The notes below the pieces were generated by a model. The model searched no databases and was not told where the DNA came from. It saw only the letters and a program-made list of their open reading frames with translations. A stretch of 64,000 nt of DNA. Source: an uncultured bacterium (GTDB lineage: Bacteria; Patescibacteriota; Patescibacteriia; UBA9570; XYC2-FULL-38-9). Made by a program: the position numbers and the translations under genes. Shown piece by piece: positions 1 through 64,000 of the stretch (its first letter is position 1; every line of letters begins with the position of its first letter). The stretch is from contig CALKUP010000015.1 in assembly GCA_937996685.1 (NCBI GenBank), positions 71,900 through 135,899 of the forward strand. The letters are read 5' to 3'.

Positions 1-549
1 GAACTGCGTGATCGTTACCAAACAATCTACGCTTCCCTACCTGGCTCTGCCGCTGCGCCAACCGCTGGACTGCACTTCACCCCAGAACTCCTTGCGACAC
101 TCGAACAAATGGGCGTTGAGCGCGCTGAGGTGACGCTCCATGTTGGGCTCGGCACATTTTCACCGATCACAACAGACAACCTCGATGAACACGCAATGCA
201 TAGCGAGCGCATTGAGATTTCAGAGACAGCTGCAGAGCAAATCAACCGCGCAAAAGCAGACGGTCGGCGCGTCATCGCTGTTGGCACAACCTCTGTGCGC
301 GTGCTCGAAAGCCTCGCTGAAAACAGCCGTGTACAAGCAGGCAGCATGGACACACAGATCTTTATTCGCCCGGGATATCAATTTCAGATTATTGACGGAC
401 TCATCACAAACTTTCATTTACCTCATTCAACACTCTTGCTACTTGTTGCCGCCTTTGCCGGAACAGACACCATGCAACACGCCTACGACACTGCGATCAC
501 AGAAAAATACCGCTTCTATTCTTTTGGCGACGCCATGCTGATTGTATAA
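1..549 (+). CDS. queA: S-adenosylmethionine:tRNA ribosyltransferase-isomerase QueA, C-terminal part (5' end lies outside the window)
   Basis: ORF 109..549 translation ([11 protein letters not shown]...[10 protein letters not shown]) matches the conserved QueA C-terminus; the reading frame is open to position 1. Confidence 0.8.
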
Positions 550-612
550 TAAAAAAAAGAAGGTGTAAGTGATGTTTCAACGAGATCGCTGATTTGCAGG
601 TCAGAGTGCATC

Positions 613-639
613 AAAAAAACCGCGATTGCGGTTTTTTCT
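613..639. terminator. Bidirectional rho-independent terminator between queA and ntpD
   Basis: aaaaaaaccgcgattgcggttttttc: GC stem flanked by an A-run and a T-run. Confidence 0.6.
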
Positions 640-660
640 TTACAGGAAGCAGTAGAAATA

Positions 661-1278
661 CTACGCAACCTGTTCTTTGATTTTCATCAATGTGACTTTT
701 TCTTGACGAGCTGATTCTTCCAGTTTTGCTTGAATATATCGTACATCACGCTTCATGCCTGGAATAATAACGTATTCCAAACCATTCACACGACGACGTG
801 TTTTTTCAATTTCTTCTGCAAGACGACGCGCTGCATCTTCTAATTCAACCAGTCGAACGAGGTCTGGCATGAGCTCATTCAACGACACGAGTGATTCATC
901 CAAATCACGATTGGTATCAAGGACACCGTAGCAAAATGGATCGCCTTGAACGCTGGCTGTCATCTTTGAAATTCGAACGCCCATAATATTGGACTTTTCG
1001 GTTTTCAAAGACACAGTCGCTTTCGAATTTTTCGCAATTGCCGCCAGCAGAGCCGCTGATGTGCGGGCCTCTGCTAATGAAAATAATTGCTGCGCTTCGA
1101 TAATGCGTTCATCAACGAGTTTACGCAATTCCAAAGATTCTTTTACGATCTTCAAAAAGGCGCGAATCAAACCGTCTCGCTTGTCTTTTAAGAGCTTGTG
1201 CCCTTTTTCAGCGATCTTGAGCTTATTCTTGAGTTTCAAGAGCTCTTGTCGCGTTGGTTTGATTTGTGCGCTTGCCAT
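661..1278 (-). CDS. ntpD: V-type ATP synthase subunit D
   Basis: 205 aa coiled-coil protein with the typical NtpD/AtpD pattern (KLKNKLKIAEKGHKLLKDKRD...), last gene of the V-ATPase operon. Confidence 0.85.
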   Translation of the reverse strand: MASAQIKPTRQELLKLKNKLKIAEKGHKLLKDKRDGLIRAFLKIVKESLELRKLVDERIIEAQQLFSLAEARTSAALLAAIAKNSKATVSLKTEKSNIMGVRISKMTASVQGDPFCYGVLDTNRDLDESLVSLNELMPDLVRLVELEDAARRLAEEIEKTRRRVNGLEYVIIPGMKRDVRYIQAKLEESARQEKVTLMKIKEQVA

Positions 1279-1283
1279 AGAGA

Positions 1284-2678
1284 TTATTGGATACCTTTAC
1301 CGTATTTTTCAATATGCTCTACCTTCACTTTTTTGAGTTCCGCTTTTGGCAAAATCGCAAGTAATTCCCAAGCGATATTTAATGTATCAAGAATACTACG
1401 GTTTTCATTTTTGCCTTGTGTGACGTAGCGTTTTTCAAATTCATCAGAGAATTTCATGTACGCACGGTCAGTTGGAGACAATGCACTTTCACCCAAAATG
1501 AGCGCGAGTTCTTTAATTTCTTTACCCTTCGCGTATGAGCTAAAGAGCTGATCTTTCACACCAGAATAGTCTTCACGGATCTTTTCTTTATCAACTGGAA
1601 TACGAGACAATGAAGGCAAAATGTTCACTGATGGATAAATACCACTCTTATGTAATGGACGATCAATCATAATCTGACCTTCAGTAATATATCCAGTCAA
1701 ATCAGGAATTGGATGCGTTTTGTCATCATCAGGCATGGTGATAATTGGGATTTGAGTCAAAGACCCTTCAGACCCAATAACGCGACCGGCTCGTTCATAC
1801 AACATCGCGAGATCAGTGTAGAGGTATCCAGGATAGCCACGGCGTCCAGGAACTTCTTTACGAGACGCAGATACTTCACGAAGCGCATCAGCATAGTTGG
1901 TCATGTCAGTTAAGATCACGAGCACATGCATGTTCTTTTCAAACGCTAAGTATTCACCAAGTGTCAGAGCCATGCGAGGCAATGTAATACGTTCCACTAC
2001 TGGATCGTTCGCAACGTTGATGAGCAATGTTGCTCGTTCCATCGCACCAGTTCGTGAGAATTCGTTTTTAAAGAATTCTGCTTCTTCAAATGTTACACCC
2101 ATTGCCGCAAAGACAACGGCGAATTTTGAATCATCTTCGATTACCTTTTCACCATTCTCTACTTTTACCACACGAGCTTGGCGCGCGATTTGCGCAGCAA
2201 TTTCGTTATGTGGCAAACCAGAACCTGAGAAAATAGGCAGTTTTTGACCACGAGTCAGTGAGTTCAAACCATCGATTGTTGAAATACCAGTTTGAATGAA
2301 ATCATCTGGAAATTCACGACGCGCTGGGTTAATCGCTGAACCATTAATATCGAGATATGCTTCTGGAACGATTGCAGGACCACCATCTTTCGGGTTTCCG
2401 AAACCATCAAGCACGCGACCGAGCATTTGCTCAGACACACCCATTTGCAATGTTTCGCCCAAGAAGGCAACTTCTGCTTTGTCTGTATCAAGACCTTCAG
2501 TGGTTGTAAACAACTGTACAACAGCTGTATCACCTGATACTTCGAGAACGCGACCACGACGGATGCGACCTGAACCATCACGCACTTCAACCATTTCTTC
2601 GTAGGACACACCGCTCACTTTTTCCACGATCACGAGTGGTCCGGTAATTTCTTTAATTGTGTTATACCAAACTTTCAT
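1284..2678 (-). CDS. ntpB: V-type ATP synthase subunit B
   Basis: 464 aa; strong similarity to the regulatory B subunit ([11 protein letters not shown]..., [15 protein letters not shown]). Confidence 0.9.
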
Positions 2679-2692
2679 ATGTGTATTCCTGT

Positions 2693-4528
2693 CTAGTTAA
2701 TCGTATTATCATCAAATCCACCAACCATTTCAGAAATACCCATTTTGTCTGCACTCGCAGATGTATGGTCTTTGATGATTGTTGGTAAACTTTCAATCAG
2801 CGTTTTGATTTCGCCTTTTTGATCTTCTGGCAATTCTTTCAAACGCGCGATTTTATCACGAACTGGAACAGACAATACATCTTCTGCTTCAAGATCAGCG
2901 TTTGCTTCAACCGCTTTTACTGCTTCATGATGGAATGTCATCATCGCTTTCAACATCAAGTACATTTTTTCTGTTGACGTTGCTGCATCGACATCGTCAA
3001 ATGCATTTTGTTGCAAGAAATCTTCACGCAAACCTTTTGCAGTGTTCAATAAAATCTTTTCAGATTTTGAGAGAGCATCCATACCGACCAATTTGATAAT
3101 ATCTTCCAATTGGTTTTCTTTTTGCAAGATCAACATTGCTTCATCACGAAGCGCGCCCCAATCAGAACCAGCATGTTTTGCATAATAACTTTCAACGTCT
3201 TTTTCGTACAATGAGTAACTAGACAACCAGTTAATGGATGGGAAATGACGTTTACTTGCGAGTGACGCATCAAGACCCCAGAACGCTTTCACCACTTTCA
3301 AGGTTGCTTGAGTTACTGGCTCAGACAAGTCACCACCGGCTGGAGATACAGCGGCAATAACTGAGAGAGATCCACGACGACCTTCACTACCGAGACAATC
3401 AACGATACCAGCACGTTCATAAAAAGCTGAAATACGTGAACCAAGGTACGCAGGGTAGCCTTCTTCACCTGGCATTTCTTCTAAACGACCAGACATTTCA
3501 CGCATTGCTTCTGCCCAACGTGATGTTGAGTCAGCCATCATCGCAACATTGTATCCCATATCACGGAAGTATTCCGCCAATGTGATTCCAGTGTATACAG
3601 ACGCTTCACGCGCTGCAATCGGCATGTTTGATGTGTTCGCGATCAAAATAGTTCGTTCCATCAATGGCTTGCCAGTGTTTGGATCTTTCAAATGTGGGAA
3701 TTCACGCAATACATCAGTCATTTCGTTTCCACGTTCACCACAACCAACGTATACCACAACTTGTGCGTCAGAGTATTTCGCGAGTTGATGTTGAATCACT
3801 GTTTTACCAGCACCGAATGGTCCAGGCACTGCTGCTGCTCCACCTTTTGGAATTGGGAAAAACACGTCAACGACACGTTGCCCTGTGATCAATGGTTCTT
3901 GTGGCAACAGTTTTCGTTTTGTTGGGCGAGGCATACGCACTGGCCAACGATGCATCATTTGTACTGGAGTTCCAGCAACGGTTGCAACTGTTTCTTCAAC
4001 AGTAAATTCACCAGCTTTAATGTCTTCAACAACACCAGCAAGACCAACTGGTACCATGATTTTATGTTCAATCAATGATGTTTCTTGGACTGTTCCGAGA
4101 ACGTCTCCTGCTTCAACAGTGTCACCTTTTTTCACTACTGGAACAAAATTCCATTTTGCTGTTCGTGAAATTGATGGCACTTGAATACCACGTGGGATAT
4201 AACTTGCGTCCCCTTTCAATTCGGCAACTTTGTCTGCCACAACATCGAGTGGGCGTTGTACACCATCATAAATTGCTGTGAGCAGTCCGGGTCCAAGATC
4301 AAGAGACAGAGGCATACCAGTTGTTTCCACTGGTTCGCCGACTTTCATTCCGGTTGTTTCTTCGTACACTTGAATAGACGCTTCATCGCCATTCATTTCA
4401 ATCACTTCGCCCATGAGCTTTTCATGACCGACGCGAACCATGTCGTACATTTTGATATCAGGCACACCTTTGGCAATCACCAATGGTCCTGAGACTTTAA
4501 TAATTGTTCCTTGTAATTGTTCTGTCAT
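2693..4528 (-). CDS. ntpA: V-type ATP synthase catalytic subunit A
   Basis: 611 aa; Walker [10 protein letters not shown]; typical A-subunit N-terminal beta-barrel and non-homologous region. Confidence 0.9.
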
Positions 4529-4537
4529 ATTCGTGAA

Positions 4538-4870
4538 TTATTTTTCGCTCGTTAAGAAATTGAGTTTCATACCAACCGCTTTTTCAATCAGTTGTTCCAT
4601 TTGCGCTGTCGCAACTGCTTTTTGATCTCCGTGAATTGGAATTGTAATTGACGGGAGGCCAAGAGCTTGAAACTTTTTCAACTGTCGATCTGACAATTGA
4701 ATATCTGATGTTAAAAGCACCATGCCAATTCCTGCACGCTGCGCTTCGAGCATCTCGATAATGCCTGTCATGTCTTCCATATTGTCTACTTCATGGCAGA
4801 CAAAACCAAACATTCGAAGGCCGGTTGTTGTTCCTGTTTTTCCGATGGCGATGGCTGTTTGTTGTTTCAT
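4538..4870 (-). CDS. ntpF: V-type ATP synthase subunit F
   Basis: 110 aa; conserved position between subunits C and A; IAIGKTGTTTGLRMFG matches the F subunit. Confidence 0.7.
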   Translation of the reverse strand: MKQQTAIAIGKTGTTTGLRMFGFVCHEVDNMEDMTGIIEMLEAQRAGIGMVLLTSDIQLSDRQLKKFQALGLPSITIPIHGDQKAVATAQMEQLIEKAVGMKLNFLTSEK

Positions 4871-4882
4871 AAGAGTATTCTT

Positions 4883-5827
4883 TTACTGTGCGTTATACGC
4901 TACAAAACGTTTCGTGATTTCTTCTTCAGCAAGTCCCATCGCAACACCAGCGAATACGACTTTCATGTTTGAGATAAAAAATCGTAGTTGTTCAACGTAT
5001 TGAATGATACGAGCACCGCTCACACCTTCAAAGGTTGCTTTGTTGATTGTCGCCATTTCGCGATTGAACAATGCTGTTTCAATCGTTGTAACCGAAATCA
5101 TATCTGGACGCATGCCGAGTAGTAAACCGATTTCTGAAACGACGTCGCGGTATTCCAAATGTTCTAACGCGTATGTATCAGCAAGACCTTCAGTGACAAA
5201 CAATGATTCGATTAGTTCGCGACTTTTTCCAAGTTGCGCCATACGAAGTGTTGTCATGATGTTGTATTGCTCGATTTTTTCTTTCACAACACCGCGCAAA
5301 TACGCATCACTCTGCTTCGCAAGCCCTGCGAGTACGATTAAATATGTCCGGTCAATCAGACTGACAAATTCGAATGTATCATCAATATCATGAAGACTTG
5401 GCTCTAATTTTTTCAAGGCATCATCATACAAAGAAAACAATTTGAGTGAGCGAGCCCAATCTTGTTTCAGTGTAGTGTAAAAACTGCTTACTTCTCCAGA
5501 TCGAAACACCAAATATTTTTCTTTGATGAAACGAAACTCTTCAGCCAAAACAATGTATTGATATTCAATACTATCCTCTGGCAGTGATGTGACAATCGAA
5601 TCGATGATAGATCGATAATGCACATCCAATTGCTTATCAGATGCAATTGATCCTTCTGCTGTGCGGAATACAGAAGCAAGAAACGCTTCTGGGCTCTTAA
5701 ACAGAGAACCAGAATCTGCCGCTGTTTTCAACGCAGAAAACGGAGGGATCGCATACAAATCCTGTAAGAGAGAGGCTGCAATTGTAGAGATAGTATTAGC
5801 CATTTTTGCGAATATATTCTGAGACAA
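4883..5827 (-). CDS. ntpC: V-type ATP synthase subunit C (d)
   Basis: 314 aa helical protein in the conserved operon position; overlaps ntpE by about 30 nt (or starts at an internal Met). Confidence 0.7.
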   Translation of the reverse strand: MSQNIFAKMANTISTIAASLLQDLYAIPPFSALKTAADSGSLFKSPEAFLASVFRTAEGSIASDKQLDVHYRSIIDSIVTSLPEDSIEYQYIVLAEEFRFIKEKYLVFRSGEVSSFYTTLKQDWARSLKLFSLYDDALKKLEPSLHDIDDTFEFVSLIDRTYLIVLAGLAKQSDAYLRGVVKEKIEQYNIMTTLRMAQLGKSRELIESLFVTEGLADTYALEHLEYRDVVSEIGLLLGMRPDMISVTTIETALFNREMATINKATFEGVSGARIIQYVEQLRFFISNMKVVFAGVAMGLAEEEITKRFVAYNAQ

Positions 5828-6344
5828 ATGAAATCGTCATCTTTTTTACATCGGATACAAATTCTTCAACAGACCAATCAGCACGTGTTTCTCCTTGTGT
5901 ATACACGAGAGTTCCCTTGCTTGATCCGTCGCCCATTTCAACTGCTGTATGTCCGGCAGCTTTCACTGCGTCCGCAAGCAATTGAGCGTTTGCGCCACTG
6001 GCAGTAATCACTGTCGCAGCGTCAACGCCTTGTAAGAATTGAACAATTTGATTTTTAAAGGTTGTTGTTGTGAGCAATGTTGGCAAAGCTTGTTCATAAG
6101 CTTGCTCAATCACATTGGTGTCAGCGACAATATCAGCAAAATATGCATCTTGCTTCATTTGGTACGTTGAAAGAAATACTTTTTCTGCAATCACATCGTC
6201 AATCAATGTTTTTGCAAGTTTTTCTTTGTCCGCTTGTTCTTGGCGCTGTGCCAATAATCGAGATTCAGTTGATGCTTGCAACTCTTGTTCGAGTTGTTTG
6301 GCATCTTCTGTCATTCTCTGCTCAATTGTTGTGTAAAGAGTCAT
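5796..6344 (-). CDS. ntpE: V-type ATP synthase subunit E
   Basis: 182 aa; charged coiled-coil N-terminus (QLEQELQASTESRLLAQRQEQADKEK); operon position. Confidence 0.7.
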   Translation of the reverse strand: MTLYTTIEQRMTEDAKQLEQELQASTESRLLAQRQEQADKEKLAKTLIDDVIAEKVFLSTYQMKQDAYFADIVADTNVIEQAYEQALPTLLTTTTFKNQIVQFLQGVDAATVITASGANAQLLADAVKAAGHTAVEMGDGSSKGTLVYTQGETRADWSVEEFVSDVKKMTISFVSEYIRKNG

Positions 6345-6367
6345 GTGAATGAAAGTTGATCCAGTAA

Positions 6368-6841
6368 TTAGATTTTAACGCCGTTGATCATCAAGATAGT
6401 TACCAAGAGACCGAAAATCGCGAATGTTTCAACCATCGCAGCGAAAATGATTACTTGACCAGTACGTGATTTGTCTTTTGCAACAATTTGGATACCAGAA
6501 CTAATTGTGAAACCTTGGTACATACCAGACGCGAGACAAGTCAAACCTACTGGAAGACCAGCTGCAAGTAATACCAAACCTTGTTCGATGCTGACCGCTT
6601 TTGGCGCACCTGACAATAAACCAGTGTTTTGCAAGATCAAAATAGATGCAAGCATACCATAGACAGCTTGAGAACCTGGAAGCGCTGAGAACAACAGTAC
6701 ACTTCCGAATTGTGATTCATCTTCAGCAACGAGCCCAGCACCAGTACGACCGACACTTGCTACACCAATTGATGAACCGATACCAGCGAGACCAGCTGCG
6801 ATTGCAGCGCCGATGATTGCGAATACGATACCCATTTCCAT
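6368..6841 (-). CDS. ntpK: V-type ATP synthase proteolipid subunit K (c)
   Basis: 157 aa; two hairpin repeats of Gly/Ala-rich TM helices with a conserved acidic residue (GLVAEDESQ). Confidence 0.85.
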   Translation of the reverse strand: MEMGIVFAIIGAAIAAGLAGIGSSIGVASVGRTGAGLVAEDESQFGSVLLFSALPGSQAVYGMLASILILQNTGLLSGAPKAVSIEQGLVLLAAGLPVGLTCLASGMYQGFTISSGIQIVAKDKSRTGQVIIFAAMVETFAIFGLLVTILMINGVKI

Positions 6842-6870
6842 ATAGTAATTAGTTAATTGTTATTAATTAT

Positions 6871-8880
6871 TTATTGATTAGTAATACGAATATATTCTTC
6901 AGATGGAGACAGTGGTTGTAATTCTTGACCACCGCTTTCAAAGAATTTTCCGAAGAATTCCACAAAGTGCAGACGACCAACAGTAATGTATGAACCGAGT
7001 ACATTCAACGCGATGTTAAATGTATGACCGCCTAAGAATACAACGAGCATAATCAGGTACCCAATAACCATTTTACCACCACCTTGTGATGCAAGGCCAC
7101 CGCCAGCGAGTGTTGCAAGTGTATTGACCACCGAAGCGATAATACCAGTCGCAAGACCGAGGGCAACCAAACGAGTGTATGACAGTGTGTCTGAAATATA
7201 TCCGATGACTCCGAAGAACATATCGAATGCACCTTTCGCGAATTTCGCGAAGATGTTTCCAGCGTCACGTCCAACGATTGGCAACATGATGATGACATAA
7301 ATCACCAAGACATATTTCATGAATGACAGTCCTGCAAGGACAGTAACGATACTGAGCACCAAGAAGCCAAACCATGAACCAGACGCGAGTAATCCTTCAA
7401 CAAGTTCGCCACGTTTTTGTGATTGACGGAAACCAACAGCGAGACCGAGCAATAAATGCATCAAACCAAGCGCACCCATTGCAACCATCAATTCGATAAT
7501 TTTTTGGAGCGGGTTGATCAATTGCAAGTCTTGCAATAATGGCCATACACCAATATTGATCAAGAAACGTGTGTGCGGGAGGTATTTATCTGGGTTTGCG
7601 ATATCAATGTCCCATGGAGTGATACCAAACCATGAACCGTAGATTGTTCCAACAACGACTGTTGAAAGACCGGCCAAAAAGATGATTTGCATCAAATTTC
7701 GTGGACCTTCTTGCATGTTTCGAACAAACAAGAGTAATAGACCAGTAACGATCGCAATCACCACGCCGTATCCCGCTTCAGATAATGCGAGACCAAACAT
7801 GATTAAAAAGAAGAAACTCAAAATTGGAGTTGGATCAATTCCGTTCCCCATTGGAGTTCCCATCATGCGAGTCACCATTTCAAATGGTTTTACAAACCAG
7901 TTGTTTTTCATCACAACTTTATTTGGGTTGTCACCATCTGTCACAGATGTTGAAACGTCTGTGAGTTTTTCAAGTTCAGCAATTGTTGCATCAACTTTGT
8001 CTGGCGAAATATATCCACGAACGGTGTATCGATCACCCGCTGGTTTCAATGCGTGCCACGCAAAGATTGTTTTAATTTCAGAATGTAAGACGTCTTTTAA
8101 GACTGCGATTGATTCAATTTGATCAGCTTTTTCTTGCATGAAACCATCGATTTCAGCAATTGCTGCCTTCACTTCTTCTAATCGAGCTGTTGATTGATTG
8201 AATACATCATGAAATGAACCATTCACTGCTGTATCAACATTAATCAATGTCGCATTGTCCATTAAGTATGAAACCAATGCTTCACGATCTTCTTTTGCAA
8301 CGGCTGCAACTTGAACATAATCTTGTTCAATTTTATCAATCGCTTCAATCACAACGTCTGGAAAACGTTTTTTCACGTCTCCAAGAACTGCATCATTGCG
8401 ACTTTCATGCACAAAAAACGGCACAAAAGACACATAGTGGAAATCTCCGAAGATTTTTACATCTACTTCTCGGAGAGGACTCACTGTGTGGATGGTTTTT
8501 TCTAATACTTCTTTTTCATCACGCAAACGCAATTGTTCATCGTGTTTTGCGGTGATTTCTTCTGCCCATGCAAGTAATGTCTCTTTTTTTGCGACAGCGT
8601 CAACAAATTCCTCAGTTGAAATTTGAATACGGTTATCAGTCAAAAATGCGAGTGCACCTGGCTTGCCTGTGAGTGGAAGAAGTGAATCATATGCCTTGTT
8701 TGCAACTTCGATTTGGTGCATGAGCTCTGCTTCGAGGCCCACCAAATGCGCAGGCATTTGTGCGTTTTGTTGATCTTCAATCAACTCAACTGCCTGCAAC
8801 CGTTGCAACACAGCAAACACTTCCGACGGTGACTCCTTCGGAAGAGTGATTGTAATGTTTTTACATGCCAATACTGCCAT
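6871..8880 (-). CDS. ntpI: V-type ATP synthase subunit I (a)
   Basis: 669 aa; hydrophilic N-terminal half plus a polytopic C-terminal half; operon position. Confidence 0.8.
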   Translation of the reverse strand: MAVLACKNITITLPKESPSEVFAVLQRLQAVELIEDQQNAQMPAHLVGLEAELMHQIEVANKAYDSLLPLTGKPGALAFLTDNRIQISTEEFVDAVAKKETLLAWAEEITAKHDEQLRLRDEKEVLEKTIHTVSPLREVDVKIFGDFHYVSFVPFFVHESRNDAVLGDVKKRFPDVVIEAIDKIEQDYVQVAAVAKEDREALVSYLMDNATLINVDTAVNGSFHDVFNQSTARLEEVKAAIAEIDGFMQEKADQIESIAVLKDVLHSEIKTIFAWHALKPAGDRYTVRGYISPDKVDATIAELEKLTDVSTSVTDGDNPNKVVMKNNWFVKPFEMVTRMMGTPMGNGIDPTPILSFFFLIMFGLALSEAGYGVVIAIVTGLLLLFVRNMQEGPRNLMQIIFLAGLSTVVVGTIYGSWFGITPWDIDIANPDKYLPHTRFLINIGVWPLLQDLQLINPLQKIIELMVAMGALGLMHLLLGLAVGFRQSQKRGELVEGLLASGSWFGFLVLSIVTVLAGLSFMKYVLVIYVIIMLPIVGRDAGNIFAKFAKGAFDMFFGVIGYISDTLSYTRLVALGLATGIIASVVNTLATLAGGGLASQGGGKMVIGYLIMLVVFLGGHTFNIALNVLGSYITVGRLHFVEFFGKFFESGGQELQPLSPSEEYIRITNQ

Positions 8881-8890
8881 ACAGTGTGAA

Positions 8891-9175
8891 TTAGTTAATA
8901 TGTTCTAAAATGACCTTTTGGATATCAGCAGCTGAAAGTGATTTCTTGGCCGCTGCATCTTCTTTTTGCAATTGTTCTGTAATTGCACTTTGTTCTTTGC
9001 TGACCGCTGCTTCGACAACAGTGTCTTTGTCTTGCAAACGTTTTTCGAGCTCCTTCATGGCTGACGCGTGTTCAGCTTCTGATTTCTGCTCTTTTTGAGC
9101 CATTTCTGCTTTCAGATCCGACACCGCTTTCGCGTGGCGCTCTTCAAGCTCAATGAGTTCAACAATTTTTTGCAT
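8891..9175 (-). CDS. V-type ATP synthase subunit G/H (peripheral stalk), first gene of the operon
   Basis: 94 aa highly charged coiled-coil protein immediately upstream of ntpI. Confidence 0.5.
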   Translation of the reverse strand: MQKIVELIELEERHAKAVSDLKAEMAQKEQKSEAEHASAMKELEKRLQDKDTVVEAAVSKEQSAITEQLQKEDAAAKKSLSAADIQKVILEHIN

Positions 9176-9624
9176 GGTGAATTCAGTTAATTATATATAA
9201 ATAGTCGTCTTACAAACTACTTGTGTCATATCATATATGATTTTTCACGGAAAGTCAATAAAAACAGGCACAAAATACGGTTTTGCGACCCATCTTGTCT
9301 TGAAAAAGACAGTAATAATGACCTTTTTACAACTCGATCCTCCCACAGTCTGATGTTCGAGTTATCTATGGGGACCAAAGAACAATAGATTTGTTCACTC
9401 GTCTCCGTATATACTCGATAGGATCTGGTTGCCGTAAAAACAATCTGATATGAAATGAGCAAAAAGGAAATCCTTTTACGGAGCAACCGTACAACATGAC
9501 ATGGCTTTTGTCAATCCCTCATTATTCAGAATATCGAAGATTCTGCGCAATGAAGATTGCAGCATGCATTTCGAGGTGAAACACATGCTGTTGCGGCTCT
9601 ATTGCCGCTATCGTGACGAGTTGA

Positions 9625-10710
9625 TCAGTGCGGCAGAGTCGTCTGGAAGGCCCCTGAAACCGTCACAACGCCGGACACGCCCCAGAAGGGCTGGTTCCCG
9701 GTCACAACGCCTCCGGTGCCTTCGACGCCGAACTGGACACCCTCCCACGGCTCAGCCGTGAGGTTTGCCGTTCCGGCCACGCGGTAGAGGTTCGTCGAGT
9801 CACCGGCTGCATCAAGCAGCGTCGGGACGCTGTTGGCGCCGACGAGCTGCTCGCCGCAACCATCAACGCGCAGGGCGCCAGAGAACTTCTTGAAGCCTCG
9901 GACAGGCCCACCCACTCGCGCAGCCAGGAAGCCGCATTCAGTTGCGGACTGTCCGGGGTTGTAGCCGGCGTTCCCCTGCCAACGCAGAGTTGTCGTTGTT
10001 GACACGTACACTTCTCCGGCCGTGTCGGCATCGTAATGCCCGAGAGTTGGGGCAGCCGTCACATGCGCGGCGACCGAGCCCCAGTCACGGGCAATGCGGA
10101 CACCGCCGTACACCGTCGGCTGCTGCTCAGGCGGCTTCAACCGAACCACTCCGTCCCAAGTGCTGGAATACCCCAGAACGAAGGCGTTGCCGGAGCTGTG
10201 CGCGGCGACAAATTCGGCGCCGAAGTTCCAGTACGACCACTCATACGTCGGAGTGGCGTGCATCACGAACCATTGCTGGCTCACGCTGCCCGGCAGAACT
10301 GGCTCGAAGCCGCGCTGGTTGGCAAAGAGGCCGCCTTGAAGGCTGAGCGTCCAAGAGCGAACCGTACCGCCCAACGTCGAGTTGAGCGTCTGGAGCACCG
10401 GCATGCCGTTGGTGGTCTGCCCGAGCCCGCCGAACATGGCGCTCGAATCCACGACGGCGAAGAAGCTGCCATGCTCGACCTTGAGACCGAACTGCGCCCC
10501 TGCTTGCTGCGGACTGAAGTGCCAGGTCTGCGCGGTCGGAACAGCGACGTTCTGCAACGCCGTGGCATCCGAATTTGCCGGCTGAATGACACCCACAATC
10601 CCCTGTCCAACGCCCGCAAGCGTCAGAGTAACGGTCGTCGGTGCCGCATCCTCCGCAGACGCGGTGATGGACAGCGCGGAGAGAGCGAGCGCGATGATGG
10701 AAACGAACAT
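9625..10710 (-). CDS. Secreted hypothetical protein (signal peptide, Gly/Thr/Val-rich); GC-rich gene
   Basis: 361 aa; N-terminal signal-like MFVSIIALALSALSITASA; about 62% GC versus about 40% in the flanks. Confidence 0.5.
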   Translation of the reverse strand: MFVSIIALALSALSITASAEDAAPTTVTLTLAGVGQGIVGVIQPANSDATALQNVAVPTAQTWHFSPQQAGAQFGLKVEHGSFFAVVDSSAMFGGLGQTTNGMPVLQTLNSTLGGTVRSWTLSLQGGLFANQRGFEPVLPGSVSQQWFVMHATPTYEWSYWNFGAEFVAAHSSGNAFVLGYSSTWDGVVRLKPPEQQPTVYGGVRIARDWGSVAAHVTAAPTLGHYDADTAGEVYVSTTTTLRWQGNAGYNPGQSATECGFLAARVGGPVRGFKKFSGALRVDGCGEQLVGANSVPTLLDAAGDSTNLYRVAGTANLTAEPWEGVQFGVEGTGGVVTGNQPFWGVSGVVTVSGAFQTTLPH

Positions 10711-10976
10711 TGAATGCTCCTGCTGAAGTCATGGTGCCGAAAGTGACACACATTACTGCTTCATGTAGCGAATATTCCTTATCACACTTTTTTGCAGAAC
10801 AAAATACCGATACGGTAGATTTGTGTGGAAAAACAATTTTTACTTTCTATAATAGATATACAATATTATAGACAATAGAAATTGTGTGAGCCCGAGGAAC
10901 AATCATGCTGTGTGATGTCGCGGTACGCGAAGCATCGTGATGATTATTCAAAAGACTCACAAGTGAGCTTCTGTTC

Positions 10977-12488
10977 TTACAGAAGCAGCCAGACACACGT
11001 CGTCGACACGATGGCCAGCGGCACGGTAAACGGCAGTGCCATGTAGAGCATCTTCCCGTAACCGAGCTCGATCTTCGCTGCAAGCGGCGAAGTCAGCAGA
11101 AACAGGAAGGCGGCCTGCCCGTTAGGGGTTGCGATCGACAGGATGTTGGTCCCGGCATTGATCGCGATAGCAAGCTTCTCGAACTCGTGGGCTGTGATGA
11201 CACCCGAATCGTACGCTGCCTTGGCCTCGTTGATGAAGACCGTGGCGACGAAGACGTTGTCGCTGATCGAGCTCAGCGCACCTGATGCAGCGAAGAACGT
11301 AAGGAGGATCCCTTGAGCGTTCTGGGCAAGCGCGAACTCAACCACTGGCTGGAAGAGTTGGTTGTGACCAATGACATCCACGATGCCAAAGAACACAACC
11401 AGAAGCGCTACGAACGGCAGCGAAAACGTGAACGCTTGTCCGATGTGGTGCTCGTCGTTGACGCCGTTGAACACCGTCGTCAGCACAATCAGGAACAAGC
11501 CGAGAATGCCAACCTCAGCGATGTGCGTCGCGAGCCCAGTCACGAGCAGTGCAGCGCACACAGCTTGCACGGCAAGCTTGTAGGTCTCGTCGACCGTGCG
11601 GGTAGAAGACTCTTCCTTGGCGTTGGTCTCGAGCAAGGTGCGGATGGCGACGGGCATCTCTGCGCCGTAACCAAACACGCGAAGCTTCTCGACCAGCACC
11701 GACAGGACCATGCCCGCGAAAAGCGTCGGCACGGTGACTGGAGCCATGTGAACCATGAATCCGACGAAGGTCCAATCCTCGGCGAACTCCACAGGGAGCG
11801 CGCTCTCCATGACATGAGCAATCAGCAAGTTCTGTGGCTCACCGACCTTAGTGAGCACACCGCCGAGCATCGTGCCGATAGCTGCTTGCATCGAAAGCGA
11901 CTGCAAGAACGAGCGGAACTGTGCCAGCTCCGCATCGTCGCCGTCTTCCGTGCGACTACGGTAGTCGTTGTACGTCTTGTACAGCGCCAAGAACACTGTG
12001 ATCACAATCGAAATGACCGTGAGTGCATCGAGGTTCGCTGACAGGACGGCGCCGGACATGCAGAACGCGAGGCCGAGGAGTGACTTCGACTTGATCCCCG
12101 TAAGGATCTTACTGAAGACAAACATCAGTAAGTCCTTCAGGAATGCCACACCAGCGACGACGAAAACCAACAAGAGGATGACCGGGAAGTTGTGGTGCGC
12201 CTCCTCATAGAGACCCTCAACCGTGCCCATGCCCAACACCAGCGACTCCATTACGAGGAGTCCGCCGGGCAGAAGCGGGTAGCACTTGAGCGCACCCGCG
12301 AGGAAGACGATGAACTCGGCCATGATGGCCCAGCCGACCGCGAACTTGCTGAATCCGGTAGCGAGAAGCGCCGGATTCAGAACCAAGAACATGATCACCA
12401 TGGCCTTGTACCACTCGGGCGTCGAGACGCCGAGGAACGAACGGAATGCTGCCTGGGACAGCGAATGTGAATGCTGCTGAGTTTCCAT
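10977..12488 (-). CDS. nhaB: Na+/H+ antiporter NhaB; GC-rich gene
   Basis: 503 aa; close similarity to E. coli NhaB over its whole length (KCYPLLPGGLL..., LDALTV...); GC-rich. Confidence 0.8.
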   Translation of the reverse strand: METQQHSHSLSQAAFRSFLGVSTPEWYKAMVIMFLVLNPALLATGFSKFAVGWAIMAEFIVFLAGALKCYPLLPGGLLVMESLVLGMGTVEGLYEEAHHNFPVILLLVFVVAGVAFLKDLLMFVFSKILTGIKSKSLLGLAFCMSGAVLSANLDALTVISIVITVFLALYKTYNDYRSRTEDGDDAELAQFRSFLQSLSMQAAIGTMLGGVLTKVGEPQNLLIAHVMESALPVEFAEDWTFVGFMVHMAPVTVPTLFAGMVLSVLVEKLRVFGYGAEMPVAIRTLLETNAKEESSTRTVDETYKLAVQAVCAALLVTGLATHIAEVGILGLFLIVLTTVFNGVNDEHHIGQAFTFSLPFVALLVVFFGIVDVIGHNQLFQPVVEFALAQNAQGILLTFFAASGALSSISDNVFVATVFINEAKAAYDSGVITAHEFEKLAIAINAGTNILSIATPNGQAAFLFLLTSPLAAKIELGYGKMLYMALPFTVPLAIVSTTCVWLLL

Positions 12489-12624
12489 TGCTTACTCCTC
12501 TGCTCTGTTACGGAATGTGAATGTGCGTCACAATACGCATACGCGTTGTGAAACCGTATAGAATTAGCACAGTCCTTGTGAAAATACAAGCAATAATAAC
12601 GACTGTGTGTATAAGATTATAAAA

Positions 12625-12770
12625 AGAAAAAAGCCCGCATCAGACAAACGTCATAGCGGGCACAAAAGAACAAAGGGATCTGAATGAATCGTTGTCAGAG
12701 ATATGACCGGAGGGTCCCAGGTAGCGGCAGGTCTGCCGCCGCCTACCTGGGGTTGTCTCGCTGTGAGGTC
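12625..12770. repeat. kup 3' trailer module, copy 1 (imperfect 36-nt hairpin plus rho-independent terminator); inverted copy of 25753..25895
   Basis: Near-identical to the reverse complement of 25753..25895 by direct comparison; contains cccaggtagcggcaggtctgccgccgcctacctggg and gcccgc...gcgggc followed by a T-run. Confidence 0.85.
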
Positions 12771-15149
12771 CTAGTGAGCGCTGATCCGGGGGCCAGCAGG
12801 GCCACCCAAGTGGACCGGCAGAGTCTCCTCTTCAATGCCGTCGTGATCCCCGAGGCCGAAGTAGTACTGCGCCGGGAAGGACAGGCGCGACATTGCGCGG
12901 TAAAGCGCGATTCCGATGCTGGAGTACCAGGGAGCGTCGCTGTCAACGATGATGTGGTCGTTGCCAACCACGATCTCACAGCTACCCGGATCAACGCTGA
13001 TCTGTCCGCTCTCCTTGAGCTCGGTCAGAACCTGCATGATGTCCGGCTGCTCAGCCCAGCCAACGCGGTAAATGACCGAGGTCACACCTTCGCTGAAATG
13101 GATGCAAGACACCCGGTTTCCGTTAGCGCGAGGAGTATCAAGCGGCTCCACCGTCAAGAACATAACGCGTTCGGGAACGGAACCGTGCCGACGAACGTAC
13201 TCGCTTGCCTGCAAGGGCAAAGACTGCTGAAGGCCTGTCACGCCAGTTGCTGACAAGAACGCAAACTTCCTCGCGGTCACCGGAAGTGAGCTGCTTGGAT
13301 TTTTCTGCGCATTCACCAGCTCTTCAAGCGTCATCGCACCTTTTTGCGCTTCTTGGATTGCGCTACGGATATGCTCCCTTGCGATCTTCCAGGACATCAT
13401 GACGACGTAGACGCAGAGACCCATTGCAACAGGGATCCAGGCCCCATCCGTGAACTTCAAGGCATTCGCAATGAAGTACGGCCCGTCAATGAAGACGATC
13501 AAGGAACCCCAAACCACACCAGCCTTCAACGCCCCCCACTTCCAGAGGTACCTGGAGATGAAGTACATGCTGACGCTAGTGATCAGCATCACCGTCGTCA
13601 CAGCCATGCCGTACGCTGCTGCGAGCGCGCTCGAAGTCTTGAAGACCAAGACAAGAAGCGCGCACACCGCGTACAGCATCCAGTTGACCGCGGGGATGTA
13701 GATCTGACCCTGATGATGATCCGATGTATGCAAGATCTCGAGCCGAGGCAGCAAGCCGAAGCTAATCGCTGCAACAGTAAGAGAAAAAGCACCGGATATC
13801 AGCGCCTGAGAAGCAATCACCGTCGCAGGTGTCGCCAGGAACACCATCGGCACCCGGAACATCTCCGGAACAATGCTGAAGAAGATGTTGCCCTCAATCG
13901 GGACACCTCCAGTAGCAATGAACGCTGCCTGACCACCGTAGTTCAGGAGCAGCGACGGCCCAACAATGAAGAACCAGCTCTTCTTGATCGCATCCAGACC
14001 GAAGTGTCCCAGGTCTGCGTACATCGCTTCAGTACCGGTCTCGGCGAGCACGGTCGACCCAAGTATTGCCATGTCGTTCAAGGCCAAAGCCATAAACGCC
14101 ATGCCGCCCACTGAACCGGCCAGGATTGGATGGTTGAAGAGGAAATCCAGAGCCGTCAGCGGATTCAGTGCTTGGATCAAGACCCACGGAGCGGCGGCGA
14201 GCGCCATTCCACCGAAAACAGCCAAGGAGATGAACCACGCAAGCATGATCCAACCAAAGATGCCTCCAATGAACTCCGTGCCCCTGCGCTGAATCGAGAA
14301 CAGCGCAGTCAGGATGGCGAGTGCCAGCGGCACGATGAACGAATCCATCGCAGGGTTCACGACCTTGAGACCTTCAAGGGCACTCAAAACCGAAACCGGA
14401 GGAGTCAGGCCGCCCTCACCGAAGAGGAAGGAAGCTGCGATTGGCAGAACCCGCTCAGCAATCAGCACAGAGATCGACGCCATGAAGCCAGCGCCTGCCA
14501 GCTTCTTCGCGTTGATCTCACGCATGAGGCCCATGAGAGCGAAGGTGCCGCCTTCGCTCTTCATGCTCGCACGCAAGACGAAGACCGTGTACTTCACGGA
14601 CACGACGAGCAGCAGGGTCCAGACGATGATCGAGAGAATGCCGAGAGCAGCAGACTGCATCTCCTGAGCCGGAATCACGAACGCCTCTTTGGCCTCCGTA
14701 TTGGTCAGGCAGTCTTCATTTCCTGCGCAGTGATGCTTCCAGGCCATCTCGTGCAGATGATGGAAGGTTTCGTTCATCGCGTAGAGCGGGCTCGTGCCGA
14801 TGTCGCCGTAGACAACACCAAGAGCACCAAGAAGGGCGGCTCCACCAGCAGCGGCATGCACCTCGGGAGAGAGGTGCGGAGTCGTCTGGGTAGTGAAACG
14901 ACCAGTCGCCTTTTGCCACCACGACTTTTCTTCGGGGGGCCAGTAGGTCAGGCTCTGCTCAAGAGCCAAGGGGTTGTCGTCAGTCTTCAAAGCCGAAGCT
15001 TCAACGGTCACGCTGACCGTAGTGGACGTCTGAGCCTCACGAGCATTGCGAGCCTCGATGTCATCCGCCATCTGCGGACCATCTGCATGAGCATCGCCAT
15101 CAGCATCGAGCTGATGACGAAGCCGCGTTTCATCAGGAGGCCTGGTCAT
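12771..15149 (-). CDS. kup: KUP/HAK/KT family potassium transporter (copy 1) with an N-terminal extension of about 95 aa; GC-rich
   Basis: GVVYGDIGTSPLY signature, 12-TM core and C-terminal cytoplasmic domain; start set at the ATG 15149 immediately after the conserved leader (ORF track extends to 15179). Confidence 0.8.
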   Translation of the reverse strand: MTRPPDETRLRHQLDADGDAHADGPQMADDIEARNAREAQTSTTVSVTVEASALKTDDNPLALEQSLTYWPPEEKSWWQKATGRFTTQTTPHLSPEVHAAAGGAALLGALGVVYGDIGTSPLYAMNETFHHLHEMAWKHHCAGNEDCLTNTEAKEAFVIPAQEMQSAALGILSIIVWTLLLVVSVKYTVFVLRASMKSEGGTFALMGLMREINAKKLAGAGFMASISVLIAERVLPIAASFLFGEGGLTPPVSVLSALEGLKVVNPAMDSFIVPLALAILTALFSIQRRGTEFIGGIFGWIMLAWFISLAVFGGMALAAAPWVLIQALNPLTALDFLFNHPILAGSVGGMAFMALALNDMAILGSTVLAETGTEAMYADLGHFGLDAIKKSWFFIVGPSLLLNYGGQAAFIATGGVPIEGNIFFSIVPEMFRVPMVFLATPATVIASQALISGAFSLTVAAISFGLLPRLEILHTSDHHQGQIYIPAVNWMLYAVCALLVLVFKTSSALAAAYGMAVTTVMLITSVSMYFISRYLWKWGALKAGVVWGSLIVFIDGPYFIANALKFTDGAWIPVAMGLCVYVVMMSWKIAREHIRSAIQEAQKGAMTLEELVNAQKNPSSSLPVTARKFAFLSATGVTGLQQSLPLQASEYVRRHGSVPERVMFLTVEPLDTPRANGNRVSCIHFSEGVTSVIYRVGWAEQPDIMQVLTELKESGQISVDPGSCEIVVGNDHIIVDSDAPWYSSIGIALYRAMSRLSFPAQYYFGLGDHDGIEEETLPVHLGGPAGPRISAH

Positions 15150-15395
15150 GGCATTTTCCCAACGAAGGTCGCGTGGCACTTGCCGACGCGAACAAAGACG
15201 ATATGGTCAAACGGCACTCGCCGCTGACAACCATCGCCTACACACAGATTTTCGGTCTGCATGTTCTCCGCCTGGTGCGTTACGCCAGCTAAGGGTCCTT
15301 TTGACGCTTTAAAGTTTTTTGTCGTTTGTTCGACAAACAACGATTCATTCATGTGAATGTGCACGTTGTTCGATCGGCCATGGTAAGGAAGAAAA
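15150..15395 (-). promoter_or_regulatory. Conserved kup leader, copy 1 (block A of about 80 nt, a variable hairpin, block B of about 120 nt, then ATG)
   Basis: Blocks A and B are near-identical (about 90-95%) to 23351..23592 upstream of the second kup, although the two coding sequences are only about 35-40% identical in protein. Confidence 0.6.
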
Positions 15396-15729
15396 AGCTT
15401 CTGCTTCTAATTTCTTTTCACGGCAAATCGAGCAACAAAAATGGACACAGCTCGCCTGCTATTGCGATATCTTTTTTCTCTTGATCTATAGTGAATTACC
15501 TACTGTTTTTCTGCCCTCCTTTATGGAGAGAAGTCGTGCGTCGCTCTATTACAGACCAAGATATACCAACAATGAAATGTTCAGGAATACGAGCGTATTA
15601 TTGCCCTGTTTTCCGGGGCAAATGTAACGCTAAAGCTTTTTTATGTCAATAGTTGATATATCAAACTGTGTATATATCAAAAGAACTCCGATTACTTCGG
15701 AGTTCTTCGAAAAAAATGAATCAACTATT

Positions 15730-16260
15730 CTATTTTTGAATCTCTGCTAACACTTGTTTTACAACATCAGCAGGCAGCAAATTATCTGTATCAATCACTG
15801 TCATACTATGACTTGTATAGAGCTCATTACGATCATTAAACAGCTGTTGAATATTGTTTGTAATCCGCTCTTGATCAGATTGTGTTGCTTGCGGATGGCT
15901 GCCAATAATCCGTTTTGCAAGTACTTCTGGAGAAGCCTTTAAATAAACGATGTGTAGTGCGGCTGAATTTTCTCGAAAATATTCCAAGTTCAATTCATTT
16001 TCAACAATATCTCCACTGCATGCCACGACTGTTGCATTAGCGTGTGTGCTAATATCACGACTCACATCAAGTTCCAATTCTTGCCACAATGAACGACGCA
16101 CAGCATACACTTCTTCTGTTGAATCAAATCCAGAACGCTCAAGTGTGACTGCGTCCATCTCAATAAAATCTGCATTCAACTCTTTTGCGAGCGCTTGTCC
16201 AACTGTTGTTTTTCCTGAACCAATCAGGCCGAATAAAAGAATTTTCATAAATAGTTTCAA
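15730..16260 (-). CDS. P-loop kinase, shikimate kinase/gluconokinase-like
   Basis: 176 aa; Walker A LIGSGKTTVG; the size and fold are typical of the AroK family. Confidence 0.5.
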   Translation of the reverse strand: MKLFMKILLFGLIGSGKTTVGQALAKELNADFIEMDAVTLERSGFDSTEEVYAVRRSLWQELELDVSRDISTHANATVVACSGDIVENELNLEYFRENSAALHIVYLKASPEVLAKRIIGSHPQATQSDQERITNNIQQLFNDRNELYTSHSMTVIDTDNLLPADVVKQVLAEIQK

Positions 16261-16266
16261 TCAAAT

Positions 16267-18039
16267 TTATTTTAAAATCATTGGAGCATCAGAATCGAAC
16301 TCGACCGTACTGCGGTTATGTTGAAAATTACGTTGACCAACGCGACTAATAAACAACATGACAATTGTTAATACACCAACGCGACCGATAAACATCATGA
16401 TTGCCATAATAACTTTCGCTGTCACACTAAATGCAGAATAATTTCCTGTCGCACCAGAATTAGAGGCGCCGTTAATGACGGCTGGTCCAATATTTCCAAG
16501 ATTTGCAATCGCTGCTGTAAACGCTGTTTCTAAATCCATTGTTGCAGATCCACCGTTCACAAAATAAATTGTTGCACTGGTGAGCGCAATTAAGACCGCG
16601 CCAGCGAAGAAAATCAAGAAGTAAATAATCATATTCACCAAAATCAACCCAGCTGTTTTGTTGTCATATCGCATTCCATCAACCACGAATGAATCGTCAT
16701 TGCGTCCATGAATGACATTGAGAATTTGCATTTTGCAATATTTGTACAACACAACAAACCGCAATGTTTTCAAACCACCGCCAGTTGAACCAACAGATCC
16801 ACCCATGAGGTATGACAAGAATAAAATTGCAATTGCACCAATTGGCCACACAGAGAAATCTGTATTTGCATATCCAGTTGTTGAAACAATTGTTGTCACA
16901 CTGAAAAACGCATAACGCAAATTATCAAGCGCAGTTCCAATGCGGTCAGGCCATGTCATGAGCACTGCCCAAATTCCAAGAGTTGAGAGAATAATGAACG
17001 CCCAAAATGCACGGAACTCTGTGTTGTTAAACATTGCACTGGCTTTCTTTTTGAACATCAACATATACCACAGCGCAAGATTCATTCCGGCAAATGCCAT
17101 GAAAAATGCGAGCACCCATTCAGACATTGGATTTTGTAATCCACCAATCACCCGTGTGCCGTCTGGCAATGTTTGCATCAACCCAACACTTGTATCGTAC
17201 ACACCAAAGCCACCGGTTCCGAGAGCGCCAAACATCATTGTCAGCGCATCAAACACATTGTCGTACCATTGCGTATAAGGAGTTACACGGAAATACGCAC
17301 CAGTAATCAGCAGTAACACAGTACAAATCACACTCAATACAACATAGACTTTCAAAAATTCTGCACCTGAATTAATCGCCTCTTCCTCATCTTTGTAGAG
17401 CATGAAGACTGGAGTCTCGGCTTCAGAGTTAATGATTTCACCACGACGTGTTTGAAAACCGCGCCATAGTGTAATGATCATATATGCAATACCCATGCCA
17501 CCAACCCAATGAGTCCACGATCGATAGAAGATTACCGAACGTGGAAAGGCTTCAACACTTGGCAAGATACTTGTTCCAGTTGTTGTGAACCCAGACATTG
17601 CCTCATAAAATCCATCAACATATTGACGCCAGAGGCCAAATGTTTCTGCTTGCGCTGGAACTGGGAAACCACTCAAGATGAAATAAAAACTTGAGATAGA
17701 ACACGCAAAAAACCACACAAGCAAAATCACGAATGCGCCATGTTTTAAATCAAGCTTGGTTTGCACTGGATAGACTTTGCGAATAATTTGCCCGATCGCA
17801 AAAGCACCAAAACTTACAAGAGCAGCCCATACAATGTTCATCGGTTGCTCTACTGGAAATCGCGGATCATTCATTCCAATGTAAAACCAACTGACAAGTA
17901 ATGTGAGCACAAAAGACAAGCCAAGAATCACTTGCACTTCTAATGCTGGGACAAGCACGCTGACAACTTCATCAAACGCACGTTTCAAAAAATTCCCTTC
18001 TTTTTTTGTTTGTCGACTCTCTTCTTGCGACATATTCAT
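16267..18039 (-). CDS. TrkH/KtrB/HKT-family cation (K+) transporter
   Basis: 590 aa polytopic protein; selectivity-filter-like motif AMSGFTTTGTS and repeated membrane-pore-membrane organisation. Confidence 0.6.
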   Translation of the reverse strand: MNMSQEESRQTKKEGNFLKRAFDEVVSVLVPALEVQVILGLSFVLTLLVSWFYIGMNDPRFPVEQPMNIVWAALVSFGAFAIGQIIRKVYPVQTKLDLKHGAFVILLVWFFACSISSFYFILSGFPVPAQAETFGLWRQYVDGFYEAMSGFTTTGTSILPSVEAFPRSVIFYRSWTHWVGGMGIAYMIITLWRGFQTRRGEIINSEAETPVFMLYKDEEEAINSGAEFLKVYVVLSVICTVLLLITGAYFRVTPYTQWYDNVFDALTMMFGALGTGGFGVYDTSVGLMQTLPDGTRVIGGLQNPMSEWVLAFFMAFAGMNLALWYMLMFKKKASAMFNNTEFRAFWAFIILSTLGIWAVLMTWPDRIGTALDNLRYAFFSVTTIVSTTGYANTDFSVWPIGAIAILFLSYLMGGSVGSTGGGLKTLRFVVLYKYCKMQILNVIHGRNDDSFVVDGMRYDNKTAGLILVNMIIYFLIFFAGAVLIALTSATIYFVNGGSATMDLETAFTAAIANLGNIGPAVINGASNSGATGNYSAFSVTAKVIMAIMMFIGRVGVLTIVMLFISRVGQRNFQHNRSTVEFDSDAPMILK

Positions 18040-18371
18040 AGAATGTGTTAGAGTCTGCAGCTTGTGCTTTGAAAAATTTCCTGCACAAAAACAGACGTAT
18101 ATCGAATTAAATTACCCTTGACAATGAATGGATGTACTAGCGACATGTATCATTTTTGTAAAAAAATTCCACATGTCGATAGTCATCTGCGCAAACCTTT
18201 TTGTTCGCACAAACAATCAACAACGTATCATTTTTTTATTACGTTGTCGCAAGTACAGTGCATTGCACACGAGCATAGCACAGACTACTCTTGTTTTTTT
18301 TACGCGTCAAGAAACGAAAAAAAACGGAAGCTAGTCCGTTTTTTTTATTTGTAGAAAAATGCTTGTTTTTA

Positions 18372-20018
18372 TTAACCGATTTGCACTTTTTGTGCACCCG
18401 CGTGATCTTCTGATGGCGGATGGTTATGGAAACGTCGTTTCCATGGAAGTGCTGCAAGTAATGTCAACGGTCCAACGCGACCAAATAACATTGTTGCAAT
18501 CAACAAGAACTTTGAGAACGGAGTCAAAATTGCTGCGAAACTTGTGACGCCGCCAGCAAAGCCCATTGAAAGACCAACAGTACCGAACGCTGAGAAAATT
18601 TCAAAGATAACTTTCAAGAAGTTGAATGTTGGATCTGGAGTCATCAAGAATTTATATTCAACCAGTGTAATCAAGAATGTAACAACACCGATGAATGACA
18701 AACTAAAGAAGAACAAACGAATTGCATGTGATACAGCAAATTTACTGATCACACCTCCAAATAAACGCACTGGTTCGTTTGGTTTTTTGAACCAATCAAG
18801 AATGTATCCAACGAGAACTGCAAAGGTTGGGATTTTGATACCACCACCTGTACCAGCTGGATTGGCACCGATATACATCAAGAGCATGTACAAGAATAAT
18901 GTCGCAGCACCAAGCGCTCCGATATCAATCGTATTGAAACCGGCTGTTCGAGTTGAAGTACTTTGGAAAAATGCGATGAGCACTTTTTGCCACACTGTGT
19001 GACCTTCCATGATTGGATTATTCCATTCAACGATCAACGGGATAATTGTTCCGATACTGAGTAATGCGAATGTTCCCCAGATCGCAACACGCAATTGGAC
19101 TGGAGAAGCCATAACGCCGTTGACTGATTTTTCTAACGCTTGTTGTTTTGCACTTTCACGTTTGCGAATCACACGACTCATTGCAGCATGTCCAGCAATT
19201 AATACTGGATAGCCAATACCGCCGAGGATAATCAAGAATGCAATTGTGAGAGAAATAACAGAATCGTTCACGAAATTTACAAGATTGTTATTCATCAATC
19301 CAAAGCCAGCATTGTTAAACGCTGAAACTGAATGGAAGAGAGACCACCACCATGGGTTCAAATTGTTAATCATTGCTGGATCAACAAAAAATTGCAGGTG
19401 CACACCCATAATCACTGTCGCGAGACCTTCAATTAAGAAAGTGTACATAAACACATGTTTCAACATGGTTCCAACTTCATGTCCTTCTGCATCTAAAATA
19501 TTTGCAAGTAAATTTTTAAATGAAGAACCTTCAGACAATCCTTGAACAACCGCGAATGCAAACAATGAAGTAAACACGATAATCCCAAGACCGCCCATTT
19601 GAATCAAAATCATTGTGATGATTTGACCGCCGAGGGTAAATTCTGAAAAGTCTGTTGATGTCAGACCAGTTACACACAGCGCTGAAACAGCAGTAAACCA
19701 CGTGTCGATAAATTTTTCACCTTTGTACTGAATGTTTTGCACAAACGTGTGTGTTTGTGTCGGCGCTTCACCAACAGTCCCGCTAAACAATGGTGTTGTT
19801 GGAGTGACATTCACTTCTTGCAAGACAGCTTGCTTTGCGTGGACATCGCGATTTTTTTCTGTTCCGTATAAAATACCACCACCAATCAGTGACATTAATA
19901 CAAACGAAATGATCGTTGCCTCAGCAGCTGTAAAGAACGAAAATTTTTCAAACAAGGATTCAACAATTTTTTTCATATTAAAAATACTCTTTCTTAAGTC
20001 ACAATAACTGACCCACAA
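18372..20018 (-). CDS. TrkH/KtrB-family K+ transporter
   Basis: 548 aa; CVTGLTSTDFS and STRTAGFNTIDI motifs typical of KtrB/TrkH pore loops. Confidence 0.65.
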   Translation of the reverse strand: MWVSYCDLRKSIFNMKKIVESLFEKFSFFTAAEATIISFVLMSLIGGGILYGTEKNRDVHAKQAVLQEVNVTPTTPLFSGTVGEAPTQTHTFVQNIQYKGEKFIDTWFTAVSALCVTGLTSTDFSEFTLGGQIITMILIQMGGLGIIVFTSLFAFAVVQGLSEGSSFKNLLANILDAEGHEVGTMLKHVFMYTFLIEGLATVIMGVHLQFFVDPAMINNLNPWWWSLFHSVSAFNNAGFGLMNNNLVNFVNDSVISLTIAFLIILGGIGYPVLIAGHAAMSRVIRKRESAKQQALEKSVNGVMASPVQLRVAIWGTFALLSIGTIIPLIVEWNNPIMEGHTVWQKVLIAFFQSTSTRTAGFNTIDIGALGAATLFLYMLLMYIGANPAGTGGGIKIPTFAVLVGYILDWFKKPNEPVRLFGGVISKFAVSHAIRLFFFSLSFIGVVTFLITLVEYKFLMTPDPTFNFLKVIFEIFSAFGTVGLSMGFAGGVTSFAAILTPFSKFLLIATMLFGRVGPLTLLAALPWKRRFHNHPPSEDHAGAQKVQIG

Positions 20019-20116
20019 TACACATTGCAGTCAGTATTTCTTAAGAAGAGTATAAAAACGAACCCCTTGAGTCAATCAATTTTTATCAACAAATATATCT
20101 AATTTTAGCTATATCA

Positions 20117-21448
20117 TTAAGCGATATACCACCAATAGAGCATGCCAAATGTCACCAGCCCATTAATGAATACAAGCGGGAAACCATACGCCAAATATTT
20201 CAAGAAAATAACATGGAATTTTTCTCGTTCTGCTTGCCCGAGAGCAACAACGTTACACGCTGCCCCAATTGGAGATCCAGCGCCGCCAAGTGATGTTCCA
20301 AGGTTGAGTGCCCACCATAACGGATAGACGAAAATCCCTGCTTTTGCCATTGCTTGAATCGCACCGACCATCGCGATGTTGTATGGCACGTTATCAATAA
20401 AGGTTGAAATTGCGCCAGAGCCAACTGATGTAAAGAATAATAATTTTCCTAAATCTCCATCAGTCAATTCAACGAGCTTCTCTGCTAAAAATGCAATAAC
20501 TCCAGTATGCTCTAGCCCACCGACAATAATAAACAGGCCCATGAAAAAGAAAATAATTTCCCAATCAATCAGCTTTGTAAAAACGTCGTGCATATCTTTT
20601 TTAAACGCGATAATCGCAAGGAACGCGCCGGTGAGTGTCAGTGTTGCGTTGTCGAGCGTGATGCCAGTTGCCTCAGTAATATATTCACGTGTCACCATTA
20701 ATAAAATGACAACGATTAATAGTGGGACACCGAATTTCAAAATTTGACGATCTTTAATTGCGGCTTTTGGATTAAACAATTTTAAGCTTTCAGTTTTCAC
20801 CTCAACGGCTTTCAGTTGTTTATTAAAGACAAGTAATGAATAGCTCATTACAACAACAGACAAGATCCATACAATAGCGCCAGAATTTCGCACCACTTCT
20901 GCAAAGCCAAGCCCAACAGTTTTGGCTTGATAATAGGTTGTCGGGTCAGAGATTGGCGTCATCGCACCACCGATATTTGCCATGGTGATCATCACAAAAA
21001 AATACGGCAGAAATGGCAACTTCAATTCTCGAATCAAGACAATGAGCACGGGAGTTAAAATCAATACAGTCGGAATATTTGAAAGCAGCGCTGTCATTAC
21101 TAATGACAAATACCCAAACACAATCAATAAAAGACGCGGCTTCCCTTTCACCAGTTGTACTAATCGAATGGCAAGTGACTCAAAAAGACCGGATTCTTTG
21201 ACGATGCCAACCAGCACCATCATCCCGATAATAAACCCTAAGACGTCAATATTTTTCTTCACAAACTCAAGCGCGCCGGCCTGGGAACTCGCTTCAACGG
21301 TTTTGAACACTTGCAAATAAATGAGGATCGCAGCGCCAAGCATCACAACGATCACTTTGTTAATTTTTTCAGCGATAAGAAAGGCGTACGTGACAAACAA
21401 TACAACGATGGCCATTGCTCCGTATACTGTAATATGATCTGGATTCAT
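20117..21448 (-). CDS. ArsB/NhaD/CitMHS-superfamily ion permease
   Basis: 443 aa; 12-14 TM with internal duplication; resembles the anion-permease ArsB/NhaD fold. Confidence 0.55.
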   Translation of the reverse strand: MNPDHITVYGAMAIVVLFVTYAFLIAEKINKVIVVMLGAAILIYLQVFKTVEASSQAGALEFVKKNIDVLGFIIGMMVLVGIVKESGLFESLAIRLVQLVKGKPRLLLIVFGYLSLVMTALLSNIPTVLILTPVLIVLIRELKLPFLPYFFVMITMANIGGAMTPISDPTTYYQAKTVGLGFAEVVRNSGAIVWILSVVVMSYSLLVFNKQLKAVEVKTESLKLFNPKAAIKDRQILKFGVPLLIVVILLMVTREYITEATGITLDNATLTLTGAFLAIIAFKKDMHDVFTKLIDWEIIFFFMGLFIIVGGLEHTGVIAFLAEKLVELTDGDLGKLLFFTSVGSGAISTFIDNVPYNIAMVGAIQAMAKAGIFVYPLWWALNLGTSLGGAGSPIGAACNVVALGQAEREKFHVIFLKYLAYGFPLVFINGLVTFGMLYWWYIA

Positions 21449-21467
21449 AAAAGTGTTATTTCTGTTT

Positions 21468-21914
21468 TTATTTCATTGCGTTTAATAAAACGCTTCGCAA
21501 TTCTGTTCGAGTGAAAATTCCGAGGAGCTTCCCATCTTCAAGCACTGGAACGACATATAAATCGTTATGCAAAAAGTCTGCGATAATTGTCATCACATCG
21601 GCGTCTTTTGTGACAGACAAAAAATCAGTTCGCATCACATCGCCAACGGTTTTTGTTGCAACACTTTTCGCTTCTTCTGTAAAAAACTCTGGAGTAAACA
21701 TTGCAGCAGCAAGCGCTTCATTACTCTTAAATGAAGGCGGCACAACTGCAGCAGCGATATCTTGGACTGATACCAAACCTTGTACACTTCCATTTGTATC
21801 AACAACCACAAAGGCATTGTGGTGTTCGTCAACCATTTTTTGCGCGACATCACGGAGAGTCATTTCAGCAGAGACTGTTGAAACACCGGTTTTGTACAAA
21901 GCTTCGATTGTCAT
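21468..21914 (-). CDS. CBS-pair domain protein
   Basis: 148 aa; two CBS motifs (e.g. VVDTNGSVQGLVSVQDI); same size class as ligand-sensing CBS proteins. Confidence 0.7.
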   Translation of the reverse strand: MTIEALYKTGVSTVSAEMTLRDVAQKMVDEHHNAFVVVDTNGSVQGLVSVQDIAAAVVPPSFKSNEALAAAMFTPEFFTEEAKSVATKTVGDVMRTDFLSVTKDADVMTIIADFLHNDLYVVPVLEDGKLLGIFTRTELRSVLLNAMK

Positions 21915-22061
21915 AGAATAAGCGCATTTCGCGCGATTAAAAATAATAAAGAGTGTTTAAATAATGCAAATTGATTGGGGATCAAAAGAGAAAATGCAAA
22001 CGTTAGAAATACTACTCCCACAAAAAACAGCCGTCAAGAGATTTTGACGGCGTGCGGTGGA

Positions 22062-22532
22062 TTAATATTCAACGCCTAAAATATCGGCCATTGCATGTTT
22101 GATTTCTGAACGAGACAGGAGTCCAACAACTTCACGTTGTTTGTTGATCACTGGCACATAACGGACATGTTTTTTTGATGCCATTGCGGCCGCTCGAACA
22201 AGTGGCGCGTCTTCATCAATCACACATCCTTCAACAGATGTAGTCATTTCTGAAATTGGCGCATCTGCCGCTTCTTTGACGGTCATTGCGAATGATTCGT
22301 CGTTCACAAATGTCGCGAGACTTGGATTGCTAATCAAATATTGTGGCATTAATGCGTTCATCATGTGAAATGAATCAATCACTCCCACGACTTCATTCTC
22401 AGCATTTGTTACCACTAAGCCATTTGTTTTTGCTTGCACCATCATTGCGAGCGCCTCTCGAAACGTCGTTGTTTCAGGAATTGTCACAATTTGTGTCCGC
22501 ATATATTGCTTTACTGTCATATATTTCATCAA
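22062..22532 (-). CDS. CBS-pair domain protein
   Basis: 156 aa; two CBS motifs (VVTNAENEVVGVIDSFHMM..., VINKQREVVGLLSRSEI). Confidence 0.7.
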   Translation of the reverse strand: MMKYMTVKQYMRTQIVTIPETTTFREALAMMVQAKTNGLVVTNAENEVVGVIDSFHMMNALMPQYLISNPSLATFVNDESFAMTVKEAADAPISEMTTSVEGCVIDEDAPLVRAAAMASKKHVRYVPVINKQREVVGLLSRSEIKHAMADILGVEY

Positions 22533-22608
22533 GAAAATAATCTGATTATAGCGATAGTATATATGACTATCCTCTATTCAAGCAATGGAGCTATCTCTCA
22601 GGCAGTCC

Positions 22609-23016
22609 TTATTCTTCATCCTCAAGTGCCTGATCAACAGGTTTTTCAAAGGTTGATTGATGAAATAGCGTAATAATATGATACAAACGAGCAATTTCTT
22701 GAGATAGTAATACATTTCCAGCAGCAGTCAATTGATAGTAGCGACGATTTTGCTCTTGAAAGGTTGGGTATAAATCTGCATCAGCATCATTTGCCACCTC
22801 TTCAATCACCCCTTCATCCAGCATTTTCTTAATTAGTCCATAAACGCTTCCTGGACCGATTTTAATAAGACCGTCTGTGTCTTTTCGGACACGCTGCATA
22901 ATCCCATATCCATGTTTTTTTCCATCACGCATGGTAAACAAAAAATAAAAGACCAAAGGCGTCAACGGCAACCGAATTTTTTCTATTTTTTGCTTCATGT
23001 ACTGTATTATAGGCAC
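22609..23016 (-). CDS. padR: PadR-family transcriptional regulator
   Basis: 135 aa; winged-helix PadR signature (GYGIMQRV...GPGSVYGLIKKM). Confidence 0.75.
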   Translation of the reverse strand: MPIIQYMKQKIEKIRLPLTPLVFYFLFTMRDGKKHGYGIMQRVRKDTDGLIKIGPGSVYGLIKKMLDEGVIEEVANDADADLYPTFQEQNRRYYQLTAAGNVLLSQEIARLYHIITLFHQSTFEKPVDQALEDEE

Positions 23017-23045
23017 CTCAAAACGGTTGTCTAGTGGAGTATATC

Positions 23046-23185
23046 AACTTTGATATATATAGTATATCAGAAAAAAAATACATATTTTACTGTAATCGTT
23101 TTATTTCACTTTTTTTATTAAAAACCCTTTGTTTTAGATATATCGATGTTTGATATATATCTATATTTTTTATTGATATACATGT
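23046..23185. promoter_or_regulatory. Cluster of TGATATA-type inverted repeats in the padR/kup intergenic region (candidate PadR operators)
   Basis: TGATATAtatagTATATCA (23048..23066); AGATATAT-N11-ATATATCT (23127..23153); ttgatatacatgtg (23172..23185). Confidence 0.4.
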
Positions 23186-23207
23186 GTAAAATTATACTTT
23201 TTTTTGA

Positions 23208-23236
23208 TTGACATGACCTATCGCGGGGTATAAATT
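23208..23236 (+). promoter_or_regulatory. Sigma70-like promoter for the second kup (TTGACA, 16-17 nt spacer, TATAAAT)
   Basis: Read directly from the sequence; it would give a 5'UTR of about 350 nt that covers the conserved leader. Confidence 0.45.
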
Positions 23237-23350
23237 TTGCTCGAAATTGAATGGAAAGTTTCCATTATAAGCGTACTTCCTAGAGAAATTGCAATACCAT
23301 TTTGTTGCTCGATTTGCCCTGAAAAGAAAGACGCGTTTTTTACACCTTCT

Positions 23351-23592
23351 CTTCCTTACCATGGCCGATCGAACAACGTGCACATTCACATGAATGAATC
23401 GTTGTTTGTCGAACAAACGACAAAAACCTACAACGCGCAAGAGGCCTTAACCACTATTAGCGCTAGTGGACGGAGAACACACGGACCAAAAATCTGTGCG
23501 TAGGCGATGGTTGTCAGCGGCGGGTGCCGTTTGACCATATCGTCTTTGATCGCGTCGGCAAGTGCCACGTGACCTTCGTTGGGAAAATACAG
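23351..23592 (+). promoter_or_regulatory. Conserved kup leader, copy 2 (blocks A and B)
   Basis: See copy 1; ends immediately at ATG 23593. Confidence 0.6.
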
Positions 23593-25752
23593 ATGGACAG
23601 ACTCAAATCGTGGCTTGGGTGGCTCGCAAAGCTTCCAAGTTCCTGCAAGGTCCTCTTCTTCGCCGTTCTTGCGGCGTTGAAGGTGGCCGCAATCATCCTC
23701 GAGAAGAGGACGAGGTCGCTCGTCATTGCGACCTGGAACGGGCTGATGACCTATGTCTTCTGGTCTGAAGATGCTGCACCTCAGCAGGCAAAAGACGGTC
23801 ACGGCCATCACCCGGAAACGGGGTGGTTCAGCCTTCGCACACTCTGGAATTCGTTGAGCGCACTCGGCATCGTCTACGGCGATATCGGCACGAGCCCGCT
23901 CTACGCTCTGCGAGCCGCACTTGGCTGGTTCAGGGACTCGTCCGGAGTTGTGAGCGGACATCGAGTTCCGATCATCTTGGACAACGTCCTTGGCGTCGTC
24001 TCCTTGATCAACTGGACGCTGCTCATCGTTGTGACCCTGAAGTACGTGGCGTTTGTCCTCCGCGCTGACAATCGCGGCGAGGGCGGCATCATGTCGCTGA
24101 TGGTTCTCGTGACCAGCACCTTGAAACGGCGCGGCTACATGCTCGCGATGACCGGAGCAACGCTCGCTGGCGTCTTCGGCTCGGCCCTGATCTACGGCGA
24201 CGGTGTTCTGACTCCCGCAGTCAGCGTCCTCGCCGCTGTTGAGGGCCTTGGAACAGCCTACCCAATCCTCAGCTTCGTGGTGGTTCCGCTGGCCTGCCTG
24301 ATCCTGATCGGGCTGTTCAGTGTTCAGTCGAAGGGCACCGGCAAAGTCGGCAAGATCTTCGGGCCGATCATGCTGCTCTGGTTCCTCTTCCTTGGGGGTG
24401 AAGGGCTCTATAACATTCTGGTCTACAAGCCGGAGATGTTGTATGCCCTGAGCCCGGTGTACGCGATCAAGTTCCTGATCGCAAACCCGCTCCTCGGAAG
24501 CTCGGTCATGGGCGGTGTGTTCCTGGTGGCAACCGGTGGCGAAGCACTCTACGCCGACATGGGCCACTTCGGCCCCAAGGCTATCAGGATCGCATGGATG
24601 TTCGTCGTCGCCCCAAGTCTGATGCTTCAGTACATGGGACAAGGCGCGATCGTTCTCGTGAACCCAGAAGCGAAGTTCGACCCGTTCTTCGCCGCTGTTC
24701 ATCTCGAGGGAGAAGCGCTCGCGGTGTTCGTCATCTTCCCGACGATCGCGACGATCATCGCGTCTCAGGCTCTGATCTCCGGTGTGTTCTCGCTGACGGC
24801 GCAGGCAATCCAGCTTGGTCTGCTTCCGCGCATGCCGGTGTATCACACCGACGCGAACGAGCGTGGCCAGATCTATGTCCCGGTGATCAACTGGGTTGTC
24901 TGCCTGATGGTCATACTGACCGTCATTGGTTTCGGCAGCTCGGGTGCACTTGAGTCGGCCTACGGCATCGCCGTCTCTCTGTGCATGCTCTTCACGACGG
25001 GCCTGATGATGTTCGCCAGCTTCTACCTCTGGCACTGGCGTGCTTGGGTGGTTGCGGCAGTCTGGGGTCCAATCCTCATCCTCGAAACGTTCTTCGTCTA
25101 CGCAAACGGCCAGAAGATCGCTCACGGCGGGTGGTATCCGTTGCTCATGGGCGCCGTGCTCTTCACGATCATGACCACCTTCAAGAGGGGTCAGGAGATC
25201 AAGGGCTGGTACATGAGCCGGATGTCTTTGCCGGTTGAGCGCTACCTTGCTGCAGCTCAGGACGCGTTCGTCAACCCAAAAACAGCCATCGCCTTGACAG
25301 CCGCTGCGGACCGCGTTCCGTTGGCGCTGCGGGCGATCCTTCTCGCCCAAAACGTCCGCTACGCACAAACCGTTCTTGCGACGGTCGTCACGGCTGACGA
25401 ACCGTACTGGACCGGAGATCGCGTCACTTGGCGCGACCTCGGCAACGGCATGTGGGAGGCGATCATCCATTACGGCTTCATGGAACAGAGCGCGATCAAT
25501 GTCCCTCTTGCACTGGCGCAGAGCCATGTGCCTGAAGGGGTCGACATCGATGGCATCTACATCCTGGGCCGTGATGCGGTAGTCCCTCATCAGGACGTTG
25601 GCGCGCCTGTTGAAGACGATCAGCCTGCTCCGATGGCCTATTGGCGCGAGAAGCTCTTTGAGCTGATGATCGCCAACGCGCAAAACGCGGTCACCTGGTT
25701 CAAGGTGCCGCCTGGACGCTTCCACCAGATCGGCATTTCGGTTGTGATCTAA
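23593..25752 (+). CDS. kup: KUP/HAK/KT family potassium transporter (copy 2); GC-rich
   Basis: GIVYGDIGTSPLY signature; 719 aa from the ATG that follows the conserved leader (ORF track begins at 23524 inside the leader). Confidence 0.8.
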   Translation: MDRLKSWLGWLAKLPSSCKVLFFAVLAALKVAAIILEKRTRSLVIATWNGLMTYVFWSEDAAPQQAKDGHGHHPETGWFSLRTLWNSLSALGIVYGDIGTSPLYALRAALGWFRDSSGVVSGHRVPIILDNVLGVVSLINWTLLIVVTLKYVAFVLRADNRGEGGIMSLMVLVTSTLKRRGYMLAMTGATLAGVFGSALIYGDGVLTPAVSVLAAVEGLGTAYPILSFVVVPLACLILIGLFSVQSKGTGKVGKIFGPIMLLWFLFLGGEGLYNILVYKPEMLYALSPVYAIKFLIANPLLGSSVMGGVFLVATGGEALYADMGHFGPKAIRIAWMFVVAPSLMLQYMGQGAIVLVNPEAKFDPFFAAVHLEGEALAVFVIFPTIATIIASQALISGVFSLTAQAIQLGLLPRMPVYHTDANERGQIYVPVINWVVCLMVILTVIGFGSSGALESAYGIAVSLCMLFTTGLMMFASFYLWHWRAWVVAAVWGPILILETFFVYANGQKIAHGGWYPLLMGAVLFTIMTTFKRGQEIKGWYMSRMSLPVERYLAAAQDAFVNPKTAIALTAAADRVPLALRAILLAQNVRYAQTVLATVVTADEPYWTGDRVTWRDLGNGMWEAIIHYGFMEQSAINVPLALAQSHVPEGVDIDGIYILGRDAVVPHQDVGAPVEDDQPAPMAYWREKLFELMIANAQNAVTWFKVPPGRFHQIGISVVI

Positions 25753-25895
25753 ACAGCGAGACAATCCCAGGTAGGCGGCGGCAGACCTGCCGCTACCTGG
25801 GACCCTCCGGTCATATCTCTGACAACGATTCATTCAGATCCCTTTGTTCTTTTGTGCCCGCTATGACGTTTGTCTGATGCGGGCTTTTTTCTTAT
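25753..25895. repeat. kup 3' trailer module, copy 2 (hairpin plus terminator)
   Basis: Near-identical to the reverse complement of 12625..12770. Confidence 0.85.
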
Positions 25896-25974
25896 AAAAT
25901 TCCCACTCTTTTTACCTGAACACACAGCAAAAATCAGATTGACAGAAGGGCTATCTCTTTGTATTCTGAGGGCA

Positions 25975-27714
25975 ATGAAACGACAAAAACTCAACCAATG
26001 GTACGCAACGGCAATTTGCGGAAATGACATCATGAGCTCGACTTTATATGTCTCTGGAATTGCCATTATTTTCGCCGGAGCCTATGCGCCACTCGTCCTT
26101 CTCGCTATTGCCTTAGTCTTATTTTTTTACAAAGCCGTTTACACTGAAGTCGTTGAAGCCCTCCCAGTCAACGGCGGCGCCTACAACTGCTTACTCAATG
26201 GGACCTCAAAAACAATTGCGGCCATTGCTGGAATCATGAACTTTTTGTCCTATATCGCAACTGCTGTCTTGTCAGCAAAAGTCGGCATAGGGTATCTGCA
26301 TACAATCGCACCAATGGTGCCAGTAATCCTCGGCACGATCTTGTTATTATTATTCTTTTTATTACTCGTTCTCTCAGGCATTAAACACGCCGCAAAAATT
26401 GCGCTAGTGATTTTCATCTTCCACATTATTACACTCACAACACTGGCAATTGTTGGGACGATCTTTTTCTTGAATGGTCATTCGTATTTCATGGAAAATG
26501 TTGCGTATACAAAAACAATGATGGAAGGTCACGGCGGCCTCTGGATTGGCCTCTACCTCGCATTCTCTGCTTCCCTCCTTGGTGTCTCTGGTTTTGAAAG
26601 TTCAGCAAACTTTGTGGAAGAACAAGGCAAAGGAGTCTTCCGTAAAACCTTACGCAACATGCTGATTGGTGTGGCGATTTTTAACCCACTTATGGCATTA
26701 GTTGTTCTCAACAGCCTGCCATTTGAAGCGATTGTCAACGCAAAGGACTTTTTACTCGCTGACGCTGGTTTGCAGATGGGTGGCGAATTCTTGAAATATA
26801 TGGTCGCTATTGATGCAGCGCTTGTGCTCTCTGGTGCAGTTCTAACGTCGTATGTTGGAGTTAGTGGATTATTGTCTCGCATGACTTTGGACAACTGTCT
26901 GCCAAGCTATTTCGGAAAGATGAACAAACACGGTGCGTACCCTCGTATTCTCATTGCATTTTTCTTACTCTGTGGCGCAATTTTATTAGTGACAAAAGGA
27001 AACCTCTTATCACTGGCTGGTATTTACACTATTGCCTTTTTAGGTGTGATGACACTGTTTGGTATTGGTAATTTAATTTTGCGGCAAACCCGCACAGATC
27101 TGCAGCGTCCATATAAAGCGCCGTTGCTTTTTGTTGGACTTGCGTCAGTTGCGACATTATTTGGAATCATTGGAAATATTCGCATCGACCAAGAAAATCT
27201 CCAATTCTTTGAATTATATTTCATCCCGGCAGTCATCATTGTGTTGATCATGGTCTATCAAGATCACATTACAAAAGCCCTTGTGCGAATCACCGAGCAA
27301 TACACATGGTTGCATGGTATACACCGTTGGTTATTAAAGCACTTCAAAGATCAATCAGAAGGCAATCTTGTGATTTTTATTCATCACGCTGCTCGATTAC
27401 ACGCTGTGCTTGATTATATTAACCGAAATGAAACAAGTGAAAATATCACGATCGTCCACTGCAATGACCCACGAGATATCCTCCAATTAGAGTTTAAAAA
27501 AATCCAAAACATCCTGCCTCTTTTAAAAGAAGTTGGTATGTTTTCTCATTTTACATATCGCTTAGAGTACGTTGAACAAGAGTTCAGCGCACAGGCAATT
27601 GACGCTGTTGTTCGTGATTTAAAAATCAATAAAAATCGTGTCATGATTGGTGCAATCCGTGACTTCAAACGGTTTAATTACGATGAGCTGCGTGGTGTTC
27701 GGGTGATTATTTAA
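25975..27714 (+). CDS. APC-superfamily transporter with a C-terminal cytoplasmic domain, possibly a KimA-like K+ importer
   Basis: About 579 aa from Met 25975; 12 TM followed by a soluble domain of about 170 aa; the neighbourhood is dominated by K+ transporters. Confidence 0.45.
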   Translation: MKRQKLNQWYATAICGNDIMSSTLYVSGIAIIFAGAYAPLVLLAIALVLFFYKAVYTEVVEALPVNGGAYNCLLNGTSKTIAAIAGIMNFLSYIATAVLSAKVGIGYLHTIAPMVPVILGTILLLLFFLLLVLSGIKHAAKIALVIFIFHIITLTTLAIVGTIFFLNGHSYFMENVAYTKTMMEGHGGLWIGLYLAFSASLLGVSGFESSANFVEEQGKGVFRKTLRNMLIGVAIFNPLMALVVLNSLPFEAIVNAKDFLLADAGLQMGGEFLKYMVAIDAALVLSGAVLTSYVGVSGLLSRMTLDNCLPSYFGKMNKHGAYPRILIAFFLLCGAILLVTKGNLLSLAGIYTIAFLGVMTLFGIGNLILRQTRTDLQRPYKAPLLFVGLASVATLFGIIGNIRIDQENLQFFELYFIPAVIIVLIMVYQDHITKALVRITEQYTWLHGIHRWLLKHFKDQSEGNLVIFIHHAARLHAVLDYINRNETSENITIVHCNDPRDILQLEFKKIQNILPLLKEVGMFSHFTYRLEYVEQEFSAQAIDAVVRDLKINKNRVMIGAIRDFKRFNYDELRGVRVII

Positions 27715-27867
27715 CGACGAATTACTCAGGCCCACTGACACACTTTTGTGTCTATTTTGTTATAAAAAGAAAAAACGCGCCGGGAGTCCGAAGACATGGC
27801 GCGTGTTGGTGAGTGTGTTGCGGTTATTTGAACTGCAACCGGCTCTAACCCGAGATCGCGCAGACCC

Positions 27868-28425
27868 TTAGTCTGCTTTTTCGCGACGGAAGTGAACCAC
27901 ATCACCCGAACCACGATAACCACTCGTCTCCACCTCAGGCAGAAGGAGGCAACGAAGAACATGACAAGGGCGCTCAGTGAAGTACGCCATAGCCTTCAGC
28001 ACCGAGCTCGCATCAATTTCCACTACCTCACTCGACTCAAGTCCTCCGATGATTTGATCCAGTGCAGCGCAGACAATTGCGATATCGCACTCACAGAAAT
28101 TGACGAAGCCAAGCAGGGCGATCTTGTGAGCATCTCCCGTCACCCGCTTGGCCACGTGCGGGTACCGCGCAAGAGCCGCACCCACCAAAGGAAGCGTGGA
28201 TGCAAGCTCCTGATACAACTCAATCTGACGCTGGATCGTTTCAGCATTTTCCTGAGGAACCCTTACGCGTAGATCAGGCTCAGTCTTGACGATCTCCTGC
28301 GCCATTTGCAGCTCCTGGAGGGAGTTGAGACCGATGATCCACTTAAAGTAGTCCCAGCCTCGCTCAATCTCATTCTCCTCAGCAAGCACCGCCTGAAGCA
28401 CTTCGATCATTTCAGCCTTGTTCAT
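27868..28425 (-). CDS. Hypothetical protein; GC-rich gene adjacent to the tRNA-Val fragment and gene
   Basis: 185 aa; no recognisable motifs; local GC about 57%. Confidence 0.4.
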   Translation of the reverse strand: MNKAEMIEVLQAVLAEENEIERGWDYFKWIIGLNSLQELQMAQEIVKTEPDLRVRVPQENAETIQRQIELYQELASTLPLVGAALARYPHVAKRVTGDAHKIALLGFVNFCECDIAIVCAALDQIIGGLESSEVVEIDASSVLKAMAYFTERPCHVLRCLLLPEVETSGYRGSGDVVHFRREKAD

Positions 28426-28613
28426 TGCGAACTCCTTCTACATGCTACATGAGGTAGCTTTTGGGTTTGCTCAATTTCACAGACCGCTCAATAAAAAGGT
28501 GCTACATACCGAATTTGAGTGCACATCCTCCTCTCTCAAATTACGCCTCTATAGGATCATGTTACCCCTCTTTTGTCAATACAAAAAAGACCCTACGGGT
28601 CTCCTTTGTTTTT

Positions 28614-28630
28614 GTGGGCGCTGAGGGGCT
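28614..28630 (-). repeat. 17-bp copy of the tRNA-Val 3' end (att-like remnant) preceded by a terminator-like hairpin
   Basis: gtgggcgctgaggggct is identical to 28812..28828 inside tRNA-Val; both copies are preceded by a hairpin plus cctttNtttt. Confidence 0.6.
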
Positions 28631-28809
28631 TTCGCCTCGCTCGCTCACGCTCACTTCGTTGTCCTGGGCAGCGCCAATTTGCCACTGGCAAATCGTCGGC
28701 ATTCACTGCGTCGCGCTCTCGCTTCGCTCGTTGCGCTCCTGGTTCATTTCTGCCCGTTCTCGCCCGTGCAAACCAAAAGAAAAACAGCCCTGAAGGGCTG
28801 CCTTTCTTT

Positions 28810-28886
28810 TGGTGGGCGCTGAGGGGCTCGAACCCCCGACCCCCTCGGTGTAAACGAGGTGCTCTAGCCAACTGAGCTAAGCGCCC
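28810..28886 (-). tRNA. tRNA-Val (anticodon TAC), CCA encoded
   Basis: Manual cloverleaf: GGGCGCT/AGCGCCC acceptor stem, anticodon loop TTTACAC, T-loop TTCGAGC. Confidence 0.8.
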
Positions 28887-28951
28887 AAATATCATGCAAA
28901 ATGCAGTGGATATAGGATAACGCAACTTTTACTTCTTTGCAAGAAGGTTGT

Positions 28952-29036
28952 GCGCGGAAGAGGACTTGAACCTCCACGAGAAAAATTCCCACAGACCCCT
29001 CAAGCCTGCGCGTCTACCAGTTCCGCCACCCGCGCA
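28952..29036 (-). tRNA. tRNA-Leu (anticodon GAG), long variable arm
   Basis: Manual fold: GCGCGGG acceptor stem, D-loop with GGTAGA, anticodon loop TTGAGGG, variable arm of about 17 nt, T-loop TTCAAGT. Confidence 0.7.
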
Positions 29037-29165
29037 TACGGTTTACGGCCTATTTTTCAATAGATTGCAATACATTATGTCTCTTTTTCCCCTTTCTTGT
29101 CAAGAGTCTTGCAACAAAAAACTGGCACATGGCCAGCTTTTTATCAAATCCTTCAAAACACTGTA

Positions 29166-29651
29166 TTAACTTTTGTTTACCAATGTTTCTTTCAAGCGTT
29201 TTCCGTAATCACGGATGAAGAATAATTTTGAACGACGCACTTTCGCAATTTTCACAATCTCAATCTTGTCGATGAGTGGTGATGCAAGTGGGAAAATACG
29301 TTCAACACCGACACCAAAACTCACTTTTCGGACAGTCATTGTTTTTGTTGCTGGTGTTTTACCACGCAATGCCAAGATCATGCCTTGGAATACTTGAATA
29401 CGTTCTTTTTCACCTTCACGAATCTTGAAATGGACACGAATTGTCATTCCTGGGCGCAAATCTTGTTCGTTTTTGAGCTCTTCAGCCGCCAAAGCCTCTT
29501 CTTCTGCTTGTTTTTTTGCAGCTTCTGCTTCAGCCGCAGCACGCTCTTCTTCAGACACGTCAGCGACAACTTCAGCTGTTTCTTCAGCAACAACAGAAGT
29601 CACTTCAGCTGCGACTTCTTCTGATTGTGCCTCTTTTTCTTGTTCAGACAT
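29166..29651 (-). CDS. rplS: 50S ribosomal protein L19 with an acidic Glu/Ala-rich N-terminal extension of about 60 aa
   Basis: C-terminal 100 aa match L19 ([29 protein letters not shown]...). Confidence 0.8.
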
Positions 29652-29750
29652 AGAATTTCAATAAATTTGATAGCTCACGGAGTATACGAGAAAATACCGT
29701 TGCCGTCAAGGCTTCTGGTCATATTGTCGGCTATTTGCTATCATTTGCCT

Positions 29751-29978
29751 ATGAAATACTTTATTGGATTCCTTATGATCGCAGTCGGCACATTTGAAGT
29801 GATGAAAAGTGACTGGATTATTCGCAATTTTGGCATTATTCCATGGGCGGAAGACAAATTCGGCTCCGGCGGGACATGGACATTCCACAAAATCCTCGGC
29901 ATTTTGATCATTCTCCTCGCTTTCATGCTGATGAGCGGACAAGTCGAAGGCATTCTCCAATTTTTGTTTGTTCGGTAA
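29751..29978 (+). CDS. Small membrane protein (hypothetical)
   Basis: 75 aa from MKYFIGFLMIAVG; two TM helices; upstream part of the track ORF overlaps rplS and is discarded. Confidence 0.35.
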   Translation: MKYFIGFLMIAVGTFEVMKSDWIIRNFGIIPWAEDKFGSGGTWTFHKILGILIILLAFMLMSGQVEGILQFLFVR

Positions 29979-30048
29979 ACAAGGGTAATAATAGATTGTC
30001 TTGACGATATTTGCTGAAAATAGTATACTTTTTTTGCTATAAATTCTG

Positions 30049-30121
30049 GGCCTTTAGCTCATCTGGTAGAGCGCCTGCTTTGCACGCAGGAGGTGGCAGG
30101 TTCGAGTCCTGTAAGGTCCAC
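30049..30121 (+). tRNA. tRNA-Ala (anticodon TGC)
   Basis: Manual fold: GGGCCTT acceptor stem (one G-U pair), anticodon loop TTTGCAC. Confidence 0.75.
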
Positions 30122-30131
30122 AACCATTTTA

Positions 30132-30157
30132 AAATCCCCTTTTACGGGGATTTTTTG
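30132..30157. terminator. Bidirectional terminator hairpin aaaatccccttttacggggatttttt (copy 1 of a duplicated hairpin)
   Basis: Perfect 5-bp GC stem with flanking A-run and T-run; near-identical copy at 31358..31382. Confidence 0.7.
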
Positions 30158-30158
30158 T

Positions 30159-31205
30159 TTACCGTCCAAGCGCTTGGTGGAGTCGCTGAATTTTTTCTGC
30201 GCTCCTTGCTCGTACTTTTTCTTCTGCTCGAACACTGATAACCAAATCTTGAACCATCTGTGCAGTATCCATTACTGCGCTGCTTTTGTAACGCGCCGGA
30301 AACTCTTGCAACCACCGCTGACCATCAGGATCAGTTTGCATCCGGGCGATTGCCTGATTTTGTAACAGTGTCGTGCGAATGTGATCTTCACTCATCTCAG
30401 GAGAGAGTTGTGCAAATACCTGTTCAAATTGTGGCACAAACTTTTTCAATGCATTTTCATATTCACTTTGAATCATCTGCTCAACAAATGCGATATCATC
30501 ATCTGAAATATGCTTTTTTAAATATGTAATATCTGTCAGATCATAAGAGCGGCCAGTTTCAATTTTGTGATACACAATGAGCGCCGGATGTGAGATCGGA
30601 ATTTCACCTCCGCTGCGAGTGCGGTAGAATTCAACCGGCTGCATAAATTTTTTTGGAATTGTCGCGCCTGTGTAACGTGTAACAGTATCCCCATTAGAAT
30701 TACGATGTGAGATATGCAAATCTACAAAGTCGAGAGTGTCCCCTACCTCGATTGAATGATTGACCCCCACCTTTGCGATTTGTATATCATCAAGGTCTTC
30801 ACGCAAAATATCAACAGCGCTTATAGACTCAACCCACCGTTGTCCATCTGCGTCTTTTTCGGCTCGATGTTTTGTAAATTGATACCCATGTTTTTGCAAA
30901 TACGCCTCCACTTTTTCAAGCTCATCATCGAACACACCAATATCGACATCTTTATGGTTACGAACAAAACGCCTTTCGAGTAATGAAATATTGGTTCCAC
31001 CATCAAGTTGCCAGGCAAAATCGGCATCCTTCATCAAATCAGCCAATGCGTCAAGTCGCGCTTCCATAAAATCCACTTGTTCAGGAGTCGGCGGTGTGTA
31101 CTGACCAGCTTCTGCTATTTGAGGTTCTAGAAAAGTCTGAAAATCAGGCACAAATTGGCCCTGTTTTGGCTGAGTATTCTCTAGCATAACCTCTCGATTT
31201 ATCAT
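30159..31205 (-). CDS. Nucleotidyltransferase, ANT(2'')/LinA-like domain, with an uncharacterised C-terminal half
   Basis: 348 aa; LDGGTNISLLERRFVRNHKDVDIGVF matches the G[GS]...D.D NTase motif of lincosamide and aminoglycoside 2''-nucleotidyltransferases; C-terminal 170 aa have no match. Confidence 0.55.
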   Translation of the reverse strand: MINREVMLENTQPKQGQFVPDFQTFLEPQIAEAGQYTPPTPEQVDFMEARLDALADLMKDADFAWQLDGGTNISLLERRFVRNHKDVDIGVFDDELEKVEAYLQKHGYQFTKHRAEKDADGQRWVESISAVDILREDLDDIQIAKVGVNHSIEVGDTLDFVDLHISHRNSNGDTVTRYTGATIPKKFMQPVEFYRTRSGGEIPISHPALIVYHKIETGRSYDLTDITYLKKHISDDDIAFVEQMIQSEYENALKKFVPQFEQVFAQLSPEMSEDHIRTTLLQNQAIARMQTDPDGQRWLQEFPARYKSSAVMDTAQMVQDLVISVRAEEKVRARSAEKIQRLHQALGR

Positions 31206-31357
31206 ACGATTTTATGCTATCACCTAATGAGTCGTACCTGCAAATTGTCGATTATATCAAAGAGTTCAGGGTATAGGAATTTTTGTATTTCTTTTAAGAA
31301 GCATACTAGTATTCACCCACAAACAAGAACACGCCTCTTTAAGAAATCTTTCAATTC

Positions 31358-31382
31358 AATCCCCTTTTAACGGGGATTTTTT
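31358..31382. repeat. Second copy of the 30132..30157 hairpin (aatccccttttaacggggatttttt)
   Basis: Direct comparison; the two copies flank the nucleotidyltransferase gene. Confidence 0.7.
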
Positions 31383-31451
31383 GTTTGTGTGAATAGCGTC
31401 TTTCTACTATTATTGTGGTAGCATGGATACTTAATATAGTAAGGATTTTAT

Positions 31452-32186
31452 ATGAAAAAAGGACTTTTGGTCGTCGTGGCTCTTCTCATCATCGCTGCCG
31501 TCGCAATTGGCGGGTACGTGATGTACAACACAACAACAGACGAGGAATCAGAAAAGACAACAGTAAATACAAATTCTACTGTTACGAATGAATCAAAGAC
31601 AAACACCGTAGTTGCAAATGATAACGCAAACACAAATACAGCGACTGCTGATGACCGGTACACAAACTCAAAACTTGGTTTTTCTGTAAAACTTCCTGAG
31701 ACATGGGTTGCATATGAAGGCGATGATTATTGTGGCAAAGATTTGAAAAAAAATAACGCGATTGGATTTATTTCAAAAGATGTCTACAAAAAAATTCAAG
31801 CGGATAATGAAAATTACGCGGCAGGAAAAAGTAAACAAGCTCCTTGCTATGAGGGCGTGAACCCAATCACGATCACAGTCCGTCAATACAACTCTGTTAA
31901 TGAGTTGGAAAACAACACAAAAAAACTCTCACTCACAGAGTATATTGCACAACAAAAGAAAGCAGCTGAAACATCACTCACTCCAATGGTTCAAAAAATC
32001 CAGGGAGAAAACGTGGACAGTTATCGCATCCAAAGTGCATACGACGGCATTTCTGAAGAACATGTATTTGTGACAAGTGGCGCAAAAGTATACAACATCA
32101 CAACGATCTATACAGACGCAGTAGCCGGAAAAACAACAGACACAGCGACACAAAAACAAATTGTTGAGTCATTCAAAAATTTGTAA
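31452..32186 (+). CDS. Membrane-anchored hypothetical protein with an Asn/Thr-rich linker
   Basis: 244 aa; N-terminal TM helix followed by a low-complexity region. Confidence 0.5.
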   Translation: MKKGLLVVVALLIIAAVAIGGYVMYNTTTDEESEKTTVNTNSTVTNESKTNTVVANDNANTNTATADDRYTNSKLGFSVKLPETWVAYEGDDYCGKDLKKNNAIGFISKDVYKKIQADNENYAAGKSKQAPCYEGVNPITITVRQYNSVNELENNTKKLSLTEYIAQQKKAAETSLTPMVQKIQGENVDSYRIQSAYDGISEEHVFVTSGAKVYNITTIYTDAVAGKTTDTATQKQIVESFKNL

Positions 32187-32214
32187 AGACAAACGATGTG
32201 TAATGAAATTATGC

Positions 32215-32242
32215 GGAGCTCACTACTCCGCATTTTTTTATT
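32215..32242. terminator. Terminator hairpin gcggagctcactactccgc plus T-run (copy 1)
   Basis: Perfect 6-bp stem; a degenerate copy lies at 33265..33292. Confidence 0.6.
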
Positions 32243-32333
32243 TAGAAAGCATAAATCAATGAGAGGTTTTGGCCAAAATATAGAAAATAGAATAAGAAAA
32301 TGAAAGCAAGCAGGGTATCGGTCTGAAACCGTA

Positions 32334-33170
32334 CTACTCTGCCTGCTTTTTTGGAGACCCCGTGCCCCTAGCTGCGGAAGGCATCAGCTCCACAAGCCTG
32401 CTTTGAAGCTCGACCGCTTCGACTTCACGATCTGCTGCTTGACGCAAGACTCGGTCTCGGGCTGCGTTAAGCTGCGCCTGCGCATCAGCCAGGTTATCGA
32501 GCGCAAGCGTCAGTGTTGCGGGATCATGCGCCTTCACTTCTGCATCCCGGAGATGCTCCGCGATAAGCGCTGCGCAATCAACCTGCGGCGGATCTGTATT
32601 GATCTTGTAGGTCTTCATGGGCGTCAAGAAATACAGATCAATGAAGCCGTTATAAGCGCGATTTATGTCGGAAAACGAGGCCCACTTCGGATACGCCATT
32701 CTTAACTTACTAAGATCTACGATTCCTGGATTCTGAGGATGAGGCCCGATGAAGCATTCATCGAAAAAGAAGATCATGTTTTTGATGTATTGAAGCATTT
32801 GCTCACGCTGTGCCTGCAACACCAACAGATCCTCTCCTGTCGCACCCTGGATGGACTTGTTGATTGCCGAGAGCCAGCTCAACACGCGACTGACGTACAC
32901 CGGCAGCAAATCAAAGTGCTGGTAAAGCGCAGTGAACTGCGGGTTAGTCACAGGACACTCATCACGAAAACGGCGCTGGTAACCTTTGAGCGCGGTACGC
33001 AATTGGTCCTCCAGGCTTTGCTCCTGAATCTGCGGCTGCTCCTTGCGCTCTTGCATGGAGTAATACCGAGGCAACACCCTGAAGACACCGAACAAAACAC
33101 CGGCGACGCCACCAAGCATAAAAAAGTCATACACGACGCCTCCAATCCTTGATTTATCAAGGTACATCAA
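32334..33170 (-). CDS. Hypothetical protein with an N-terminal TM helix; GC-rich gene
   Basis: 278 aa; local GC about 58%; no recognisable domain. Confidence 0.45.
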   Translation of the reverse strand: MMYLDKSRIGGVVYDFFMLGGVAGVLFGVFRVLPRYYSMQERKEQPQIQEQSLEDQLRTALKGYQRRFRDECPVTNPQFTALYQHFDLLPVYVSRVLSWLSAINKSIQGATGEDLLVLQAQREQMLQYIKNMIFFFDECFIGPHPQNPGIVDLSKLRMAYPKWASFSDINRAYNGFIDLYFLTPMKTYKINTDPPQVDCAALIAEHLRDAEVKAHDPATLTLALDNLADAQAQLNAARDRVLRQAADREVEAVELQSRLVELMPSAARGTGSPKKQAE

Positions 33171-33264
33171 TCAACGGTTGATTCCGCTATGAGATTGACG
33201 GTAGACCCTATCAAAAGCAACGGCGGCAGTCAATAGTATAATTTATAATTTTATTTTCAATGCT

Positions 33265-33292
33265 GCAGAGCTCACTACTCCACATTTTTTTA
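33265..33292. repeat. Degenerate second copy of the 32215..32242 hairpin (gcagagctcactactccac plus T-run)
   Basis: 24 of 28 nt identical; two substitutions disrupt the stem. Confidence 0.55.
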
Positions 33293-33461
33293 TCAAAAAT
33301 CACACAAAGTGAAGCATGCTATCATATAAAAAGCCTTGGATTCAACGACACACAACACCCCTCATCGCCGCGGTCTTTCTGTTGAGCTTTGCCGTTGTTT
33401 TACTCACCTCTTCATGGAACGACTCGACGATTATTGATGAAATCTCCCACATTGGAGCTGG

Positions 33462-35426
33462 TTATTCATATCTCACTCTGACTGACTGTACTTTATCGTC
33501 AATCAACGTACGGTCAAGAGCATTGAGTGTTTCTGGTCGTAACAAATCAAACGCATCGCGCCCAACCCCAGCAGTGAGGAACACGTCAGCATTTTCCGGC
33601 AAGACAATCGGATATCGCATTGTCACAGTTTCTCCTTCTTTCAGTGTTTCAGGATTCCATAATCCATACCCCAGTGCACGAGGCTGCTGAATCACACTCC
33701 AACCATCTGGCGTGACCCATGAAAAAAAGAGGTAGACAGCAAATGGATCATACGGCACGAAAGATGCTTGTGATTGTTTTTTATATGTCAGATGCACTTC
33801 TGCGGCTGTCACGTCATACCGTGATCCGACAAGTAACAGATCAGGGGTCACACGATACGGTGTTTCCAACGGCTGGGTTATCGCATTAATCACAATCGGA
33901 TTCGCAGCCTCACTCCTCTGTTTTGCAGAGCCATACACAACACCGAGTTCATTCACAAACACCGGCTCTAACTGATTATCATTGATAATGCGCTGGTATC
34001 GTTCACTCATGGCACGATGCGCGCTTTCTGATTCTACAGCCCACCACGCAAACGCTGTGTGCTCAACAAATAACCACTGAACTGACTGGAGCTGCACAGG
34101 TGCGGCAGAAAAATGCTCTGTGCCAGTTGCCAACCGAGAGACCGGATACAGCTTTTGCCGACTCGCAAGCAATGGCCAATATCGATTCGAGCCATATACC
34201 GCATCTCCTTCTGGGATTTGACGAGCAACATCTGCAATGCGCTGACGATCTTCACCGGCAACCGTACTATAATTTGAAAGCTCCCAGTGCGGACCAAAGG
34301 CCGCCACGTTCAACAGTAAGACACTCACAAGCAATGCCGTTGATATTGAAATGTTTCCCAGCGGTGTCGGAATCACTGGCAATCGCTGAAACATCCTTGG
34401 CAACGCCATCAGTAATGCAATAAAAAACCAGACCACAACGGTTACTCCATAATGATAATAAAACAACTCCACGCCTCCGGCATCATTGCTTGCGAGCACA
34501 TACGGCAGCGCTGCGAATGCCGCAGGAATCAGTACGCGCGGAAACCACAACACACCCCCTGCTGTTGTAAGAACGCACAGTAGCGCAATCACACTATTTC
34601 GTATCGTCATTCCATGCAGAATAAACCGAACAGGGTGAAGAAACGGAAATACAACAATATCGTGCATTGTATTTCCCATCCAATCATATAATTGAGTGAA
34701 TAATAATGAGTTATTCGTTGCGAGCATTCGCCCAAGCAGCGCCATCCCGATAAACCACAAGACACTGACGGCGATCAATCCAGCACCGTGAGCCATCCGG
34801 TGCGGTAGTTTGCGATCAGTCAGCAAAAATACACCATACCCCACAACCATAAACGCCGCGTCATCACGCACCAATAATAGCGCGATACAACACAGCCAAA
34901 AAAAGAATAGTCGGCGCTTCAATAACGCATACCAACTCCACAAGATAATCGGCAACAGAAACACCAAAAAATGAAACTCCGCAAGTTGCAAGCGCATCAC
35001 CGTCGGATATGTCGCATACAAAAGAGCCGACACAATTGTCAGGCGGTGGGCTGCGCGTTGCTCAATGCCATGCAATACGTGCTTGCAGATAGCGTAGACC
35101 GGAAACACGCCACTCAATACCCATACACTTTGCGCGATGAGCAACATACGCGGATCTGCCCAAATCCAATAGAGTGGCGTCAACGCGATGAGCAGCCATT
35201 CTCTATGGTCAACAAGATAGGTCCAATCATTAAATGAGCCGATAAAGATGCGGCCGTGAGCCGTATTCCACAACACCTGATGATAAATGCCTAAATCAAA
35301 CGACCAATACAACAATGCGTGATATTTCAAAAACGCGAGCACAATCATCCCGGCGCTACTGCAGACATACACCAACCATAACCACCACGGAACGTGGCGC
35401 ACAGACTGTAAAAAATCAAATCGCAT
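33462..35426 (-). CDS. Large polytopic membrane protein, possibly a glycosyltransferase-like (ArnT/PMT/YfhO-type) enzyme
   Basis: 654 aa; more than 12 predicted TM helices plus a C-terminal soluble domain. Confidence 0.3.
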   Translation of the reverse strand: MRFDFLQSVRHVPWWLWLVYVCSSAGMIVLAFLKYHALLYWSFDLGIYHQVLWNTAHGRIFIGSFNDWTYLVDHREWLLIALTPLYWIWADPRMLLIAQSVWVLSGVFPVYAICKHVLHGIEQRAAHRLTIVSALLYATYPTVMRLQLAEFHFLVFLLPIILWSWYALLKRRLFFFWLCCIALLLVRDDAAFMVVGYGVFLLTDRKLPHRMAHGAGLIAVSVLWFIGMALLGRMLATNNSLLFTQLYDWMGNTMHDIVVFPFLHPVRFILHGMTIRNSVIALLCVLTTAGGVLWFPRVLIPAAFAALPYVLASNDAGGVELFYYHYGVTVVVWFFIALLMALPRMFQRLPVIPTPLGNISISTALLVSVLLLNVAAFGPHWELSNYSTVAGEDRQRIADVARQIPEGDAVYGSNRYWPLLASRQKLYPVSRLATGTEHFSAAPVQLQSVQWLFVEHTAFAWWAVESESAHRAMSERYQRIINDNQLEPVFVNELGVVYGSAKQRSEAANPIVINAITQPLETPYRVTPDLLLVGSRYDVTAAEVHLTYKKQSQASFVPYDPFAVYLFFSWVTPDGWSVIQQPRALGYGLWNPETLKEGETVTMRYPIVLPENADVFLTAGVGRDAFDLLRPETLNALDRTLIDDKVQSVRVRYE

Positions 35427-35494
35427 ATAACCTCAGTATATTCTATAAAATGGGTGGAGGCTAGCCGATTTTCTGGCAATTTGCTAGTATACGA

Positions 35495-35588
35495 AAGCTC
35501 ATATCTCTGGAGAGATGGCTGAGCGGTCGAAAGCAACAGTTTACTAAACTGTCGATCCTTCACGGGATCCCAGGGTTCGAATCCCTGT
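35495..35588 (+). tRNA. tRNA-Ser, anticodon read as ACT (unusual), long variable arm, CCA encoded
   Basis: Manual alignment to bacterial tRNA-Ser: 3-bp D-stem, anticodon stem ACAGT/ACTGT with loop TTACTAA, T-loop TTCGAAT. Confidence 0.6.
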
Positions 35589-35614
35589 CTCTCCGCCACA
35601 TTTTCAACCACCGT

Positions 35615-35974
35615 ATGAAACAATCATCCAAAAAACAAACAGTACAATCATATATCGCCGATTTTGATGGCGAAGTCGCAAAACGTTTGAAAGCTCTGCG
35701 CGTGGCAGTCAAAAAAGCTGCTCCAAAAGCTGAAGAATCAATCAGCTATGGCATGATTGGTTACAAACTGAACGGCAAACCACTCGTCTACTTTGGTGGT
35801 TTCAAAAAACACATTGGCCTGTATCCGACTCCTGCCGGCATCGCAACCTTCGCCAAAGAACTCGCACCCTACAAACACGCCAAAGGATCGGTTCAATTTC
35901 CGCATGACGAAACACTCCCACTCACGCTCATCACAAAAATCGTGAAGATGAAAGTAAAAGAATTAAGCGCATAA
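35615..35974 (+). CDS. DUF1801 (YdhG-like) domain protein
   Basis: 119 aa; similarity pattern to the YdhG/DUF1801 family. Confidence 0.4.
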   Translation: MKQSSKKQTVQSYIADFDGEVAKRLKALRVAVKKAAPKAEESISYGMIGYKLNGKPLVYFGGFKKHIGLYPTPAGIATFAKELAPYKHAKGSVQFPHDETLPLTLITKIVKMKVKELSA

Positions 35975-36052
35975 GCGCTTCTTTTTTTATTGACTATACA
36001 GTAAAATATGAGTAGTGTTACAAGCACTCAACGCAAAAAATAGGGTACTACA

Positions 36053-36523
36053 ATGCTGATCGATGATCCTATTGCCATCCGCGCTATTCAAATCCTTGCA
36101 AGCGCTCCAAATGGGATGAAAAAAGCAGATCTTATGTCTGCCCTCAATCTGCGAAGCAAAGCCTCCCAGGAAACGCTATGGGAATTACTTACAACAATGG
36201 ACGGCATTGAATTAGCTGGCAACGGAAAAAACTTCTCCTTGAAGTACGCAGGTGCAAGATCAAGGGAAATAACACCAGCCATCTCCCATGAATGGGAAGA
36301 CAGCGATGACATTTCGGAAACAATAGATGCAAAAGCAATACGGCGGATTTGGGCGCTATTCGAAGAAAGGGATCTCGTCACTCAGAGTGATTTGAAAAAT
36401 CTTCGGATTAATATACCGCGCTTGCGGCGGATTATATCTGAATGGCTGGCTTCAGAAAAAATCATCATGGTTCCAGCAGGAAAAACAAGGCACTATCGAA
36501 AAGCAAAAAACATCTCCGAATGA
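36053..36523 (+). CDS. Hypothetical protein
   Basis: 156 aa ORF with reasonable codon usage for this genome. Confidence 0.35.
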   Translation: MLIDDPIAIRAIQILASAPNGMKKADLMSALNLRSKASQETLWELLTTMDGIELAGNGKNFSLKYAGARSREITPAISHEWEDSDDISETIDAKAIRRIWALFEERDLVTQSDLKNLRINIPRLRRIISEWLASEKIIMVPAGKTRHYRKAKNISE

Positions 36524-36595
36524 GTTGAGCAACGTCGTAAAGCATCGCGGACCTGACATCTCCGCATCTTTTTTTATTCAACTATTCTGTGTAGA

Positions 36596-37255
36596 TCACG
36601 CCACGCGCAAATACGAAAGCAAAAACCAAAAATGGCAAAAACTACCAGCGATAACGAGTAAATGAAATACCTCATGCCAACCGAACCAGCGCGGTTTCCA
36701 GATAAAACTCAAGCCAAAGCAGATTGCACCCACGGTGTAGCACACTCCTCCGAGTAATAACCAGAAAAATAGCGACGCTGAAATCGTCTGCATCACAACC
36801 GGCAACGCAAAAACCACCAGCCACCCCATTGCAAGATAATGCATGACGGAAAACCAAACCGGCGGGCGCAAGCGCGGAAATGCAGTCATAACAATTCCAA
36901 GGAGCGCCAATCCCCAACCAACACCGAAGAGAGACCAGCCCCAAGCACCTCCAATCACCACAACACAAATCGGTGTGTAGGTCGCAGCAATTAACACGTA
37001 GATCATTAAGTGATCAAAAATCCGCAACATCGCTTTCGTGCGCGCTCGGTGTGGCGGAAATAAATGATAGACACTGCTCGCAAAATACAACAACAGCAAA
37101 CCGCTTCCAAAAATCGTCACAGTCGTCACTTGAGCGCCTGTCTGCGCGAACACAATCAGCAACACCAACGCAGCAACAGATAGCCCAAAACCAATCAGAT
37201 GAAGCAAACCGCTGATAATGTCATTTGGTCGGTGATGTGTAAATTGCTGTGTCAT
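36596..37255 (-). CDS. Hemolysin III / PAQR family channel protein
   Basis: 219 aa; 7 TM; the HLFPPHRARTKAMLRIFDHLMIYVLIAATYTP motif region is typical of HlyIII. Confidence 0.7.
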   Translation of the reverse strand: MTQQFTHHRPNDIISGLLHLIGFGLSVAALVLLIVFAQTGAQVTTVTIFGSGLLLLYFASSVYHLFPPHRARTKAMLRIFDHLMIYVLIAATYTPICVVVIGGAWGWSLFGVGWGLALLGIVMTAFPRLRPPVWFSVMHYLAMGWLVVFALPVVMQTISASLFFWLLLGGVCYTVGAICFGLSFIWKPRWFGWHEVFHLLVIAGSFCHFWFLLSYLRVA

Positions 37256-37363
37256 TCACTCCATCCTACTCTCTTTTAGAAGAAGTACAATGTTGATATT
37301 TTTTCAATATCCTTAATTATTGCTATAGTAACAGTAATAATTTGAACAACCTGTATTGAATAT

Positions 37364-38920
37364 ATGCAATCTGAACGATTCCGCCTCCCTTTTCAAAAAC
37401 CTCCTGTTGAAACACCTACAGTAGCAGAGGAGGACGACAACTTCAGCGACCCATGGTTTACCGCTGACTCAGAACCCACCCACAGAAGCGCTGTCGATCG
37501 TCTGACCCACCTCTTGCGAGACAACCCACGCGCCGGCAGTATTGTTACACTTGCGACAATCATTGCAGCTGCTTGCTCAAGCGAGATGTTTCAGAAAGGG
37601 TCAGCAAACAGTGAGTCACAGGCTCTCACGCCAATGGATCATATTGAGATAATAAAAGAAGCAGAAGGAGACCTTCGTGTCTTGTTTAATTACGACGAAT
37701 CAATGCGTATTACCTCTTGGAATAATCGAGAAGAGTGGGATCAAGAACTCACACCAGAAATGGGCAATCAAACATTTGCCTGGCATCGCCATGTATTTGA
37801 AAAACAATATGCGCCGTTTACAGCGAGTCCAATACTACAAACAGAAACCGAGCCATTGCTCATGAAAGCAAATGAATATCCAAATTTCACGAGCGTATAT
37901 GGCAACATGGAAATTGGCGATATCAGACATCTCACTGAACTGTTTGTCGAAGACTGGATTGACGCAGCGCAAGTACTCGGAAAAGACATTGACAGCGAAC
38001 ACGATCTTGAAACGCTCACTGCTGCGGAATGGATGCATGTCTTGCAAGCCCCAGCAATACAACTGCAGTACGACAAACGACTGGCTTCTATTTTTCCTGA
38101 ATATAATGAAGCACTCACAAACGCACATTTCCAAAAAACAATTGAGCAATTAGTAACAGAAGGCGTTGGTGTCTGCCGAGACAATGAACGCATTAACATC
38201 ACAAGCTACGTTATCGCAGACAAGATGTTTCATCTCGCTGACAACGGACTCTTGTATCTCCCAGCAACAAACATCATTGATGCAAAGCACACGCGTGGTG
38301 CGTTTTATCTTTCACAAAATCCTCAAGAAATGATTGTCGTCGGCGTTGACACAACATTTGGAGATGGGAATATTGAAAAGGCATTAACCGTTGTTTCACC
38401 AACAGATGAAGCGATCTGGCACTCGCAACAATACGACAAAGACATTCCACTTACCCCTGCCGCTCGTTTAGAAAGCCTGAAATTATTTGAACAACTCCAA
38501 ACTGACCTATCACCAACAACAAGAGCCATTCTTGAACGCGAGGAGCTTCTTGCAATGAAGGAAGCCTTTGAAGGAACTCAAGTAAAGGCAGAAAAATCTG
38601 TGATTGCGCGTGAGAAATACAATACCCTACTTTCAATTGTCACACGTGATGCTGCAACAGCTACCTTTCCGCTAAACATGCCATCACGTCTTGTTGGATT
38701 ATTTGATCAGCTACTTTCCACCAGCCGCGAACTTGATAAACTCGAAGGAAATCCAGGTGTATATCAAGCAACTGCACAAACAATGTTCGCGGATTACTTA
38801 CAAAAAAATGGTGTTGACGCTGACAAAGCCCGCGCATTTGTTGGACAAATTGATCGACTCCCACATAATGAACGCGAAGAACAATTAGAAATCATTCGAG
38901 GTATTCTCACAAAAAAATAA
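37364..38920 (+). CDS. Hypothetical protein
   Basis: 518 aa soluble ORF, no recognisable motif. Confidence 0.4.
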   Translation: MQSERFRLPFQKPPVETPTVAEEDDNFSDPWFTADSEPTHRSAVDRLTHLLRDNPRAGSIVTLATIIAAACSSEMFQKGSANSESQALTPMDHIEIIKEAEGDLRVLFNYDESMRITSWNNREEWDQELTPEMGNQTFAWHRHVFEKQYAPFTASPILQTETEPLLMKANEYPNFTSVYGNMEIGDIRHLTELFVEDWIDAAQVLGKDIDSEHDLETLTAAEWMHVLQAPAIQLQYDKRLASIFPEYNEALTNAHFQKTIEQLVTEGVGVCRDNERINITSYVIADKMFHLADNGLLYLPATNIIDAKHTRGAFYLSQNPQEMIVVGVDTTFGDGNIEKALTVVSPTDEAIWHSQQYDKDIPLTPAARLESLKLFEQLQTDLSPTTRAILEREELLAMKEAFEGTQVKAEKSVIAREKYNTLLSIVTRDAATATFPLNMPSRLVGLFDQLLSTSRELDKLEGNPGVYQATAQTMFADYLQKNGVDADKARAFVGQIDRLPHNEREEQLEIIRGILTKK

Positions 38921-38931
38921 CTATCCTGTCT

Positions 38932-39978
38932 ATGAAACAATCCATTGCACTCTTTTTTGGCGGCACATCTGGCGAACACGATGTCTCAATCAATAGCGCG
39001 AAAAATGTCCTCGCGGTGATTGATCGCGAGCGCTATGCCGTTACACCAGTCATGATTACCCGCGACGGACGGTGGCGCATTCCAGATACAGCATGGGACG
39101 GTAATCTCTCTGTCTGGCCGCTTGCCGATGATTCAACAACTGAATATTCTGCGCTTGAAGGTTTAATTGAATTACAACAACGCAATTGGATTGATATTGC
39201 TTACATTTTGATTCATGGCGGCGAAGGTGAAGACGGCCGCTTGCAAGGTTTTTTTGATCTCGCAGGCATTGCCTACACCGGCTCATCTCAAAAAGCCGCT
39301 GCAATTACAATGGACAAACCACGATTTCAAGATGTGCTCACAGCACACAACATCCGCACACCACAATCAATCACAATAGAGTGGCCACTTACTGAAAACG
39401 AAACCATCGAAACAATAACTACACAGATTAAAAGCGGCTTTGGATTTCCGTGTTTCGTGAAACCAGCCAGTGGCGGATCAAGTGTCGGCACATCGCGGGT
39501 TGAAACAGCTGGTGATCTCGAATCAGCTCTTGTTTCTGCGGGCGCGGACGATCATCGCATTCTCATTCAAGAGCTTGTCAGCGGCGATGAACTCTCTTGT
39601 GGCGTGCTTGATATCAACGGCGTAGCAACTCCGCTTCTCCCAACACTCATCAAGCCAAAGGATGGTGTGTTTTTTGATTACAAAGCGAAATATACTCCGG
39701 GCGCTTCATCAGAAATCACTCCTGCACCAATTTCCGCAGAGCTCACACAAGCAATTCAAGCAAAAGCCTTGCTTTGTCACCAATTATTTGAATGCAACGG
39801 CGTGAGTCGCACAGATTTTTTACTCGACAGTTCGCGGAGCAACGACATTGTGATTCTTGAAACCAATACCGTCCCTGGCATGACGCAAACCAGCCTGGTT
39901 CCGCAAGGCGCTGCCGCAATTGGCATTTCATTTGCACAAACAGTGCAACACATTATTGAAAGCGCTACGAAATTGTAA
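38932..39978 (+). CDS. ddl: D-alanine--D-alanine ligase
   Basis: 348 aa; N-terminal FGGTSGEHDVSINSA plus ATP-grasp motifs. Confidence 0.85.
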   Translation: MKQSIALFFGGTSGEHDVSINSAKNVLAVIDRERYAVTPVMITRDGRWRIPDTAWDGNLSVWPLADDSTTEYSALEGLIELQQRNWIDIAYILIHGGEGEDGRLQGFFDLAGIAYTGSSQKAAAITMDKPRFQDVLTAHNIRTPQSITIEWPLTENETIETITTQIKSGFGFPCFVKPASGGSSVGTSRVETAGDLESALVSAGADDHRILIQELVSGDELSCGVLDINGVATPLLPTLIKPKDGVFFDYKAKYTPGASSEITPAPISAELTQAIQAKALLCHQLFECNGVSRTDFLLDSSRSNDIVILETNTVPGMTQTSLVPQGAAAIGISFAQTVQHIIESATKL

Positions 39979-41533
39979 TCGTAAACGACAGTGTATAGGT
40001 TCCTGTTGGTTGTCTCCCTGGAATCACCTGACTCAAACCCACACCTGTCACGTCCCATGTGCAAAATCCAGATGCGCCAGAACTTGCACTAGCGAGTGTA
40101 ATACTACTCACTGCAGTGGCAATTTCACGAAACGAACTACTACTTCCTGCGCTCACACCTGTTGTTGAGGCGCATGGTGACACCGGCGTGACTGTAATAC
40201 TCGCTGGATTGACGGTTAAACGTCCGCCTTTCGAATCTGTATCTGCGTCGTCTGACCCGTCAGAATTACTATCATTAAAATCATACGTATTTCCGCCTGA
40301 AGTCCAAAGTCCTGTGCTCCCCGATGTCGGGGCCATTGTCACAGACCACGTTCCAACTCCAGTTCCATTACTCACCCGAATTTTTTGACTCGATGTTCCA
40401 AGTGTCCCAGTTGTTGTTGTTGCGGCAAATGGAAATGTTGTTGAAGAAAAACCAACTGACGGACTCCCAACAGTTGAACCACCACTATCGACAATCGAGA
40501 CAGCAAGAGGAGTTGTCAGCGTAATCGTCGGCGAGCTCGCAATAGATGTCAGTGTTCCGCTCGAATCAACCTGTGATTTTGTTGTAATGGTATTCACACC
40601 TGGAGTGCTCGGCAAATCCACACCAGATGTTCCCCCGCCAGCACCGTATGTCACAGTCGCAGTTTCATTCAATGCCATTTGCAAAAAGCGAACACGAATA
40701 TCGGTGTTACTCCCATTCGCCACAAACGTTGGCGTTCCCGGGCCAATCAATATGTCATCAACATAGACCTGCTTTGCATCAAGTCCAGCGTTTCCGGCAG
40801 CAATAAAACAAATAGCGCGCACACTACTCCGTGTTGAACCCGCGCCAGCAAATGTCCATGTCACATATGTCCATGTATTTGCAGACAAAACAGGCAACGT
40901 CATGCTGTCATTAATCGAATCACACGCCGCTGAATCATCAAAACCAACACTAACTGAACCAGCTGTCAGCGCTGTATTACTTCGAAACCAAAAGCCAAGC
41001 TTTGTGTACGCCGAAAAGTTTTGCCCCGTCGCATAATCATAACTAAAACTATCAGTCGCATCAGGGCCCGCGTTTCCGTCATTATCGCACGAAATAGAGC
41101 CCGTTGTTTCATAAAAGACGCCTGTATCAAGCCCCCAACCATCTACCCATTGCGTTGCAGTATTGCAGGTATCTGTATCGTCCTCTGTCCAACCCGTCAC
41201 ACTATCCGCTTCATTAATTGAATCCGCAATCATTGCAGAACCTGAAACACTGGCGGTTGTGCGCCCCGCAGTCCCAGCAACACCTTGCGGGGTTGACCAG
41301 CTCGAACTGGTCGGAATTGTGATAGCAAGACCACCACTATTCAGCGCTTCAGCAGCAGTGTAGGTAAACGCAAAGGTTTGGTCAGTTGAACTCACGCCAA
41401 CCGACGTTGGACTGACAACATTTGTTCCTGAGCCATCAGCTGCAAATGCACCAAACGGCAACACACTCAATAAAAGCACTGCAATGAATTGCTTTTTCAA
41501 AAAAAATCGAAACAGTGGGCGCCAAGAAATCAT
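39965..41533 (-). CDS. Secreted Ser/Thr/Gly-rich surface protein with a WxL-like C-terminal domain
   Basis: 522 aa; signal peptide; the C-terminal 100 aa are paralogous to those of 42862..43554 and include a TWD(V/L)TGVGL motif. Confidence 0.45.
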   Translation of the reverse strand: MISWRPLFRFFLKKQFIAVLLLSVLPFGAFAADGSGTNVVSPTSVGVSSTDQTFAFTYTAAEALNSGGLAITIPTSSSWSTPQGVAGTAGRTTASVSGSAMIADSINEADSVTGWTEDDTDTCNTATQWVDGWGLDTGVFYETTGSISCDNDGNAGPDATDSFSYDYATGQNFSAYTKLGFWFRSNTALTAGSVSVGFDDSAACDSINDSMTLPVLSANTWTYVTWTFAGAGSTRSSVRAICFIAAGNAGLDAKQVYVDDILIGPGTPTFVANGSNTDIRVRFLQMALNETATVTYGAGGGTSGVDLPSTPGVNTITTKSQVDSSGTLTSIASSPTITLTTPLAVSIVDSGGSTVGSPSVGFSSTTFPFAATTTTGTLGTSSQKIRVSNGTGVGTWSVTMAPTSGSTGLWTSGGNTYDFNDSNSDGSDDADTDSKGGRLTVNPASITVTPVSPCASTTGVSAGSSSSFREIATAVSSITLASASSGASGFCTWDVTGVGLSQVIPGRQPTGTYTLSFTITIS

Positions 41534-41539
41534 TGGATA

Positions 41540-42769
41540 TTACGACGTTGTCGTTTTTTTACGAGGTGTTTTTCGTGGGGCTTTTTTACCTGTTGTCGAT
41601 GCTGCTGCTTTCTTTCTTACAGGTTTTGCTGCCGCTCGTTTGCGAGGTTTTTTCACCGGCACAGGAACAACCTCTTCTTCGGATTCGTCTTCATCAGCAA
41701 TCACCTCTTCAACATGCTTCGTGCCTTCTTGGGCTTTTAATAACTGCAACGCTCGGCGCAATCGAATAATCGTGCGCACCACTCCCCAAACAATAAGTAC
41801 AACCGCAATCAATGCAACAAGAACCACAACACCAATGATCATCAGTTGTTTTTGTGGCGGCAACACCCATTGCTCAACTGGAGTTGCGGCAATTGTTTGT
41901 TTTTCACCATTAACATCCATGTACACAACCGTTGCAGTGGCTTTCACTTTTGCAATTTTTGGGCTCACAAATTGAAATGAACTGCGAAGTGTATCATCTC
42001 GTAATACTTGCATGCCACGTTCATTACTGATTGGCAACAAACCAGTCCGATCAAAAATCTTTGAAAGCCATGGGTATACTGGCTCAATTTTTGTCACAAT
42101 CGTTAAATCTTCGCGCACTGTTCCTGTATTTTGTACTTCAATTTCTGCTTCTTTGTCTGTAAATAAGCCGTTTTCACTGGTTTTTAAGTTAAAGGATTTG
42201 ATTGTCACATCTTCCTTCACCTCTCCCGGCACCGTCACATACACACGCACACCAATGCGAGTGCTGAGCTGAATCCCGCCAGTCGTTGTTGTTGGCGCTT
42301 CCTTTTTTTCTTGGATTAAAATTCCACCCGCGTGCTCACCTGCGTCGACAGTTGCATCTGCTGGAATTTCAATAGAAAACGGCACTTCTTGTGTCGTGTG
42401 TGGCTCAAGTGTGACTTCAGATGTAGACAATGTAATCCATTTTCCTACTTCATCACGCTCTTCCACTTCTTGCTCAAGCGCAAAACCACCGTCAGAGCTC
42501 TTCGCTGAATCAGCTGGATAGACCTTTAATGTCAACGGCGCGTCAGAATCATTTGATAATAATAATGTATCATCGCGCTTTTCGCCGAGCGGCAATGCTG
42601 TATAAATAAACCATTGTTTTGTGTGGTCATTTCCTTCACCTGGATGCGCTGGTTTTCCGCCGTAATTTCCTGTATCAACCGCTTGCGCTGCACTTGCGCT
42701 CACAAAAAAAGACCCAATAATACAGAGAACGCTCACAAACACTCGATGATACAGAAACGATATACGCAT
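41540..42769 (-). CDS. DUF916-like cell-surface protein (signal peptide, C-terminal TM anchor, Lys/Ala-rich tail)
   Basis: 409 aa; the architecture matches the DUF916 partners found in WxL surface-complex loci. Confidence 0.4.
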   Translation of the reverse strand: MRISFLYHRVFVSVLCIIGSFFVSASAAQAVDTGNYGGKPAHPGEGNDHTKQWFIYTALPLGEKRDDTLLLSNDSDAPLTLKVYPADSAKSSDGGFALEQEVEERDEVGKWITLSTSEVTLEPHTTQEVPFSIEIPADATVDAGEHAGGILIQEKKEAPTTTTGGIQLSTRIGVRVYVTVPGEVKEDVTIKSFNLKTSENGLFTDKEAEIEVQNTGTVREDLTIVTKIEPVYPWLSKIFDRTGLLPISNERGMQVLRDDTLRSSFQFVSPKIAKVKATATVVYMDVNGEKQTIAATPVEQWVLPPQKQLMIIGVVVLVALIAVVLIVWGVVRTIIRLRRALQLLKAQEGTKHVEEVIADEDESEEEVVPVPVKKPRKRAAAKPVRKKAAASTTGKKAPRKTPRKKTTTS

Positions 42770-42861
42770 AATTTTTATTTTGTATTGATGAATAGACTGA
42801 GTATATCATTTTTCACAAAAAAACACACCAAGGACATTGGTGTGTTTGCGTTTGTATCGTT

Positions 42862-43554
42862 TTATGAAAGAGTGATTGTGAAAGAAAGTGTATATGCACC
42901 ACTTGGTTGGGATGGTGGTAATACTTGTGATAAACCAACCCCTGTTAAATCCCATGTACAATAGGTTGTTGCAGAGGATCCACCGGTGAGCAGTGTAATA
43001 CTACTGACTGCTGCGGCAACTTCACGGAATGAGGATGAAGAGCCGAGTGTTAAGTCTGTAATTGGACATGCGGTATTATCTGGAGAACCTGCGCGGGTTC
43101 CGGACGCTGGATTGACGGTTAAACGACCACCTTTTGAGTCAGAATCGGCATCATCTGTGCCATCTGTATTACTATCATTGAAATCGTATGTGTGTGAACC
43201 ATCACTCCACGTCGCTGTTGAACCACCAGTTGCGGCAATCGCAATCGTCCATGTTGCATCAGATGTCGGATTATACACACGAATACGCTGTGATGATGTA
43301 CCGAGTGTCCCTGTTACTGTTTGTGAACTGGTTGAAAATGTCGCACTGGAGAATGTGACACTTGGACTCCCAACAGTTGTTCCACCAGCATCAACAATAT
43401 CGACTGATTGCGAACCATCACTGATCGTTTGTGAAAACGACGAAGCAACACCGAACACGGTTTGATATAAACCGACGGATGCAACCGCAGCGAGGACAAT
43501 ACCAACGATGATTGTTAGCATTGATGACCGAATTGCCTGAAAAACAGCAGTCAT
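42862..43554 (-). CDS. WxL-like domain surface protein (short paralog)
   Basis: 230 aa; N-terminal TM or signal; C-terminus paralogous to 39965..41533. Confidence 0.45.
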   Translation of the reverse strand: MTAVFQAIRSSMLTIIVGIVLAAVASVGLYQTVFGVASSFSQTISDGSQSVDIVDAGGTTVGSPSVTFSSATFSTSSQTVTGTLGTSSQRIRVYNPTSDATWTIAIAATGGSTATWSDGSHTYDFNDSNTDGTDDADSDSKGGRLTVNPASGTRAGSPDNTACPITDLTLGSSSSFREVAAAVSSITLLTGGSSATTYCTWDLTGVGLSQVLPPSQPSGAYTLSFTITLS

Positions 43555-43722
43555 AAATGTATGTTAAATTGTTTTTTGTTTTGTTTTTTTATCGAACAAA
43601 TGTATTGTAGCACACTTTTACAAAAAGTGCAAGACAATAAAACACGAGTCTTGTACACGGAAAGAAAAAAAATATGCTATACTGGGTGAAAATAAATCAC
43701 TAGAATTTTCTTTATAGATCTT

Positions 43723-45405
43723 ATGGTCAATCAACAATTACAAGACTACATCAAAACTCAAATTCAGCGCGGTGTTCCAAAAGATGCGGTTGAACAAGCC
43801 TTATTAAAAGCCGGTTGGCCAGCCGCAGACGTCACACTTGGCATGCAAGAGCTCGACGCTCCGTCTCCAGTTGCGCCAGTTGCAGCAAAACCTGTCGCCA
43901 CTGAAACAACACCAGCAACTCCGGTTGATTTATTTGAAGGAATTGAAAAATCAACACCAAACACAGCCGCAACACCTGCTGCCAGCATGCCTGTGACCAC
44001 AAAACAGCCATTATCACCAAATATGCTTGGTCAAACAGCGAAAAGTACTTCTATTTTCCCAAAAACAAAGGTGAAAATGGTTGATGGACTCTCAAATCGC
44101 GCACAAATCATCGGCATTGTCGTTGCCGTTGTTGTTGGAATTGGTGTGATCGCTGGCGGTGTCTATGCATACACTGCACTTTCAAGCTCTGGAAAAGGTA
44201 ATATTGCAACAGCGTTAACAAATTTGAACAGCCTGCAGTCAACTTCTTTTGCTATCACTATTGTTCCACAACTACAAGCCGGAAAGACCATTCAAAACCC
44301 GCTGACACAAAAAGCGGAAAGCGATATCGCGTTGCAACTCAGTGGAACAGCCAGCGGTCTTACAACTGCAACACCTTCAATGCAAGGAACTGTCATTGCA
44401 CAGCTCAAAAACAGCGCCGGAACTGACTCATATGAAGCAGAGGTCCGCAGTGTAAACAGTGTTTTATATACAAAATTCGGTAACCTTAGTGGCGCCCCAG
44501 CTGTCACAACCTCTGTATTGCAAAATCAATGGTTTTCACTCAGCAACCAAAGCATCGCAGCAGTGAATACTGCTGGCATTGCAAAATTTGATGGTCGCAT
44601 TATCAAACAGTTTTCTGGAACAGAGCTCACACAAATCAAAAATTCGCTTATTTCAGCGAATATGATCAGTATCACTGATAAAAGTGGGACTGAAACGATC
44701 CAAAACACTGTGACAAATAAGTATGGCATGTCTGTGAGCGGCGCTGGGATGAAGCAATTTTTGACATCAATTACACCAGTGCTCACTGCTCGTGGCGCAA
44801 CAACCGCGCAAATTCAATCATGGCAAGCGGCAATTGAAAAAGGCGGTGATATTCAAGGAACTGTATGGATTGGCAAAAAAGACAAGCAACTCTATCAAGT
44901 GCAATTCAGCCTCCCTGTTTCTGGGAACTCTGGCATTGAACGCCTGGTTGTTGGAATTACACTGTGGGACCACAACAAAGCAACAACAATCGATGTTCCA
45001 AGTCCTGTAAAAGCCTTAGATACAGTCTTGCTAGAAGCGCAACGAAATGCGCAAAATGCTGCGACATTGCCAGCACTCACAACAACTCCGGAAACAACGA
45101 CAACAACTGACACGACTGCAGACACAACCGAAGATACGGTTGATACAACAACGACGGACTCTACAACAGATGACACAACAGCCCTTGATGAAACAACATC
45201 AGACACAGCTGACACCACAGAAGACACAGAACCTGTCGATTTAGACATATCAATTGATGACGCCGATGACGATGGCTTAACAACTGCACAAGAAAAGCAG
45301 TACGGGACAGACCCAGAAAACGACGATACTGATGATGACGGGTATCTCGACGGCGAAGAAGTCAAAGCCGGATATAATCCAAATGGTGACGGAAAACTCA
45401 AATAA
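43723..45405 (+). CDS. Membrane-anchored hypothetical protein with C-terminal acidic, thrombospondin-type-3-like Ca-binding repeats
   Basis: 560 aa; Thr/Asp-rich tail with DDADDDGLT and DDTDDDGYLDGEE motifs. Confidence 0.45.
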   Translation: MVNQQLQDYIKTQIQRGVPKDAVEQALLKAGWPAADVTLGMQELDAPSPVAPVAAKPVATETTPATPVDLFEGIEKSTPNTAATPAASMPVTTKQPLSPNMLGQTAKSTSIFPKTKVKMVDGLSNRAQIIGIVVAVVVGIGVIAGGVYAYTALSSSGKGNIATALTNLNSLQSTSFAITIVPQLQAGKTIQNPLTQKAESDIALQLSGTASGLTTATPSMQGTVIAQLKNSAGTDSYEAEVRSVNSVLYTKFGNLSGAPAVTTSVLQNQWFSLSNQSIAAVNTAGIAKFDGRIIKQFSGTELTQIKNSLISANMISITDKSGTETIQNTVTNKYGMSVSGAGMKQFLTSITPVLTARGATTAQIQSWQAAIEKGGDIQGTVWIGKKDKQLYQVQFSLPVSGNSGIERLVVGITLWDHNKATTIDVPSPVKALDTVLLEAQRNAQNAATLPALTTTPETTTTTDTTADTTEDTVDTTTTDSTTDDTTALDETTSDTADTTEDTEPVDLDISIDDADDDGLTTAQEKQYGTDPENDDTDDDGYLDGEEVKAGYNPNGDGKLK

Positions 45406-45449
45406 CTATTGAGTTTTCTACACAAAAATAGAGGGCCTTGCGGGACTCT

Positions 45450-46658
45450 CTATTTTTTTAACCCAAGAAGCAGCGTTTTATAACTGACTGCAAGCCACGT
45501 CCAAAAAAGAAGCGCGAGGTCATTTTTAAAATATGGAACATCAACGATTCCATATACACAAATAGCGATGATCGGCGCAAGCAACACCAACGTTGCATTC
45601 CGTGTACTCAATCGAGAGTGATACAGGCATTTCACCGCAATACCAATTGTGACACAAATCCAAATAGCGCCGAAAATACCAAATTGTGTCCAAAAATCAA
45701 ACAATAAATTGTGCGAATACTCCAATAATTCAACGTGAGATGGTAAACGATAGAGGTCATAGACTTGCGGAAATGCTGCAATGCCAGCACCAGTAATGGC
45801 TTGATGAGAAATCAAATTCCACGTTCCTTTCCAAAGAGCGAGGCGCACATCCCCGGACACATCACGAAATAACAAAATCTCACGTGTTTGCGGCAATGCA
45901 AGCGCGAGTACCAGGCCGATTGCAGACACCGCGAGCGTGAAAAACCGAGCCCTCGTAAACAACAACATCACAATAGCACTCCCAACAATTGCAATCACCG
46001 CCCCATCAGCTCGAGCACACACAACGGCAATTGACCCGAGGATAGTCGCTGTAATCGCAAGAAACAGCAGCAGCTTCTCTTGTCGTACTGTATTTTCAAA
46101 AAACCGCTCTACAAAGCGCCGGTGGACGAGATATGCAACAGCGCTTGCAATGATTGGAGCAAGCAACAAACCGACAGCATTTGGATATGAAAACACACCA
46201 ACTGCTCGACGATCCGGCCACGCGTTCCATGGCTCTGGAATTCCCGCGCCTGTGATGTATTGATAGATCGCGACAACACTCACAACAATAACCAGTGCCC
46301 ATGCTGCTTGTAATAACACTGTGATATCTTTCGGTTTTTTAATTACAAGCGACAGCGCAAATGCAAACAATACCGGCTCAACACAATAGGCTTTCCAAAT
46401 CCCAAGACCATCTCGCAGCGCCGGGGTCCAAAAGAGAGCAGCTGTTGTGAGCACTAAAAAACCAAAAGCAATCATTCGAACAACCCGTGTGTGCGGATCA
46501 CGCAAAAAACTCCAAGCAGCGCGATATTCACGAACAATGACAATCACCGTGAATGCCACAACAGCAACCTCAAGAGCAGTCAGTGGGATTCCAGCAATTG
46601 CAAACCGTAGTTGGTACAACGGCAACAACACGATAATAGCGGCAGCAAATAATATCAT
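45450..46658 (-). CDS. O-antigen ligase/polymerase-like (Wzy_C-type) polytopic membrane protein
   Basis: 402 aa; 10-12 TM with a large periplasmic loop. Confidence 0.4.
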   Translation of the reverse strand: MILFAAAIIVLLPLYQLRFAIAGIPLTALEVAVVAFTVIVIVREYRAAWSFLRDPHTRVVRMIAFGFLVLTTAALFWTPALRDGLGIWKAYCVEPVLFAFALSLVIKKPKDITVLLQAAWALVIVVSVVAIYQYITGAGIPEPWNAWPDRRAVGVFSYPNAVGLLLAPIIASAVAYLVHRRFVERFFENTVRQEKLLLFLAITATILGSIAVVCARADGAVIAIVGSAIVMLLFTRARFFTLAVSAIGLVLALALPQTREILLFRDVSGDVRLALWKGTWNLISHQAITGAGIAAFPQVYDLYRLPSHVELLEYSHNLLFDFWTQFGIFGAIWICVTIGIAVKCLYHSRLSTRNATLVLLAPIIAICVYGIVDVPYFKNDLALLFWTWLAVSYKTLLLGLKK

Positions 46659-46667
46659 GTCTGTATT

Positions 46668-48122
46668 CTATACAGACTGCGTGTCTTTCGGCAAGGCAGC
46701 ATTTTGCAGTGCGATATTTTGCAACGCGATTAATAACCCGATAACAAACCAGACATGGACGATAAATAGCACAGAAAATGTATTATATTGCACGATAATT
46801 CCAATAAATGCAGCGAGCGTTGCGACAAGCAATAGGCGCGTTTCTTCTCCTTTGCCGTACGTCAAAGCGTAGATTGAGCGAATAATCACAATAATCCATG
46901 ACGAAAAGAGTGCGAACGCTCCGAGAATACCAGTTTCCGTCAGAACCTCTAAATAGACATTGTTCACAATGCCCCAGCCGGTATCAGGTTGTGTGAACGG
47001 ATGCGGAGCAATGTATGGACCGAAACTTCCAGGGCCAATACCAACGAGTGGGTGTGTCCAAAACGCATCTTTCGCCTGCTCAATTGTGTAGGCTCGTTCA
47101 TTATAGGATGCGCCGGCAAAAATATTCACAACATGTGAGGCAACTTTTTCAGTCAGTCCATCAAACTGTTGTAACTGTGTCACTGCAACAATCCCAACAA
47201 TTCCGAGTCCTGCAAGTGTTGCAATCACGCGCCATGAAATCAATTGGCGATTCAAAAAATACCAGGTAATAATTACCGCAAGAGATGCACTCATCGCGAT
47301 GTATCCACCACGCGCAACCGTCAGCGCGAGATTCAAAAAACCAAGAGCCGCGAGACCGAATGCGACCGGCAACGACACAATTGTGTTCTTTCGAATAAAT
47401 AAGACCGTTGTCATTGATAACGGCAACAATAAATAATTCGCAAAATAGAGCGGCTCTAATGCAGTTGATTGGATGCGTGGAAATCCAAGAATTTCTTTTG
47501 TATATAATTCACGAAGGCCCGTGAGCGCTGTCGGCAATCCAATGAAATCTCCAACCCATTGATACAAACCGAACACTGTCACGACTGTCATTGACGCAAG
47601 CAACACACGAACAAGTGTGCGCTGCTTTTCTTCGGTATTCAAAAATGCCGGGACAATAAAACTCGCTGTCATCGTAAATAAAATAAAAGCGAGCACGCTC
47701 ACTGATCGAGTAAGGTTCGGAGCATACAATAATGAAAAGCCAGCAATAATAGCGTATGCAATAAGTGGCACTGCAATCGGGTATGATTTTGGCAGAATAT
47801 TTGGAATCCGACGTGTCACTCCAAAAAACAGATACGCCAATAAACACAACAACACTACTTGCGACACCCGAACAGTACTCCCTGCAATATCAACAGAGCC
47901 GATACGCTCAAACGGCAGTGCAAATGCGAGCGCTAAAAAGGCAAATTGCGGGCTGCGAAGTAACGCAAAGATCACCAGCATTCCAAGAATGCCAGCAAAT
48001 GTATACTCAACTGGAAATCGAACCAAGAGCCATCCAAGGATATACGCTGCTGCTGCCGCAATAATCGCAAGCGCTACCCAAGAGGCAAGGTGTTTCGTTG
48101 AAAATGACATCTGTTTTTTCAT
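46668..48122 (-). CDS. O-antigen ligase/polymerase-like polytopic membrane protein
   Basis: 484 aa; similar topology to the neighbouring gene. Confidence 0.4.
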   Translation of the reverse strand: MKKQMSFSTKHLASWVALAIIAAAAAYILGWLLVRFPVEYTFAGILGMLVIFALLRSPQFAFLALAFALPFERIGSVDIAGSTVRVSQVVLLCLLAYLFFGVTRRIPNILPKSYPIAVPLIAYAIIAGFSLLYAPNLTRSVSVLAFILFTMTASFIVPAFLNTEEKQRTLVRVLLASMTVVTVFGLYQWVGDFIGLPTALTGLRELYTKEILGFPRIQSTALEPLYFANYLLLPLSMTTVLFIRKNTIVSLPVAFGLAALGFLNLALTVARGGYIAMSASLAVIITWYFLNRQLISWRVIATLAGLGIVGIVAVTQLQQFDGLTEKVASHVVNIFAGASYNERAYTIEQAKDAFWTHPLVGIGPGSFGPYIAPHPFTQPDTGWGIVNNVYLEVLTETGILGAFALFSSWIIVIIRSIYALTYGKGEETRLLLVATLAAFIGIIVQYNTFSVLFIVHVWFVIGLLIALQNIALQNAALPKDTQSV

Positions 48123-48136
48123 AGGATATCTATACC

Positions 48137-49219
48137 TTACTGACTTTTCGCGCGTTGTAAAATAGCCATTGTTTGTTCACCGGCTTTTTTCCAAGAAAAC
48201 CGCGCTGCCTGGGCAACAGATTTTTGTTGCAATTCTCGACGCAAATCAATGTCATCGAATAATAAATCAAGCCGTTTTCGCAAATCATCAGCATCGTGCG
48301 GATCAAACAAAATTCCCGCATCCCCCACCACTTCAGGCAAGGCAGTATTTTGACTTACAATCACTGCTGCCCCAGACTGCATTGCCTCAAGAGCCGACAA
48401 TCCAAACCCTTCATACACCGATGGCATGACAAAAAAACTACACGCATTATAGAGTGCAACAAGATCTTCATCGCCAATGTAATCAACAAATTTCACCGCA
48501 TCTTCTAAATGATACTTTCGCACCATTTCAGACAGCTTTGCAAACTTGTCACCTTTTTTTCCAGCAATCACCAGCTGATGGTTGCCGCGCTTTGAAAATG
48601 CAAATGCTTGAATAAGTGTTTCATAATTTTTTCGCGATTCCGTTGTGCCAACGCTCACGATAAATGGCGCTCGCACGCCCAAGCGACGAATCCGCGCTGC
48701 AATCGCCTCTGAATCGTCAATCATGCGATAGGCTTTTCCAGCCGCAGGATAGATAACAGACATCCGATCTTCTGATATATCCAAGTGTGTCATCAGCTCT
48801 TGTTTTGTGAATTCGGAAATACAAATAATATGATCAGCTCGACGCAATGACTGCGGCAACACTTGTGCCCAATATCGCTTGTCTGCGCCAGAAAAATTAT
48901 CAGGGTAGCGTAATCCATATACATCATGCGCCGTTACAACAACTGGTTTTGGAAACCGTGGCACAGAAAACGCAGGTTGAAACAACATATCAACTCCTCG
49001 AATCAATGCTGTCAGCGGCAAACCAAGCTGATCCCAAAGCAATTGCTTTTGACCAGACAATTGTGTTGTCACACGATCAATTCCCATGATATGCACACCA
49101 CTTTCTTCTTCAAGAGCTCGCAGCTCTGCGAGAATATTCTCAACATAAAAACCATATCCACTTTTTTGCGGGGCAAGTGCTGCGAGGTCGATACCAATAC
49201 GAAACGGATAATGGGACAT
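48137..49219 (-). CDS. Glycosyltransferase family 4
   Basis: 360 aa; EGFGLSALEAM E-x7-E motif region. Confidence 0.7.
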   Translation of the reverse strand: MSHYPFRIGIDLAALAPQKSGYGFYVENILAELRALEEESGVHIMGIDRVTTQLSGQKQLLWDQLGLPLTALIRGVDMLFQPAFSVPRFPKPVVVTAHDVYGLRYPDNFSGADKRYWAQVLPQSLRRADHIICISEFTKQELMTHLDISEDRMSVIYPAAGKAYRMIDDSEAIAARIRRLGVRAPFIVSVGTTESRKNYETLIQAFAFSKRGNHQLVIAGKKGDKFAKLSEMVRKYHLEDAVKFVDYIGDEDLVALYNACSFFVMPSVYEGFGLSALEAMQSGAAVIVSQNTALPEVVGDAGILFDPHDADDLRKRLDLLFDDIDLRRELQQKSVAQAARFSWKKAGEQTMAILQRAKSQ

Positions 49220-49228
49220 AGGGGCAGA

Positions 49229-50743
49229 TTAACGATTACGAAGAAATAATGAACGCAATTCAGACAACGTTGTAACACGAAACAAGAGAATAGTCACGCC
49301 AAAGACACTCGCGCCAATGACCGCGAACACGCCAGTTGTAACAAGCGCGTTGAGCAGCTCTGGCAAGCCTGACCACGCATTTGCAAGCGGCAACAATAGA
49401 CGCAATACCGCGTACATAATACAGGCTGCGGCAGCGGCTCCGATAATCGGATACCACGAAAGTCGAATCCGCGTTGTACGTAAAATAATTGTCAGACCAA
49501 TCAACACAACCATTGTTTCAGAATAGACCGTCACTGCTGCTGCGCCATACACTGAAAATCGCGGGATAAAAATAAGATACCCAGCCAGCGCCGACGCCGC
49601 GACAAACGCATACCCCAACAACATGGTTTTTTGTTTATTCAATGAAACAACAAGGTAGCCAAATAATGTGCCGAAATAAATCGCGCCGGTTGCGACAATC
49701 AAAATACGCAACACCGCAACAACTCGCTCTGCACCGCCTGGGTCTGTTGCAAAATCACTTCCAGCAATAATCGTCATAATCTGTGGAGCAAGCACTTGCA
49801 CGCCAGCAATCAACGGCAATGCGATCAACGCAATTGCAGTAAACGATTTTTGAAAGATCTCCTGAAACCGCGCTTGATCATGCGCTTCCCACGCAGCACC
49901 AAGAATTGGCAATACCAATCCCGCAAACATCGCTGGGAAGGTCACGAGCACTTCAAGAATTTTATATGGCGCGCCGTATTGTCCAATAATCGCATCACTC
50001 GCAAAAAAGGTCATGATAAATGTATCGCCTTTGAAATAAATCAACGTGAACACAATCGACAACGCAATCGGCCACGCTTCTTGCGCGATATCGCGAAATA
50101 ACGGCATGTCCCACACAAATCGTAACCGCACAAATTTGCGCACAAACCACAAATTAATCAAAAAGTTTGCTCCGCTGCTCGCAACCAATGTCATTAACAT
50201 CCAAAAGACTGAACCATTCAATGCAATAACAAGCAACACACCGCCCAGCTGCACTGCTTTCCCAAGAAACTCACCAATTGCTACGGGTGCTGTATAGAGA
50301 AACTTTTGAAAAATGGCGGACAACAATTGATTGAGCGATAAGAAAAAATAAAACCCAGCTGTTGCGGCAATCGCGATCACAATTTGCGGCGTGTAATTAT
50401 CATTAAACTGACTAATGATGAGCGCAATGACTGGTGCGCTCGACAACACAATCGCCCCAACCACAACCCGCAGCGTCACAATCGCGTTCACTACGCGGGA
50501 TTCTCGCTCCGGAGTGTCAAACGAAATTGTTGCGAGTCGTTTGATCAAAATAATATATAAACCCAAATCAATGCCGATGCCGAACATCTGCAAATAGGCC
50601 GTCACTTTTGTATAGACACCATTTCCGTCGTCTTTCAAATAATGCAATGTCAACGACGCAGCAAGCAGCGCGAGCACTAAACCAAGGATTTTTCCAATCG
50701 CTTGAATCGCTGTATTGTGTGCAATTTTGGCTCCAGTAGACAT
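49229..50743 (-). CDS. MOP-superfamily flippase (Wzx/MurJ-like polysaccharide biosynthesis protein)
   Basis: 504 aa; 14 TM. Confidence 0.55.
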   Translation of the reverse strand: MSTGAKIAHNTAIQAIGKILGLVLALLAASLTLHYLKDDGNGVYTKVTAYLQMFGIGIDLGLYIILIKRLATISFDTPERESRVVNAIVTLRVVVGAIVLSSAPVIALIISQFNDNYTPQIVIAIAATAGFYFFLSLNQLLSAIFQKFLYTAPVAIGEFLGKAVQLGGVLLVIALNGSVFWMLMTLVASSGANFLINLWFVRKFVRLRFVWDMPLFRDIAQEAWPIALSIVFTLIYFKGDTFIMTFFASDAIIGQYGAPYKILEVLVTFPAMFAGLVLPILGAAWEAHDQARFQEIFQKSFTAIALIALPLIAGVQVLAPQIMTIIAGSDFATDPGGAERVVAVLRILIVATGAIYFGTLFGYLVVSLNKQKTMLLGYAFVAASALAGYLIFIPRFSVYGAAAVTVYSETMVVLIGLTIILRTTRIRLSWYPIIGAAAAACIMYAVLRLLLPLANAWSGLPELLNALVTTGVFAVIGASVFGVTILLFRVTTLSELRSLFLRNR

Positions 50744-50791
50744 AGATATATCATCTATACTACGGGGTTTTGACGCTATTGTCTACTTGTC

Positions 50792-51739
50792 TTATTCAGC
50801 GGAAAACAGCGCGAAATGTTCCGGTAATGGCGCGATGATACTCAGTGACTCACCAGTCGTCGGATGCGCGAATGCCAAGCGTTCACTATGTAAAAATAAT
50901 GCATCAGATTTTTGAAATACTGGGTATTTTTTTGAGATATACAAACGATCCCCAACCACTGGATGATCAATCGCTGCTAAATGCGCGCGAATTTGATGGG
51001 TACGGCCCGTGTGAATTTGCACTTTCAGCACAGAATATCGATCATTGATGTTTTGCAACACTGCATATTCTGTCCATGCATCACGACCTTCCGCGTGTTC
51101 TGGACGCGCTGCCATTTTGCCTGGATTCATACTTGATCGATGCAACGCAAAACGAATATCACCGGCTTCTTGTGGTAATACTCCGTACACCACTGCGCGA
51201 TATTCTTTTTCAACAGTTCGTTCTTGAAATTGTTTTTTCAAATTCTCTAATACTTCTGGTGTTTTCGCGAGCACCATCACTCCAGTCACGAACTTATCAA
51301 GACGATGCACAATTCCTGGACGAAATGCACTCTCCCACGCAAGGTCAATCACATCAGATCCCATGTGCTTCACAAACCAGCCTGACACACTTGGTTGATC
51401 ATCGTTTTCATTTCCTGGATGCACAATTAAATCAGTTGGTTTATTTACAACAATAATTGCATCATCTTCAAACAACACACTCAAATCATAGTCCGGTGAA
51501 ATCAGCACGTGATCTGGTTTTGTCGGTGCCGCAATTTCTTGTGTCATTGAAATAACATCACCCAAACGTAAAAATTGATGCTTTGTCGCTGGCTTATCGT
51601 TAATCAACACCTGTTTTGCTTGAATGGCTTTTTGAACGCGTGATCGAGACACCTCCGGAGACAATGTCGCAACCAAAAATTGATCAAGACGTGTGCCGAC
51701 ATGTTCTTCTGTGATGTGGATCGTTGAATGAGCAGTCAT
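50792..51739 (-). CDS. rluD: RluA-family pseudouridine synthase (RluD-like) with S4 domain
   Basis: 315 aa; HRLDKFVTGVMVLAKT catalytic motif. Confidence 0.8.
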   Translation of the reverse strand: MTAHSTIHITEEHVGTRLDQFLVATLSPEVSRSRVQKAIQAKQVLINDKPATKHQFLRLGDVISMTQEIAAPTKPDHVLISPDYDLSVLFEDDAIIVVNKPTDLIVHPGNENDDQPSVSGWFVKHMGSDVIDLAWESAFRPGIVHRLDKFVTGVMVLAKTPEVLENLKKQFQERTVEKEYRAVVYGVLPQEAGDIRFALHRSSMNPGKMAARPEHAEGRDAWTEYAVLQNINDRYSVLKVQIHTGRTHQIRAHLAAIDHPVVGDRLYISKKYPVFQKSDALFLHSERLAFAHPTTGESLSIIAPLPEHFALFSAE

Positions 51740-52582
51740 TTAATCAGTGTGAATTTCAGAACGCATGTCAGGAAAATACGCTTCTTCTACTTGTGGCGCA
51801 GTGCGCGTTTTATCTGGCGTTCCGGTTTTTAAAATAATCTCCATTGCCTCTTCTGGAGTATCAACAATGTGAAACAACTCCAAATCTTTTTCAGCAATTG
51901 TTTTGTATTGTGCGAGCAACTTGTCTTTCATGAATGTTTCCAGTCCACCCCAAAAATCTCGGCCAAACAAAATCATTGGCACGCGTTGCATTTTGCCGGT
52001 TTGTAACAATGTCATGACTTCAAAGACTTCGTCGATTGTGCCGAAGCCGCCTGGAAAGGCAACAAAGGCTTGCGATGGTGATGTAAGCATCACTTTTCGT
52101 GTGAAGAAGAAATGAAAACCGATGGTGTGACGAACGTATGGATTCACGCGTTGTTCAAACGGCAATTGAATGTTCAGTCCAACAGACTCGCCGCCGGCTT
52201 CATACGCTCCTTTATTCGCCGCTTCCATAATCCCAGGTCCGCCGCCAGTAATCACTGAAAAGCCGCTTTCTGCGAGAAGTTTGCCGAGTTTTTCAGCATT
52301 TTGATACGCTTCTGTGTCTGGGGTTAACCGCGCTGACCCAAAAACGGTAATGTCTGCGTGCAGCGTTGAAAGAAAGTCATATCCTTCAACAAACTCAGAC
52401 ATAATGCGAAAAATCCGCCAGGTTGCTGTTGTGCTGCGAAATTCCTTTGGATTAATCACTTCTCCGCGCAATTTTGCTTTGTGCAATGCCGCGTCTCCGT
52501 GAGCACCAGACTTTTGATTATGGTGCGTGTGATTATGTTCTTGCTCTGAATCTGGTTGTCGTTTTGAAAATAATGATGTCAT
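51740..52582 (-). CDS. LOG family (TIGR00730) protein with a His-rich N-terminal extension
   Basis: 280 aa; GGGPGIMEA...PGGFGTIDE motifs. Confidence 0.7.
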   Translation of the reverse strand: MTSLFSKRQPDSEQEHNHTHHNQKSGAHGDAALHKAKLRGEVINPKEFRSTTATWRIFRIMSEFVEGYDFLSTLHADITVFGSARLTPDTEAYQNAEKLGKLLAESGFSVITGGGPGIMEAANKGAYEAGGESVGLNIQLPFEQRVNPYVRHTIGFHFFFTRKVMLTSPSQAFVAFPGGFGTIDEVFEVMTLLQTGKMQRVPMILFGRDFWGGLETFMKDKLLAQYKTIAEKDLELFHIVDTPEEAMEIILKTGTPDKTRTAPQVEEAYFPDMRSEIHTD

Positions 52583-52630
52583 AAAATATGGTAATGAATA
52601 CCGCTACTATAGCACGAAACGCGAAAATAG

Positions 52631-53269
52631 CTACTGCGCGCGCTTTTTTTGAAAAATGCGCATATCTTTGAATGACGCCGGATGAAACAACGACAAACGA
52701 CGAGCAAGTGTCGGTGTGAGCCCGGCAGCAGCAAACGCGGCTATGGTGGCGGTTTCTGTATGTGGAATACATTGATAGATAAAACCAATCAATCGACCAT
52801 AGGCACTATCTCGCAAGGGTGAATAATAAAACAACCCGTCTGATTTCAACTGCTGCGCGAGCATTGCAACGGTTTCAGTGAGTGGCGCATATTCGAGCAC
52901 ACCAGACGCAATAATAAGGTCAAACGGTGCTTGCGGGTATGCCAGCAACGGCTGTGTGATGTCATGCGTTGAAACAGCGCAGACAATGTCCGGAAATTCA
53001 GTCGCCATATCAGACTCTAATTGCGCCACCATATCAGCGTTCATATCAAATGCAACAATCTGCGCATTCGGAAAACGTTTCGCGAGCGCTTTTGTGTAGA
53101 CACCTGTTCCACAACCAACATCTAAAATATGCAGCGGTGCGGCTTCCTCGAGCGGAATCTGTGAAACAAAAAATCGGACTGATTGCTCATAGCCAAAGAG
53201 GCGCAAGAATTGGTTGTATTGTTTCGAAAATCTCCCAAACAATCGATAGGATAGCTTTTGTTGTTTCAT
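52631..53269 (-). CDS. Class I SAM-dependent methyltransferase
   Basis: 212 aa; LDVGCGTGVYT motif I. Confidence 0.7.
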   Translation of the reverse strand: MKQQKLSYRLFGRFSKQYNQFLRLFGYEQSVRFFVSQIPLEEAAPLHILDVGCGTGVYTKALAKRFPNAQIVAFDMNADMVAQLESDMATEFPDIVCAVSTHDITQPLLAYPQAPFDLIIASGVLEYAPLTETVAMLAQQLKSDGLFYYSPLRDSAYGRLIGFIYQCIPHTETATIAAFAAAGLTPTLARRLSLFHPASFKDMRIFQKKRAQ

Positions 53270-53275
53270 ATGTAT

Positions 53276-53352
53276 TGGTACTCCCTCCTGGACTTGAACC
53301 AGGGACCGCCGAGATATAAGCTCGGTGCTCTAACCACCTGAGCTAAGGGAGC
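53276..53352 (-). tRNA. tRNA-Ile-like with anticodon TAT (UAU), CCA encoded
   Basis: Manual fold; the body closely resembles bacterial tRNA-Ile2 (ileX) but the anticodon loop is CTTATAT rather than CTCATAA. Confidence 0.65.
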
Positions 53353-53507
53353 GCAGGATTCGTCACTCTTTTGTAACTGATTTTTGGACATCTTGCAATC
53401 TAATTCGCTAGAAAGAAGTATTTCTTTCCACTGAACTAGGGACGTCGATGTACATTTGCGGGAGATGACAACGACGTCGGAGAGAAACGACTTGAGCGGG
53501 GCAGTAC

Positions 53508-53855
53508 CTAGAAGGAGGAAGGTCCCTGTAGTGCAATTCCGACAAGCAGGGGGAGTAGCGCCAGGAAGATCAAGGTGGCCAGAATGATCACGAACCAGTT
53601 GATTTCCGGGTGTGATTCCCGCGAGAGATCCTCCCAACCCTCACTGACAAGCCTGGGAGCGATCTTGTGCCGCCAAACAAGTTCAGCCGCCAGGTCAACC
53701 ATCACCGTGACCCGTAGGTCCGAGACGGCCTCGCCCCATCCTTCAGTAGTCATGCCGGTGTGCCTGCTAATTGCCTCATCGACAATTCGCTTGGCTTCTT
53801 CAACAGTCTGCACGCGCTGCGGTGCGCGCAAGATCACGCTTTTGTATCTTCTCAA
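53508..53855 (-). CDS. Hypothetical small protein with a C-terminal TM helix; GC-rich gene
   Basis: 115 aa; about 58% GC, embedded between two tRNA genes. Confidence 0.35.
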   Translation of the reverse strand: MRRYKSVILRAPQRVQTVEEAKRIVDEAISRHTGMTTEGWGEAVSDLRVTVMVDLAAELVWRHKIAPRLVSEGWEDLSRESHPEINWFVIILATLIFLALLPLLVGIALQGPSSF

Positions 53856-53986
53856 AGCACCTCCTTTTCAGCACTGTACTGTGCCAAAATGTGCGGCGAC
53901 TGTAGCAGAGAGAAGTAAAAAATGCAATACCATGCATTGACAGTCCTTGTAAAAATTCATAGACTACGTGAGCTCACAGAATTCTG

Positions 53987-54063
53987 TGGGCGATTAGCTC
54001 AGTTGGCTAGAGCGCTTGCTCGACATGCAAGAGGTCACTGGTTCGAGCCCAGTATCGCCCACC
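53987..54063 (+). tRNA. tRNA-Val (anticodon GAC), CCA encoded; anticodon loop TCGACAT has C at position 33
   Basis: Manual cloverleaf, GGGCGAT acceptor stem. Confidence 0.7.
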
Positions 54064-54098
54064 AAAAAAGCTGCGTTTTCCACGCAGCTTTTGTTTTA
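54064..54098 (+). terminator. Rho-independent terminator after tRNA-Val
   Basis: aagctgcgttttccacgcagctt followed by ttgtttt. Confidence 0.6.
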
Positions 54099-54119
54099 TA
54101 CAGATATTCTGTTTCTGAA

Positions 54120-55103
54120 TTATTGCTTTGGAGCCCGATTCCAGAATTGTTTTGTGACTGAACTTTTTCGTCCAGCAAGTAATTCACGATAGAACAATGT
54201 CCAGCTCCCCATGTGCCAACTGGAAAACAGCGCAACAACAATCATCAAGATCAACGCGCCAACTGAATGATAGAACGTCGAATAAAAAACATATCCGTTC
54301 ATTCCCCAAATCATCACTGAGTCTCCAGCCGCAGCAAACAAAATTGGTAAACTCACAAGTTGCGTGAGCACAACCGCAAGCGCTGTTGCGATCACGTAAA
54401 CAATATAGACAAACACAAGAAATTCAAGGATCACACCGAACTGCGCTCGCACGAGCACTCGCCCACGAGTCAGCGCCGCAACCCACGGAGTTTTGTTGAT
54501 CACCACATCATTCATTGCAAATTTTGCAACCGTTGAAAGATAGACCGCGACAGGTGTCACAATAAAAAATAACAAGAATGAGTACACGATTTGCCATTGT
54601 CCGAGTTGGTCAAAAAATAACGGCAACGCTGCGAGCGCAAGTAATCCATATGACACTGCTTTTGTCACCAGCTGCACACTCGCCACACCCCAGAAATGCT
54701 GCTTGATCGCAGTCAGCGCATGATGCGTTTTGTATCGTCCATGTGTGTTCGCATCAAATTGTCCGTAGGCATCAATCAATCCGATATGCGCGCTCATGAT
54801 CAAGACAAACGCGATCAGTAAAAACAGTGCGACAATGACAGCAAAACCGGCAATCCACACTTGATCACCATTAAACAAATCAACAATCACCATCCATTGT
54901 CTCCCAGACCAAAATGTCGGCCGCAATGGAGACAGGTCGCTGCGCAATAAATCTGCATTTGTGAAAAACTGTTCGAGCTCAATGCCTTTGCCTCCCCAAA
55001 AAAAGACACAGATACCAAAAAACCACAGCAGCGGATGTCGCCGTGTGATTTCCCATGATTCTTGAAAAATGCTTTTGTACAATTTCATAACGTTCCAATA
55101 CAA
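54120..55103 (-). CDS. Polytopic membrane protein (hypothetical)
   Basis: 327 aa; 8-10 TM. Confidence 0.45.
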   Translation of the reverse strand: MYWNVMKLYKSIFQESWEITRRHPLLWFFGICVFFWGGKGIELEQFFTNADLLRSDLSPLRPTFWSGRQWMVIVDLFNGDQVWIAGFAVIVALFLLIAFVLIMSAHIGLIDAYGQFDANTHGRYKTHHALTAIKQHFWGVASVQLVTKAVSYGLLALAALPLFFDQLGQWQIVYSFLLFFIVTPVAVYLSTVAKFAMNDVVINKTPWVAALTRGRVLVRAQFGVILEFLVFVYIVYVIATALAVVLTQLVSLPILFAAAGDSVMIWGMNGYVFYSTFYHSVGALILMIVVALFSSWHMGSWTLFYRELLAGRKSSVTKQFWNRAPKQ

Positions 55104-55150
55104 TAAATATAATTTACTGCATTGTACCGTTTTTTGAAGTTGAACGCCAG

Positions 55151-57214
55151 TTATGCAATGGTGTTTTGGCCGCTGTTTGGAAGCGCTTGCATTGTGTCTT
55201 TCATCAATGCTTCAAAATCTTCACGCTCTAATGTCTCAACAGCAAGGAGCTTCAACGCGAGCGCATCAAGCGCTGCTTTGTGTTCACGCAACAATTGTGT
55301 CGCAAGTTCATATTGTGTGCGGATCAAGCCAGTCACTTCTGCGTCAATTTGTTCAGCTGTTTTTTCACTGTAATCACGCTGATGTTGGATTTCACGGCCT
55401 AAAAACGGCATGTCATCGTTTGTCCCGAACGTACGCGTTCCAAGTGTTTCGCTCATTCCGAAACGCGTCATCATACGGTGCGCCATTGATGTCGCTTTTT
55501 CCAAATCGTTTGACGGACCAGTTGATACGTCGCCATATTGCAACACTTCAGCAGCATATCCACCAAGAGACACCGCGATATCCGCCATCATATTTTTACG
55601 GGTTTGCAATTTACGATCGTCATCTGGCAATTTCAATGTATATCCACCAGCTCGACCTCGAGGAATAATCGTAATTTTATGCACTGGGTCAGATTCTTTG
55701 AGCATGTACGCCACAAGCGCGTGACCACCTTCATGATACGCCGTTTTTTCTTTTTCCAATTCTGAGGTGCGTGGGTCTTTTTTCTGTGGACCCATCATCA
55801 CTTTATCAATCGCTTCAAGACAATCTTTCATTGTCACTTTCACACGATCTTGGCGCGCTGCAAAAATTGCTGCTTCATTTAATAAGCTCATTAAGTCTGC
55901 GCCAGAAAATCCAGTTGTGCGTTGCGCAATGGTTTTCAAATTCACTTCTTCTGTGAACACTTTATTTCGCGCATGAACGTTTAAAATTTCTTCACGATCT
56001 TTCAAGTCCGGTAAATCAATCACCACGCGACGATCAAATCGACCTGGGCGAAGAAGCGCCGGATCAAGTACATCTGGACGATTCGTCGCTGCAATCACAA
56101 TCACTGCATCCTCTTCTTCGAAACCATCCATCTCTGTCAAAATTTGATTCAAGGTTTGTTCACGCTCATCATTTCCGCCTCCCATACCAGCGCCACGTTG
56201 ACGACCGACTGCATCAATTTCATCGATGAACAAAATTGCTGGCGCTGCTTTTTTCGCTTTTTTGAAAACGTCACGCACACGACTCGCGCCGACACCAACA
56301 AACATTTCCATGAACTCTGAACCACTCATGTGAAAAAATGGAACATTCGCTTCGCCAGCAACTGCGCGCGCGAGCAAAGTTTTACCAGTTCCGGGAGATC
56401 CCATCAGCAATACGCCAGTTGGGATTTTCGCGCCAATTGCTTTGTATTTCTTTGGATTTTTCAAAAAATCAACCACTTCAGACAATTCTTCTTTTGCTTC
56501 TGCAGCTCCGGCAACATCTTTAAATGTTTTTTTGCCAGATGCATTTGGATCAAACATTTTTGCTGTTGATTGCCCGAATGACATTGCTTTATTGTTTGCA
56601 CCATTGGCTTGACGCATCATGAACCAAAAGAAACCGATGATCAAAATTGCTGGCAACAAAATCGGAATCAATGTGCCAAGAAGATATTTCCAACCACTCG
56701 CACTTTTCACTGTAATATCTGAACTTGCAAGTTGCTCTGCAGAAACGCCGTAATTACTCAGCAACGTCGGTAACGACTCAGACGCTTCTTTTTGAGACGC
56801 TTGTTTTTTGCCGTCTTTCAATTCGATTTTTAATTCTGAACCTTCAACAACTGTAATGGTTTTCACCTCTTGTTTTTTCACTGACTCTGCAAGTTGACTC
56901 ACACTCACCTGTTGTGGTTTTTCAAGTGGGTTATTATAGAGCGACAACACCCATGCGAATGCGACAAACGCAAGGACAAAAAACAACACGCTGCGCATTG
57001 GTCCGCGCGGAGCTTTTTTTCCACCACCAATTTGGATGGTGAGCATTTTTTTCGTTTCCTTTTTTGTCGGCGTTGCTGGAGCGTCTTTTTTCGCACCATC
57101 TGTCGCGCTCTCAACTGGTTTTTTTGGCGATGTGTCTCGAGCTTCGTCGAGAGGAGCGTTATCGAGGGGCGCTTTTTCTACAACCTCTTCAGACTTCTTT
57201 TCTTGTTCGTTCAT
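55151..57214 (-). CDS. ftsH: ATP-dependent zinc metalloprotease FtsH
   Basis: 687 aa; AAA Walker [12 protein letters not shown]; HEGGHA zinc motif; N-terminal TM anchor. Confidence 0.9.
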
Positions 57215-57287
57215 GTGATTTTCATTATTCTATATACGAGAAATTTGTATTGCTCGTGCGCCCTACTATAATTGAATTCAACGAAAA

Positions 57288-57304
57288 AAGCAACAAATGT
57301 AATA
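57288..57304. repeat. 17-bp direct repeat tcaacgaaaaaagcaac (left copy)
   Basis: Identical copy at 58278..58294; the two flank gene 57377..58192. Confidence 0.8.
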
Positions 57305-57376
57305 AAAAAATTGCCACGCCACCTATGTAGGTAATAGGCAGCGCAGCGAGCCGGGCTGAAGTGTCGTTTTACAGCT

Positions 57377-58192
57377 TTACGGCTTTTTCCCGAACTCGAG
57401 CGAGGAGTTGAAGCGTGCATTAACACTCGCAAGCCAAGTCTTCACTGCTGTGTTGAATCCACCTCCACGGTGCGGAATCCTTGTAACATCCACACCGATA
57501 AGGTCTCGAACTGTGGCTTTGTACCACAATGGATCAATAACCCTCCTTGCCCTACTCTCCCAAAGAGTACCCTCGTAAGAACTGGTTGGACGAAGCTCGT
57601 CAAGCTCCTTTTCAGCAATGGCTTGAAACAATGCCTTTCGAAAGGCACCGACGATCTGCGCATTCAATGTTTTTCTGCCTGGAGCAAAAACGACATTTGC
57701 CGCTGCAGACGCTAGAAACTCTTCGATTGTATTTACCTCTGTTTCCAACGGAGATGCAATGACGGTACTGAATCCTTCTGGAGCTAACTCAAAGTCCGTT
57801 CCGAACTCTGCGTTGATATTTGCAAGCCCTTGACGAATTCTTTGAATACTACGATCGCCAATCCTTTGACTCCTTTCCTTCAGGGCTTCATTATTGCACT
57901 GAAGTAAATCATCCAGACTAACAATCCCTGCGTACGCCAACGGCTCAATGACTGAGGTGCGCCATACGCGAGCAGACCGCATCAATTCAGGACTATCAAG
58001 CCTTAAGCTCAATAGATAATTACTGCGATCAGCTGGATTTGCGCCTAGAAGGCTTTCTGTTTCAACAACACGCAAAGCATCTGCGGCCAATTTAATGACA
58101 ATGAGTCCATCCGCACTTTTCAAAACAAAGGAACCATCCGACTCCTTGACCAAGGTGGTTGCAGTAGAACGCAGGTCAATTTCAACGTACAT
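57377..58192 (-). CDS. Hypothetical protein (about 50% GC) flanked by perfect 17-bp direct repeats
   Basis: 271 aa ORF, no recognisable motif. Confidence 0.45.
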   Translation of the reverse strand: MYVEIDLRSTATTLVKESDGSFVLKSADGLIVIKLAADALRVVETESLLGANPADRSNYLLSLRLDSPELMRSARVWRTSVIEPLAYAGIVSLDDLLQCNNEALKERSQRIGDRSIQRIRQGLANINAEFGTDFELAPEGFSTVIASPLETEVNTIEEFLASAAANVVFAPGRKTLNAQIVGAFRKALFQAIAEKELDELRPTSSYEGTLWESRARRVIDPLWYKATVRDLIGVDVTRIPHRGGGFNTAVKTWLASVNARFNSSLEFGKKP

Positions 58193-58277
58193 CAGACCTC
58201 CTCATCCGCTCAATTTTCGTATATTCCAGCACCATGCCGAAACACTACGAAATGAGGGACAAAACACCATACCACGC

Positions 58278-58294
58278 TCAACGAAAAAAGCAAC
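58278..58294. repeat. 17-bp direct repeat tcaacgaaaaaagcaac (right copy)
   Basis: Identical to 57288..57304. Confidence 0.8.
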
Positions 58295-58396
58295 GTTTCG
58301 CGCATCTCAGATGTAACAGCGCGAACACAAACAGCGCCTTTGCGATTCACCGGTGAGCATGTATACTCCAATGCAACACGGCGCAACCGATTGTTT

Positions 58397-59518
58397 ATGA
58401 AAAAACCAGCCATTCTTATTGTAAAATTCCCCTATTCTTCAACATTTGGCGGGGGCGAAAAGCACACTCTGACCATCGTTGAAAAGCTATCCGATCAGTA
58501 CGATTTTTATCTTGCTTCAACATGCGCTGTATTATTGAAAGAGTTTGAGGCCCGAAACTGGAATGCACGACGTTATTGGATGCCAACCGAACCGGTCACT
58601 CCAAAAGCCTTGCTTCTATTGCTCTGCATCTGGCCAATTGCGCTCGTTCAACTGATTCGCATTGCGCTGCACTATCGCCACACATACGGCGTTCGCACAC
58701 TCTATTGCCTGTCACTCACCGAAAAAATCATCCTAACCCCATGGGCACGCCTGTTTGGGATGCGCGTTCTCTGGATCGAACATCTGCAAATTGAGCGCTG
58801 GCTCCTGCAAAGCCCGTTGCGCTTGCTCTATGTTCTTTGGTCTCGTTTTGCGACAATTATTACCGTTGTTGAAGCAGTTCGCACTCAATTAATCGCGCTC
58901 GGTGTTCCAGAAAAAGCTGTCACTGTCATTTATAATTCAGTGCACGCACTTGATTTCACACCGCCACATACGCGCGCGCTCGCCGAAAACAAGCCATTTC
59001 ACGTGCTGTTTGTTGGTCGTCTTGCTATAGAAAAAGGCGTGAGCGACCTCATTTCAGCAGTCGCGAGCATTCAGACAACGATTCCGAACATCTCATTGAC
59101 CATTGCCGGTGATGGACCTGAAAAACAAGCCTTAGAGCAACAAGTTACTACTCTCAATCTCAGTAAAACCGTCACATTTGCCGGATTTATTAACGATGTT
59201 GCGAGCGCACTACATGCCGCTGACGTGCTTGTTTTGCCGTCCACCCGACGTGAAACCTTTGGTATTATTGCCGCAGAAGCCCTCGCCTGCGAACTTCCCG
59301 TCATTGTCACAACTGCCGGCGGTGTCTCCGAGGTAGTTGGTGATTGCGGGTGGATTGTGCCGCCTCACCATCCAGAGGCAATTGCGCGCGCACTCACAGA
59401 AATCTACACGGATTACGAAAATGCCTATAAAAAGGCGAAAAATGGCCGAAAACGGATGATTGAGCGCTTTTCAGAAGAAACAATGATCGAACAATACAGC
59501 ATTGCTCTGCGTGGTTGA
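58397..59518 (+). CDS. Glycosyltransferase family 4
   Basis: About 373 aa from MKKPAILIV; C-terminal GT4 motif region (TFGIIAAEALACELPVIV). Confidence 0.7.
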   Translation: MKKPAILIVKFPYSSTFGGGEKHTLTIVEKLSDQYDFYLASTCAVLLKEFEARNWNARRYWMPTEPVTPKALLLLLCIWPIALVQLIRIALHYRHTYGVRTLYCLSLTEKIILTPWARLFGMRVLWIEHLQIERWLLQSPLRLLYVLWSRFATIITVVEAVRTQLIALGVPEKAVTVIYNSVHALDFTPPHTRALAENKPFHVLFVGRLAIEKGVSDLISAVASIQTTIPNISLTIAGDGPEKQALEQQVTTLNLSKTVTFAGFINDVASALHAADVLVLPSTRRETFGIIAAEALACELPVIVTTAGGVSEVVGDCGWIVPPHHPEAIARALTEIYTDYENAYKKAKNGRKRMIERFSEETMIEQYSIALRG

Positions 59519-59643
59519 CGAATCCGCCCCTCTTTGGTATACTCTTTTCACTTATTTAATATCTTGGATCTTCTGAGCACTTGTTGCAGGATCCGCCGCA
59601 ATACGCAGTAATATGCGATTCGGTTAACATTTTTGCTTGTTTT

Positions 59644-60855
59644 ATGTCTACAAAAACAACACAACATCAAATGGATGAATTACTTGATTCAAACCCAGAT
59701 GTTATTTTCCCTGCTGTTGGCGCCCTCGTCGATGGTATTGTTATTAGTGCGCGTAATAATGAAGTACACGTTGATTTAAACGGTATCGCGAGTGGCGTCG
59801 TTCGTGGTCCAGAGCTCGTTGACGAATCTGGAATCTTCCAAAACCTACAACCTGGCGACCCTGTGACTGTCACCGTTGTTGACGCTGAAAATGAACTTGG
59901 TGTTCTTGAATTGTCATTCCGTGAAGCTGGCCATAAAAAAGCCTGGGATGAACTTCAAGGTAAATACGAAGCAAAAGACATTGTTGAAGGTCTTATTTTG
60001 GATGCAAATAAAGGTGGTTTGATTGTTCGCCTCGGCAATGTCAACGGCTTCCTTCCTGTATCACAACTCACTGTGGAACATTACCCACGTGTTGAAGGCG
60101 CAAACAAAGCCAAAATCTTGGAACGCCTCAAAAGTTATGTTGGCGAATACTTCAAATTGCGTATTATCGACGTGAACGAAGCTGACAACAAACTTATTTT
60201 CTCAGAAAAAGCTGCAAAAGCTGATGAACAATCACAACAATTGGAAAGTTACGCTGTTGGCAACGTTGTTGAAGGCGTTGTGACTGGTGTTGTTGATTTC
60301 GGTGCATTCGTTGAATTTGGCGAAGGCTTGGAAGGTTTGGTGCATATTTCTGAACTTGCATGGCAACGTATTGATAATCCAAAAGAAATCATCAATGTTG
60401 GCGACAAGGTGAAAGCGCAAATCATCAGTATTGAAAACGGCAAAATCTCACTGTCAATCCGTCGTTTGCAAAACGATCCATGGGCTGAAGTTGCGAAAAA
60501 ATACAACGTTGGAGATGTTGTTGAAGGAACTGTTTTGAAACTCAACCCATTTGGCGCCTTTGTTGAACTCGACAATGACATTCATGGACTTGCGCATATT
60601 TCTGAACTTTCTTGGAAGAAAATCAATTCTCCAGAAGATGTATTGAAAGCTGGCGAACGTTCAAAATTCAAAATTGTCAGTATTGAGCCAAATAATCATC
60701 GTCTTGGACTCTCTTTGAAACAATTGACTGAAAAGCCAAAGGATTTAGAAGAAAAGGAAGAAAAAACTCCTCTCGACGAAACTCGAGGCGAATCGGAAGA
60801 GGCAAAGGTTGAAGAAGTAAAAGAAGAAGTTGCTGAAGAAAAAGCGGCAGAATAA
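59644..60855 (+). CDS. Ribosomal protein S1-like protein (four S1 domains) with an acidic C-terminal tail
   Basis: About 403 aa from MSTKTT; repeated S1 folds (GxVxG...FGAFVE). Confidence 0.65.
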   Translation: MSTKTTQHQMDELLDSNPDVIFPAVGALVDGIVISARNNEVHVDLNGIASGVVRGPELVDESGIFQNLQPGDPVTVTVVDAENELGVLELSFREAGHKKAWDELQGKYEAKDIVEGLILDANKGGLIVRLGNVNGFLPVSQLTVEHYPRVEGANKAKILERLKSYVGEYFKLRIIDVNEADNKLIFSEKAAKADEQSQQLESYAVGNVVEGVVTGVVDFGAFVEFGEGLEGLVHISELAWQRIDNPKEIINVGDKVKAQIISIENGKISLSIRRLQNDPWAEVAKKYNVGDVVEGTVLKLNPFGAFVELDNDIHGLAHISELSWKKINSPEDVLKAGERSKFKIVSIEPNNHRLGLSLKQLTEKPKDLEEKEEKTPLDETRGESEEAKVEEVKEEVAEEKAAE

Positions 60856-60879
60856 CCCTCTTTGCGAAAGAGGTACACA

Positions 60880-60915
60880 AAAACAGCCAGCGCCATGCTG
60901 GTTGTTTTTTTATTG
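60880..60915 (+). terminator. Rho-independent terminator after the S1 gene
   Basis: acagccagcgccatgctggttgt followed by ttttttt. Confidence 0.6.
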
Positions 60916-60941
60916 GCCTCGTACCATGTGAGACAGCATAT

Positions 60942-61033
60942 AATAAGACAAAACCCGAAACACCGCGACAACAATCTTCATGGAAGATGTTGTGTTGGTG
61001 CTCCGGGGAGCCGAGCGACGAGACGGAGTCGAC
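60942..61033 (-). repeat. Cassette 3' module, copy A (about 90-nt imperfect hairpin plus GAGTCGACTC palindrome)
   Basis: About 90% identical to 62642..62748; lies directly downstream of the stop codon of gene 61034..61441. Confidence 0.8.
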
Positions 61034-61441
61034 TCAGGCCTTTGGAACGCGGCGGTAGTCTTTGAATGTAGGGTGTTGCAGCACACCAACATTCGTATCC
61101 ACCAGATGCCTCCTTTCTTCAATTTCCCCCGCTTCGACGAGGCCGTTAAGCCAGTCAAGCAGACTGGAGTCAAAGCCGGGATACACCCACTCGCCCTCAG
61201 GCGCGTCGGCGAACATTTGCGCAAAGTGCGCTTTTTTAGCCAAGCGCTCTTTCTCCTGGTCTTCCGGGGTCACAGTCCTCACAGACAGAACGGTACCGCC
61301 AGGGTAGGTCTGCTTGTAACCTCCTGGGATCAACTCCAAAATTCCGTCATCCTGAGGCACGCGTTTTTTCGATTTTTTACGGAAAGAAGACCGCAAGAGG
61401 AGCAAGAGACACAGGACAGACAGACCGATGAAAAACCACAT
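61034..61441 (-). CDS. Small GC-rich membrane-anchored hypothetical protein (cassette gene A)
   Basis: About 135 aa from MWFFIGLSV; N-terminal TM; the upstream part of the track ORF (61442..61573) is the shared 5' module and is probably non-coding. Confidence 0.45.
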   Translation of the reverse strand: MWFFIGLSVLCLLLLLRSSFRKKSKKRVPQDDGILELIPGGYKQTYPGGTVLSVRTVTPEDQEKERLAKKAHFAQMFADAPEGEWVYPGFDSSLLDWLNGLVEAGEIEERRHLVDTNVGVLQHPTFKDYRRVPKA

Positions 61442-61447
61442 GAGGCC

Positions 61448-61557
61448 TCCGGTTTGACCTAGACGGTCAAGGTTGCAACGAACATCAACTCTTTTTGCAG
61501 CACCATGCCGCGGAAAAGCTGACGCTCGATCATACTGATTTCTATTACATCCGTCAA
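61448..61557 (-). promoter_or_regulatory. Cassette 5' module, copy A: sigma70-like promoter (TTGACG, 17 nt, TATGAT) plus a conserved 5'UTR of about 75 nt
   Basis: Near-identical to 63080..63165; the -10 element lies inside the conserved block and the -35 just outside it. Confidence 0.55.
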
Positions 61558-61649
61558 GAGAACGCATTAACACATAGGGTTGACTTTCGGTTTTTATTCG
61601 GTTATTATTTTTATACCTTTATACGAATACAAAAAAACAATTATTTACT

Positions 61650-62636
61650 ATGAAAAAGAAGCCTGTATCTCAAACACTCATTTATCAAACAAAATCCGGA
61701 GCCTTGGAACTGCGAGGCGATTATTCGCGTGAAACCATTTGGGCAACACGCACACAAATGGCCGAGATATTCAATGTGAATCCACCGGCGATTTCAAAGC
61801 ATATTCAAAATATCTATAAAGAAGACGAACTAAAGCGAAAAGCAACTAGTTCCAAAATGGAACTAGTTCAAGACGAAGGGGGCCGCCAAATTAAACGTAC
61901 AGTTGATATTTATAATCTCGATGTCATTATAGCCGTTGGCTATCGAATTAATTCGGTAGTTGGCACTCAATTCCGACAATGGGCGACCAAAACTCTCCGC
62001 TCACACATTGTCGATGGCTACACCATCAACAAAAAACGAATCAAATACAACCTTGATTCATTTTTACAATCAGTCGATGACATTCGCGCGCTATTGCCTA
62101 ACGAACAAGCTATTGATCCAAAAAATGTACTGGATTTAGTGAAAGAGTTTGCAACCACCTGGATGTCACTGGATGCGTATGATAAAGACACCTTACAAAT
62201 CAGTGGAACAACGAAAAAATCAGTCGAACTCAATGGAGAAGAATTACTCAGCGCCATTCAAACATTACGGGCAGAACTCATCAAAAAACGTGAGGCAACG
62301 GACATTTTTGCGCAAGAACGCACAATAAAAAGCGTTGAAGGGATTATCGGAAACGTCATGCAATCATTTAGTGGTAAACCTGTCTATCCAACAATTGAAG
62401 AAAAGGCCGCTCATTTACTCTATTTTATGGTGAAAAATCATCCATTTGTTGATGGAAATAAGAGATCCGGGGCATTTGCCTTTGTATGGTTTTTACGAAA
62501 AACGCCGATTGCAGGCGCTCAAAACATGAACCCTGCAGCCCTCACTGCCCTCACACTGCTTATCGCTGAAAGCAATCCGACCAAAAAAGACCAAATGATT
62601 GCCTTAGTGACAACGCTATTGCGCGGGCAGAAATAA
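61650..62636 (+). CDS. Fic/Doc-family protein with an N-terminal RhuM-like DNA-binding domain
   Basis: 328 aa; Fic motif HPFVDGNKRSGA; N-terminal RhuM/KilA-N-like region. Confidence 0.7.
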   Translation: MKKKPVSQTLIYQTKSGALELRGDYSRETIWATRTQMAEIFNVNPPAISKHIQNIYKEDELKRKATSSKMELVQDEGGRQIKRTVDIYNLDVIIAVGYRINSVVGTQFRQWATKTLRSHIVDGYTINKKRIKYNLDSFLQSVDDIRALLPNEQAIDPKNVLDLVKEFATTWMSLDAYDKDTLQISGTTKKSVELNGEELLSAIQTLRAELIKKREATDIFAQERTIKSVEGIIGNVMQSFSGKPVYPTIEEKAAHLLYFMVKNHPFVDGNKRSGAFAFVWFLRKTPIAGAQNMNPAALTALTLLIAESNPTKKDQMIALVTTLLRGQK

Positions 62637-62641
62637 ACTAT

Positions 62642-62756
62642 AACAGTACTCTAATAAAACAAAACCCCGAAACACCGCGACAACAATCTTCATGGAAGAC
62701 GTTGTGTTGGTGTCCGAGGGAGCCGAGCGACGAGACGGAATCGACTTAGCGTTCAG
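62642..62756 (-). repeat. Cassette 3' module, copy B
   Basis: See copy A. Confidence 0.8.
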
Positions 62757-63062
62757 CTACTGCCCTTGCTCGAGGGCAGCAATTTGAGCCTCGACCTCAG
62801 GAGTGCAGGGGACATTGGCCATAACGAACCCGTCATGACCAAGGCTATCGTGCTTGAAAAAGCACAGATTTGTTCTGAAGTCCCGGATGTAATACCCTTC
62901 GAGAACCTCTTCTTGAGAGTCTGCCAAGCGAGAATCTTCTTCGGGCCAGAACAACATAAAGAGGATCGAAAAAATCAAGAAGGCGCAGAAGATCAACGAG
63001 AACAGAGCCTCCGCATTCTTGTCGAGGAAACCCTTAAACCAAGACCGCAGATTTGCGAACAT
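62757..63062 (-). CDS. Small GC-rich membrane-anchored hypothetical protein (cassette gene B)
   Basis: 101 aa; N-terminal TM helix; unrelated in sequence to gene A. Confidence 0.45.
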   Translation of the reverse strand: MFANLRSWFKGFLDKNAEALFSLIFCAFLIFSILFMLFWPEEDSRLADSQEEVLEGYYIRDFRTNLCFFKHDSLGHDGFVMANVPCTPEVEAQIAALEQGQ

Positions 63063-63079
63063 GGGACACCTCTGGTAAT

Positions 63080-63180
63080 CGACCTAAACGGCCGAGGTTG
63101 CAACGAACATCAACTCTTTTTGCAGCACCATGCCGCGGAAAAGCTGACGCTCGATCATACTGACTACACCCAAAAAAGTC
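63080..63180 (-). promoter_or_regulatory. Cassette 5' module, copy B: promoter (TTGACT, 16 nt, TATGAT) plus conserved 5'UTR
   Basis: See copy A. Confidence 0.55.
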
Positions 63181-63278
63181 AAGGAAATACCCAAGCTCAG
63201 AAAGAACAATATTGCTTGGCGAAAGAGCGTACAATATGCTATACTTTGCCTATAAATCTCTGAATTTCTTACTATTTT

Positions 63279-63881
63279 ATGCATATTTACTGGCACGGAC
63301 TTTCCTGCGTGAAGCTCCAAGTGGGCGATATCAATGTCGTCATTAACCCATTCCAAAACGAGACTGGCCTTTCAATGCCAAAGCTCAAAGTTGACATCGT
63401 CGCGACAACAAATCTCGATGACCCACAAACCAACAACATCGATCGCCTTCAAGGAGATCCTATCATTGTCCAAAACGCAGGTGAATATGAAATTCACGGC
63501 GTGTTCTTTTATGGACTGCAACACAAATCAGGCAACACCTTGTTTGCAATTGAAGCTGAAGGCATGCGCTTGGGTCATCTTGGCAGCGAACCCGTTGAAC
63601 TCACCTCTCAAGAGTTAGAATTATTCGAAGGCGTCGATATTTTGTTCCTCCCAATCACTGGCGACCAAAAATTAATCGCGAAACTCATCTCGCACATTGA
63701 ACCACGCGTCATTATCCCGATCCAATACGCGTCAAAGGGTGTCAAAGCAAAACTCGACAATCTCGAAGGCTTCAGTAAAGAAATGGGAATGAAGATGCCT
63801 GAACCAGAAACAAAAGTCATCATCAAAGAAAAGCAATTGCCTGCCGAAGAAACACAAGTGATTGTCCTTGCAGCCGCTTAA
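63279..63881 (+). CDS. MBL-fold metallo-hydrolase
   Basis: 200 aa; beta-lactamase-fold pattern (HGVFFYG...GHLGSE...). Confidence 0.55.
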   Translation: MHIYWHGLSCVKLQVGDINVVINPFQNETGLSMPKLKVDIVATTNLDDPQTNNIDRLQGDPIIVQNAGEYEIHGVFFYGLQHKSGNTLFAIEAEGMRLGHLGSEPVELTSQELELFEGVDILFLPITGDQKLIAKLISHIEPRVIIPIQYASKGVKAKLDNLEGFSKEMGMKMPEPETKVIIKEKQLPAEETQVIVLAAA

Positions 63882-63899
63882 CTCCATATCACCCAGGCT

Positions 63900-64000
63900 A
63901 TGAACGCTGAAGAACAAAAAAAATTCGCCATTCTCGTTGGACTCGCCTTTCTCATCATCGTCCTTCTCTGGATTGCAACGTGGGGTTGGCAAAGTCAGCA
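63900..64000 (+). CDS. Hypothetical membrane protein, N-terminal fragment (continues beyond the window)
   Basis: ATG at 63900 followed by a hydrophobic stretch FAILVGLAFLIIVLLWIA. Confidence 0.3.
   Translation, partial: MNAEEQKKFAILVGLAFLIIVLLWIATWGWQSQ

Follow-up and report, generated by a model that had tools for sequence, protein, structure and literature searches.

Nine GC-rich segments interrupt the AT-rich bacterial chromosome analysed here, and we interpret them as horizontally acquired, moron-like single-gene transcription units that occupy intergenic hot spots and recombine at their regulatory flanks, a reading to which we assign a probability of roughly 0.55. The analysis covered a stretch of 64 kb (the window) out of a 168-kb contig from a metagenome assembly (Table 1). 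The backbone encodes an S1 protein that matches Candidatus Kerfeldbacteria-labelled proteins at 70-73% identity, in addition to a V/A-type ATPase, Ddl and FtsH, and the host is a small, AT-rich, Kerfeldbacteria-like bacterium of the CPR (Patescibacteria). Its closest sequenced relative, GCA_964492735.1 (genome GC ~40%), shares 81% nucleotide identity with the window backbone. At all four syntenic sites compared with this genome, the inserts are missing or substituted, in some cases by other GC-rich genes at the matching spots, and the genes are accessory. They are surrounded by ribosomal protein, tRNA, FtsH and ATPase genes and lie in a cellular, housekeeping chromosome; neither PHROG matches in the window nor viral-contig scans revealed any phage genes.

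Table 1. Positions, strands and properties of the GC-rich units and their flanks (numbered from the first nucleotide of the window).
Feature	Position	Strand	Remarks
3' flank of secreted-protein module	9480..9624	-	Left edge of three-module block; GC 0.455
GC-rich orphan gene (secreted protein), 361 aa, N-terminal signal-peptide-like segment	9625..10710	-	GC 0.64, GC3 0.76
AT-rich spacer between secreted-protein and nhaB modules	10711..10976	.	GC 0.38
nhaB, Na+/H+ antiporter, GC-rich	10977..12488	-	Pfam NhaB E=1e-161; GC3 0.77
kup1 trailer: GC hairpin and intrinsic terminator	12615..12770	-	97% identical to kup2 trailer; homology begins 6 nt after stop
kup1, K+ uptake transporter, 792 aa, GC-rich	12771..15149	-	Pfam K_trans; GC3 0.69
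kup1 proximal leader, GC-rich (0.57)	15146..15262	-	Sequence reading and alignment
Native distal leader of kup1, structured RNA	15299..15480	-	Common to relative's trkH#2 leader
kup2 leader: native distal part and GC-rich proximal part	23283..23592	+	93-97% identical to kup1 leader up to ATG
kup2, K+ uptake transporter, 719 aa, GC-rich	23593..25752	+	Pfam K_trans E=8e-160; GC3 0.76
kup2 trailer: hairpin and terminator	25753..25902	+	Homology to kup1 trailer begins directly after TAA stop
GC-rich ORF, 185 aa, own predicted promoter and terminator	27868..28425	-	Relative has cupin gene in this position
att-like scar: paired copies of the unit [16-nt 3' end of tRNA-Val and terminator]	28583..28828	-	Bracket 150-nt remnant
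1.05-kb module with GC-rich ORF 32334-33170 (N-terminal TM segment)	32207..33293	-	Bracketed by 35-nt direct repeats
538-nt insert between divergent tRNA-Ile and tRNA-Val promoters	53402..53938	-	Relative: 6 nt at site
Module A: 3' flank D1, ORF 61034-61441 (135 aa, N-terminal TM segment), 5' UTR D2, promoter	60933..61560	-	
RhuM/Fic-DOC family gene, native composition, between modules A and B	61650..62636	+	Missing from relative's slot
Module B: D1 and D2 flanks around ORF 62757-63062 (101 aa, TM segment)	62645..63185	-	

The preliminary description had listed nine ORFs as compositionally foreign, and all nine are indeed outliers in GC, GC3 and codon usage when compared with 44 backbone genes (GC3 mean 0.384, sd 0.057), with GC3 z-scores of 3.6-6.9 and synonymous-codon log-likelihood z-scores of -2.5 to -5.6. 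Two codon-usage classes can be distinguished: the RSCU of the large GC-rich genes correlates at 0.67-0.83 within this group and at ~0 with that of backbone genes. The GC content of 57-62% initially given for the inserts holds only for four ORFs, which reach 57-64% (9625-10710, 0.64; nhaB, 0.58; kup1, 0.58; kup2, 0.59), whereas the other five range from 0.49 to 0.56. GC shifts at the insert edges are abrupt, and a change-point fit placed the ends of most GC-rich segments 10-90 nt from the ORF ends. At kup1 and kup2, the GC-rich stretch reaches 133-149 nt upstream, into the proximal leader (GC 0.56-0.57), and ~60 nt downstream, into a hairpin (GC 0.69), while in the pair at 61-63 kb it takes in the conserved flank modules (GC 0.50-0.52). 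The notion of host-like intergenic DNA therefore applies to the spacers between the modules but not to these conserved flanks. Similarly, the count of nine discrete inserts needs to be revised when the closest genome is taken as a reference, because 9480-15440 and 60911-63232 each represent a single block relative to it. The cargo comprises NhaB, two Kup proteins and six small or orphan proteins, each with a signal-peptide-like or hydrophobic (TM-like) segment, and the proposed organization as single transcription units is borne out by predicted promoters, Shine-Dalgarno (SD) sequences and terminators for the individual genes.

Genes native to this lineage could, in principle, have had their GC content raised in place through selection or biased gene conversion. 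In sequence space, the GC-rich genes stand as far apart from others as lineage-specific CPR genes typically do, and they are wired to host regulation via a leader and a putative operator motif. However, this explanation is highly improbable, given their absence or substitution in the 81%-identical relative and the ordinary GC3 of the native membrane transporters TrkH, CitMHS and permease (0.36-0.43). Moreover, we know of no process that raises GC3 from 0.38 to 0.76 inside single ORFs. It is hardly more credible that the assembly wrongly attached GC-rich pieces of other organisms in the community to a CPR contig, even though the source is a metagenome assembly and the GC shifts are sharp. The backbone is collinear with that of the relative on both sides of every insert, the native leader runs straight into GC-rich ORFs, and relatives from other samples have GC-rich ORFs at the matching slots, among them an independent Logan assembly (L009) that agrees with the NCBI MAG. 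In addition, a separate 2.4-kb Logan contig contains kup2 with 69 nt of the leader fused in frame, and a divergence of 3-9% between the duplicated flanks shows that they do not represent collapsed repeats. The concern about chimerism expressed in the preliminary description is further countered by related genomes from other samples (L008, L010 and L019), which show the same pattern, with GC-rich ORFs in the gap between the S1 and Lactamase_B_3 genes.

Collinearity with GCA_964492735.1 stops at position 9479, in the region corresponding to the relative's V-ATPase promoter, and gives way to the contiguous block 9480-15440, in which three modules are stacked. The Na+/K+ transport cargo adjoins the V/A-type ATPase. 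For the secreted protein, searches yielded no Pfam or PHROG match and, in 1.84 billion representatives, a single distant homologue. NhaB (539 bits), Kup1 (457 bits) and Kup2 (533 bits, with an additional K_trans_C domain) all match their Pfam profiles over the full length, above the curated cut-offs. The best non-self matches of NhaB show 64-65% identity and lie on contigs with 52-57% GC, with Planctomycetes at 58%; the best metagenome relatives of Kup1 reach 36-40%, on contigs with 63-72% GC. The high-GC donor lineages suggested before, such as Actinobacteria or Proteobacteria, did not emerge from these comparisons (best non-self identities of 64% for NhaB, 46% for Kup2 and 36-40% for Kup1), nor from the single distant homologue of the secreted protein. 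With GC3 values of 0.69-0.77, the large GC-rich genes show almost no amelioration, despite best identities of 32-64%. Such low identity to anything in 5.8 billion proteins is hard to reconcile with a donor among the sampled lineages if the transfer was very recent, which counts against the favoured reading. As part of the favoured reading, the cargo probably stems from a gene pool that lacks close sampling in public data and shares one GC-rich codon-usage class.

The two kup modules are built on a common scaffold. Kup1 and Kup2 are 35% identical, while the non-coding flanks of their genes comprise a leader of ~290 nt with 93-97% identity and a trailer of 150 nt with 97% identity, with homology breaking at the ATG and 0-6 nt past the stop codon. 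The cassettes form inverted repeats 8 kb apart; consensus matches predict TTGACA promoters upstream of both genes and stem plus T-run terminators after them, and the motif TTGATATAT[AC] occurs in five copies in the window, all confined to the two kup promoter regions. The proximal leader of kup1 is readable as a 38-codon upstream ORF that begins where the slot has its native ATG and whose TGA overlaps the kup1 ATG. In the relative, the native distal leader precedes trkH#2 (GC 0.567 and GC3 0.72, in a genome of ~40% GC). One type of leader slot thus holds three GC-rich K+ transporters (trkH, kup1 and kup2) across two genomes. In the favoured reading, this native structured leader, ending with SD and ATG, would act as an expression slot, fronting trkH in the relative and kup1 and kup2 here.

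A comparable arrangement is seen at the other end of the window, where the block 60911-63232 contains two GC-rich ORFs and the RhuM/Fic gene of native composition. The D1 and D2 flanks of modules A and B are 91-96% identical around unrelated proteins, and the two stop codons align where the flank homology begins. Both modules have a candidate promoter of the type TTGAC[GT]-17-TATGAT (61557-61529 and 63182-63154; TTGACG-17-TATGAT in module A) by consensus match. The shared flanks are missing from the relative's slot, indicating that they belong to the modules. Across five genomes, the S1-to-Lactamase_B_3 gap varies in its contents, which are GC-rich in four of the five. The kup pair and the A/B pair have dissimilar conserved flanks, and no flank motif is common to the modules of the relatives, which argues against a single recombination motif of the PeSL (promoter-early stem-loop) or attC type. 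Near-identical 5' and 3' scaffolds around different ORFs, as found in both module pairs, would be the expected product of recombination through shared flanks. As judged from sequence, the presence of unrelated genes within near-identical non-coding flanks suggests that pre-formed expression sites receive and release genes by exchange.

Other junctions bear different marks. Two inserts adjoin tRNA genes, as noted earlier. At tRNA-Val, whose neighbourhood differs between the window and GCA_964492735.1, a direct repeat copies 16 nt of the tRNA 3' end (28615-28630, AGCCCCTCAGCGCCCA) and points to a site-specific integration event, though no integrase gene is present: the Pfam scan of ~55 window ORFs detected none adjoining the tRNA. 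The AGCCCCTCAGCGCCCA repeats bound only a 150-nt remnant (28631-28780, GC 0.59); the GC-rich 185-aa gene, with its TTGACA promoter and stem plus T-run terminator predicted from consensus matches, falls outside. The insert between the tRNA-Ile and tRNA-Val promoters holds ORF 53508-53855, which has an SD sequence, a TTG start and a C-terminal TM segment. Of the 35-nt repeats at 32207-33293, one is the terminator that belongs to gene 31452-32186 and the other is a decayed version of it, and duplicated terminators bracket three stretches (32242-33258, 30161-31354 and 28631-28780). Junction signatures are thus of at least three kinds (terminator duplications, an att-like repeat at a tRNA gene and UTR scaffolds common to two modules), and the one common mechanism postulated at the outset lacks support.

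The tRNA-Val repeat with its GC-rich remnant and the two tRNA-adjacent inserts would also be compatible with ordinary integrase-mediated islands or islets whose integrase was later lost and which deletions reduced to single genes, with the shared flanks arising later via intragenomic duplication or gene conversion, a process favoured by the inverted geometry of the kup cassettes. We consider this scenario possible but unlikely: the majority of inserts lie away from tRNA 3' ends, the 185-aa gene lies outside the att-like repeats, no integrase remnant was found in the window, and conversion requires already homologous flanks around unrelated ORFs.

In line with the preliminary description, Pfam scans of ~55 window ORFs identified no integrase, transposase or other recombinase domains. 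A recombinase encoded elsewhere might act in trans at the leader/ORF and ORF/trailer junctions, producing an integron-like cassette exchange that does not involve an integron. Such an activity would account for breakpoints at the ATG and the stop codon in two independent module pairs, for three different GC-rich K+ transporters in one slot in two genomes, for the single codon-usage class of the cargo and for the recurrence of the S1 hot spot in four genomes. However, the 5' and 3' junctions share no core sequence, either with each other or between the two pairs, the modules carry their own predicted promoters and are scattered in both orientations, the relatives' modules lack conserved flanks, and no recombinase is encoded by the ~55 ORFs scanned in the 64-kb window, itself part of a 168-kb contig. 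It appears improbable, on balance, that this CPR clade has an integrase-independent or trans-encoded cassette system in which ORFs drawn from a dedicated pool of GC-rich accessory genes are swapped ORF-precisely into reusable non-coding scaffolds. These scaffolds would then, with the same low likelihood, be the riboswitch-like K+ leader with its hairpin/terminator trailer and the D2/D1 pair, and the system as a whole, in an equally doubtful extension, a counterpart of integrons or of PeSL shuffling that operates in a chromosome and whose junctions fall at the start and stop codons.

The units share with integron cassettes their ORF length, mixed origin and composition, low content of non-coding DNA and flank sequences specific to the host array. 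By contrast, they lack IntI, attI or an attC-like shared site: no Phage_integrase domain was present in the ~55 window ORFs, and inspection combined with pairwise BLAST of all module flanks revealed no GTTRRRY-type core at the junctions. Hairpins follow several ORFs, with sequence sharing limited to two pairs. Moreover, unlike integron cassettes, each unit has its own predicted promoter, and the units are scattered over 54 kb on both strands rather than forming a tandem array of uniform orientation.

A closer parallel is provided by the morons of lambdoid phages, single extra genes of atypical composition that lie between conserved phage genes and have their own promoter and terminator. Like morons, the units described here consist of one ORF with a predicted sigma-70-like promoter and intrinsic terminator, differ from their neighbours in composition (GC3 z 3.6-6.9), lack an associated recombinase and sit between genes that are adjacent, or separated by other contents, in related genomes (four sites; the S1 slot in five genomes). 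Unlike morons, they reside in a cellular chromosome without phage genes or PHROG matches, and some of them reuse near-identical UTR scaffolds. The PeSL cassettes of T4-type phages, which combine a promoter with a stem-loop, offer a precedent: through recombination at these cassettes, single ORFs undergo modular shuffling and mini-circles are formed (Arbiol et al., 2010, PMC2839356; PMC4122927). As in that system, regulatory sequences (terminator hairpins, promoters and UTRs) flank single, mostly orphan ORFs, close relatives differ by insertions, deletions and replacements at such sites, and direct repeats of terminators bracket single-gene inserts, as the integration of mini-circles would yield. 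However, each module pair has its own flanks, with no common motif family in the window or the relatives; the host is a bacterium rather than a phage, and the cargo is foreign in composition. Finally, the K+-transporter leader slot, which holds trkH, kup1 or kup2 depending on genome and position, and the S1-to-Lactamase_B_3 gap, which is variable in five genomes, are reminiscent of replacement-type flexible genomic islands, where strains hold different genes of equivalent function at one locus; they differ from such islands in that single genes rather than multi-gene clusters are exchanged and the conserved flanks are non-coding UTRs instead of genes.

In the moron-like reading, the units would be placed, stacked and exchanged via recombination at regulatory DNA, without a recombinase encoded alongside. 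DNA-uptake machinery is common in CPR bacteria. The duplicated intrinsic terminators at three small inserts would be expected if a circular intermediate integrated via a short shared sequence, and the scar at tRNA-Val indicates that classical site-specific integration also took place. The foreign composition of the genes, their absence or replacement in relatives, the scaffold identity that breaks off at the ORF ends and the duplicated terminators are direct observations; the routes of recombination and uptake and the identity of the donors are inferred. A further argument against this reading is that, in two independent pairs, the breakpoints coincide with the start and stop codons, a precision beyond that predicted for ordinary homologous or illegitimate recombination. 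A pre-existing pool of cassettes with the same flanks would explain these precise breakpoints, yet it only shifts the question one step back.

With their tiny genomes, CPR bacteria are believed to rely on partners, and little is understood of how they acquire functions. Across different samples, at least four related genomes contain genes for envelope and ion-transport proteins that are foreign in composition and form single-gene units in intergenic hot spots that recur between genomes, and at least one native regulatory leader has been reused for different incoming K+ transporters. The location of NhaB, the two Kup proteins and the relative's TrkH beside the V/A-type ATPase points to an adaptation of Na+/K+ homeostasis via horizontal transfer. 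Should the reuse of scaffolds stem from a genuine exchange mechanism, this would constitute a route for plugging foreign ORFs directly into host regulation without a linked recombinase and may bear on the origin of gene cassettes.

The nine GC-rich ORFs stand apart from the chromosome that carries them. In a 400-nt profile across the window, the backbone has a GC content of ~0.38-0.48, interrupted by blocks of 0.54-0.65 at 9.6-15.2 kb and 23.6-25.7 kb and by smaller bumps at 28.0, 32.4-33.2, 53.6, 60.8-61.6 and 62.4-63.2 kb. Measured against 44 backbone genes (GC3 mean 0.384, sd 0.057), all nine are outliers both in GC3 (0.59-0.77; z = 3.6-6.9) and in the log-likelihood of their synonymous codon choice under the backbone model (z = -2.5 to -5.6), which bears out their preliminary description as compositionally foreign. 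The GC content of ~57-62% ascribed to them there is reached by four genes (0.58-0.64) but not by the other five (see table). Codon-usage (RSCU) vectors form two classes, with correlations of 0.67-0.83 among the GC-rich genes, one from a related genome included, and of 0.69-0.89 within the backbone genes, versus -0.24 to 0.12 between the two groups. We regard it as highly improbable that the GC content of native genes was raised in place. Chimeric assembly is hardly credible either, because GC-rich ORFs also occur in relatives from other samples (loci L008/L009, L010 and L019), and the independent Logan assembly L009 matches the NCBI genome.

Pfam identified one NhaB and two Kup transporters among the inserts, whereas the other six ORFs matched no Pfam or PHROG family. 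For the secreted orphan, single-sequence structure prediction reached a mean pLDDT of only 30, and a sequence search of the PDB gave no significant match. The best non-self matches of NhaB share 63-65% identity and lie on contigs of 52-57% GC, with up to 58% identity to proteins labelled Planctomycetes. Kup2 reaches at most 46-47%, with Gemmatimonadaceae, Vicinamibacterales and Polyangiaceae among the names; for Kup1, the JGI metagenomes gave matches of 36-40%, on contigs with 63-72% GC; and the secreted protein has a single distant homologue (32% identity) among 1.84 billion representatives. These homologues thus come from GC-rich organisms. For none of the four searched proteins is one of them close enough to represent the high-GC donors invoked earlier. 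A donor-like nhaB-kup linkage was rejected, because the closest NhaB homologue lies next to a 742-aa protein that is not a Kup.

Among the backbone genes are a V/A-type ATPase operon, those for ribosomal proteins L19 and S1, FtsH, Ddl, RluD and glycosyltransferases, and many whose products have no family. S1 shares 88% identity with its counterpart in GCA_964492735.1 (hereafter, the relative) and 70-73% with proteins labelled Candidatus Kerfeldbacteria or Patescibacteria, identifying the host as a Kerfeldbacteria-like CPR bacterium. The relative is publicly titled 'uncultured Gammaproteobacteria bacterium', a title that looks wrong, as its S1 and its gene content assign it to the Kerfeldbacteria-like Patescibacteria. 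Literature searches on horizontal transfer and GC content in Kerfeldbacteria, or on Kup in the CPR, returned nothing relevant. Two neighbouring genes with no assigned function, whose GC at the second codon position is unusually high (0.60), have three collinear stretches in common (80-86% identity, constant offset of 2.9 kb) and are probably partial paralogues. ARAGORN further assigned anticodon ACT (A at position 34, long variable arm, encoded CCA) to a tRNA-Ser and TAT to a tRNA-Ile, which are unusual decoding choices.

Contig CAZBLE010000002.1 of the relative matches window positions 1-9479 at 81% identity, and the similarity ends there. The relative has the gene order L19, tRNA-Leu, tRNA-Val, cupin gene, TrkH, shikimate-kinase-like (SK-like) gene, TrkH#1, leader, TrkH#2, IF-2B, CitMHS and V-ATPase. 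The window has L19, tRNA-Leu, tRNA-Val, an att-like repeat, a GC-rich 185-aa ORF, a permease, kup2, PadR, two CBS genes and CitMHS, followed by TrkH#1, TrkH, the SK-like gene, leader, kup1, nhaB, the secreted protein and V-ATPase. The relative's TrkH#2, immediately 3' of the common leader, has a GC of 0.567 and a GC3 of 0.72 in a ~40% GC genome, with a GC hairpin and terminator downstream. The divergent tRNA-Ile and tRNA-Val genes are separated by 6 nt in the relative versus 538 nt in the window, which hold ORF 53508-53855. This tRNA pair is inverted as a block against its flanking genes in the relative, and tRNA-Val together with the 37 nt preceding it shows 99% identity between the two. The gap between the S1 and Lactamase_B_3 genes contains module A, RhuM/Fic and module B in the window, a different 151-aa ORF (GC 0.555) in the relative, an island of GC 0.64-0.73 at L010, an 84-aa ORF (GC 0.573) at L019 and a 307-aa ORF of native composition at L017, the last from a 38% GC genome. 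L010 carries two more GC-rich islands; the gene calls in its islands look wrong-strand, and only their composition and an opposite-strand CDP-OH_P_transf match were used. Together, our results show that the inserts are accessory, compositionally foreign transcription units of one gene each, located at intergenic hot spots that recur.

Coordinates of the inserts and associated features (window positions unless a locus of the relative, L005, L007 or L008, is named)
Feature	Position (strand)	Details
Secreted-protein gene	9625-10710	GC 0.64
nhaB	10977-12488	GC 0.58
kup1	12771-15149	GC 0.58
kup2	23593-25752	GC 0.59
Remaining five GC-rich ORFs	27868-28425; 32334-33170; 53508-53855; 61034-61441; 62757-63062	GC 0.49-0.56
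Module A	60933-61560 (-)	ORF 61034-61441
Module B	62645-63185 (-)	ORF 62757-63062
Structured leader	15299-15480 (-); 23283-23459 (+); L005 842-1010	upstream of kup1, kup2, trkH
Diverged leader copies	18213-18247 (-); L007 upstream of 3728 and 6251
Motif TTGATATAT[AC]	15653-15680; 23050-23159	contains palindrome; adjoins PadR-family regulator gene 22609-23016
Trailer/leader complementarity	12682-12699, 25818-25835 vs 15333-15350, 23392-23409
Duplicated terminator	around 32242-33258	35-nt copies; second copy decayed
Duplicated terminator	30129-30160, 31355-31386, around 30161-31354	32-nt copies; 84% identity
Nucleotidyltransferase gene	30159-31205	native composition
Duplicated unit		48 nt (16-nt tRNA-Val 3' end + terminator) around 150-nt GC-rich remnant
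V/A-ATPase upstream region	9330-9480 (-); L005 5076-5225
tRNA-Ser (ACT)	35509-35598 (+)
tRNA-Ile (TAT)	53276-53352 (-)
tRNA-Ile/tRNA-Val pair	53274-54064; L008 5665-5922
Probable partial paralogues	39965-41533 (-); 42862-43554 (-)

The two kup genes illustrate how such units are framed. Their products share only 35% identity, but the ~290 nt upstream are 93-97% identical up to the ATG, and the 150 nt downstream are 97% identical, starting 0 nt (kup2) or 6 nt (kup1) past the stop codon. The distal ~180 nt of this leader recur in the relative (73-81% identity over alignable stretches) and adopt a multi-stem fold with a few compensatory changes between the two genomes; diverged versions precede native trkH genes. 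Its hairpin core reads ACAACG...CGTTGT, followed by TTGT. The leader has no Rfam match, and a search for its pattern recovered the relative alone from the GTDB species genomes and nothing from JGI metagenomes; the leader qualifies as a candidate for a new cis-regulatory RNA of K+ transport. In the relative, the leader terminates at the Shine-Dalgarno sequence GGAGAA and the trkH#2 ATG, while at kup1 the equivalent ATG of the slot starts a reading frame of 38 codons, with its TGA overlapping the kup1 ATG. The ~130-150 nt of leader nearest the ORF, like the hairpin of the trailer, have a GC of 0.56-0.69 and belong with the ORFs by composition. The motif TTGATATAT[AC], likely an operator, has five occurrences in the window, versus 0.14 expected by chance, all of them in the two kup promoter regions, so that both cassettes appear wired into the same regulation. 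In addition, both kup trailers include 14-15 nt with perfect complementarity to the leader core (GAATGAATCGTTGT); pairing between the two UTRs of one kup mRNA could thus occur, or the trailer may derive from an inverted piece of leader. Separately, a region of ~150 nt that precedes the V/A-ATPase operon and follows its own TTGACA promoter shows ~95% core identity between the two genomes versus 81% for coding DNA and forms a long multi-stem fold without an Rfam match.

A comparable scaffold surrounds modules A and B, which encode unrelated proteins. Their common 3' flanks are 91% and their common 5' UTRs 96% identical, the first position of homology coincides with their aligned stop codons, and each has a TTGAC[GT]-17-TATGAT promoter. 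The absence of these flanks from the relative's slot indicates that they travel with the modules. Duplicated terminators flank small inserts in three places (see table), and at tRNA-Val one classical att-type event left a scar. The hairpins of the 32-nt pair bracket a nucleotidyltransferase gene; the second copy lacks a gene to terminate, suggesting that insertion by terminator duplication also moves genes of host-like composition.

The window modules resemble phage morons in form and, in their junctions, the shuffling mediated by promoter-early stem-loops (PeSLs). In T4-type phages, PeSL cassettes recombine, leading to single-ORF insertion, deletion and replacement as well as mini-circles (PMC2839356). 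We infer that the modules are installed and exchanged through recombination at regulatory flanks. A phage origin was rejected: PHROG families matched none of six window ORFs and four ORFs from relatives, and viral contigs yielded no match to the common A/B 5' UTR, the leader or the secreted protein. Non-coding RNA was likewise rejected for the small GC-rich segments, as Rfam scans of 27.6-33.4, 53-63.4, 23.0-23.7 and 9.15-9.66 kb (gathering and E-value thresholds) returned only tRNAs and chance miRNA or snoRNA matches. The earlier claim that the window lacks an integrase or transposase holds, with no recombinase domain in Pfam scans of ~55 of its ORFs. An integron was rejected, because there is no IntI-type recombinase among these ORFs, flank inspection and pairwise BLAST found no attC, and the modules are scattered with their own promoters. 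The precision of the scaffold breakpoints at start and stop codons, together with a GC-rich gene pool that has no close public relatives yet shows almost no amelioration, leaves some room for a dedicated cassette mechanism in which an enzyme acts in trans, a reading that we consider unlikely.

The preliminary observation is thus confirmed in part, and its interpretation gains partial support in the form of horizontally acquired, moron-like units that reuse scaffolds in a CPR chromosome. Their neighbourhood is rich in ion-homeostasis genes (V-ATPase, two native TrkH genes, CitMHS, two CBS proteins, PadR and an amino-acid permease). Each of the nine GC-rich ORFs encodes one or more hydrophobic segments that are signal-peptide-like or TM-like, and envelope and transport proteins are thus enriched in the foreign cargo.

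Follow-up and report, generated by a model that had tools for sequence, protein, structure and literature searches.

A cation-homeostasis gene neighbourhood in a Peribacteria-like bacterium, with two kup genes flanked by what looks like a shared RNA control element

Introduction

What brings so many genes for potassium and sodium transport together on one short segment of a bacterial genome, and whether any of them are controlled in common, are the questions raised by positions 10977-27714 of the 64-kb stretch of DNA analysed here (the window). The source genome is that of a Peribacteria-like (CPR) bacterium; the original prediction called it small and AT-rich, and its GC of approximately 43%, with a background of 42-45%, makes the AT-richness only moderate. 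The segment encodes NhaB, two Kup proteins, one KtrB-type and one TrkH-type protein, a CitMHS/ArsB-superfamily permease and an APC permease, as well as two CBS-pair proteins, a PadR regulator and a shikimate-kinase-like P-loop protein. All the genes previously listed for it are present where they had been placed, as judged by Pfam and NCBIfam calls, and the profiles for NhaB, K_trans (twice), the TrkH family (twice), AA_permease_2 and CBS (twice) were all matched. The region is a true cation-transport, or cation-homeostasis, neighbourhood, located beside a sodium-type rotary ATPase.

The rotary ATPase and the conserved transporter core

The cluster is flanked by a V/A-type ATPase operon (661-9175, minus strand), in which Pfam identifies subunits I, c, C, A, B and D together with small ORFs. 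The top solved match of the c subunit (6368-6841) is subunit K of the Na+ V-ATPase of E. hirae (2bl2, 2e-24), and the alignment of the two retains L61, T64 (as Ser), Q65, Q110 and E139, which are reportedly Na+-site residues (Murata 2005). The c subunit resembles the Na+-binding NtpK, and the enzyme appears to be a V-type ATPase with an NtpK-like Na+ site. An NtpK-like c subunit and a linked KtrB-type gene are likewise present in the ntp operon of Enterococcus hirae/faecalis, which encodes a Na+-translocating V-type ATPase and in which ntpJ encodes KtrB (PMC12604602). Unlike that operon, the locus described here has its KtrB-type gene approximately 9 kb from the ATPase genes, with its own transcription and with foreign genes in between, while KtrA is absent and six more transporters are attached.

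The two genes predicted to encode Trk/Ktr proteins both belong to the TrkH family, and a more precise assignment distinguishes one KtrB-type (NtpJ-like) from one TrkH-type membrane subunit of a K+ transporter. The former (18372-19976, minus strand, 534 aa; PF02386, 2e-60) has KtrB as its best solved structures (1e-46), and the latter (16267-18039, minus strand, 590 aa; PF02386, 6e-27) has TrkH structures 3pjz and 4j9u (6e-25). Next to the TrkH-type gene lies that of a P-loop protein of the SKI (shikimate-kinase-like) family (15730-16260, minus strand; PF01202, 9e-25), whose product falls under every shikimate-kinase equivalog cut-off and whose LID segment is deleted in comparison with AroK (alignment A4, in which the AroK reference sequence is approximate). 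Orthologous TrkH-SKI gene pairs occur in loci L002, L011 and L013/L014; judging by this gene order, in four relatives the TrkH-type gene has the SKI-like gene as a conserved, presumptive operon partner. Identity is 62-70% for the KtrB orthologues of the clade and 44-54% for the TrkH-type orthologues (L002, L011, L013). In several relatives the Ktr/Trk/kinase core is found near an ATPase operon and the gene for L19 (rplS), so the clustering of the transporters is not due to chance; in locus L009 the KtrB orthologue lies directly 3' of V-ATPase subunit D.

Foreign genes and other additions to the core

Several genes stand out from this core by their composition. The third-position GC content (GC3) is 0.77 in nhaB, 0.69 in kupA, 0.76 in kupB and 0.76 in a 361-aa passenger ORF (9625-10710, minus strand) that has a signal-peptide-like N-terminus and no family match in Pfam or NCBIfam; neighbouring genes have 0.28-0.43, and the intergenic stretches that separate the GC-rich ORFs are AT-rich. 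Three GC-rich acquisitions had been proposed, namely nhaB and the two kup genes: their foreign composition is borne out, the number of GC-rich ORFs being four rather than three. By codon-position statistics all four are compositionally foreign, and their composition suggests a recent horizontal transfer. The Na+/H+ antiporter gene nhaB (10977-12488, minus strand) matches PF06450 over its full length (1e-161), and its product scores 591 bits with NCBIfam model NF007093 (cut-off 640). The best relatives of the two Kup proteins are only 40-47% identical: 41% for the best non-self relative of KupA, whose 792-aa product is identical in public gene calls (P0241), and approximately 46-47% for that of KupB, among 5.8 billion proteins. 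GC-shifted cation transporter genes also adjoin the orthologous ktrB in relatives, where they encode Na_H_Exchanger, TrkH and Kup proteins in L001 (GC3 0.83-0.88), the TrkH-family protein TrkH498 in L002 (GC3 0.72) and NhaA in L011 (GC3 0.59 vs approximately 0.2).

The padR gene, the two cbs genes and the genes of two further permeases are not seen in the relatives. One of these permeases (20117-21448, minus strand) belongs to the ion-transporter superfamily and is CitMHS/ArsB/NhaD-like: it matches CitMHS (PF03600, 5e-59), more weakly ArsB and NhaD, and falls far under the cut-offs of the ArsB, NhaD, MamN and DASS models (46 bits with the NhaD model, cut-off 80). The other is an APC-superfamily permease with a C-terminal cytoplasmic extension (25975-27714, plus strand; AA_permease_2, PF13520, 6e-54), which had been described as APC/KimA-like. 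It aligns with KimA (6s3k) over the entire membrane domain, at E=4e-4 and 22 bits, and the alignment conserves D36, Y43, T121, S125, E233 and Y377 of KimA, residues whose roles are known from PMC6994465; the GxG motif of xCT, an aligned amino-acid carrier, is missing. The description is thus upheld as regards the essential residues, which, together with the C-terminal extension, the protein has in common with KimA of Bacillus subtilis, a K+/H+ symporter of the KUP subfamily with the APC fold. Overall similarity to KimA is nevertheless very weak, a mammalian amino-acid transporter outscores it, and D117 and T230 are replaced by Ser. Since the APC protein retains the essential KimA residues, six of the seven transporters are plausible cation carriers; seven movers of K+ or Na+/H+ had been predicted, and the CitMHS/ArsB-type permease is left without assignment.

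The CBS proteins and the missing RCK subunit

The prediction that RCK/TrkA gating subunits are lacking holds across the 64 kb: tblastn of a relative's TrkA against the window gives nothing better than E=0.5, and Pfam scans of its sizeable ORFs detect no such domain. It had been suggested that the two CBS-pair proteins (148 aa, 21468-21914, and 156 aa, 22062-22532, both on the minus strand and each with two PF00571 domains) replace these subunits and gate Ktr/Trk, perhaps via c-di-AMP or adenine nucleotides. Apart from the lack of an RCK gene, the suggestion draws on the fact that the cbs genes share a minus-strand gene string with the Ktr/Trk genes and that CBS pairs commonly bind adenine nucleotides. 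Against it, the CbpB model gives 37 and 32 bits (cut-off 125), and solved-structure matches of both proteins are generic CBS only. The cbs genes adjoin the ion-transporter-superfamily permease and not the Trk genes, they are missing from all related loci with orthologous ktrB and trkH, in four relatives the conserved partner of TrkH is the SKI-like gene, and one relative has a canonical TrkA beside a TrkH paralogue. Gating by the CBS proteins is thus not supported and quite improbable. There was also no sign of a diadenylate cyclase in the window.

The shared flanks of the two kup genes

The KUP-family K+ transporters are encoded by kupA (12771-15149, minus strand, 792 aa; K_trans, 9e-137, and K_trans_C) and kupB (23593-25752, plus strand, 719 aa; K_trans, 8e-160, and K_trans_C). 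Their products are only 35% identical (BLASTP), and yet both genes lie, in inverted orientation, between the same 5' leader of approximately 290 nt and the same 150-nt 3' UTR/terminator. The leader copies are 93-97% identical in blocks and the 3' copies 97-99%; identity stops 3-4 nt 5' of each ATG and resumes 0 or 6 nt past each stop codon. The leader alignment is a mosaic in which near-identical blocks are separated by unrelated ones, and both variable blocks keep hairpins. Judged as sequences, these flanks have the appearance of an RNA control element that the two genes share and that had not been described before. The shared regulatory circuit of the original prediction is directly visible for the two kup genes, in the near-identical leader, the 3' UTR and the TTGATATAT sites.

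The conserved part of the kupA leader (15153-15440, minus strand; inverted repeats I2, I3 and I5, alignment A1) contains a P1-P2(-P3) core at approximately 15318-15436 and has TTCGTTGGGAAAAT as its RBS-proximal sequence; it folds with z=-4.8 and scores 171.7 bits with covariance model (CM) R1. In the kupB leader (23300-23588, plus strand; repeat search and alignment) the core lies at approximately 23304-23425, the score is 159.3 bits and the fold z is -2.0 only. A homologue in L002, the closest sampled genome (11634-11782; 73-81% identity, CM 118.8 bits), precedes the GC-rich TrkH498 gene, of a family differing from Kup, and repeats the P1-P2 core. Between L002 and the kup leaders two P1 pairs are altered on both sides with the pairing retained, and the P2 loop changes (ACAT vs TTAATC) while the P2 stem and the RBS box are conserved. 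The covariation support consists of two pairs only, because just three copies of the leader have been found, two being near-duplicates. P1 folds alike in all three copies when each is taken in isolation; in full-length context, the minimum-free-energy fold of the L002 leader is without P1.

A long structured leader before K+ uptake genes of differing families is likewise found in the c-di-AMP (ydaO/kimA-type) riboswitch, which in Firmicutes precedes kimA, ktrAB and kdpFABC, and whose logic has been described for kdp (PMC6488665). In contrast to that riboswitch, the leader, searched alone, misses the Rfam model, no Rfam family matching it even at E<=10, and its one long and one short hairpin offer GUUG/CAAC pairings that exclude one another.

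In the 3' UTR module of kupA (12615-12764, minus strand), a strong hairpin is accompanied by a 15-nt seed that is single-stranded (12681-12695) and by an intrinsic terminator, which the terminator scan places at 12633-12645 plus a T run. That of kupB (25753-25902, plus strand; folded, z=-4.05) has the same parts, with the seed at 25822-25836 and the terminator at 25872-25884 plus a T run. Over all 15 nt the seed is perfectly complementary to P2 of the leader, on the 3' strand of that stem (targets 15337-15351 for kupA and 23391-23405 for kupB). The longest complementary run in 3000 shuffles was 13, with none of 14 or more, and the duplex is predicted at -22.7 kcal/mol vs -9.6 for the P2 hairpin. 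The module was not found at the L002 locus. In icaR of Staphylococcus aureus, a 3' UTR segment is likewise complementary to a functional 5' UTR element of the same mRNA (PMC3868564), and the kup module has the hairpin-seed-terminator layout of 3' UTR-derived small RNAs. The icaR 3' UTR pairs with the Shine-Dalgarno region, whereas that of kup is predicted to pair with one strand of the upstream P2, and one kup seed could act on two mRNAs.

Promoter scans place promoter-like sites before both genes: TTGACA-17-TACATT for kupA (15649-15621, minus strand), with TTGATATAT motifs that include the palindrome TTGATATATCAA directly 5' of it (15653-15680, minus strand), and TTGACA-17-TAAATT for kupB (23208-23236, plus strand). 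The latter forms part of a padR-kupB control region (23039-23236, plus strand) with clusters of TTGATAT/ATATCAA half-sites at 23039-23070 and 23136-23182. The PadR-family regulator gene (22609-23016, minus strand; PF03551, 5e-12; likely start ATG 22998) is the first of a minus-strand operon divergent from kupB, and its promoter-like site TAGACA-16-TATAAT (23033-23006, minus strand) matches at 11/12 positions. Exact TTGATATAT occurs five times in the 64 kb, against 0.42 expected, always in the control region or at 15653-15680. To judge by proximity, PadR probably acts on the TTGATATAT operator, adding transcriptional control.

Origin and significance of the flanks

The flanks could also be accounted for without any special regulatory role, if an ordinary kup locus was duplicated in inverted orientation and foreign kup genes later replaced one or both of its coding regions in situ, with gene conversion maintaining the flanks and the leader merely a long 5' UTR. 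The inverted pair, the restriction of identity to non-coding DNA, the mosaic of near-identical and unrelated blocks, typical of conversion tracts, and the recurrence of foreign cation-transporter genes at this neighbourhood in relatives all agree with such a history. It is harder to reconcile with a leader core kept, with stem-preserving changes, before a K+ gene of a different family in L002, whose KtrB orthologue is only 70% identical to the KtrB-type protein of the window. The hairpins retained in both variable blocks and the 5'/3' complementarity, far beyond chance, also speak against it, and a twofold displacement exactly at start and stop codons needs selection for the flanks, so that this history appears unlikely on balance. 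Xenologous gene displacement in situ and acquisition hot spots are general concepts. As in hot spots, one conserved neighbourhood repeatedly harbours foreign genes of the same functional class, placed under regulatory DNA that is resident there; unlike the usual displacement, two different xenologues here share resident 5' and 3' non-coding modules, which stop only a few bases short of the start and stop codons and form an inverted pair.

Two further explanations of the flanks are less likely still. Non-autonomous mobile repeats (MITEs, Correia/ERIC-like elements or cassette recombination sites) that neighbour kup by chance are brought to mind by the repetition of the elements within 13 kb and by P1, whose variable centre is enclosed by the arms of a long, imperfect inverted repeat. 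Nevertheless, all three known leader copies (3/3) stand directly before K+ uptake genes, run in the sense direction and end at the RBS, and no further copy is found in the 64-kb window or, with CM R1, in 12 other related loci (approximately 200-220 kb). Genome, metagenome and viral collections gave no hit in exact-pattern scans. The flank on the left is unlike that on the right, inspection of the 3' flank reveals no attC-like architecture, and the window ORFs scanned contain no transposase, integrase or recombinase domain; a mobile origin is improbable. Even less credible is a chimeric assembly as the source of the GC-rich genes and repeated flanks, which the sharp GC steps and the uncultured, metagenome-assembled genome might suggest: the repeats fall short of 100% identity, at 93-99%, and are mosaic, several public sources report KupA and the KtrB-type protein from one and the same contig of 168 kb, and a separate public contig has kupB fused to 69 nt of leader (P0001, 742 aa). 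Moreover, an independent genome has this leader before a GC-rich gene, and lone GC-rich genes in AT-rich context recur across several independent assemblies.

A layered neighbourhood and its possible physiology

The explanation that we favour, with somewhat more confidence than doubt, is that of a layered cation-homeostasis neighbourhood whose kup pair, as acquired K+ importers, is placed in a common riboregulatory cassette. Its first layer is the clade core observed near the rotary ATPase operon and rplS (KtrB-type, TrkH-type and SKI-like genes). Onto this core the compositionally foreign nhaB, kupA, kupB and the passenger ORF would have been added, in addition to padR, the two cbs genes, the ion-transporter-superfamily permease and the KimA-like APC gene. 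In the third layer, two anciently diverged kup genes would have been wired, as an inverted pair, into one cassette. On its 5' side this would comprise the TTGATATAT operator cluster next to padR, a sigma-70-like promoter, the long structured leader, whose P1-P2 core is conserved in the nearest sampled relative before a third foreign K+ importer, and the RBS-proximal TTCGTTGG(G/A) box; the hairpin, seed and terminator would form its 3' part. The best explanation for flanks that are near-identical in blocks, with unrelated hairpin-keeping blocks between them, is that the cassette was copied and that its inverted copies then exchanged sequence by gene conversion.

The leader may work as a cis-acting RNA switch that sets the translation, and possibly the stability, of K+ importer mRNAs, in which three GUUG boxes, one in P1, one in P2 and one adjacent to the RBS, would be alternative pairing partners for the CAACG segment. 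The 3' UTR could open P2, either in cis or after processing into a small RNA, and thereby, it is proposed, shift this pairing equilibrium, which would provide feedback and co-regulation of both kup genes. In the organism as a whole, a Na+-pumping V-ATPase and NhaB would handle Na+/H+, and K+ would be imported by Ktr/Trk, the two Kup proteins and the KimA-like carrier.

Genes of the cation transport cluster

The region between 10977 and 27714 had been predicted to hold a supercluster of cation homeostasis genes, and this reading largely holds, since all the genes named in the original prediction were recovered by six-frame ORF calling and profile searches. The reverse strand carries nhaB (10977-12488; PF06450, 1e-161), kupA (12771-15149; K_trans and K_trans_C), a gene for a P-loop protein of the SKI family (15730-16260; SKI domain, 9e-25), genes for a TrkH-type protein of 590 aa (16267-18039; PF02386, 6e-27) and a KtrB-type protein of 534 aa (18372-19976; PF02386, 2e-60), a permease gene of the CitMHS/ArsB superfamily (20117-21448) and two CBS-pair genes (21468-21914 and 22062-22532), these last three assigned by profile search, and padR (22609-23016), with a PadR winged-helix domain (PF03551, 5e-12). 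On the forward strand lie kupB (23593-25752; K_trans and K_trans_C) and an APC-superfamily permease gene (25975-27714; profile search).

The products of these genes are new members of known families. The PF06450 domain of NhaB is full-length (residues 9-502 of 503) and the protein scores under the NCBIfam equivalog cut-offs (NF007093, 591 vs 640; TIGR00774, 536 vs 826), so that it is a divergent member of its family. KupA and KupB share both Kup domains and VYGDIGTSPLYA, with the (V/I)(Y/F)GD motif of TM1, and also fall under the KUP equivalog cut-offs. The domain search suggested for the Trk/Ktr pair places both proteins in PF02386, as predicted, and they are of two types: the nearest solved structure is KtrB for the 534-aa protein (1e-46) and TrkH for the 590-aa protein (6e-25).

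Directly to the left of the cluster lies a V/A-type ATPase operon (661-9175), whose c subunit (6368-6841) has its highest similarity to NtpK, the Na+-binding subunit of Enterococcus hirae. At L61, T64, Q65, Q110 and E139 of 2bl2, which we take to be the Na+-coordinating residues of NtpK, the c subunit has L, S, Q, Q and E; the list of residues reportedly goes back to Murata and colleagues in 2005. As far as sequence can tell, the similarity of the c subunit and the residues of the site suggest that a Na+-pumping V-ATPase adjoins the cluster.

The APC protein, described earlier as KimA-like, is by overall sequence a generic APC permease: among solved structures a mammalian amino-acid transporter comes first (3e-10), and KimA (6s3k) is matched in the membrane domain only (E=4e-4, 22 bits), the amino-acid carrier xCT scoring higher. 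The phmmer alignment to 6s3k, however, shows that it keeps D36, Y43 and E233, whose mutation in KimA leads to loss of K+ uptake, as well as T121, S125 and Y377, whose mutation reduces affinity (PMC6994465). The position of the xCT GxG motif reads MSS in the APC protein and LSS in KimA, and D117 and T230 of KimA, which are non-essential there, are both replaced by Ser in the APC protein. Judged by these residues, the most likely function of the protein is K+/H+ symport, and its place in the KimA subfamily is putative. A promoter-like site at 25939-25967 has its -10 box ending ~7 nt before the likely ATG of the APC gene (25975), and another, at 23006-23033, has its -10 box ending ~7 nt before the likely ATG of padR (22998), positions which suggest that the transcripts of padR and of the KimA-like gene are leaderless.

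Several features of the neighbouring DNA were recorded in passing. A 48-nt direct repeat (28583-28630 and 28781-28828; 79% identity, copies 198 nt apart) consists of a terminator-like hairpin and the 16-nt 3' end of tRNA-Val(UAC) and may be a remnant integration site; beside it lies a 185-aa ORF (27868-28425) with a raised GC3 of 0.59. Ribosomal protein L19 (29166-29651) has a Glu/Ala-rich N-terminal extension of ~50 aa. ARAGORN reports a tRNA-Ser with anticodon ACU (35509-35598) and a tRNA-Ile with anticodon UAU (53276-53352), both anticodons being unusual in bacteria. Repeated segments at 40095-40288 and 42992-43191 (80-85% identity) lie within or near large unannotated ORFs (39965-41533 and 42862-43554), which probably encode paralogous surface proteins, and a RhuM/Fic-domain gene (61650-62636) is bracketed by two direct-repeat pairs of 83-88 nt (60950-61037/62662-62749 and 61456-61538/63081-63163; 91-96% identity).

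A conserved core and the question of gating

Among species representatives, only one, from 'Candidatus Peribacteria' (locus L001), has a close relative of the KtrB-type protein (64% identity); in the nearest other genome, GCA_964492735.1 (locus L002), the identity is 70%. The proteins of the window themselves are in public databases, on a contig of 168 kb. These matches place the window in a Peribacteria-like member of the Candidate Phyla Radiation (CPR). The genes that recur in relatives are those for the KtrB-type (62-70%), TrkH-type (44-54%) and SKI-like P-loop proteins (34-42%), usually near rplS and an ATPase operon (loci L002, L011 and L013/L014). In locus L009 the KtrB orthologue stands immediately after V-ATPase subunit D, the ntpJ arrangement of enterococci (PMC12604602).

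Here and at four related loci, the SKI-like gene comes after a gene for a TrkH-type protein of 574-590 aa (pairs at 15730-18039 in the window, 7478-9721 in L002, 879-5313 in L011 and 11490-13788 in L013), directly except in L011, where a Na+/H+ exchanger gene is inserted between the two. Shikimate kinase was rejected as an identity for the product, every equivalog scoring at most 75 bits against cut-offs of at least 142. Aligned with an AroK sequence, the SKI-like proteins have the LID region deleted in all four clade members and a degenerate Walker A motif in some. Canonical TrkA is found in L003, another related locus, where it adjoins a TrkH paralogue. The SKI-like protein may be an accessory or regulatory Trk subunit that replaces TrkA.

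The original prediction had noted that no RCK gating subunit lies next to the Trk/Ktr genes; this absence extends to the whole 64 kb, in which neither tblastn with a relative's TrkA nor Pfam searches of the other sizeable ORFs found KtrA, KtrC or TrkA. That the two CBS-pair proteins substitute for RCK gating, as had been proposed on this ground, is improbable. Against the model for c-di-AMP binders of the CbpB/DarB kind they score 37 and 32 bits, far under the NF041630 cut-off of 125, and among solved structures they match generic CBS pairs only. The CBS genes are missing from the locus of the nearest relative, L002, which is also devoid of padR, the APC gene, nhaB and both kup genes and whose CitMHS-type gene is not orthologous to that of the window (26% identity). 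Furthermore, the gene that co-occurs with trkH in relatives is the kinase-like one, not a CBS gene.

Foreign composition and origin

The GC3 of nhaB is 0.77, that of kupA 0.69 and that of kupB 0.76, values set against 0.28-0.43 in all the neighbours; the overall background GC is ~0.42-0.45. These three had been proposed as GC-rich acquisitions, and the count rises to four with an ORF of 361 aa on the reverse strand (9625-10710; GC 0.64, GC3 0.76). Located between the V-ATPase operon and nhaB, it has a signal-peptide-like N-terminus, is without match in Pfam and NCBIfam and is likely a foreign passenger gene. The DNA separating the GC-rich ORFs is AT-rich, and therefore each coding region forms its own island.

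In a set of 5.8 billion proteins there is no close relative of either Kup protein. For KupB the top non-self matches are ~46-47% identical, and the few with an organism name belong to Gemmatimonadaceae, Vicinamibacterales, Thermoanaerobaculia, Polyangiaceae and a gammaproteobacterium; for KupA non-self identity does not exceed 41%, and the named matches include other CPR lineages. The relatives of the Kup proteins being so distant, it is their composition that leads us to speak of acquisition. Within the clade, GC ranges from ~0.33 to 0.57 where a KtrB orthologue 62-72% identical is present: loci L003 and L011 lie at ~0.33-0.34, and L004 (GCA_964439155.1, 1-21587), with a KtrB 64% identical, has a GC of 0.57 throughout, including its ribosomal protein genes. 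The GC-rich genes of the window could plausibly have been donated by such GC-rich genomes of the clade.

Beside the orthologous ktrB, L001 carries a Na+/H+ exchanger, a TrkH and a Kup gene with GC3 of 0.83-0.88, L002 a TrkH gene with GC3 of 0.72, and L011 an NhaA gene with GC3 of 0.59 in a genome at about 0.2. The mutual identity of KupA, KupB and the Kup of L001 is 33-35%, which implies that the acquisitions were independent. Cation transporters seem to have landed in the neighbourhood of ktrB again and again.

Non-coding flanks shared by the two kup genes

KupA shares 35% identity with KupB, and the DNA of the two genes can be aligned only in a 35-nt patch at the VYGDIGTSPLYA motif, 97% identical. 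This patch may be a trace of gene conversion within the coding regions; over 36 nt it has 34 identical positions, but other GC-rich Kup genes reach 28-30/36. The non-coding flanks of the two genes are nearly the same and are present in inverted orientation. The 5' leaders, of ~290 nt (15440-15153 vs 23300-23588), share blocks of 30, 91 and 118 nt at 97, 95 and 93% identity, separated by two unrelated blocks that are each still able to form a hairpin, and the 3' segments, of 150 nt (12764-12615 vs 25753-25902), are 97-99% identical. The identity ends 3-4 nt before each ATG and begins 0 or 6 nt past each stop; for KupA the public gene call uses the same ATG.

The upstream parts of the ORFs, which overlap the leader, are in different frames in the two copies, and the leader is therefore non-coding. 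Small antisense ORFs over the leaders (15319-15627 and 23192-23440) are unlike each other and were dismissed as spurious. A conserved leader peptide was rejected too: MADRTTCTFT, encoded in the window leaders, has neither its frame nor its start preserved in L002.

From the near identity of the flanks we infer cassette copying, followed by gene conversion between the inverted copies. Our best guess for the presence of two unrelated coding regions in one cassette is displacement in situ, with the flanks under selection.

Structure and conservation of the leader

The leader core has a homologue in L002 (73-81% identity), namely the spacer of 168 nt that separates the ktrB orthologue from TrkH498, a GC-rich trkH paralogue; a covariance model built from the three copies scores this spacer at 118.8 bits. 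TrkH498 itself is 44-48% identical to the KtrB proteins of the clade. The leader is older than the duplication of the kup flanks and is tied to K+ genes, and all three known copies stand directly upstream of K+ uptake genes of foreign composition. No further copy was found in the rest of the window, nor by the covariance model R1 in ~200 kb of 12 other related loci (L001 and L003-L014), and exact-pattern scans returned none from public collections of genomes, metagenomes and viral contigs.

The three copies have in common stem P1 (GUUGC.CGAUUUGC ... GCC.AUCG.ACAAC), which is long and variable at its tip, the junction GUGCA, a short hairpin, P2 (CAUUC/GAAUG), whose loop is ACAU or UUAAUC, the sequence AAUCGUUGUUUGU, and UUCGUUGG(G/A)(A)AAU just ahead of the start codon. 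Two pairs of P1 are altered on both strands with pairing preserved, and its fold is identical in the three sequences when each is folded in isolation. The segment CAACG is able to pair with GUUG of the P1 5' strand, with CGUUG after P2, or with CGUUGG beside the ribosome-binding site, alternatives that would amount to mutually exclusive pairing of the kind found in translational RNA switches. Taken together, the three copies and the two covarying pairs constitute suggestive rather than strong evidence for an RNA element.

In Firmicutes the c-di-AMP riboswitch controls K+ importers. The kup leader likewise precedes K+ importers but differs in having no Rfam match: the ydaO-yuaA model gave no hit at gathering score or at E<=10, and the search for known riboswitches in general was negative for the entire window (gathering scores), for 18 kb of it (E<=5) and for the leader and 3' UTR by themselves (E<=10), relaxed thresholds yielding generic (miRNA-like) hairpin noise only. 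The exact pattern ATTCA-NN-TGAAT occurs only in the two window leaders and once in L002, 11 nt before the ktrB orthologue; as a DNA operator it was discarded, given that the arm spacing of the L002 leader differs, which favours an RNA hairpin. The P2-like palindrome of that orthologue, ATTCATGTGAAT, stands at 9979-9990 of L002, 11 nt before the ATG.

The 3' untranslated region

In its predicted fold (z=-4.05; terminator scan) the 3' module begins with a strong hairpin, which is followed by a stretch that is mostly single-stranded and by an intrinsic terminator. Within the single-stranded stretch, ACAACGAUUCAUUCA, a seed of 15 nt, is the perfect complement of the P2 3' strand (UGAAUGAAUCGUUGU) in the leader of the same gene. 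Pairing of leader and 3' UTR was judged by a longest-complement shuffle test and by local duplex energy: the longest complement in 3000 dinucleotide shuffles of the 3' UTR was 13 nt, and the local seed duplex has -22.7 kcal/mol, compared with -9.6 for P2. Predictions with the full leader and 3' UTR gave whole-length duplexes no better than those of shuffles, and an equivalent seed was not found in the L002 locus. A comparable case is icaR of Staphylococcus aureus, which is controlled by pairing between its 5' and 3' UTRs (PMC3868564); the predicted pairing of seed and P2 is also reminiscent of a small RNA derived from a 3' UTR.

Elements at the DNA level

The exact sequence TTGATATAT occurs five times in the 64 kb, where 0.42 occurrences are expected and no shuffle reached five. 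Its occurrences are confined to two stretches, one a short way upstream of the promoter-like site of kupA, the other between padR and kupB. At the kupA promoter-like site the palindrome TTGATATATCAA stands 4 nt from a perfect TTGACA; transcription starts are predicted near 15613 and 23243. A relaxed operator pattern, TGATATATCA with 2 mismatches, was dropped as too noisy. Given its position, PadR is the obvious candidate for binding TTGATATAT; the L002 locus has neither. Upstream of the KtrB-type gene (19985-20130) there is a promoter-like site, TTGACT-17-TATACT, with GATATA-like motifs resembling the kup operator, and a long 5' UTR hairpin, CTCTTCTTAAG...CTTAAGAAAGAG.

A proposed mechanism and its alternatives

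A tentative and rather doubtful proposal is that a riboregulatory cassette of Peribacteria, of a kind not described before, has been grafted onto horizontally acquired K+ importers of different families and "domesticates" them under one signal of K+ status; it would consist of a P1-P2 leader switch, an antisense seed in the 3' UTR and, possibly, TTGATATAT as an operator bound by PadR. In the main reading, which is somewhat more likely than not, the Na+-pumping V-ATPase and NhaB would set the Na+/H+ balance, and K+ would be imported by Ktr/Trk, the two Kup proteins and the KimA-like carrier. Both kup genes would be co-regulated through the common operator, the common RNA leader would gate their translation, and the common 3' UTR would be able to remodel the leader.

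It is also possible, again with considerable doubt, that plain duplication and displacement produced the arrangement and that the flanks have no regulatory role. That the flanks are mobile hairpin repeats, such as integron cassettes or MITEs, is improbable: left and right flanks are unlike, no integrase or transposase domain was found in the window ORFs scanned, and neither the window nor the related loci scanned hold extra flank copies. An assembly artefact giving rise to the GC-rich genes and the repeats is very hard to credit, considering that the repeats are mosaic and non-identical, that the junction between kupB and its leader is present in independent public assemblies and that L002 has a copy of the leader.

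Significance of the locus

The genomes of CPR bacteria are tiny and their lives are believed to be host-dependent, and to our knowledge almost nothing is known of how they regulate ion balance or make use of acquired genes. Next to a V-ATPase of the Na+ type, the locus invests heavily, and in several layers, in the transport of K+ and Na+, and what goes beyond the known in it is the shared leader/3' UTR cassette on foreign K+ importers, together with the conserved pair of TrkH and kinase-like genes. With two unrelated foreign kup genes between common 5' and 3' non-coding modules, it offers a case that can be tested. Trk would gain a new kind of accessory subunit should the kinase-like protein prove to be a partner of TrkH, and a leader that acts as a sensor would give K+ uptake a new RNA regulator beyond the c-di-AMP paradigm. 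Should the proposed cassette be real, the Candidate Phyla Radiation would possess a cation-homeostasis leader or riboswitch of a new class, and resident non-coding modules would have been reused, at codon-level precision, around foreign coding regions.

Follow-up and report, generated by a model that had tools for sequence, protein, structure and literature searches.

Two K+ transporter genes lying divergently in the window (the whole 64-kb stretch of DNA analysed here) are framed by the same pair of non-coding modules, a 5′ leader and a 3′ trailer, although the genes themselves are too different to be recent copies of one another. Parts of both modules recur, with covarying base pairs, in the nearest relative found (GCA_964492735.1, hereafter L010), where they enclose a K+ uptake gene of another family. 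In our opinion there is about an even chance that, in this Peribacteria-like bacterium, leader and trailer form a lineage-specific matched pair of UTR modules serving K+ uptake genes at the RNA level, homogenised between copies and anchoring the exchange of coding sequences. The first-pass annotation of this DNA had offered either a cis-acting element under selection or modular exchange. Each gains independent support from L010, the former (as a cis-acting RNA) through a 5′ domain and a trailer hairpin kept with compensatory pairs, the latter through the TrkH-family gene that lies as cargo between the modules; what did not stand is selection as a sufficient cause of the flank identity.

Coding sequences of kup1 and kup2

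The two genes occupy the following positions.
12771..15149, minus strand: kup1, KUP-family K+ transporter, 792 aa counted from the ATG
23593..25752, plus strand: kup2, KUP-family K+ transporter, 719 aa

Domains K_trans and K_trans_C were found in both proteins, which are 35% identical across 640 aa by BLASTP, within the 35-40% first estimated. The codon alignment gave 37.8% amino-acid, 50.3% nucleotide and 37.8% third-position identity; third positions are saturated, and no 150-nt window of the coding DNA exceeds 59%. The early impression that the flanks are far more conserved than the genes is thus borne out (92-100% vs 50%), and a plain recent gene duplication, which would have left coding sequences as similar as the flanks, is rejected, with coding DNA (50%) and third positions (38%) far below them.

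GC content is 57-58% in kup1 (GC3 0.69) and about 60% in kup2 (GC3 0.76). The cargo genes together span a GC3 of 0.69-0.77 against 0.32-0.43 for native host genes and, judged by composition, kup1 and kup2 are GC-rich imported genes. After the exact match, the closest homologs of Kup1 are just 40-41% identical and those of Kup2 46%, and no close ortholog of either gene with these flanks was found, the next homologs being 41% and 46% identical. The neighbourhood in the window is one of ion homeostasis, with NhaB, two TrkH, two Kup and CBS proteins.

GC-rich genes in a low-GC contig could also arise if a metagenome assembler had joined genes of another organism into it via repeats. The assembly is indeed that of an uncultured organism, the exact Kup proteins are recorded from one 168-kb contig only, and repeats of 140-290 nt could confuse the assignment of kup genes to sites. 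Yet an independent Logan assembly has the exact Kup2 on a 2399-nt contig, the length expected from breaks at the same repeats, while the independently assembled L001, L010 and L012 also have GC-rich ion-transporter genes within low-GC contigs. Moreover, the same modules occur in the L010 cassette, and the junctions coincide exactly with start and stop codons and leave reading frames and terminators intact, so that an artefact of this kind is barely credible.

Anatomy of the leader and trailer

Leader homology spans 15440 to 15152 (reverse complement) and 23300 to 23589, about 290 nt, and each copy comprises two domains.
15316..15440, minus strand: kup1 leader 5′ domain, with block 0 (15412-15440), variable apical loop (15391-15411) and block A (15316-15390); helices P1, P2 (CAUUC/GAAUG) and P3
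15152..15315, minus strand: kup1 leader 3′ domain, with variable hairpin (15272-15315) and block B (15152-15271)
23300..23426, plus strand: kup2 leader 5′ domain, with block 0 (23300-23328), variable apical loop (23329-23351) and block A (23352-23426); helices P1, P2 and P3
23427..23589, plus strand: kup2 leader 3′ domain, with variable hairpin (23427-23469) and block B (23470-23589)

Identity along the leader is a mosaic: 28/29 in block 0, 35% in variable loop 1, 75/75 in block A, which contains CATTCACATGAATG, 49% in variable hairpin 2 and 110/120 in block B. Two blocks about 90-95% alike had been described before; the conserved blocks A and B stand with the values just given, and the 29-nt block 0, upstream of block A, is an additional one. 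Block B, which had been taken to end exactly at each ATG, stops 3-6 nt before it. Leader homology ceases within a few bases of the start codons, as trailer homology does within a few bases of the stop codons. Since the leader and trailer repeats are the longest inverted repeats of the 64-kb window, with blastn E values of 1e-69 to 1e-88, chance is excluded.

Each leader has a more stable predicted fold than its shuffled controls (z = -2.3 and -5.3). Both of the scrambled segments form the tips of hairpins; in variable hairpin 2 compensation is complete, the stem in kup2 being wholly unlike that of kup1 in sequence with the pairing still kept. In kup1, block B has three predicted helices and terminates in CUUCGUUGGGAAAAU, which holds the ribosome-binding site; five of the differences between the two block B copies fall in predicted stems and all keep pairing, and the other five are in unpaired positions. 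A pyrimidine stretch (CUUCG or UUCUC) adjoins the ribosome-binding site, the block B hairpin is followed by UUUGUU, and two mutually exclusive pairings are predicted among the leader segments GUUGC, ACAACG, CGUUGU and ACAAAC. The predicted structures are rich in G-U pairs and would thus be specific to the sense strand. The 5′ domain has a host-like GC content of 41%. Coding potential was considered as well: a small ORF in block B (MVVSG[E/G]CRLTISSL...) was rejected, as all three differences within it are non-synonymous or stop-creating, and the absence of block B from L010 weakens it further; a longer conserved frame in the leader is ruled out by a 2-nt indel in variable loop 1.

The trailers are laid out in the same order in both copies.
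12624..12764, minus strand: kup1 trailer, with imperfect GC-rich hairpin (12715-12752), spacer holding a 15-nt complement of leader P2 (12681-12695), and terminator stem with T-run (12627-12661)
25753..25893, plus strand: kup2 trailer, with hairpin (25765-25802), spacer holding the complement of leader P2 (25822-25836), and terminator stem (25856-25884) followed by a T-run (to 25890)

They are identical at 140/141 positions (12624-12764, reverse complement, vs 25753-25893). Near-identity had been noted in the first-pass annotation, together with an onset directly after each stop codon, which holds for kup2 but not for kup1, where the trailer begins 6 nt past the stop. The two hairpins reported for each trailer are present, the first a GC-rich imperfect palindrome of 38 rather than 36 nt and the second an intrinsic (Rho-independent) terminator (GCCCGC...GCGGGC, then TTTTTT). 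Against shuffled controls the trailers fold with z = -3.8 and -4.0. A 15-nt perfect inverted match connects leader and trailer of each kup unit; RNAduplex runs of leader against trailer on long sequences gave bloated interior loops and scarcely beat the shuffles.

Further candidate signals lie upstream of the shared leaders.
15621..15649, minus strand: kup1 promoter-like site (TTGACA, 17 nt, TACATT), about 170 nt upstream of the shared leader
23208..23236, plus strand: kup2 promoter-like site (TTGACA, 17 nt, TAAATT), about 60 nt upstream of the shared leader, in DNA of 26% GC
15653..15680: palindromic motif cluster TTGATATA / TTGATATATCAA, just upstream of the kup1 -35 box, candidate operator
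within 23040..23180 (23040-23057, 23150-23157, 23173-23180): motif copies TTGATATA / GATATATC in the PadR-kup2 intergenic region
22609..23016, minus strand: PadR-family regulator gene, divergent from kup2

The kup1 promoter-like site is in DNA without homology to the kup2 upstream region. The candidate operator motif is common to the kup1 upstream DNA and the kup2/PadR intergenic region, and we infer only that PadR is a candidate binder of the TTGATATA motifs.

Conservation in a related genome

What is framed in L010 is not kup but a GC-rich TrkH-family gene, with the leader 5′ domain and the motif adjoining the ribosome-binding site before it and the trailer hairpin with a terminator behind it. 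The spacer just upstream of this gene matches block 0 and block A with 73% identity over 119 nt (blastn E 2e-12 and 2e-10), one of very few non-coding matches between L010 and the window. In position, too, the kup1 and L010 cassettes agree, each being placed between a shikimate-kinase-like gene and the V-ATPase operon. Helix P1 keeps its pairing through UA to CG and CG to GU changes; two pairs show compensatory change and three a one-sided compatible change among three sequences with an effective number of 1.25, and the RNAalifold covariation term for the leader domain with these sequences is about 0. For leader and trailer alike, the comparison comprises three copies from two genomes, two of them near-duplicates, and the covariation rests on a handful of pairs. 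Across L010, the trailer hairpin has its best local match 7 nt past the stop of the TrkH-family gene; three pairs in it are compensatory, and a terminator (ACUCGCG...CGCGAGU, then UCUUUUU) comes next. The leader element begins 28 nt after the stop of the preceding gene, between two co-oriented genes, and would thus be transcribed rather than act as a promoter. Block B is missing in L010, so that half of the window's leader is without comparative support.

The hairpin P2 (CATTC/GAATG) is informative in this respect, since its stem is kept in L010 while the loop grows from 4 to 6 nt, which argues against a palindromic operator in DNA. Such an operator has to be considered, with block A bound by a transcription factor such as the neighbouring PadR on the palindrome CATTCA-CA-TGAATG and the RNA folds incidental. 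The palindrome does lie within a 75-nt stretch identical in both copies, the PadR gene adjoins kup2, and the TTGATATA clusters point to DNA-level control of some kind common to both kup promoters. However, the altered spacing of half-sites that are otherwise kept would not be tolerable for a dimeric operator, the element sits 60-170 nt downstream of the predicted promoters (and between co-oriented genes in L010), some 120 nt are conserved with long-range compensated pairing, and TTGATATATCAA, a separate motif ahead of the -35 boxes, makes the better operator candidate. We hold an operator in block A to be highly improbable.

It may also be that the flanks have no function, being ordinary UTR and terminator DNA recently copied between the kup loci, by duplication with replacement of the coding sequence or by two gene conversions, and that the likeness to L010 is shared ancestry of one ordinary intergenic region. 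Indeed, non-coding DNA elsewhere, such as the V-ATPase upstream region, shows a similar conservation of about 75% between L010 and the window; the family is a very small one, and the 99-100% identity covers segments not conserved across species, a signature of recency and not of constraint. Still, a non-homologous gene lies inside the L010 flanks, for which simple vertical inheritance of one locus is insufficient; differences cluster in loop tips, with the stems of leader and trailer compensated; and the intergenic DNA beside the cassette (SKI to the downstream gene) is unalignable between the genomes. We consider functionless flanks unlikely.

Two covariance models, R1 (leader) and R2 (trailer), are provided. 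Across the window and 11 related loci (about 200 kb) they found no further copies beyond the three cassettes, so that the flanks are not scattered there as a generic repeat would be; the density is two copies in the 64-kb window and one in the 21.6 kb of L010. Neither model matched in the relatives L001 and L011-L018, whose TrkH is 60-67% identical. The native TrkH590 leader (18039-18340), suspected as a fourth member from the shared CGACAACG...CGTTGTTG...GTTTGTGCGAACAAA, reached only 4.5-6 bits with R1 with filters off and was rejected. A block A 22-mer had no match in the genome-collection scan, block A and the trailer hairpin none in the viral-contig scans, and leader and trailer none in the plasmid collection in distant mode; a block B 21-mer gave eight metagenome loci, all 21-25-nt chance matches inside unrelated DNA of 60-67% GC. 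The Rfam search proposed in the first-pass annotation found no family matching leader or trailer and agreed with its judgement that no ydaO/c-di-AMP riboswitch is present; Rfam 15, including the Na+, Li+, Mg2+ and Mn2+ riboswitches, returned only sub-threshold, hairpin-like microRNA and snoRNA chance matches. On the strength of these searches, the family may be very young and narrow, and they suggest that the putative regulatory RNA pair is undescribed. Separately, a second UTR pair with unrelated cargo was observed at 60950-63163, beside a RhuM/Fic gene.

Probable homogenisation and proposed exchange of coding sequences

Identity between the window copies is 92-100%, against 73% or absence in L010. 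Block B and the trailer spacer, both missing from L010, nevertheless match at 92-100% between the two copies of the window, and recent copying or gene conversion therefore has to be invoked in addition; as far as sequence comparison can tell, selection alone does not explain flanks of 99-100% identity. Divergence grows toward the coding sequences (0/75 in block A vs 10/120 in block B), the lone trailer mismatch adjoins the stop, and this rise fits recombination tracts ending at heterology. As in concerted evolution, copies within the genome are closer than those between species, unconstrained segments included, and identity ends at heterology. The pattern points to recent homogenisation of the two flank copies.

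Could these units move by themselves? The leader, coding sequence and trailer might together form cargo-carrying mobile cassettes, whose flanks would be recombination or transposition ends (IS200/IS605-like hairpin ends, or attC-like) for an enzyme encoded elsewhere and not regulatory RNA. Three different cargo genes in two genomes have the same two flanks, imperfect hairpins lie close to both ends of the unit, each kup unit has its 15-nt perfect inverted match, the cargo is foreign in composition, and the flank pair beside the RhuM/Fic gene holds unrelated cargo. On the other hand, none of the ORFs scanned in the window showed a recombinase or transposase domain (integrase, transposase, TnpA/TnpB or RAYT), the homology boundaries are without terminal inverted repeats or target-site duplications, and only two copies exist in 64 kb and one in 21.6 kb. 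In addition, the G-U pairs tie the structures to the sense strand, the unit closes at its 3′ end with a terminator of the usual kind, L010 shows no such 15-nt match, and the plasmid and viral collections gave no matches. Mobile cassettes are therefore, in our view, improbable.

Proposed model

Returning to the UTR modules, we propose that the 5′ module is a folded leader, the core of which would consist of a long closing helix P1 with a variable tip, P2 (CAUUC-loop-GAAUG) and P3. We infer regulation at the RNA level, in which this core would take one of two folds upon a signal of K+ status and thereby control access to the ribosome-binding site; in the longer leader of the window, it may also govern read-through of the block B hairpin and its UUUGUU. 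The 3′ module, with its GC-rich hairpin right past the stop and its intrinsic terminator, would set the stability and 3′ end of the mRNA. Outside the modules, the DNA around these otherwise unrelated coding sequences shares no homology, which makes the modules the places open to homologous recombination: the two inverted copies would be held at 92-100% identity by gene conversion, or by recent copying from one to the other, and double crossovers in both modules would replace one coding sequence by another (kup1, kup2, trkH). Such replacement would explain both the homology that ends at start and stop codons and the GC-rich imported cargo.

The association of a leader with K+ transporter genes is of the kind used to nominate a K+-sensing riboswitch and, to our knowledge, no RNA or riboswitch sensing K+ itself has been validated so far. 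Perhaps, and this we offer as decidedly speculative, the P1-P2-P3 domain of 120 nt senses K+ status, through K+ itself or some other signal, as part of a new riboswitch-like class in candidate-phyla-radiation bacteria, and forms with its 3′ hairpin partner a portable expression frame for horizontally acquired transporter genes slotted in by UTR-anchored recombination. If this is true, a general route exists for placing foreign genes under host control, and the second UTR pair at 60950-63163 hints that such frames are general.

If the modules are what we propose, they are a new structured leader family linked to K+ uptake genes in the poorly understood Patescibacteria, and short functional UTRs, rather than flanking genes, act as homology anchors for swaps of whole coding sequences. 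UTR-anchored swapping would explain how compositionally foreign genes come to lie precisely behind host expression signals. It would also mean that concerted evolution can be restricted to non-coding modules around paralogs diverged past DNA-level recognition.

Comparison with known systems

The c-di-AMP riboswitch (ydaO-yuaA, RF00379) controls K+ transporter genes such as kimA, ktrA and kdpFABC (PMC6488665; PMC9337991). Like it, the leader described here is a structured 5′ element before K+ uptake genes of several unrelated transporter families (kup1, kup2 and the L010 TrkH-family gene), presumed to act on the transcript. In contrast, RF00379 has no match in the window at its gathering score and, at E <= 10, none either within 12500-26000 or in a search confined to the 381-nt leader, and the pseudo-twofold architecture of ydaO-yuaA differs from one long closing helix with two hairpins. 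Moreover, the window leader has a conserved 3′ partner module and is represented by three copies in two uncultured genomes.

Leader RNAs of cation-transporter genes also include the Na+ riboswitch (DUF1646 motif) (PMC9337991) and the Li+ riboswitches (nhaA-I) (PMC9646797). As a predicted RNA, the leader resembles them in preceding monovalent-cation transporter genes within an ion-homeostasis cluster; it differs in matching no Rfam family and in having far fewer representatives than any validated class.

In the trailer, an approximately 38-nt GC-rich imperfect palindrome just past the stop and upstream of a terminator recalls REP/BIME elements and, by analogy, a hairpin in this position would be expected to protect the mRNA 3′ end. 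Hairpins this near a stop codon can also affect translation termination. Unlike the dispersed multi-copy REP/BIME families, the trailer hairpin was found by R2 in about 200 kb (the window and 11 related loci) only beside three cargo genes, always paired with the 5′ leader, and no RAYT-type transposase was seen.

Integron cassettes share with these units a variable single-gene cargo followed by a conserved imperfect palindrome. They differ from the kup units, which have a long, structured and conserved 5′ side, lie 8 kb apart in inverted orientation and not in an array, and each have their own terminator and upstream promoter-like site, with no IntI or integrase domain in the scanned ORFs of the window. 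In contrast to IS200/IS605-type or passenger transposons, the end hairpins are dissimilar, and the only link between the ends is the internal 15-nt inverted match.

Finally, allelic or cassette replacement by homologous recombination, known for instance from capsule and O-antigen loci, and the concerted evolution of repeats through gene conversion likewise show conserved flanks, non-homologous foreign cargo, homology that ends at the cargo boundary and copies more alike within a genome than between species. Where housekeeping genes anchor capsule and O-antigen replacement, a single gene is here enclosed by short UTR modules of 290 and 140 nt, which are present as two inverted copies in one genome and appear to be functional RNA.

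Near-identical flanks around diverged kup genes

By ORF listing and Pfam, both divergent kup genes encode KUP-family transporters, and no inverted repeats within the 64-kb window are longer than those formed by their non-coding flanks:

12771..15149, minus strand: kup1, KUP-family transporter, 792 aa from ATG
23593..25752, plus strand: kup2, KUP-family transporter, 719 aa
15440->15152 (kup1) vs 23300->23589 (kup2): shared leader (5′ module), mosaic homology
12624-12764 (kup1) vs 25753-25893 (kup2): shared trailer (3′ module), 140/141 identical

The first-pass annotation claimed near-identical leaders and trailers around diverged kup genes, and the identity values of leader, trailer and coding sequence bear this out. 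From 5′ to 3′, the leader is identical at 28/29 positions in block 0, 35% in a variable loop, 75/75 in block A, 49% in a variable hairpin and 110/120 in block B. The homology stops 3-6 nt before each ATG and resumes, as the trailer, 0-6 nt past each stop. The two proteins share 35% identity over 640 residues (BLASTP), and in a codon-level alignment 37.8% of amino acids, 50.3% of nucleotides and 37.8% of third positions are identical. Coding identity does not exceed 59% over any 150 nt, so that the coding DNA is not as similar as its flanks, as a plain recent duplication would have had it.

The cassettes (leader, coding sequence and trailer) lie as inverted repeats, with leaders (15152-15440, 23300-23589) 8 kb apart and trailers (12624-12764, 25753-25893) 13 kb apart. 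If the leaders recombined with each other, the TrkH/CitMHS/CBS/PadR block would be inverted and kup1 and kup2 would exchange their non-homologous promoters. Long ORFs antisense to the kup genes, at 23428-25833 on the minus strand (801 aa, kup2) and 14130-15227 on the plus strand (365 aa, kup1), are typical of GC-rich coding DNA and probably not genes.

A third cassette with different cargo

In the nearest relative found (GCA_964492735.1, hereafter L010), a GC-rich gene of the TrkH family (11780-13276) is directly preceded by a 168-nt spacer that matches block 0 and block A of the leader at 73% over 119 nt (blastn E 2e-12 and 2e-10). Very few other non-coding sequences match between the window and L010; the spacer beside the shikimate-kinase-like gene is unalignable between the two. 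In the alignment, the long helix P1 of the leader 5′ domain is preserved through UA->CG and CG->GU replacements together with three one-sided compatible changes, and the CAUUC/GAAUG hairpin (P2) has an intact stem under a new loop, UUAAUC in place of the window's ACAU. An A->G change in segment ACAACG fits P1, whose partner goes U->C, and fits equally the alternative helix ACAACG/CGUUGU as a G-U pair. The variable hairpin and block B are absent from the L010 leader; the sequence adjoining the ribosome-binding site is retained (UUCUCGUUGGAGAAUCACAUG against CCUUCGUUGGGAAAAUACAGAUG).

At the other end, downstream of the stop codon of the TrkH-family gene, lie a GC-rich hairpin and, beyond it, a terminator. 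No other site in L010, on either strand, matches the window trailer hairpin locally as well as this hairpin, which lies 7 nt past the stop and shows compensatory changes at three pairs. The L010 cargo is a TrkH-family protein non-homologous to Kup; thus, across two species, the same 5′ and 3′ modules flank three distinct coding sequences, which belong to two transporter families.

RNA or DNA element

Both window leaders fold alike into multi-helix structures (z = -2.3 and -5.3). Of the 10 differences between the two copies of block B, five fall in predicted stems, all with pairing kept, and five are unpaired. Both scrambled leader segments are hairpin tips, and the stems of the second variable hairpin are wholly different yet still pair (CUGG...CCAG against CCACUA...UAGUGG). 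The structures hold about 10 G-U pairs, which would become A-C mismatches if read on the opposite strand. Moreover, promoter-like sites lie upstream of the leaders, in DNA that is non-homologous between the kup1 and kup2 loci, and the L010 element starts 28 nt past the stop of the preceding gene. A dimeric operator would be the DNA-level alternative, and the altered P2 loop length in L010 argues against it. Taken together, the folds, the compensated differences, the G-U pairs, the promoter positions and the P2 loop change favour a sense-strand RNA.

Foreign composition of the cargo

The following features lie in the window and in L001, a Candidatus Peribacteria MAG:

661-8880: V-type ATPase operon, window
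9625-10710: secreted protein of 361 aa, GC-rich, without Pfam match, window
9600-15270 and 23400-25800: GC-rich stretches, window
8000-9500, 12300-13855 and 14787-16877: GC-rich genes, L001

The window has a GC content of about 41-45% and carries an ion-homeostasis cluster of NhaB, two TrkH-family genes, CitMHS, two CBS proteins and PadR. Four genes stand out as sharply GC-rich, namely the unknown secreted protein, NhaB, kup1 and kup2, with GC3 of 0.69-0.77 against 0.32-0.43 in native genes, and the spacers separating them return to 35-40% GC. The native TrkH (18372-20018) has a single match among species-representative genomes, at 64% in L001; in a large protein collection P0122 of L010 comes closest to it (70% identical), all others being at most 67%. 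For kup2 the nearest homologs stand at 46% identity, with Gemmatimonadaceae, Vicinamibacterales and Polyangiaceae among them; for kup1 they stand at 40-41%, the named ones being candidate-phyla-radiation bacteria.

Similar genes occur in the relatives: three in L001 at 59-65% GC (Na+/H+ exchanger, TrkH and Kup), the TrkH paralog of the L010 cassette at 57% GC, and an unknown gene at 61% GC (3247-4494) in another related locus, L012. Across the window and its relatives, single genes of 56-65% GC, mostly ion transporters, sit between low-GC spacers inside 40-45% GC genomes, which looks like repeated gene-by-gene import. A further relative among the Peribacteria, at 57% GC throughout (L013, GCA_964439155.1), could represent the donor type.

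Two other observations concern this neighbourhood. Non-coding window positions 9190-9479, upstream of a small gene preceding the V-ATPase operon, are about 75% conserved with L010 15846-16058, and the synteny break at 9479 is one edge of the inserted GC-rich block. The minus-strand ORFs 39965-41533 and 42862-43554, without Pfam match, are 80-85% identical to each other over a stretch close to the 3′ end (40095-40288, 42992-43191), probably a C-terminal domain common to paralogs.

Probable recent copying and proposed exchange of cargo

Block B and a 50-nt trailer spacer are 92-100% identical between the window copies and missing from L010; therefore, long-term constraint is not the sole cause of the similarity, and the flanks of kup1 and kup2 must have been recently copied or homogenised. 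Divergence increases toward the coding sequence, from 0/75 differences in block A to 10/120 in block B, and the sole trailer mismatch adjoins the stop. Recombination tracts that stop at the heterologous coding sequence would produce such a gradient, and so would import of a coding sequence along with the inner portions of flanks that had already diverged slightly. The kup1 cassette, like that of L010, has the shikimate-kinase-like gene on one side and the V-ATPase operon on the other, a common position that is consistent with in-place replacement of cargo.

Further genes with shared untranslated regions

A second flank pair is found on the minus strand of the window:

60950-61538 and 62662-63163, minus strand: two units of the second pair
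61456-61538 / 63081-63163: 5′ module, 96% identical, opening with a TATGAT -10 box; TTGAC lies 17 nt upstream of the box
60950-61037 / 62662-62749: 3′ module, 91% identical, terminating in a hairpin and T-run
61650-62636: RhuM/Fic gene between the units
11826-11850 with 14338-14362, and 12201-12230 with 14650-14680: shared leader motifs, L001

The 3′ module begins at the stop or a few bases past it (directly at the stop in unit A). The cargo consists of small membrane proteins of 135 and 101 aa, unrelated to each other (BLASTP E = 10), with cores of 50-54% GC against 41% in neighbouring genes. The GC-rich trkH and kup genes of L001 have long leaders that differ overall but have the short motifs ACGGCCAGARTCCCTGATRAGC, GGGCGNCTCGGCCC and ACAGGAGRAAACA in common, possibly a distinct leader type shared by K+ transporter genes of another genus. 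From both cases, placing one pair of untranslated regions around varied imported cargo may be a habit of the lineage.

Candidate operator and leader-trailer complementarity

The otherwise unalignable regions upstream of kup1 and kup2 both have clusters of TTGATATA / TTGATATATCAA (15653-15680; 23040-23057; 23150-23157; 23173-23180), adjoining -35 boxes and the divergent PadR gene (22609-23016). The octamer TTGATATA, whose core palindrome is GATATATC / TTGATATATCAA, is found 10 times across the window (expectation 1.5), with seven of these copies in the two kup upstream regions; no copy is present in L010. The clusters suggest common transcriptional control of kup1 and kup2 as well, with TTGATATA as the likely candidate operator.

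In addition, within each transcript the 3′ strand of P2 (AUGAAUGAAUCGUUG) is perfectly complementary to the trailer spacer (CAACGAUUCAUUCAG) over 15 nt (23391-23405 with 25822-25836 in kup2; 15337-15351 with 12681-12695 in kup1). The match has a blastn E of only about 0.03-0.05, is not seen in L010 and may be chance. It could otherwise reflect 5′-3′ pairing, or a 3′-UTR-derived RNA acting on the leaders.

Proposed mechanism and relation to known elements

The anatomy of the modules, their cross-species conservation with compensatory changes, the differing cargo and its foreign composition are established. The leader 5′ domain would act as a sensor with alternative pairings, S1:S2 and S3:S4 versus S2:S3, among segments GUUGC, ACAACG, CGUUGU and ACAAAC. 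These pairings would be coupled to the pyrimidine stretch adjoining the ribosome-binding site and, in the longer window leader, possibly also to the block B hairpin and then UUUGUU. The trailer hairpin and terminator would determine 3′-end stability, and the modules could supply the homology in which gene conversion and the swapping of coding sequences are anchored. The association with transporter genes points to K+ status as the signal read by the leader. We hold with middling confidence that this is a pair of modules for K+ uptake genes, copied or converted and anchoring exchange of coding sequences; a true ligand-binding switch in the leader appears unlikely.

Searches with covariance models of the leader 5′ domain (R1) and the trailer hairpin (R2) found no copies beyond the kup1, kup2 and L010 cassettes in the window, L001 and L010-L018 (about 200 kb); with three cassette copies in that span, the flanks do not behave as a generic scattered repeat. 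Exact-word scans of species-representative genomes and viral contigs gave 0 matches, a metagenome scan gave only chance 21-mers in unrelated GC-rich DNA, and a plasmid search matched neither leader nor trailer. In Rfam, neither corresponds to any family, ydaO included, which agrees with the initial judgement by eye that neither leader block resembles a ydaO/c-di-AMP riboswitch core. Duplication, chance and known RNA families all fail to account for the pair. Within a sample limited to three copies from two uncultured genomes, which is the main weakness, the sequences point to constraint on function as well as to copying by recombination, and the pair is best described as a new, narrowly distributed UTR-module pair for K+ transporter genes.
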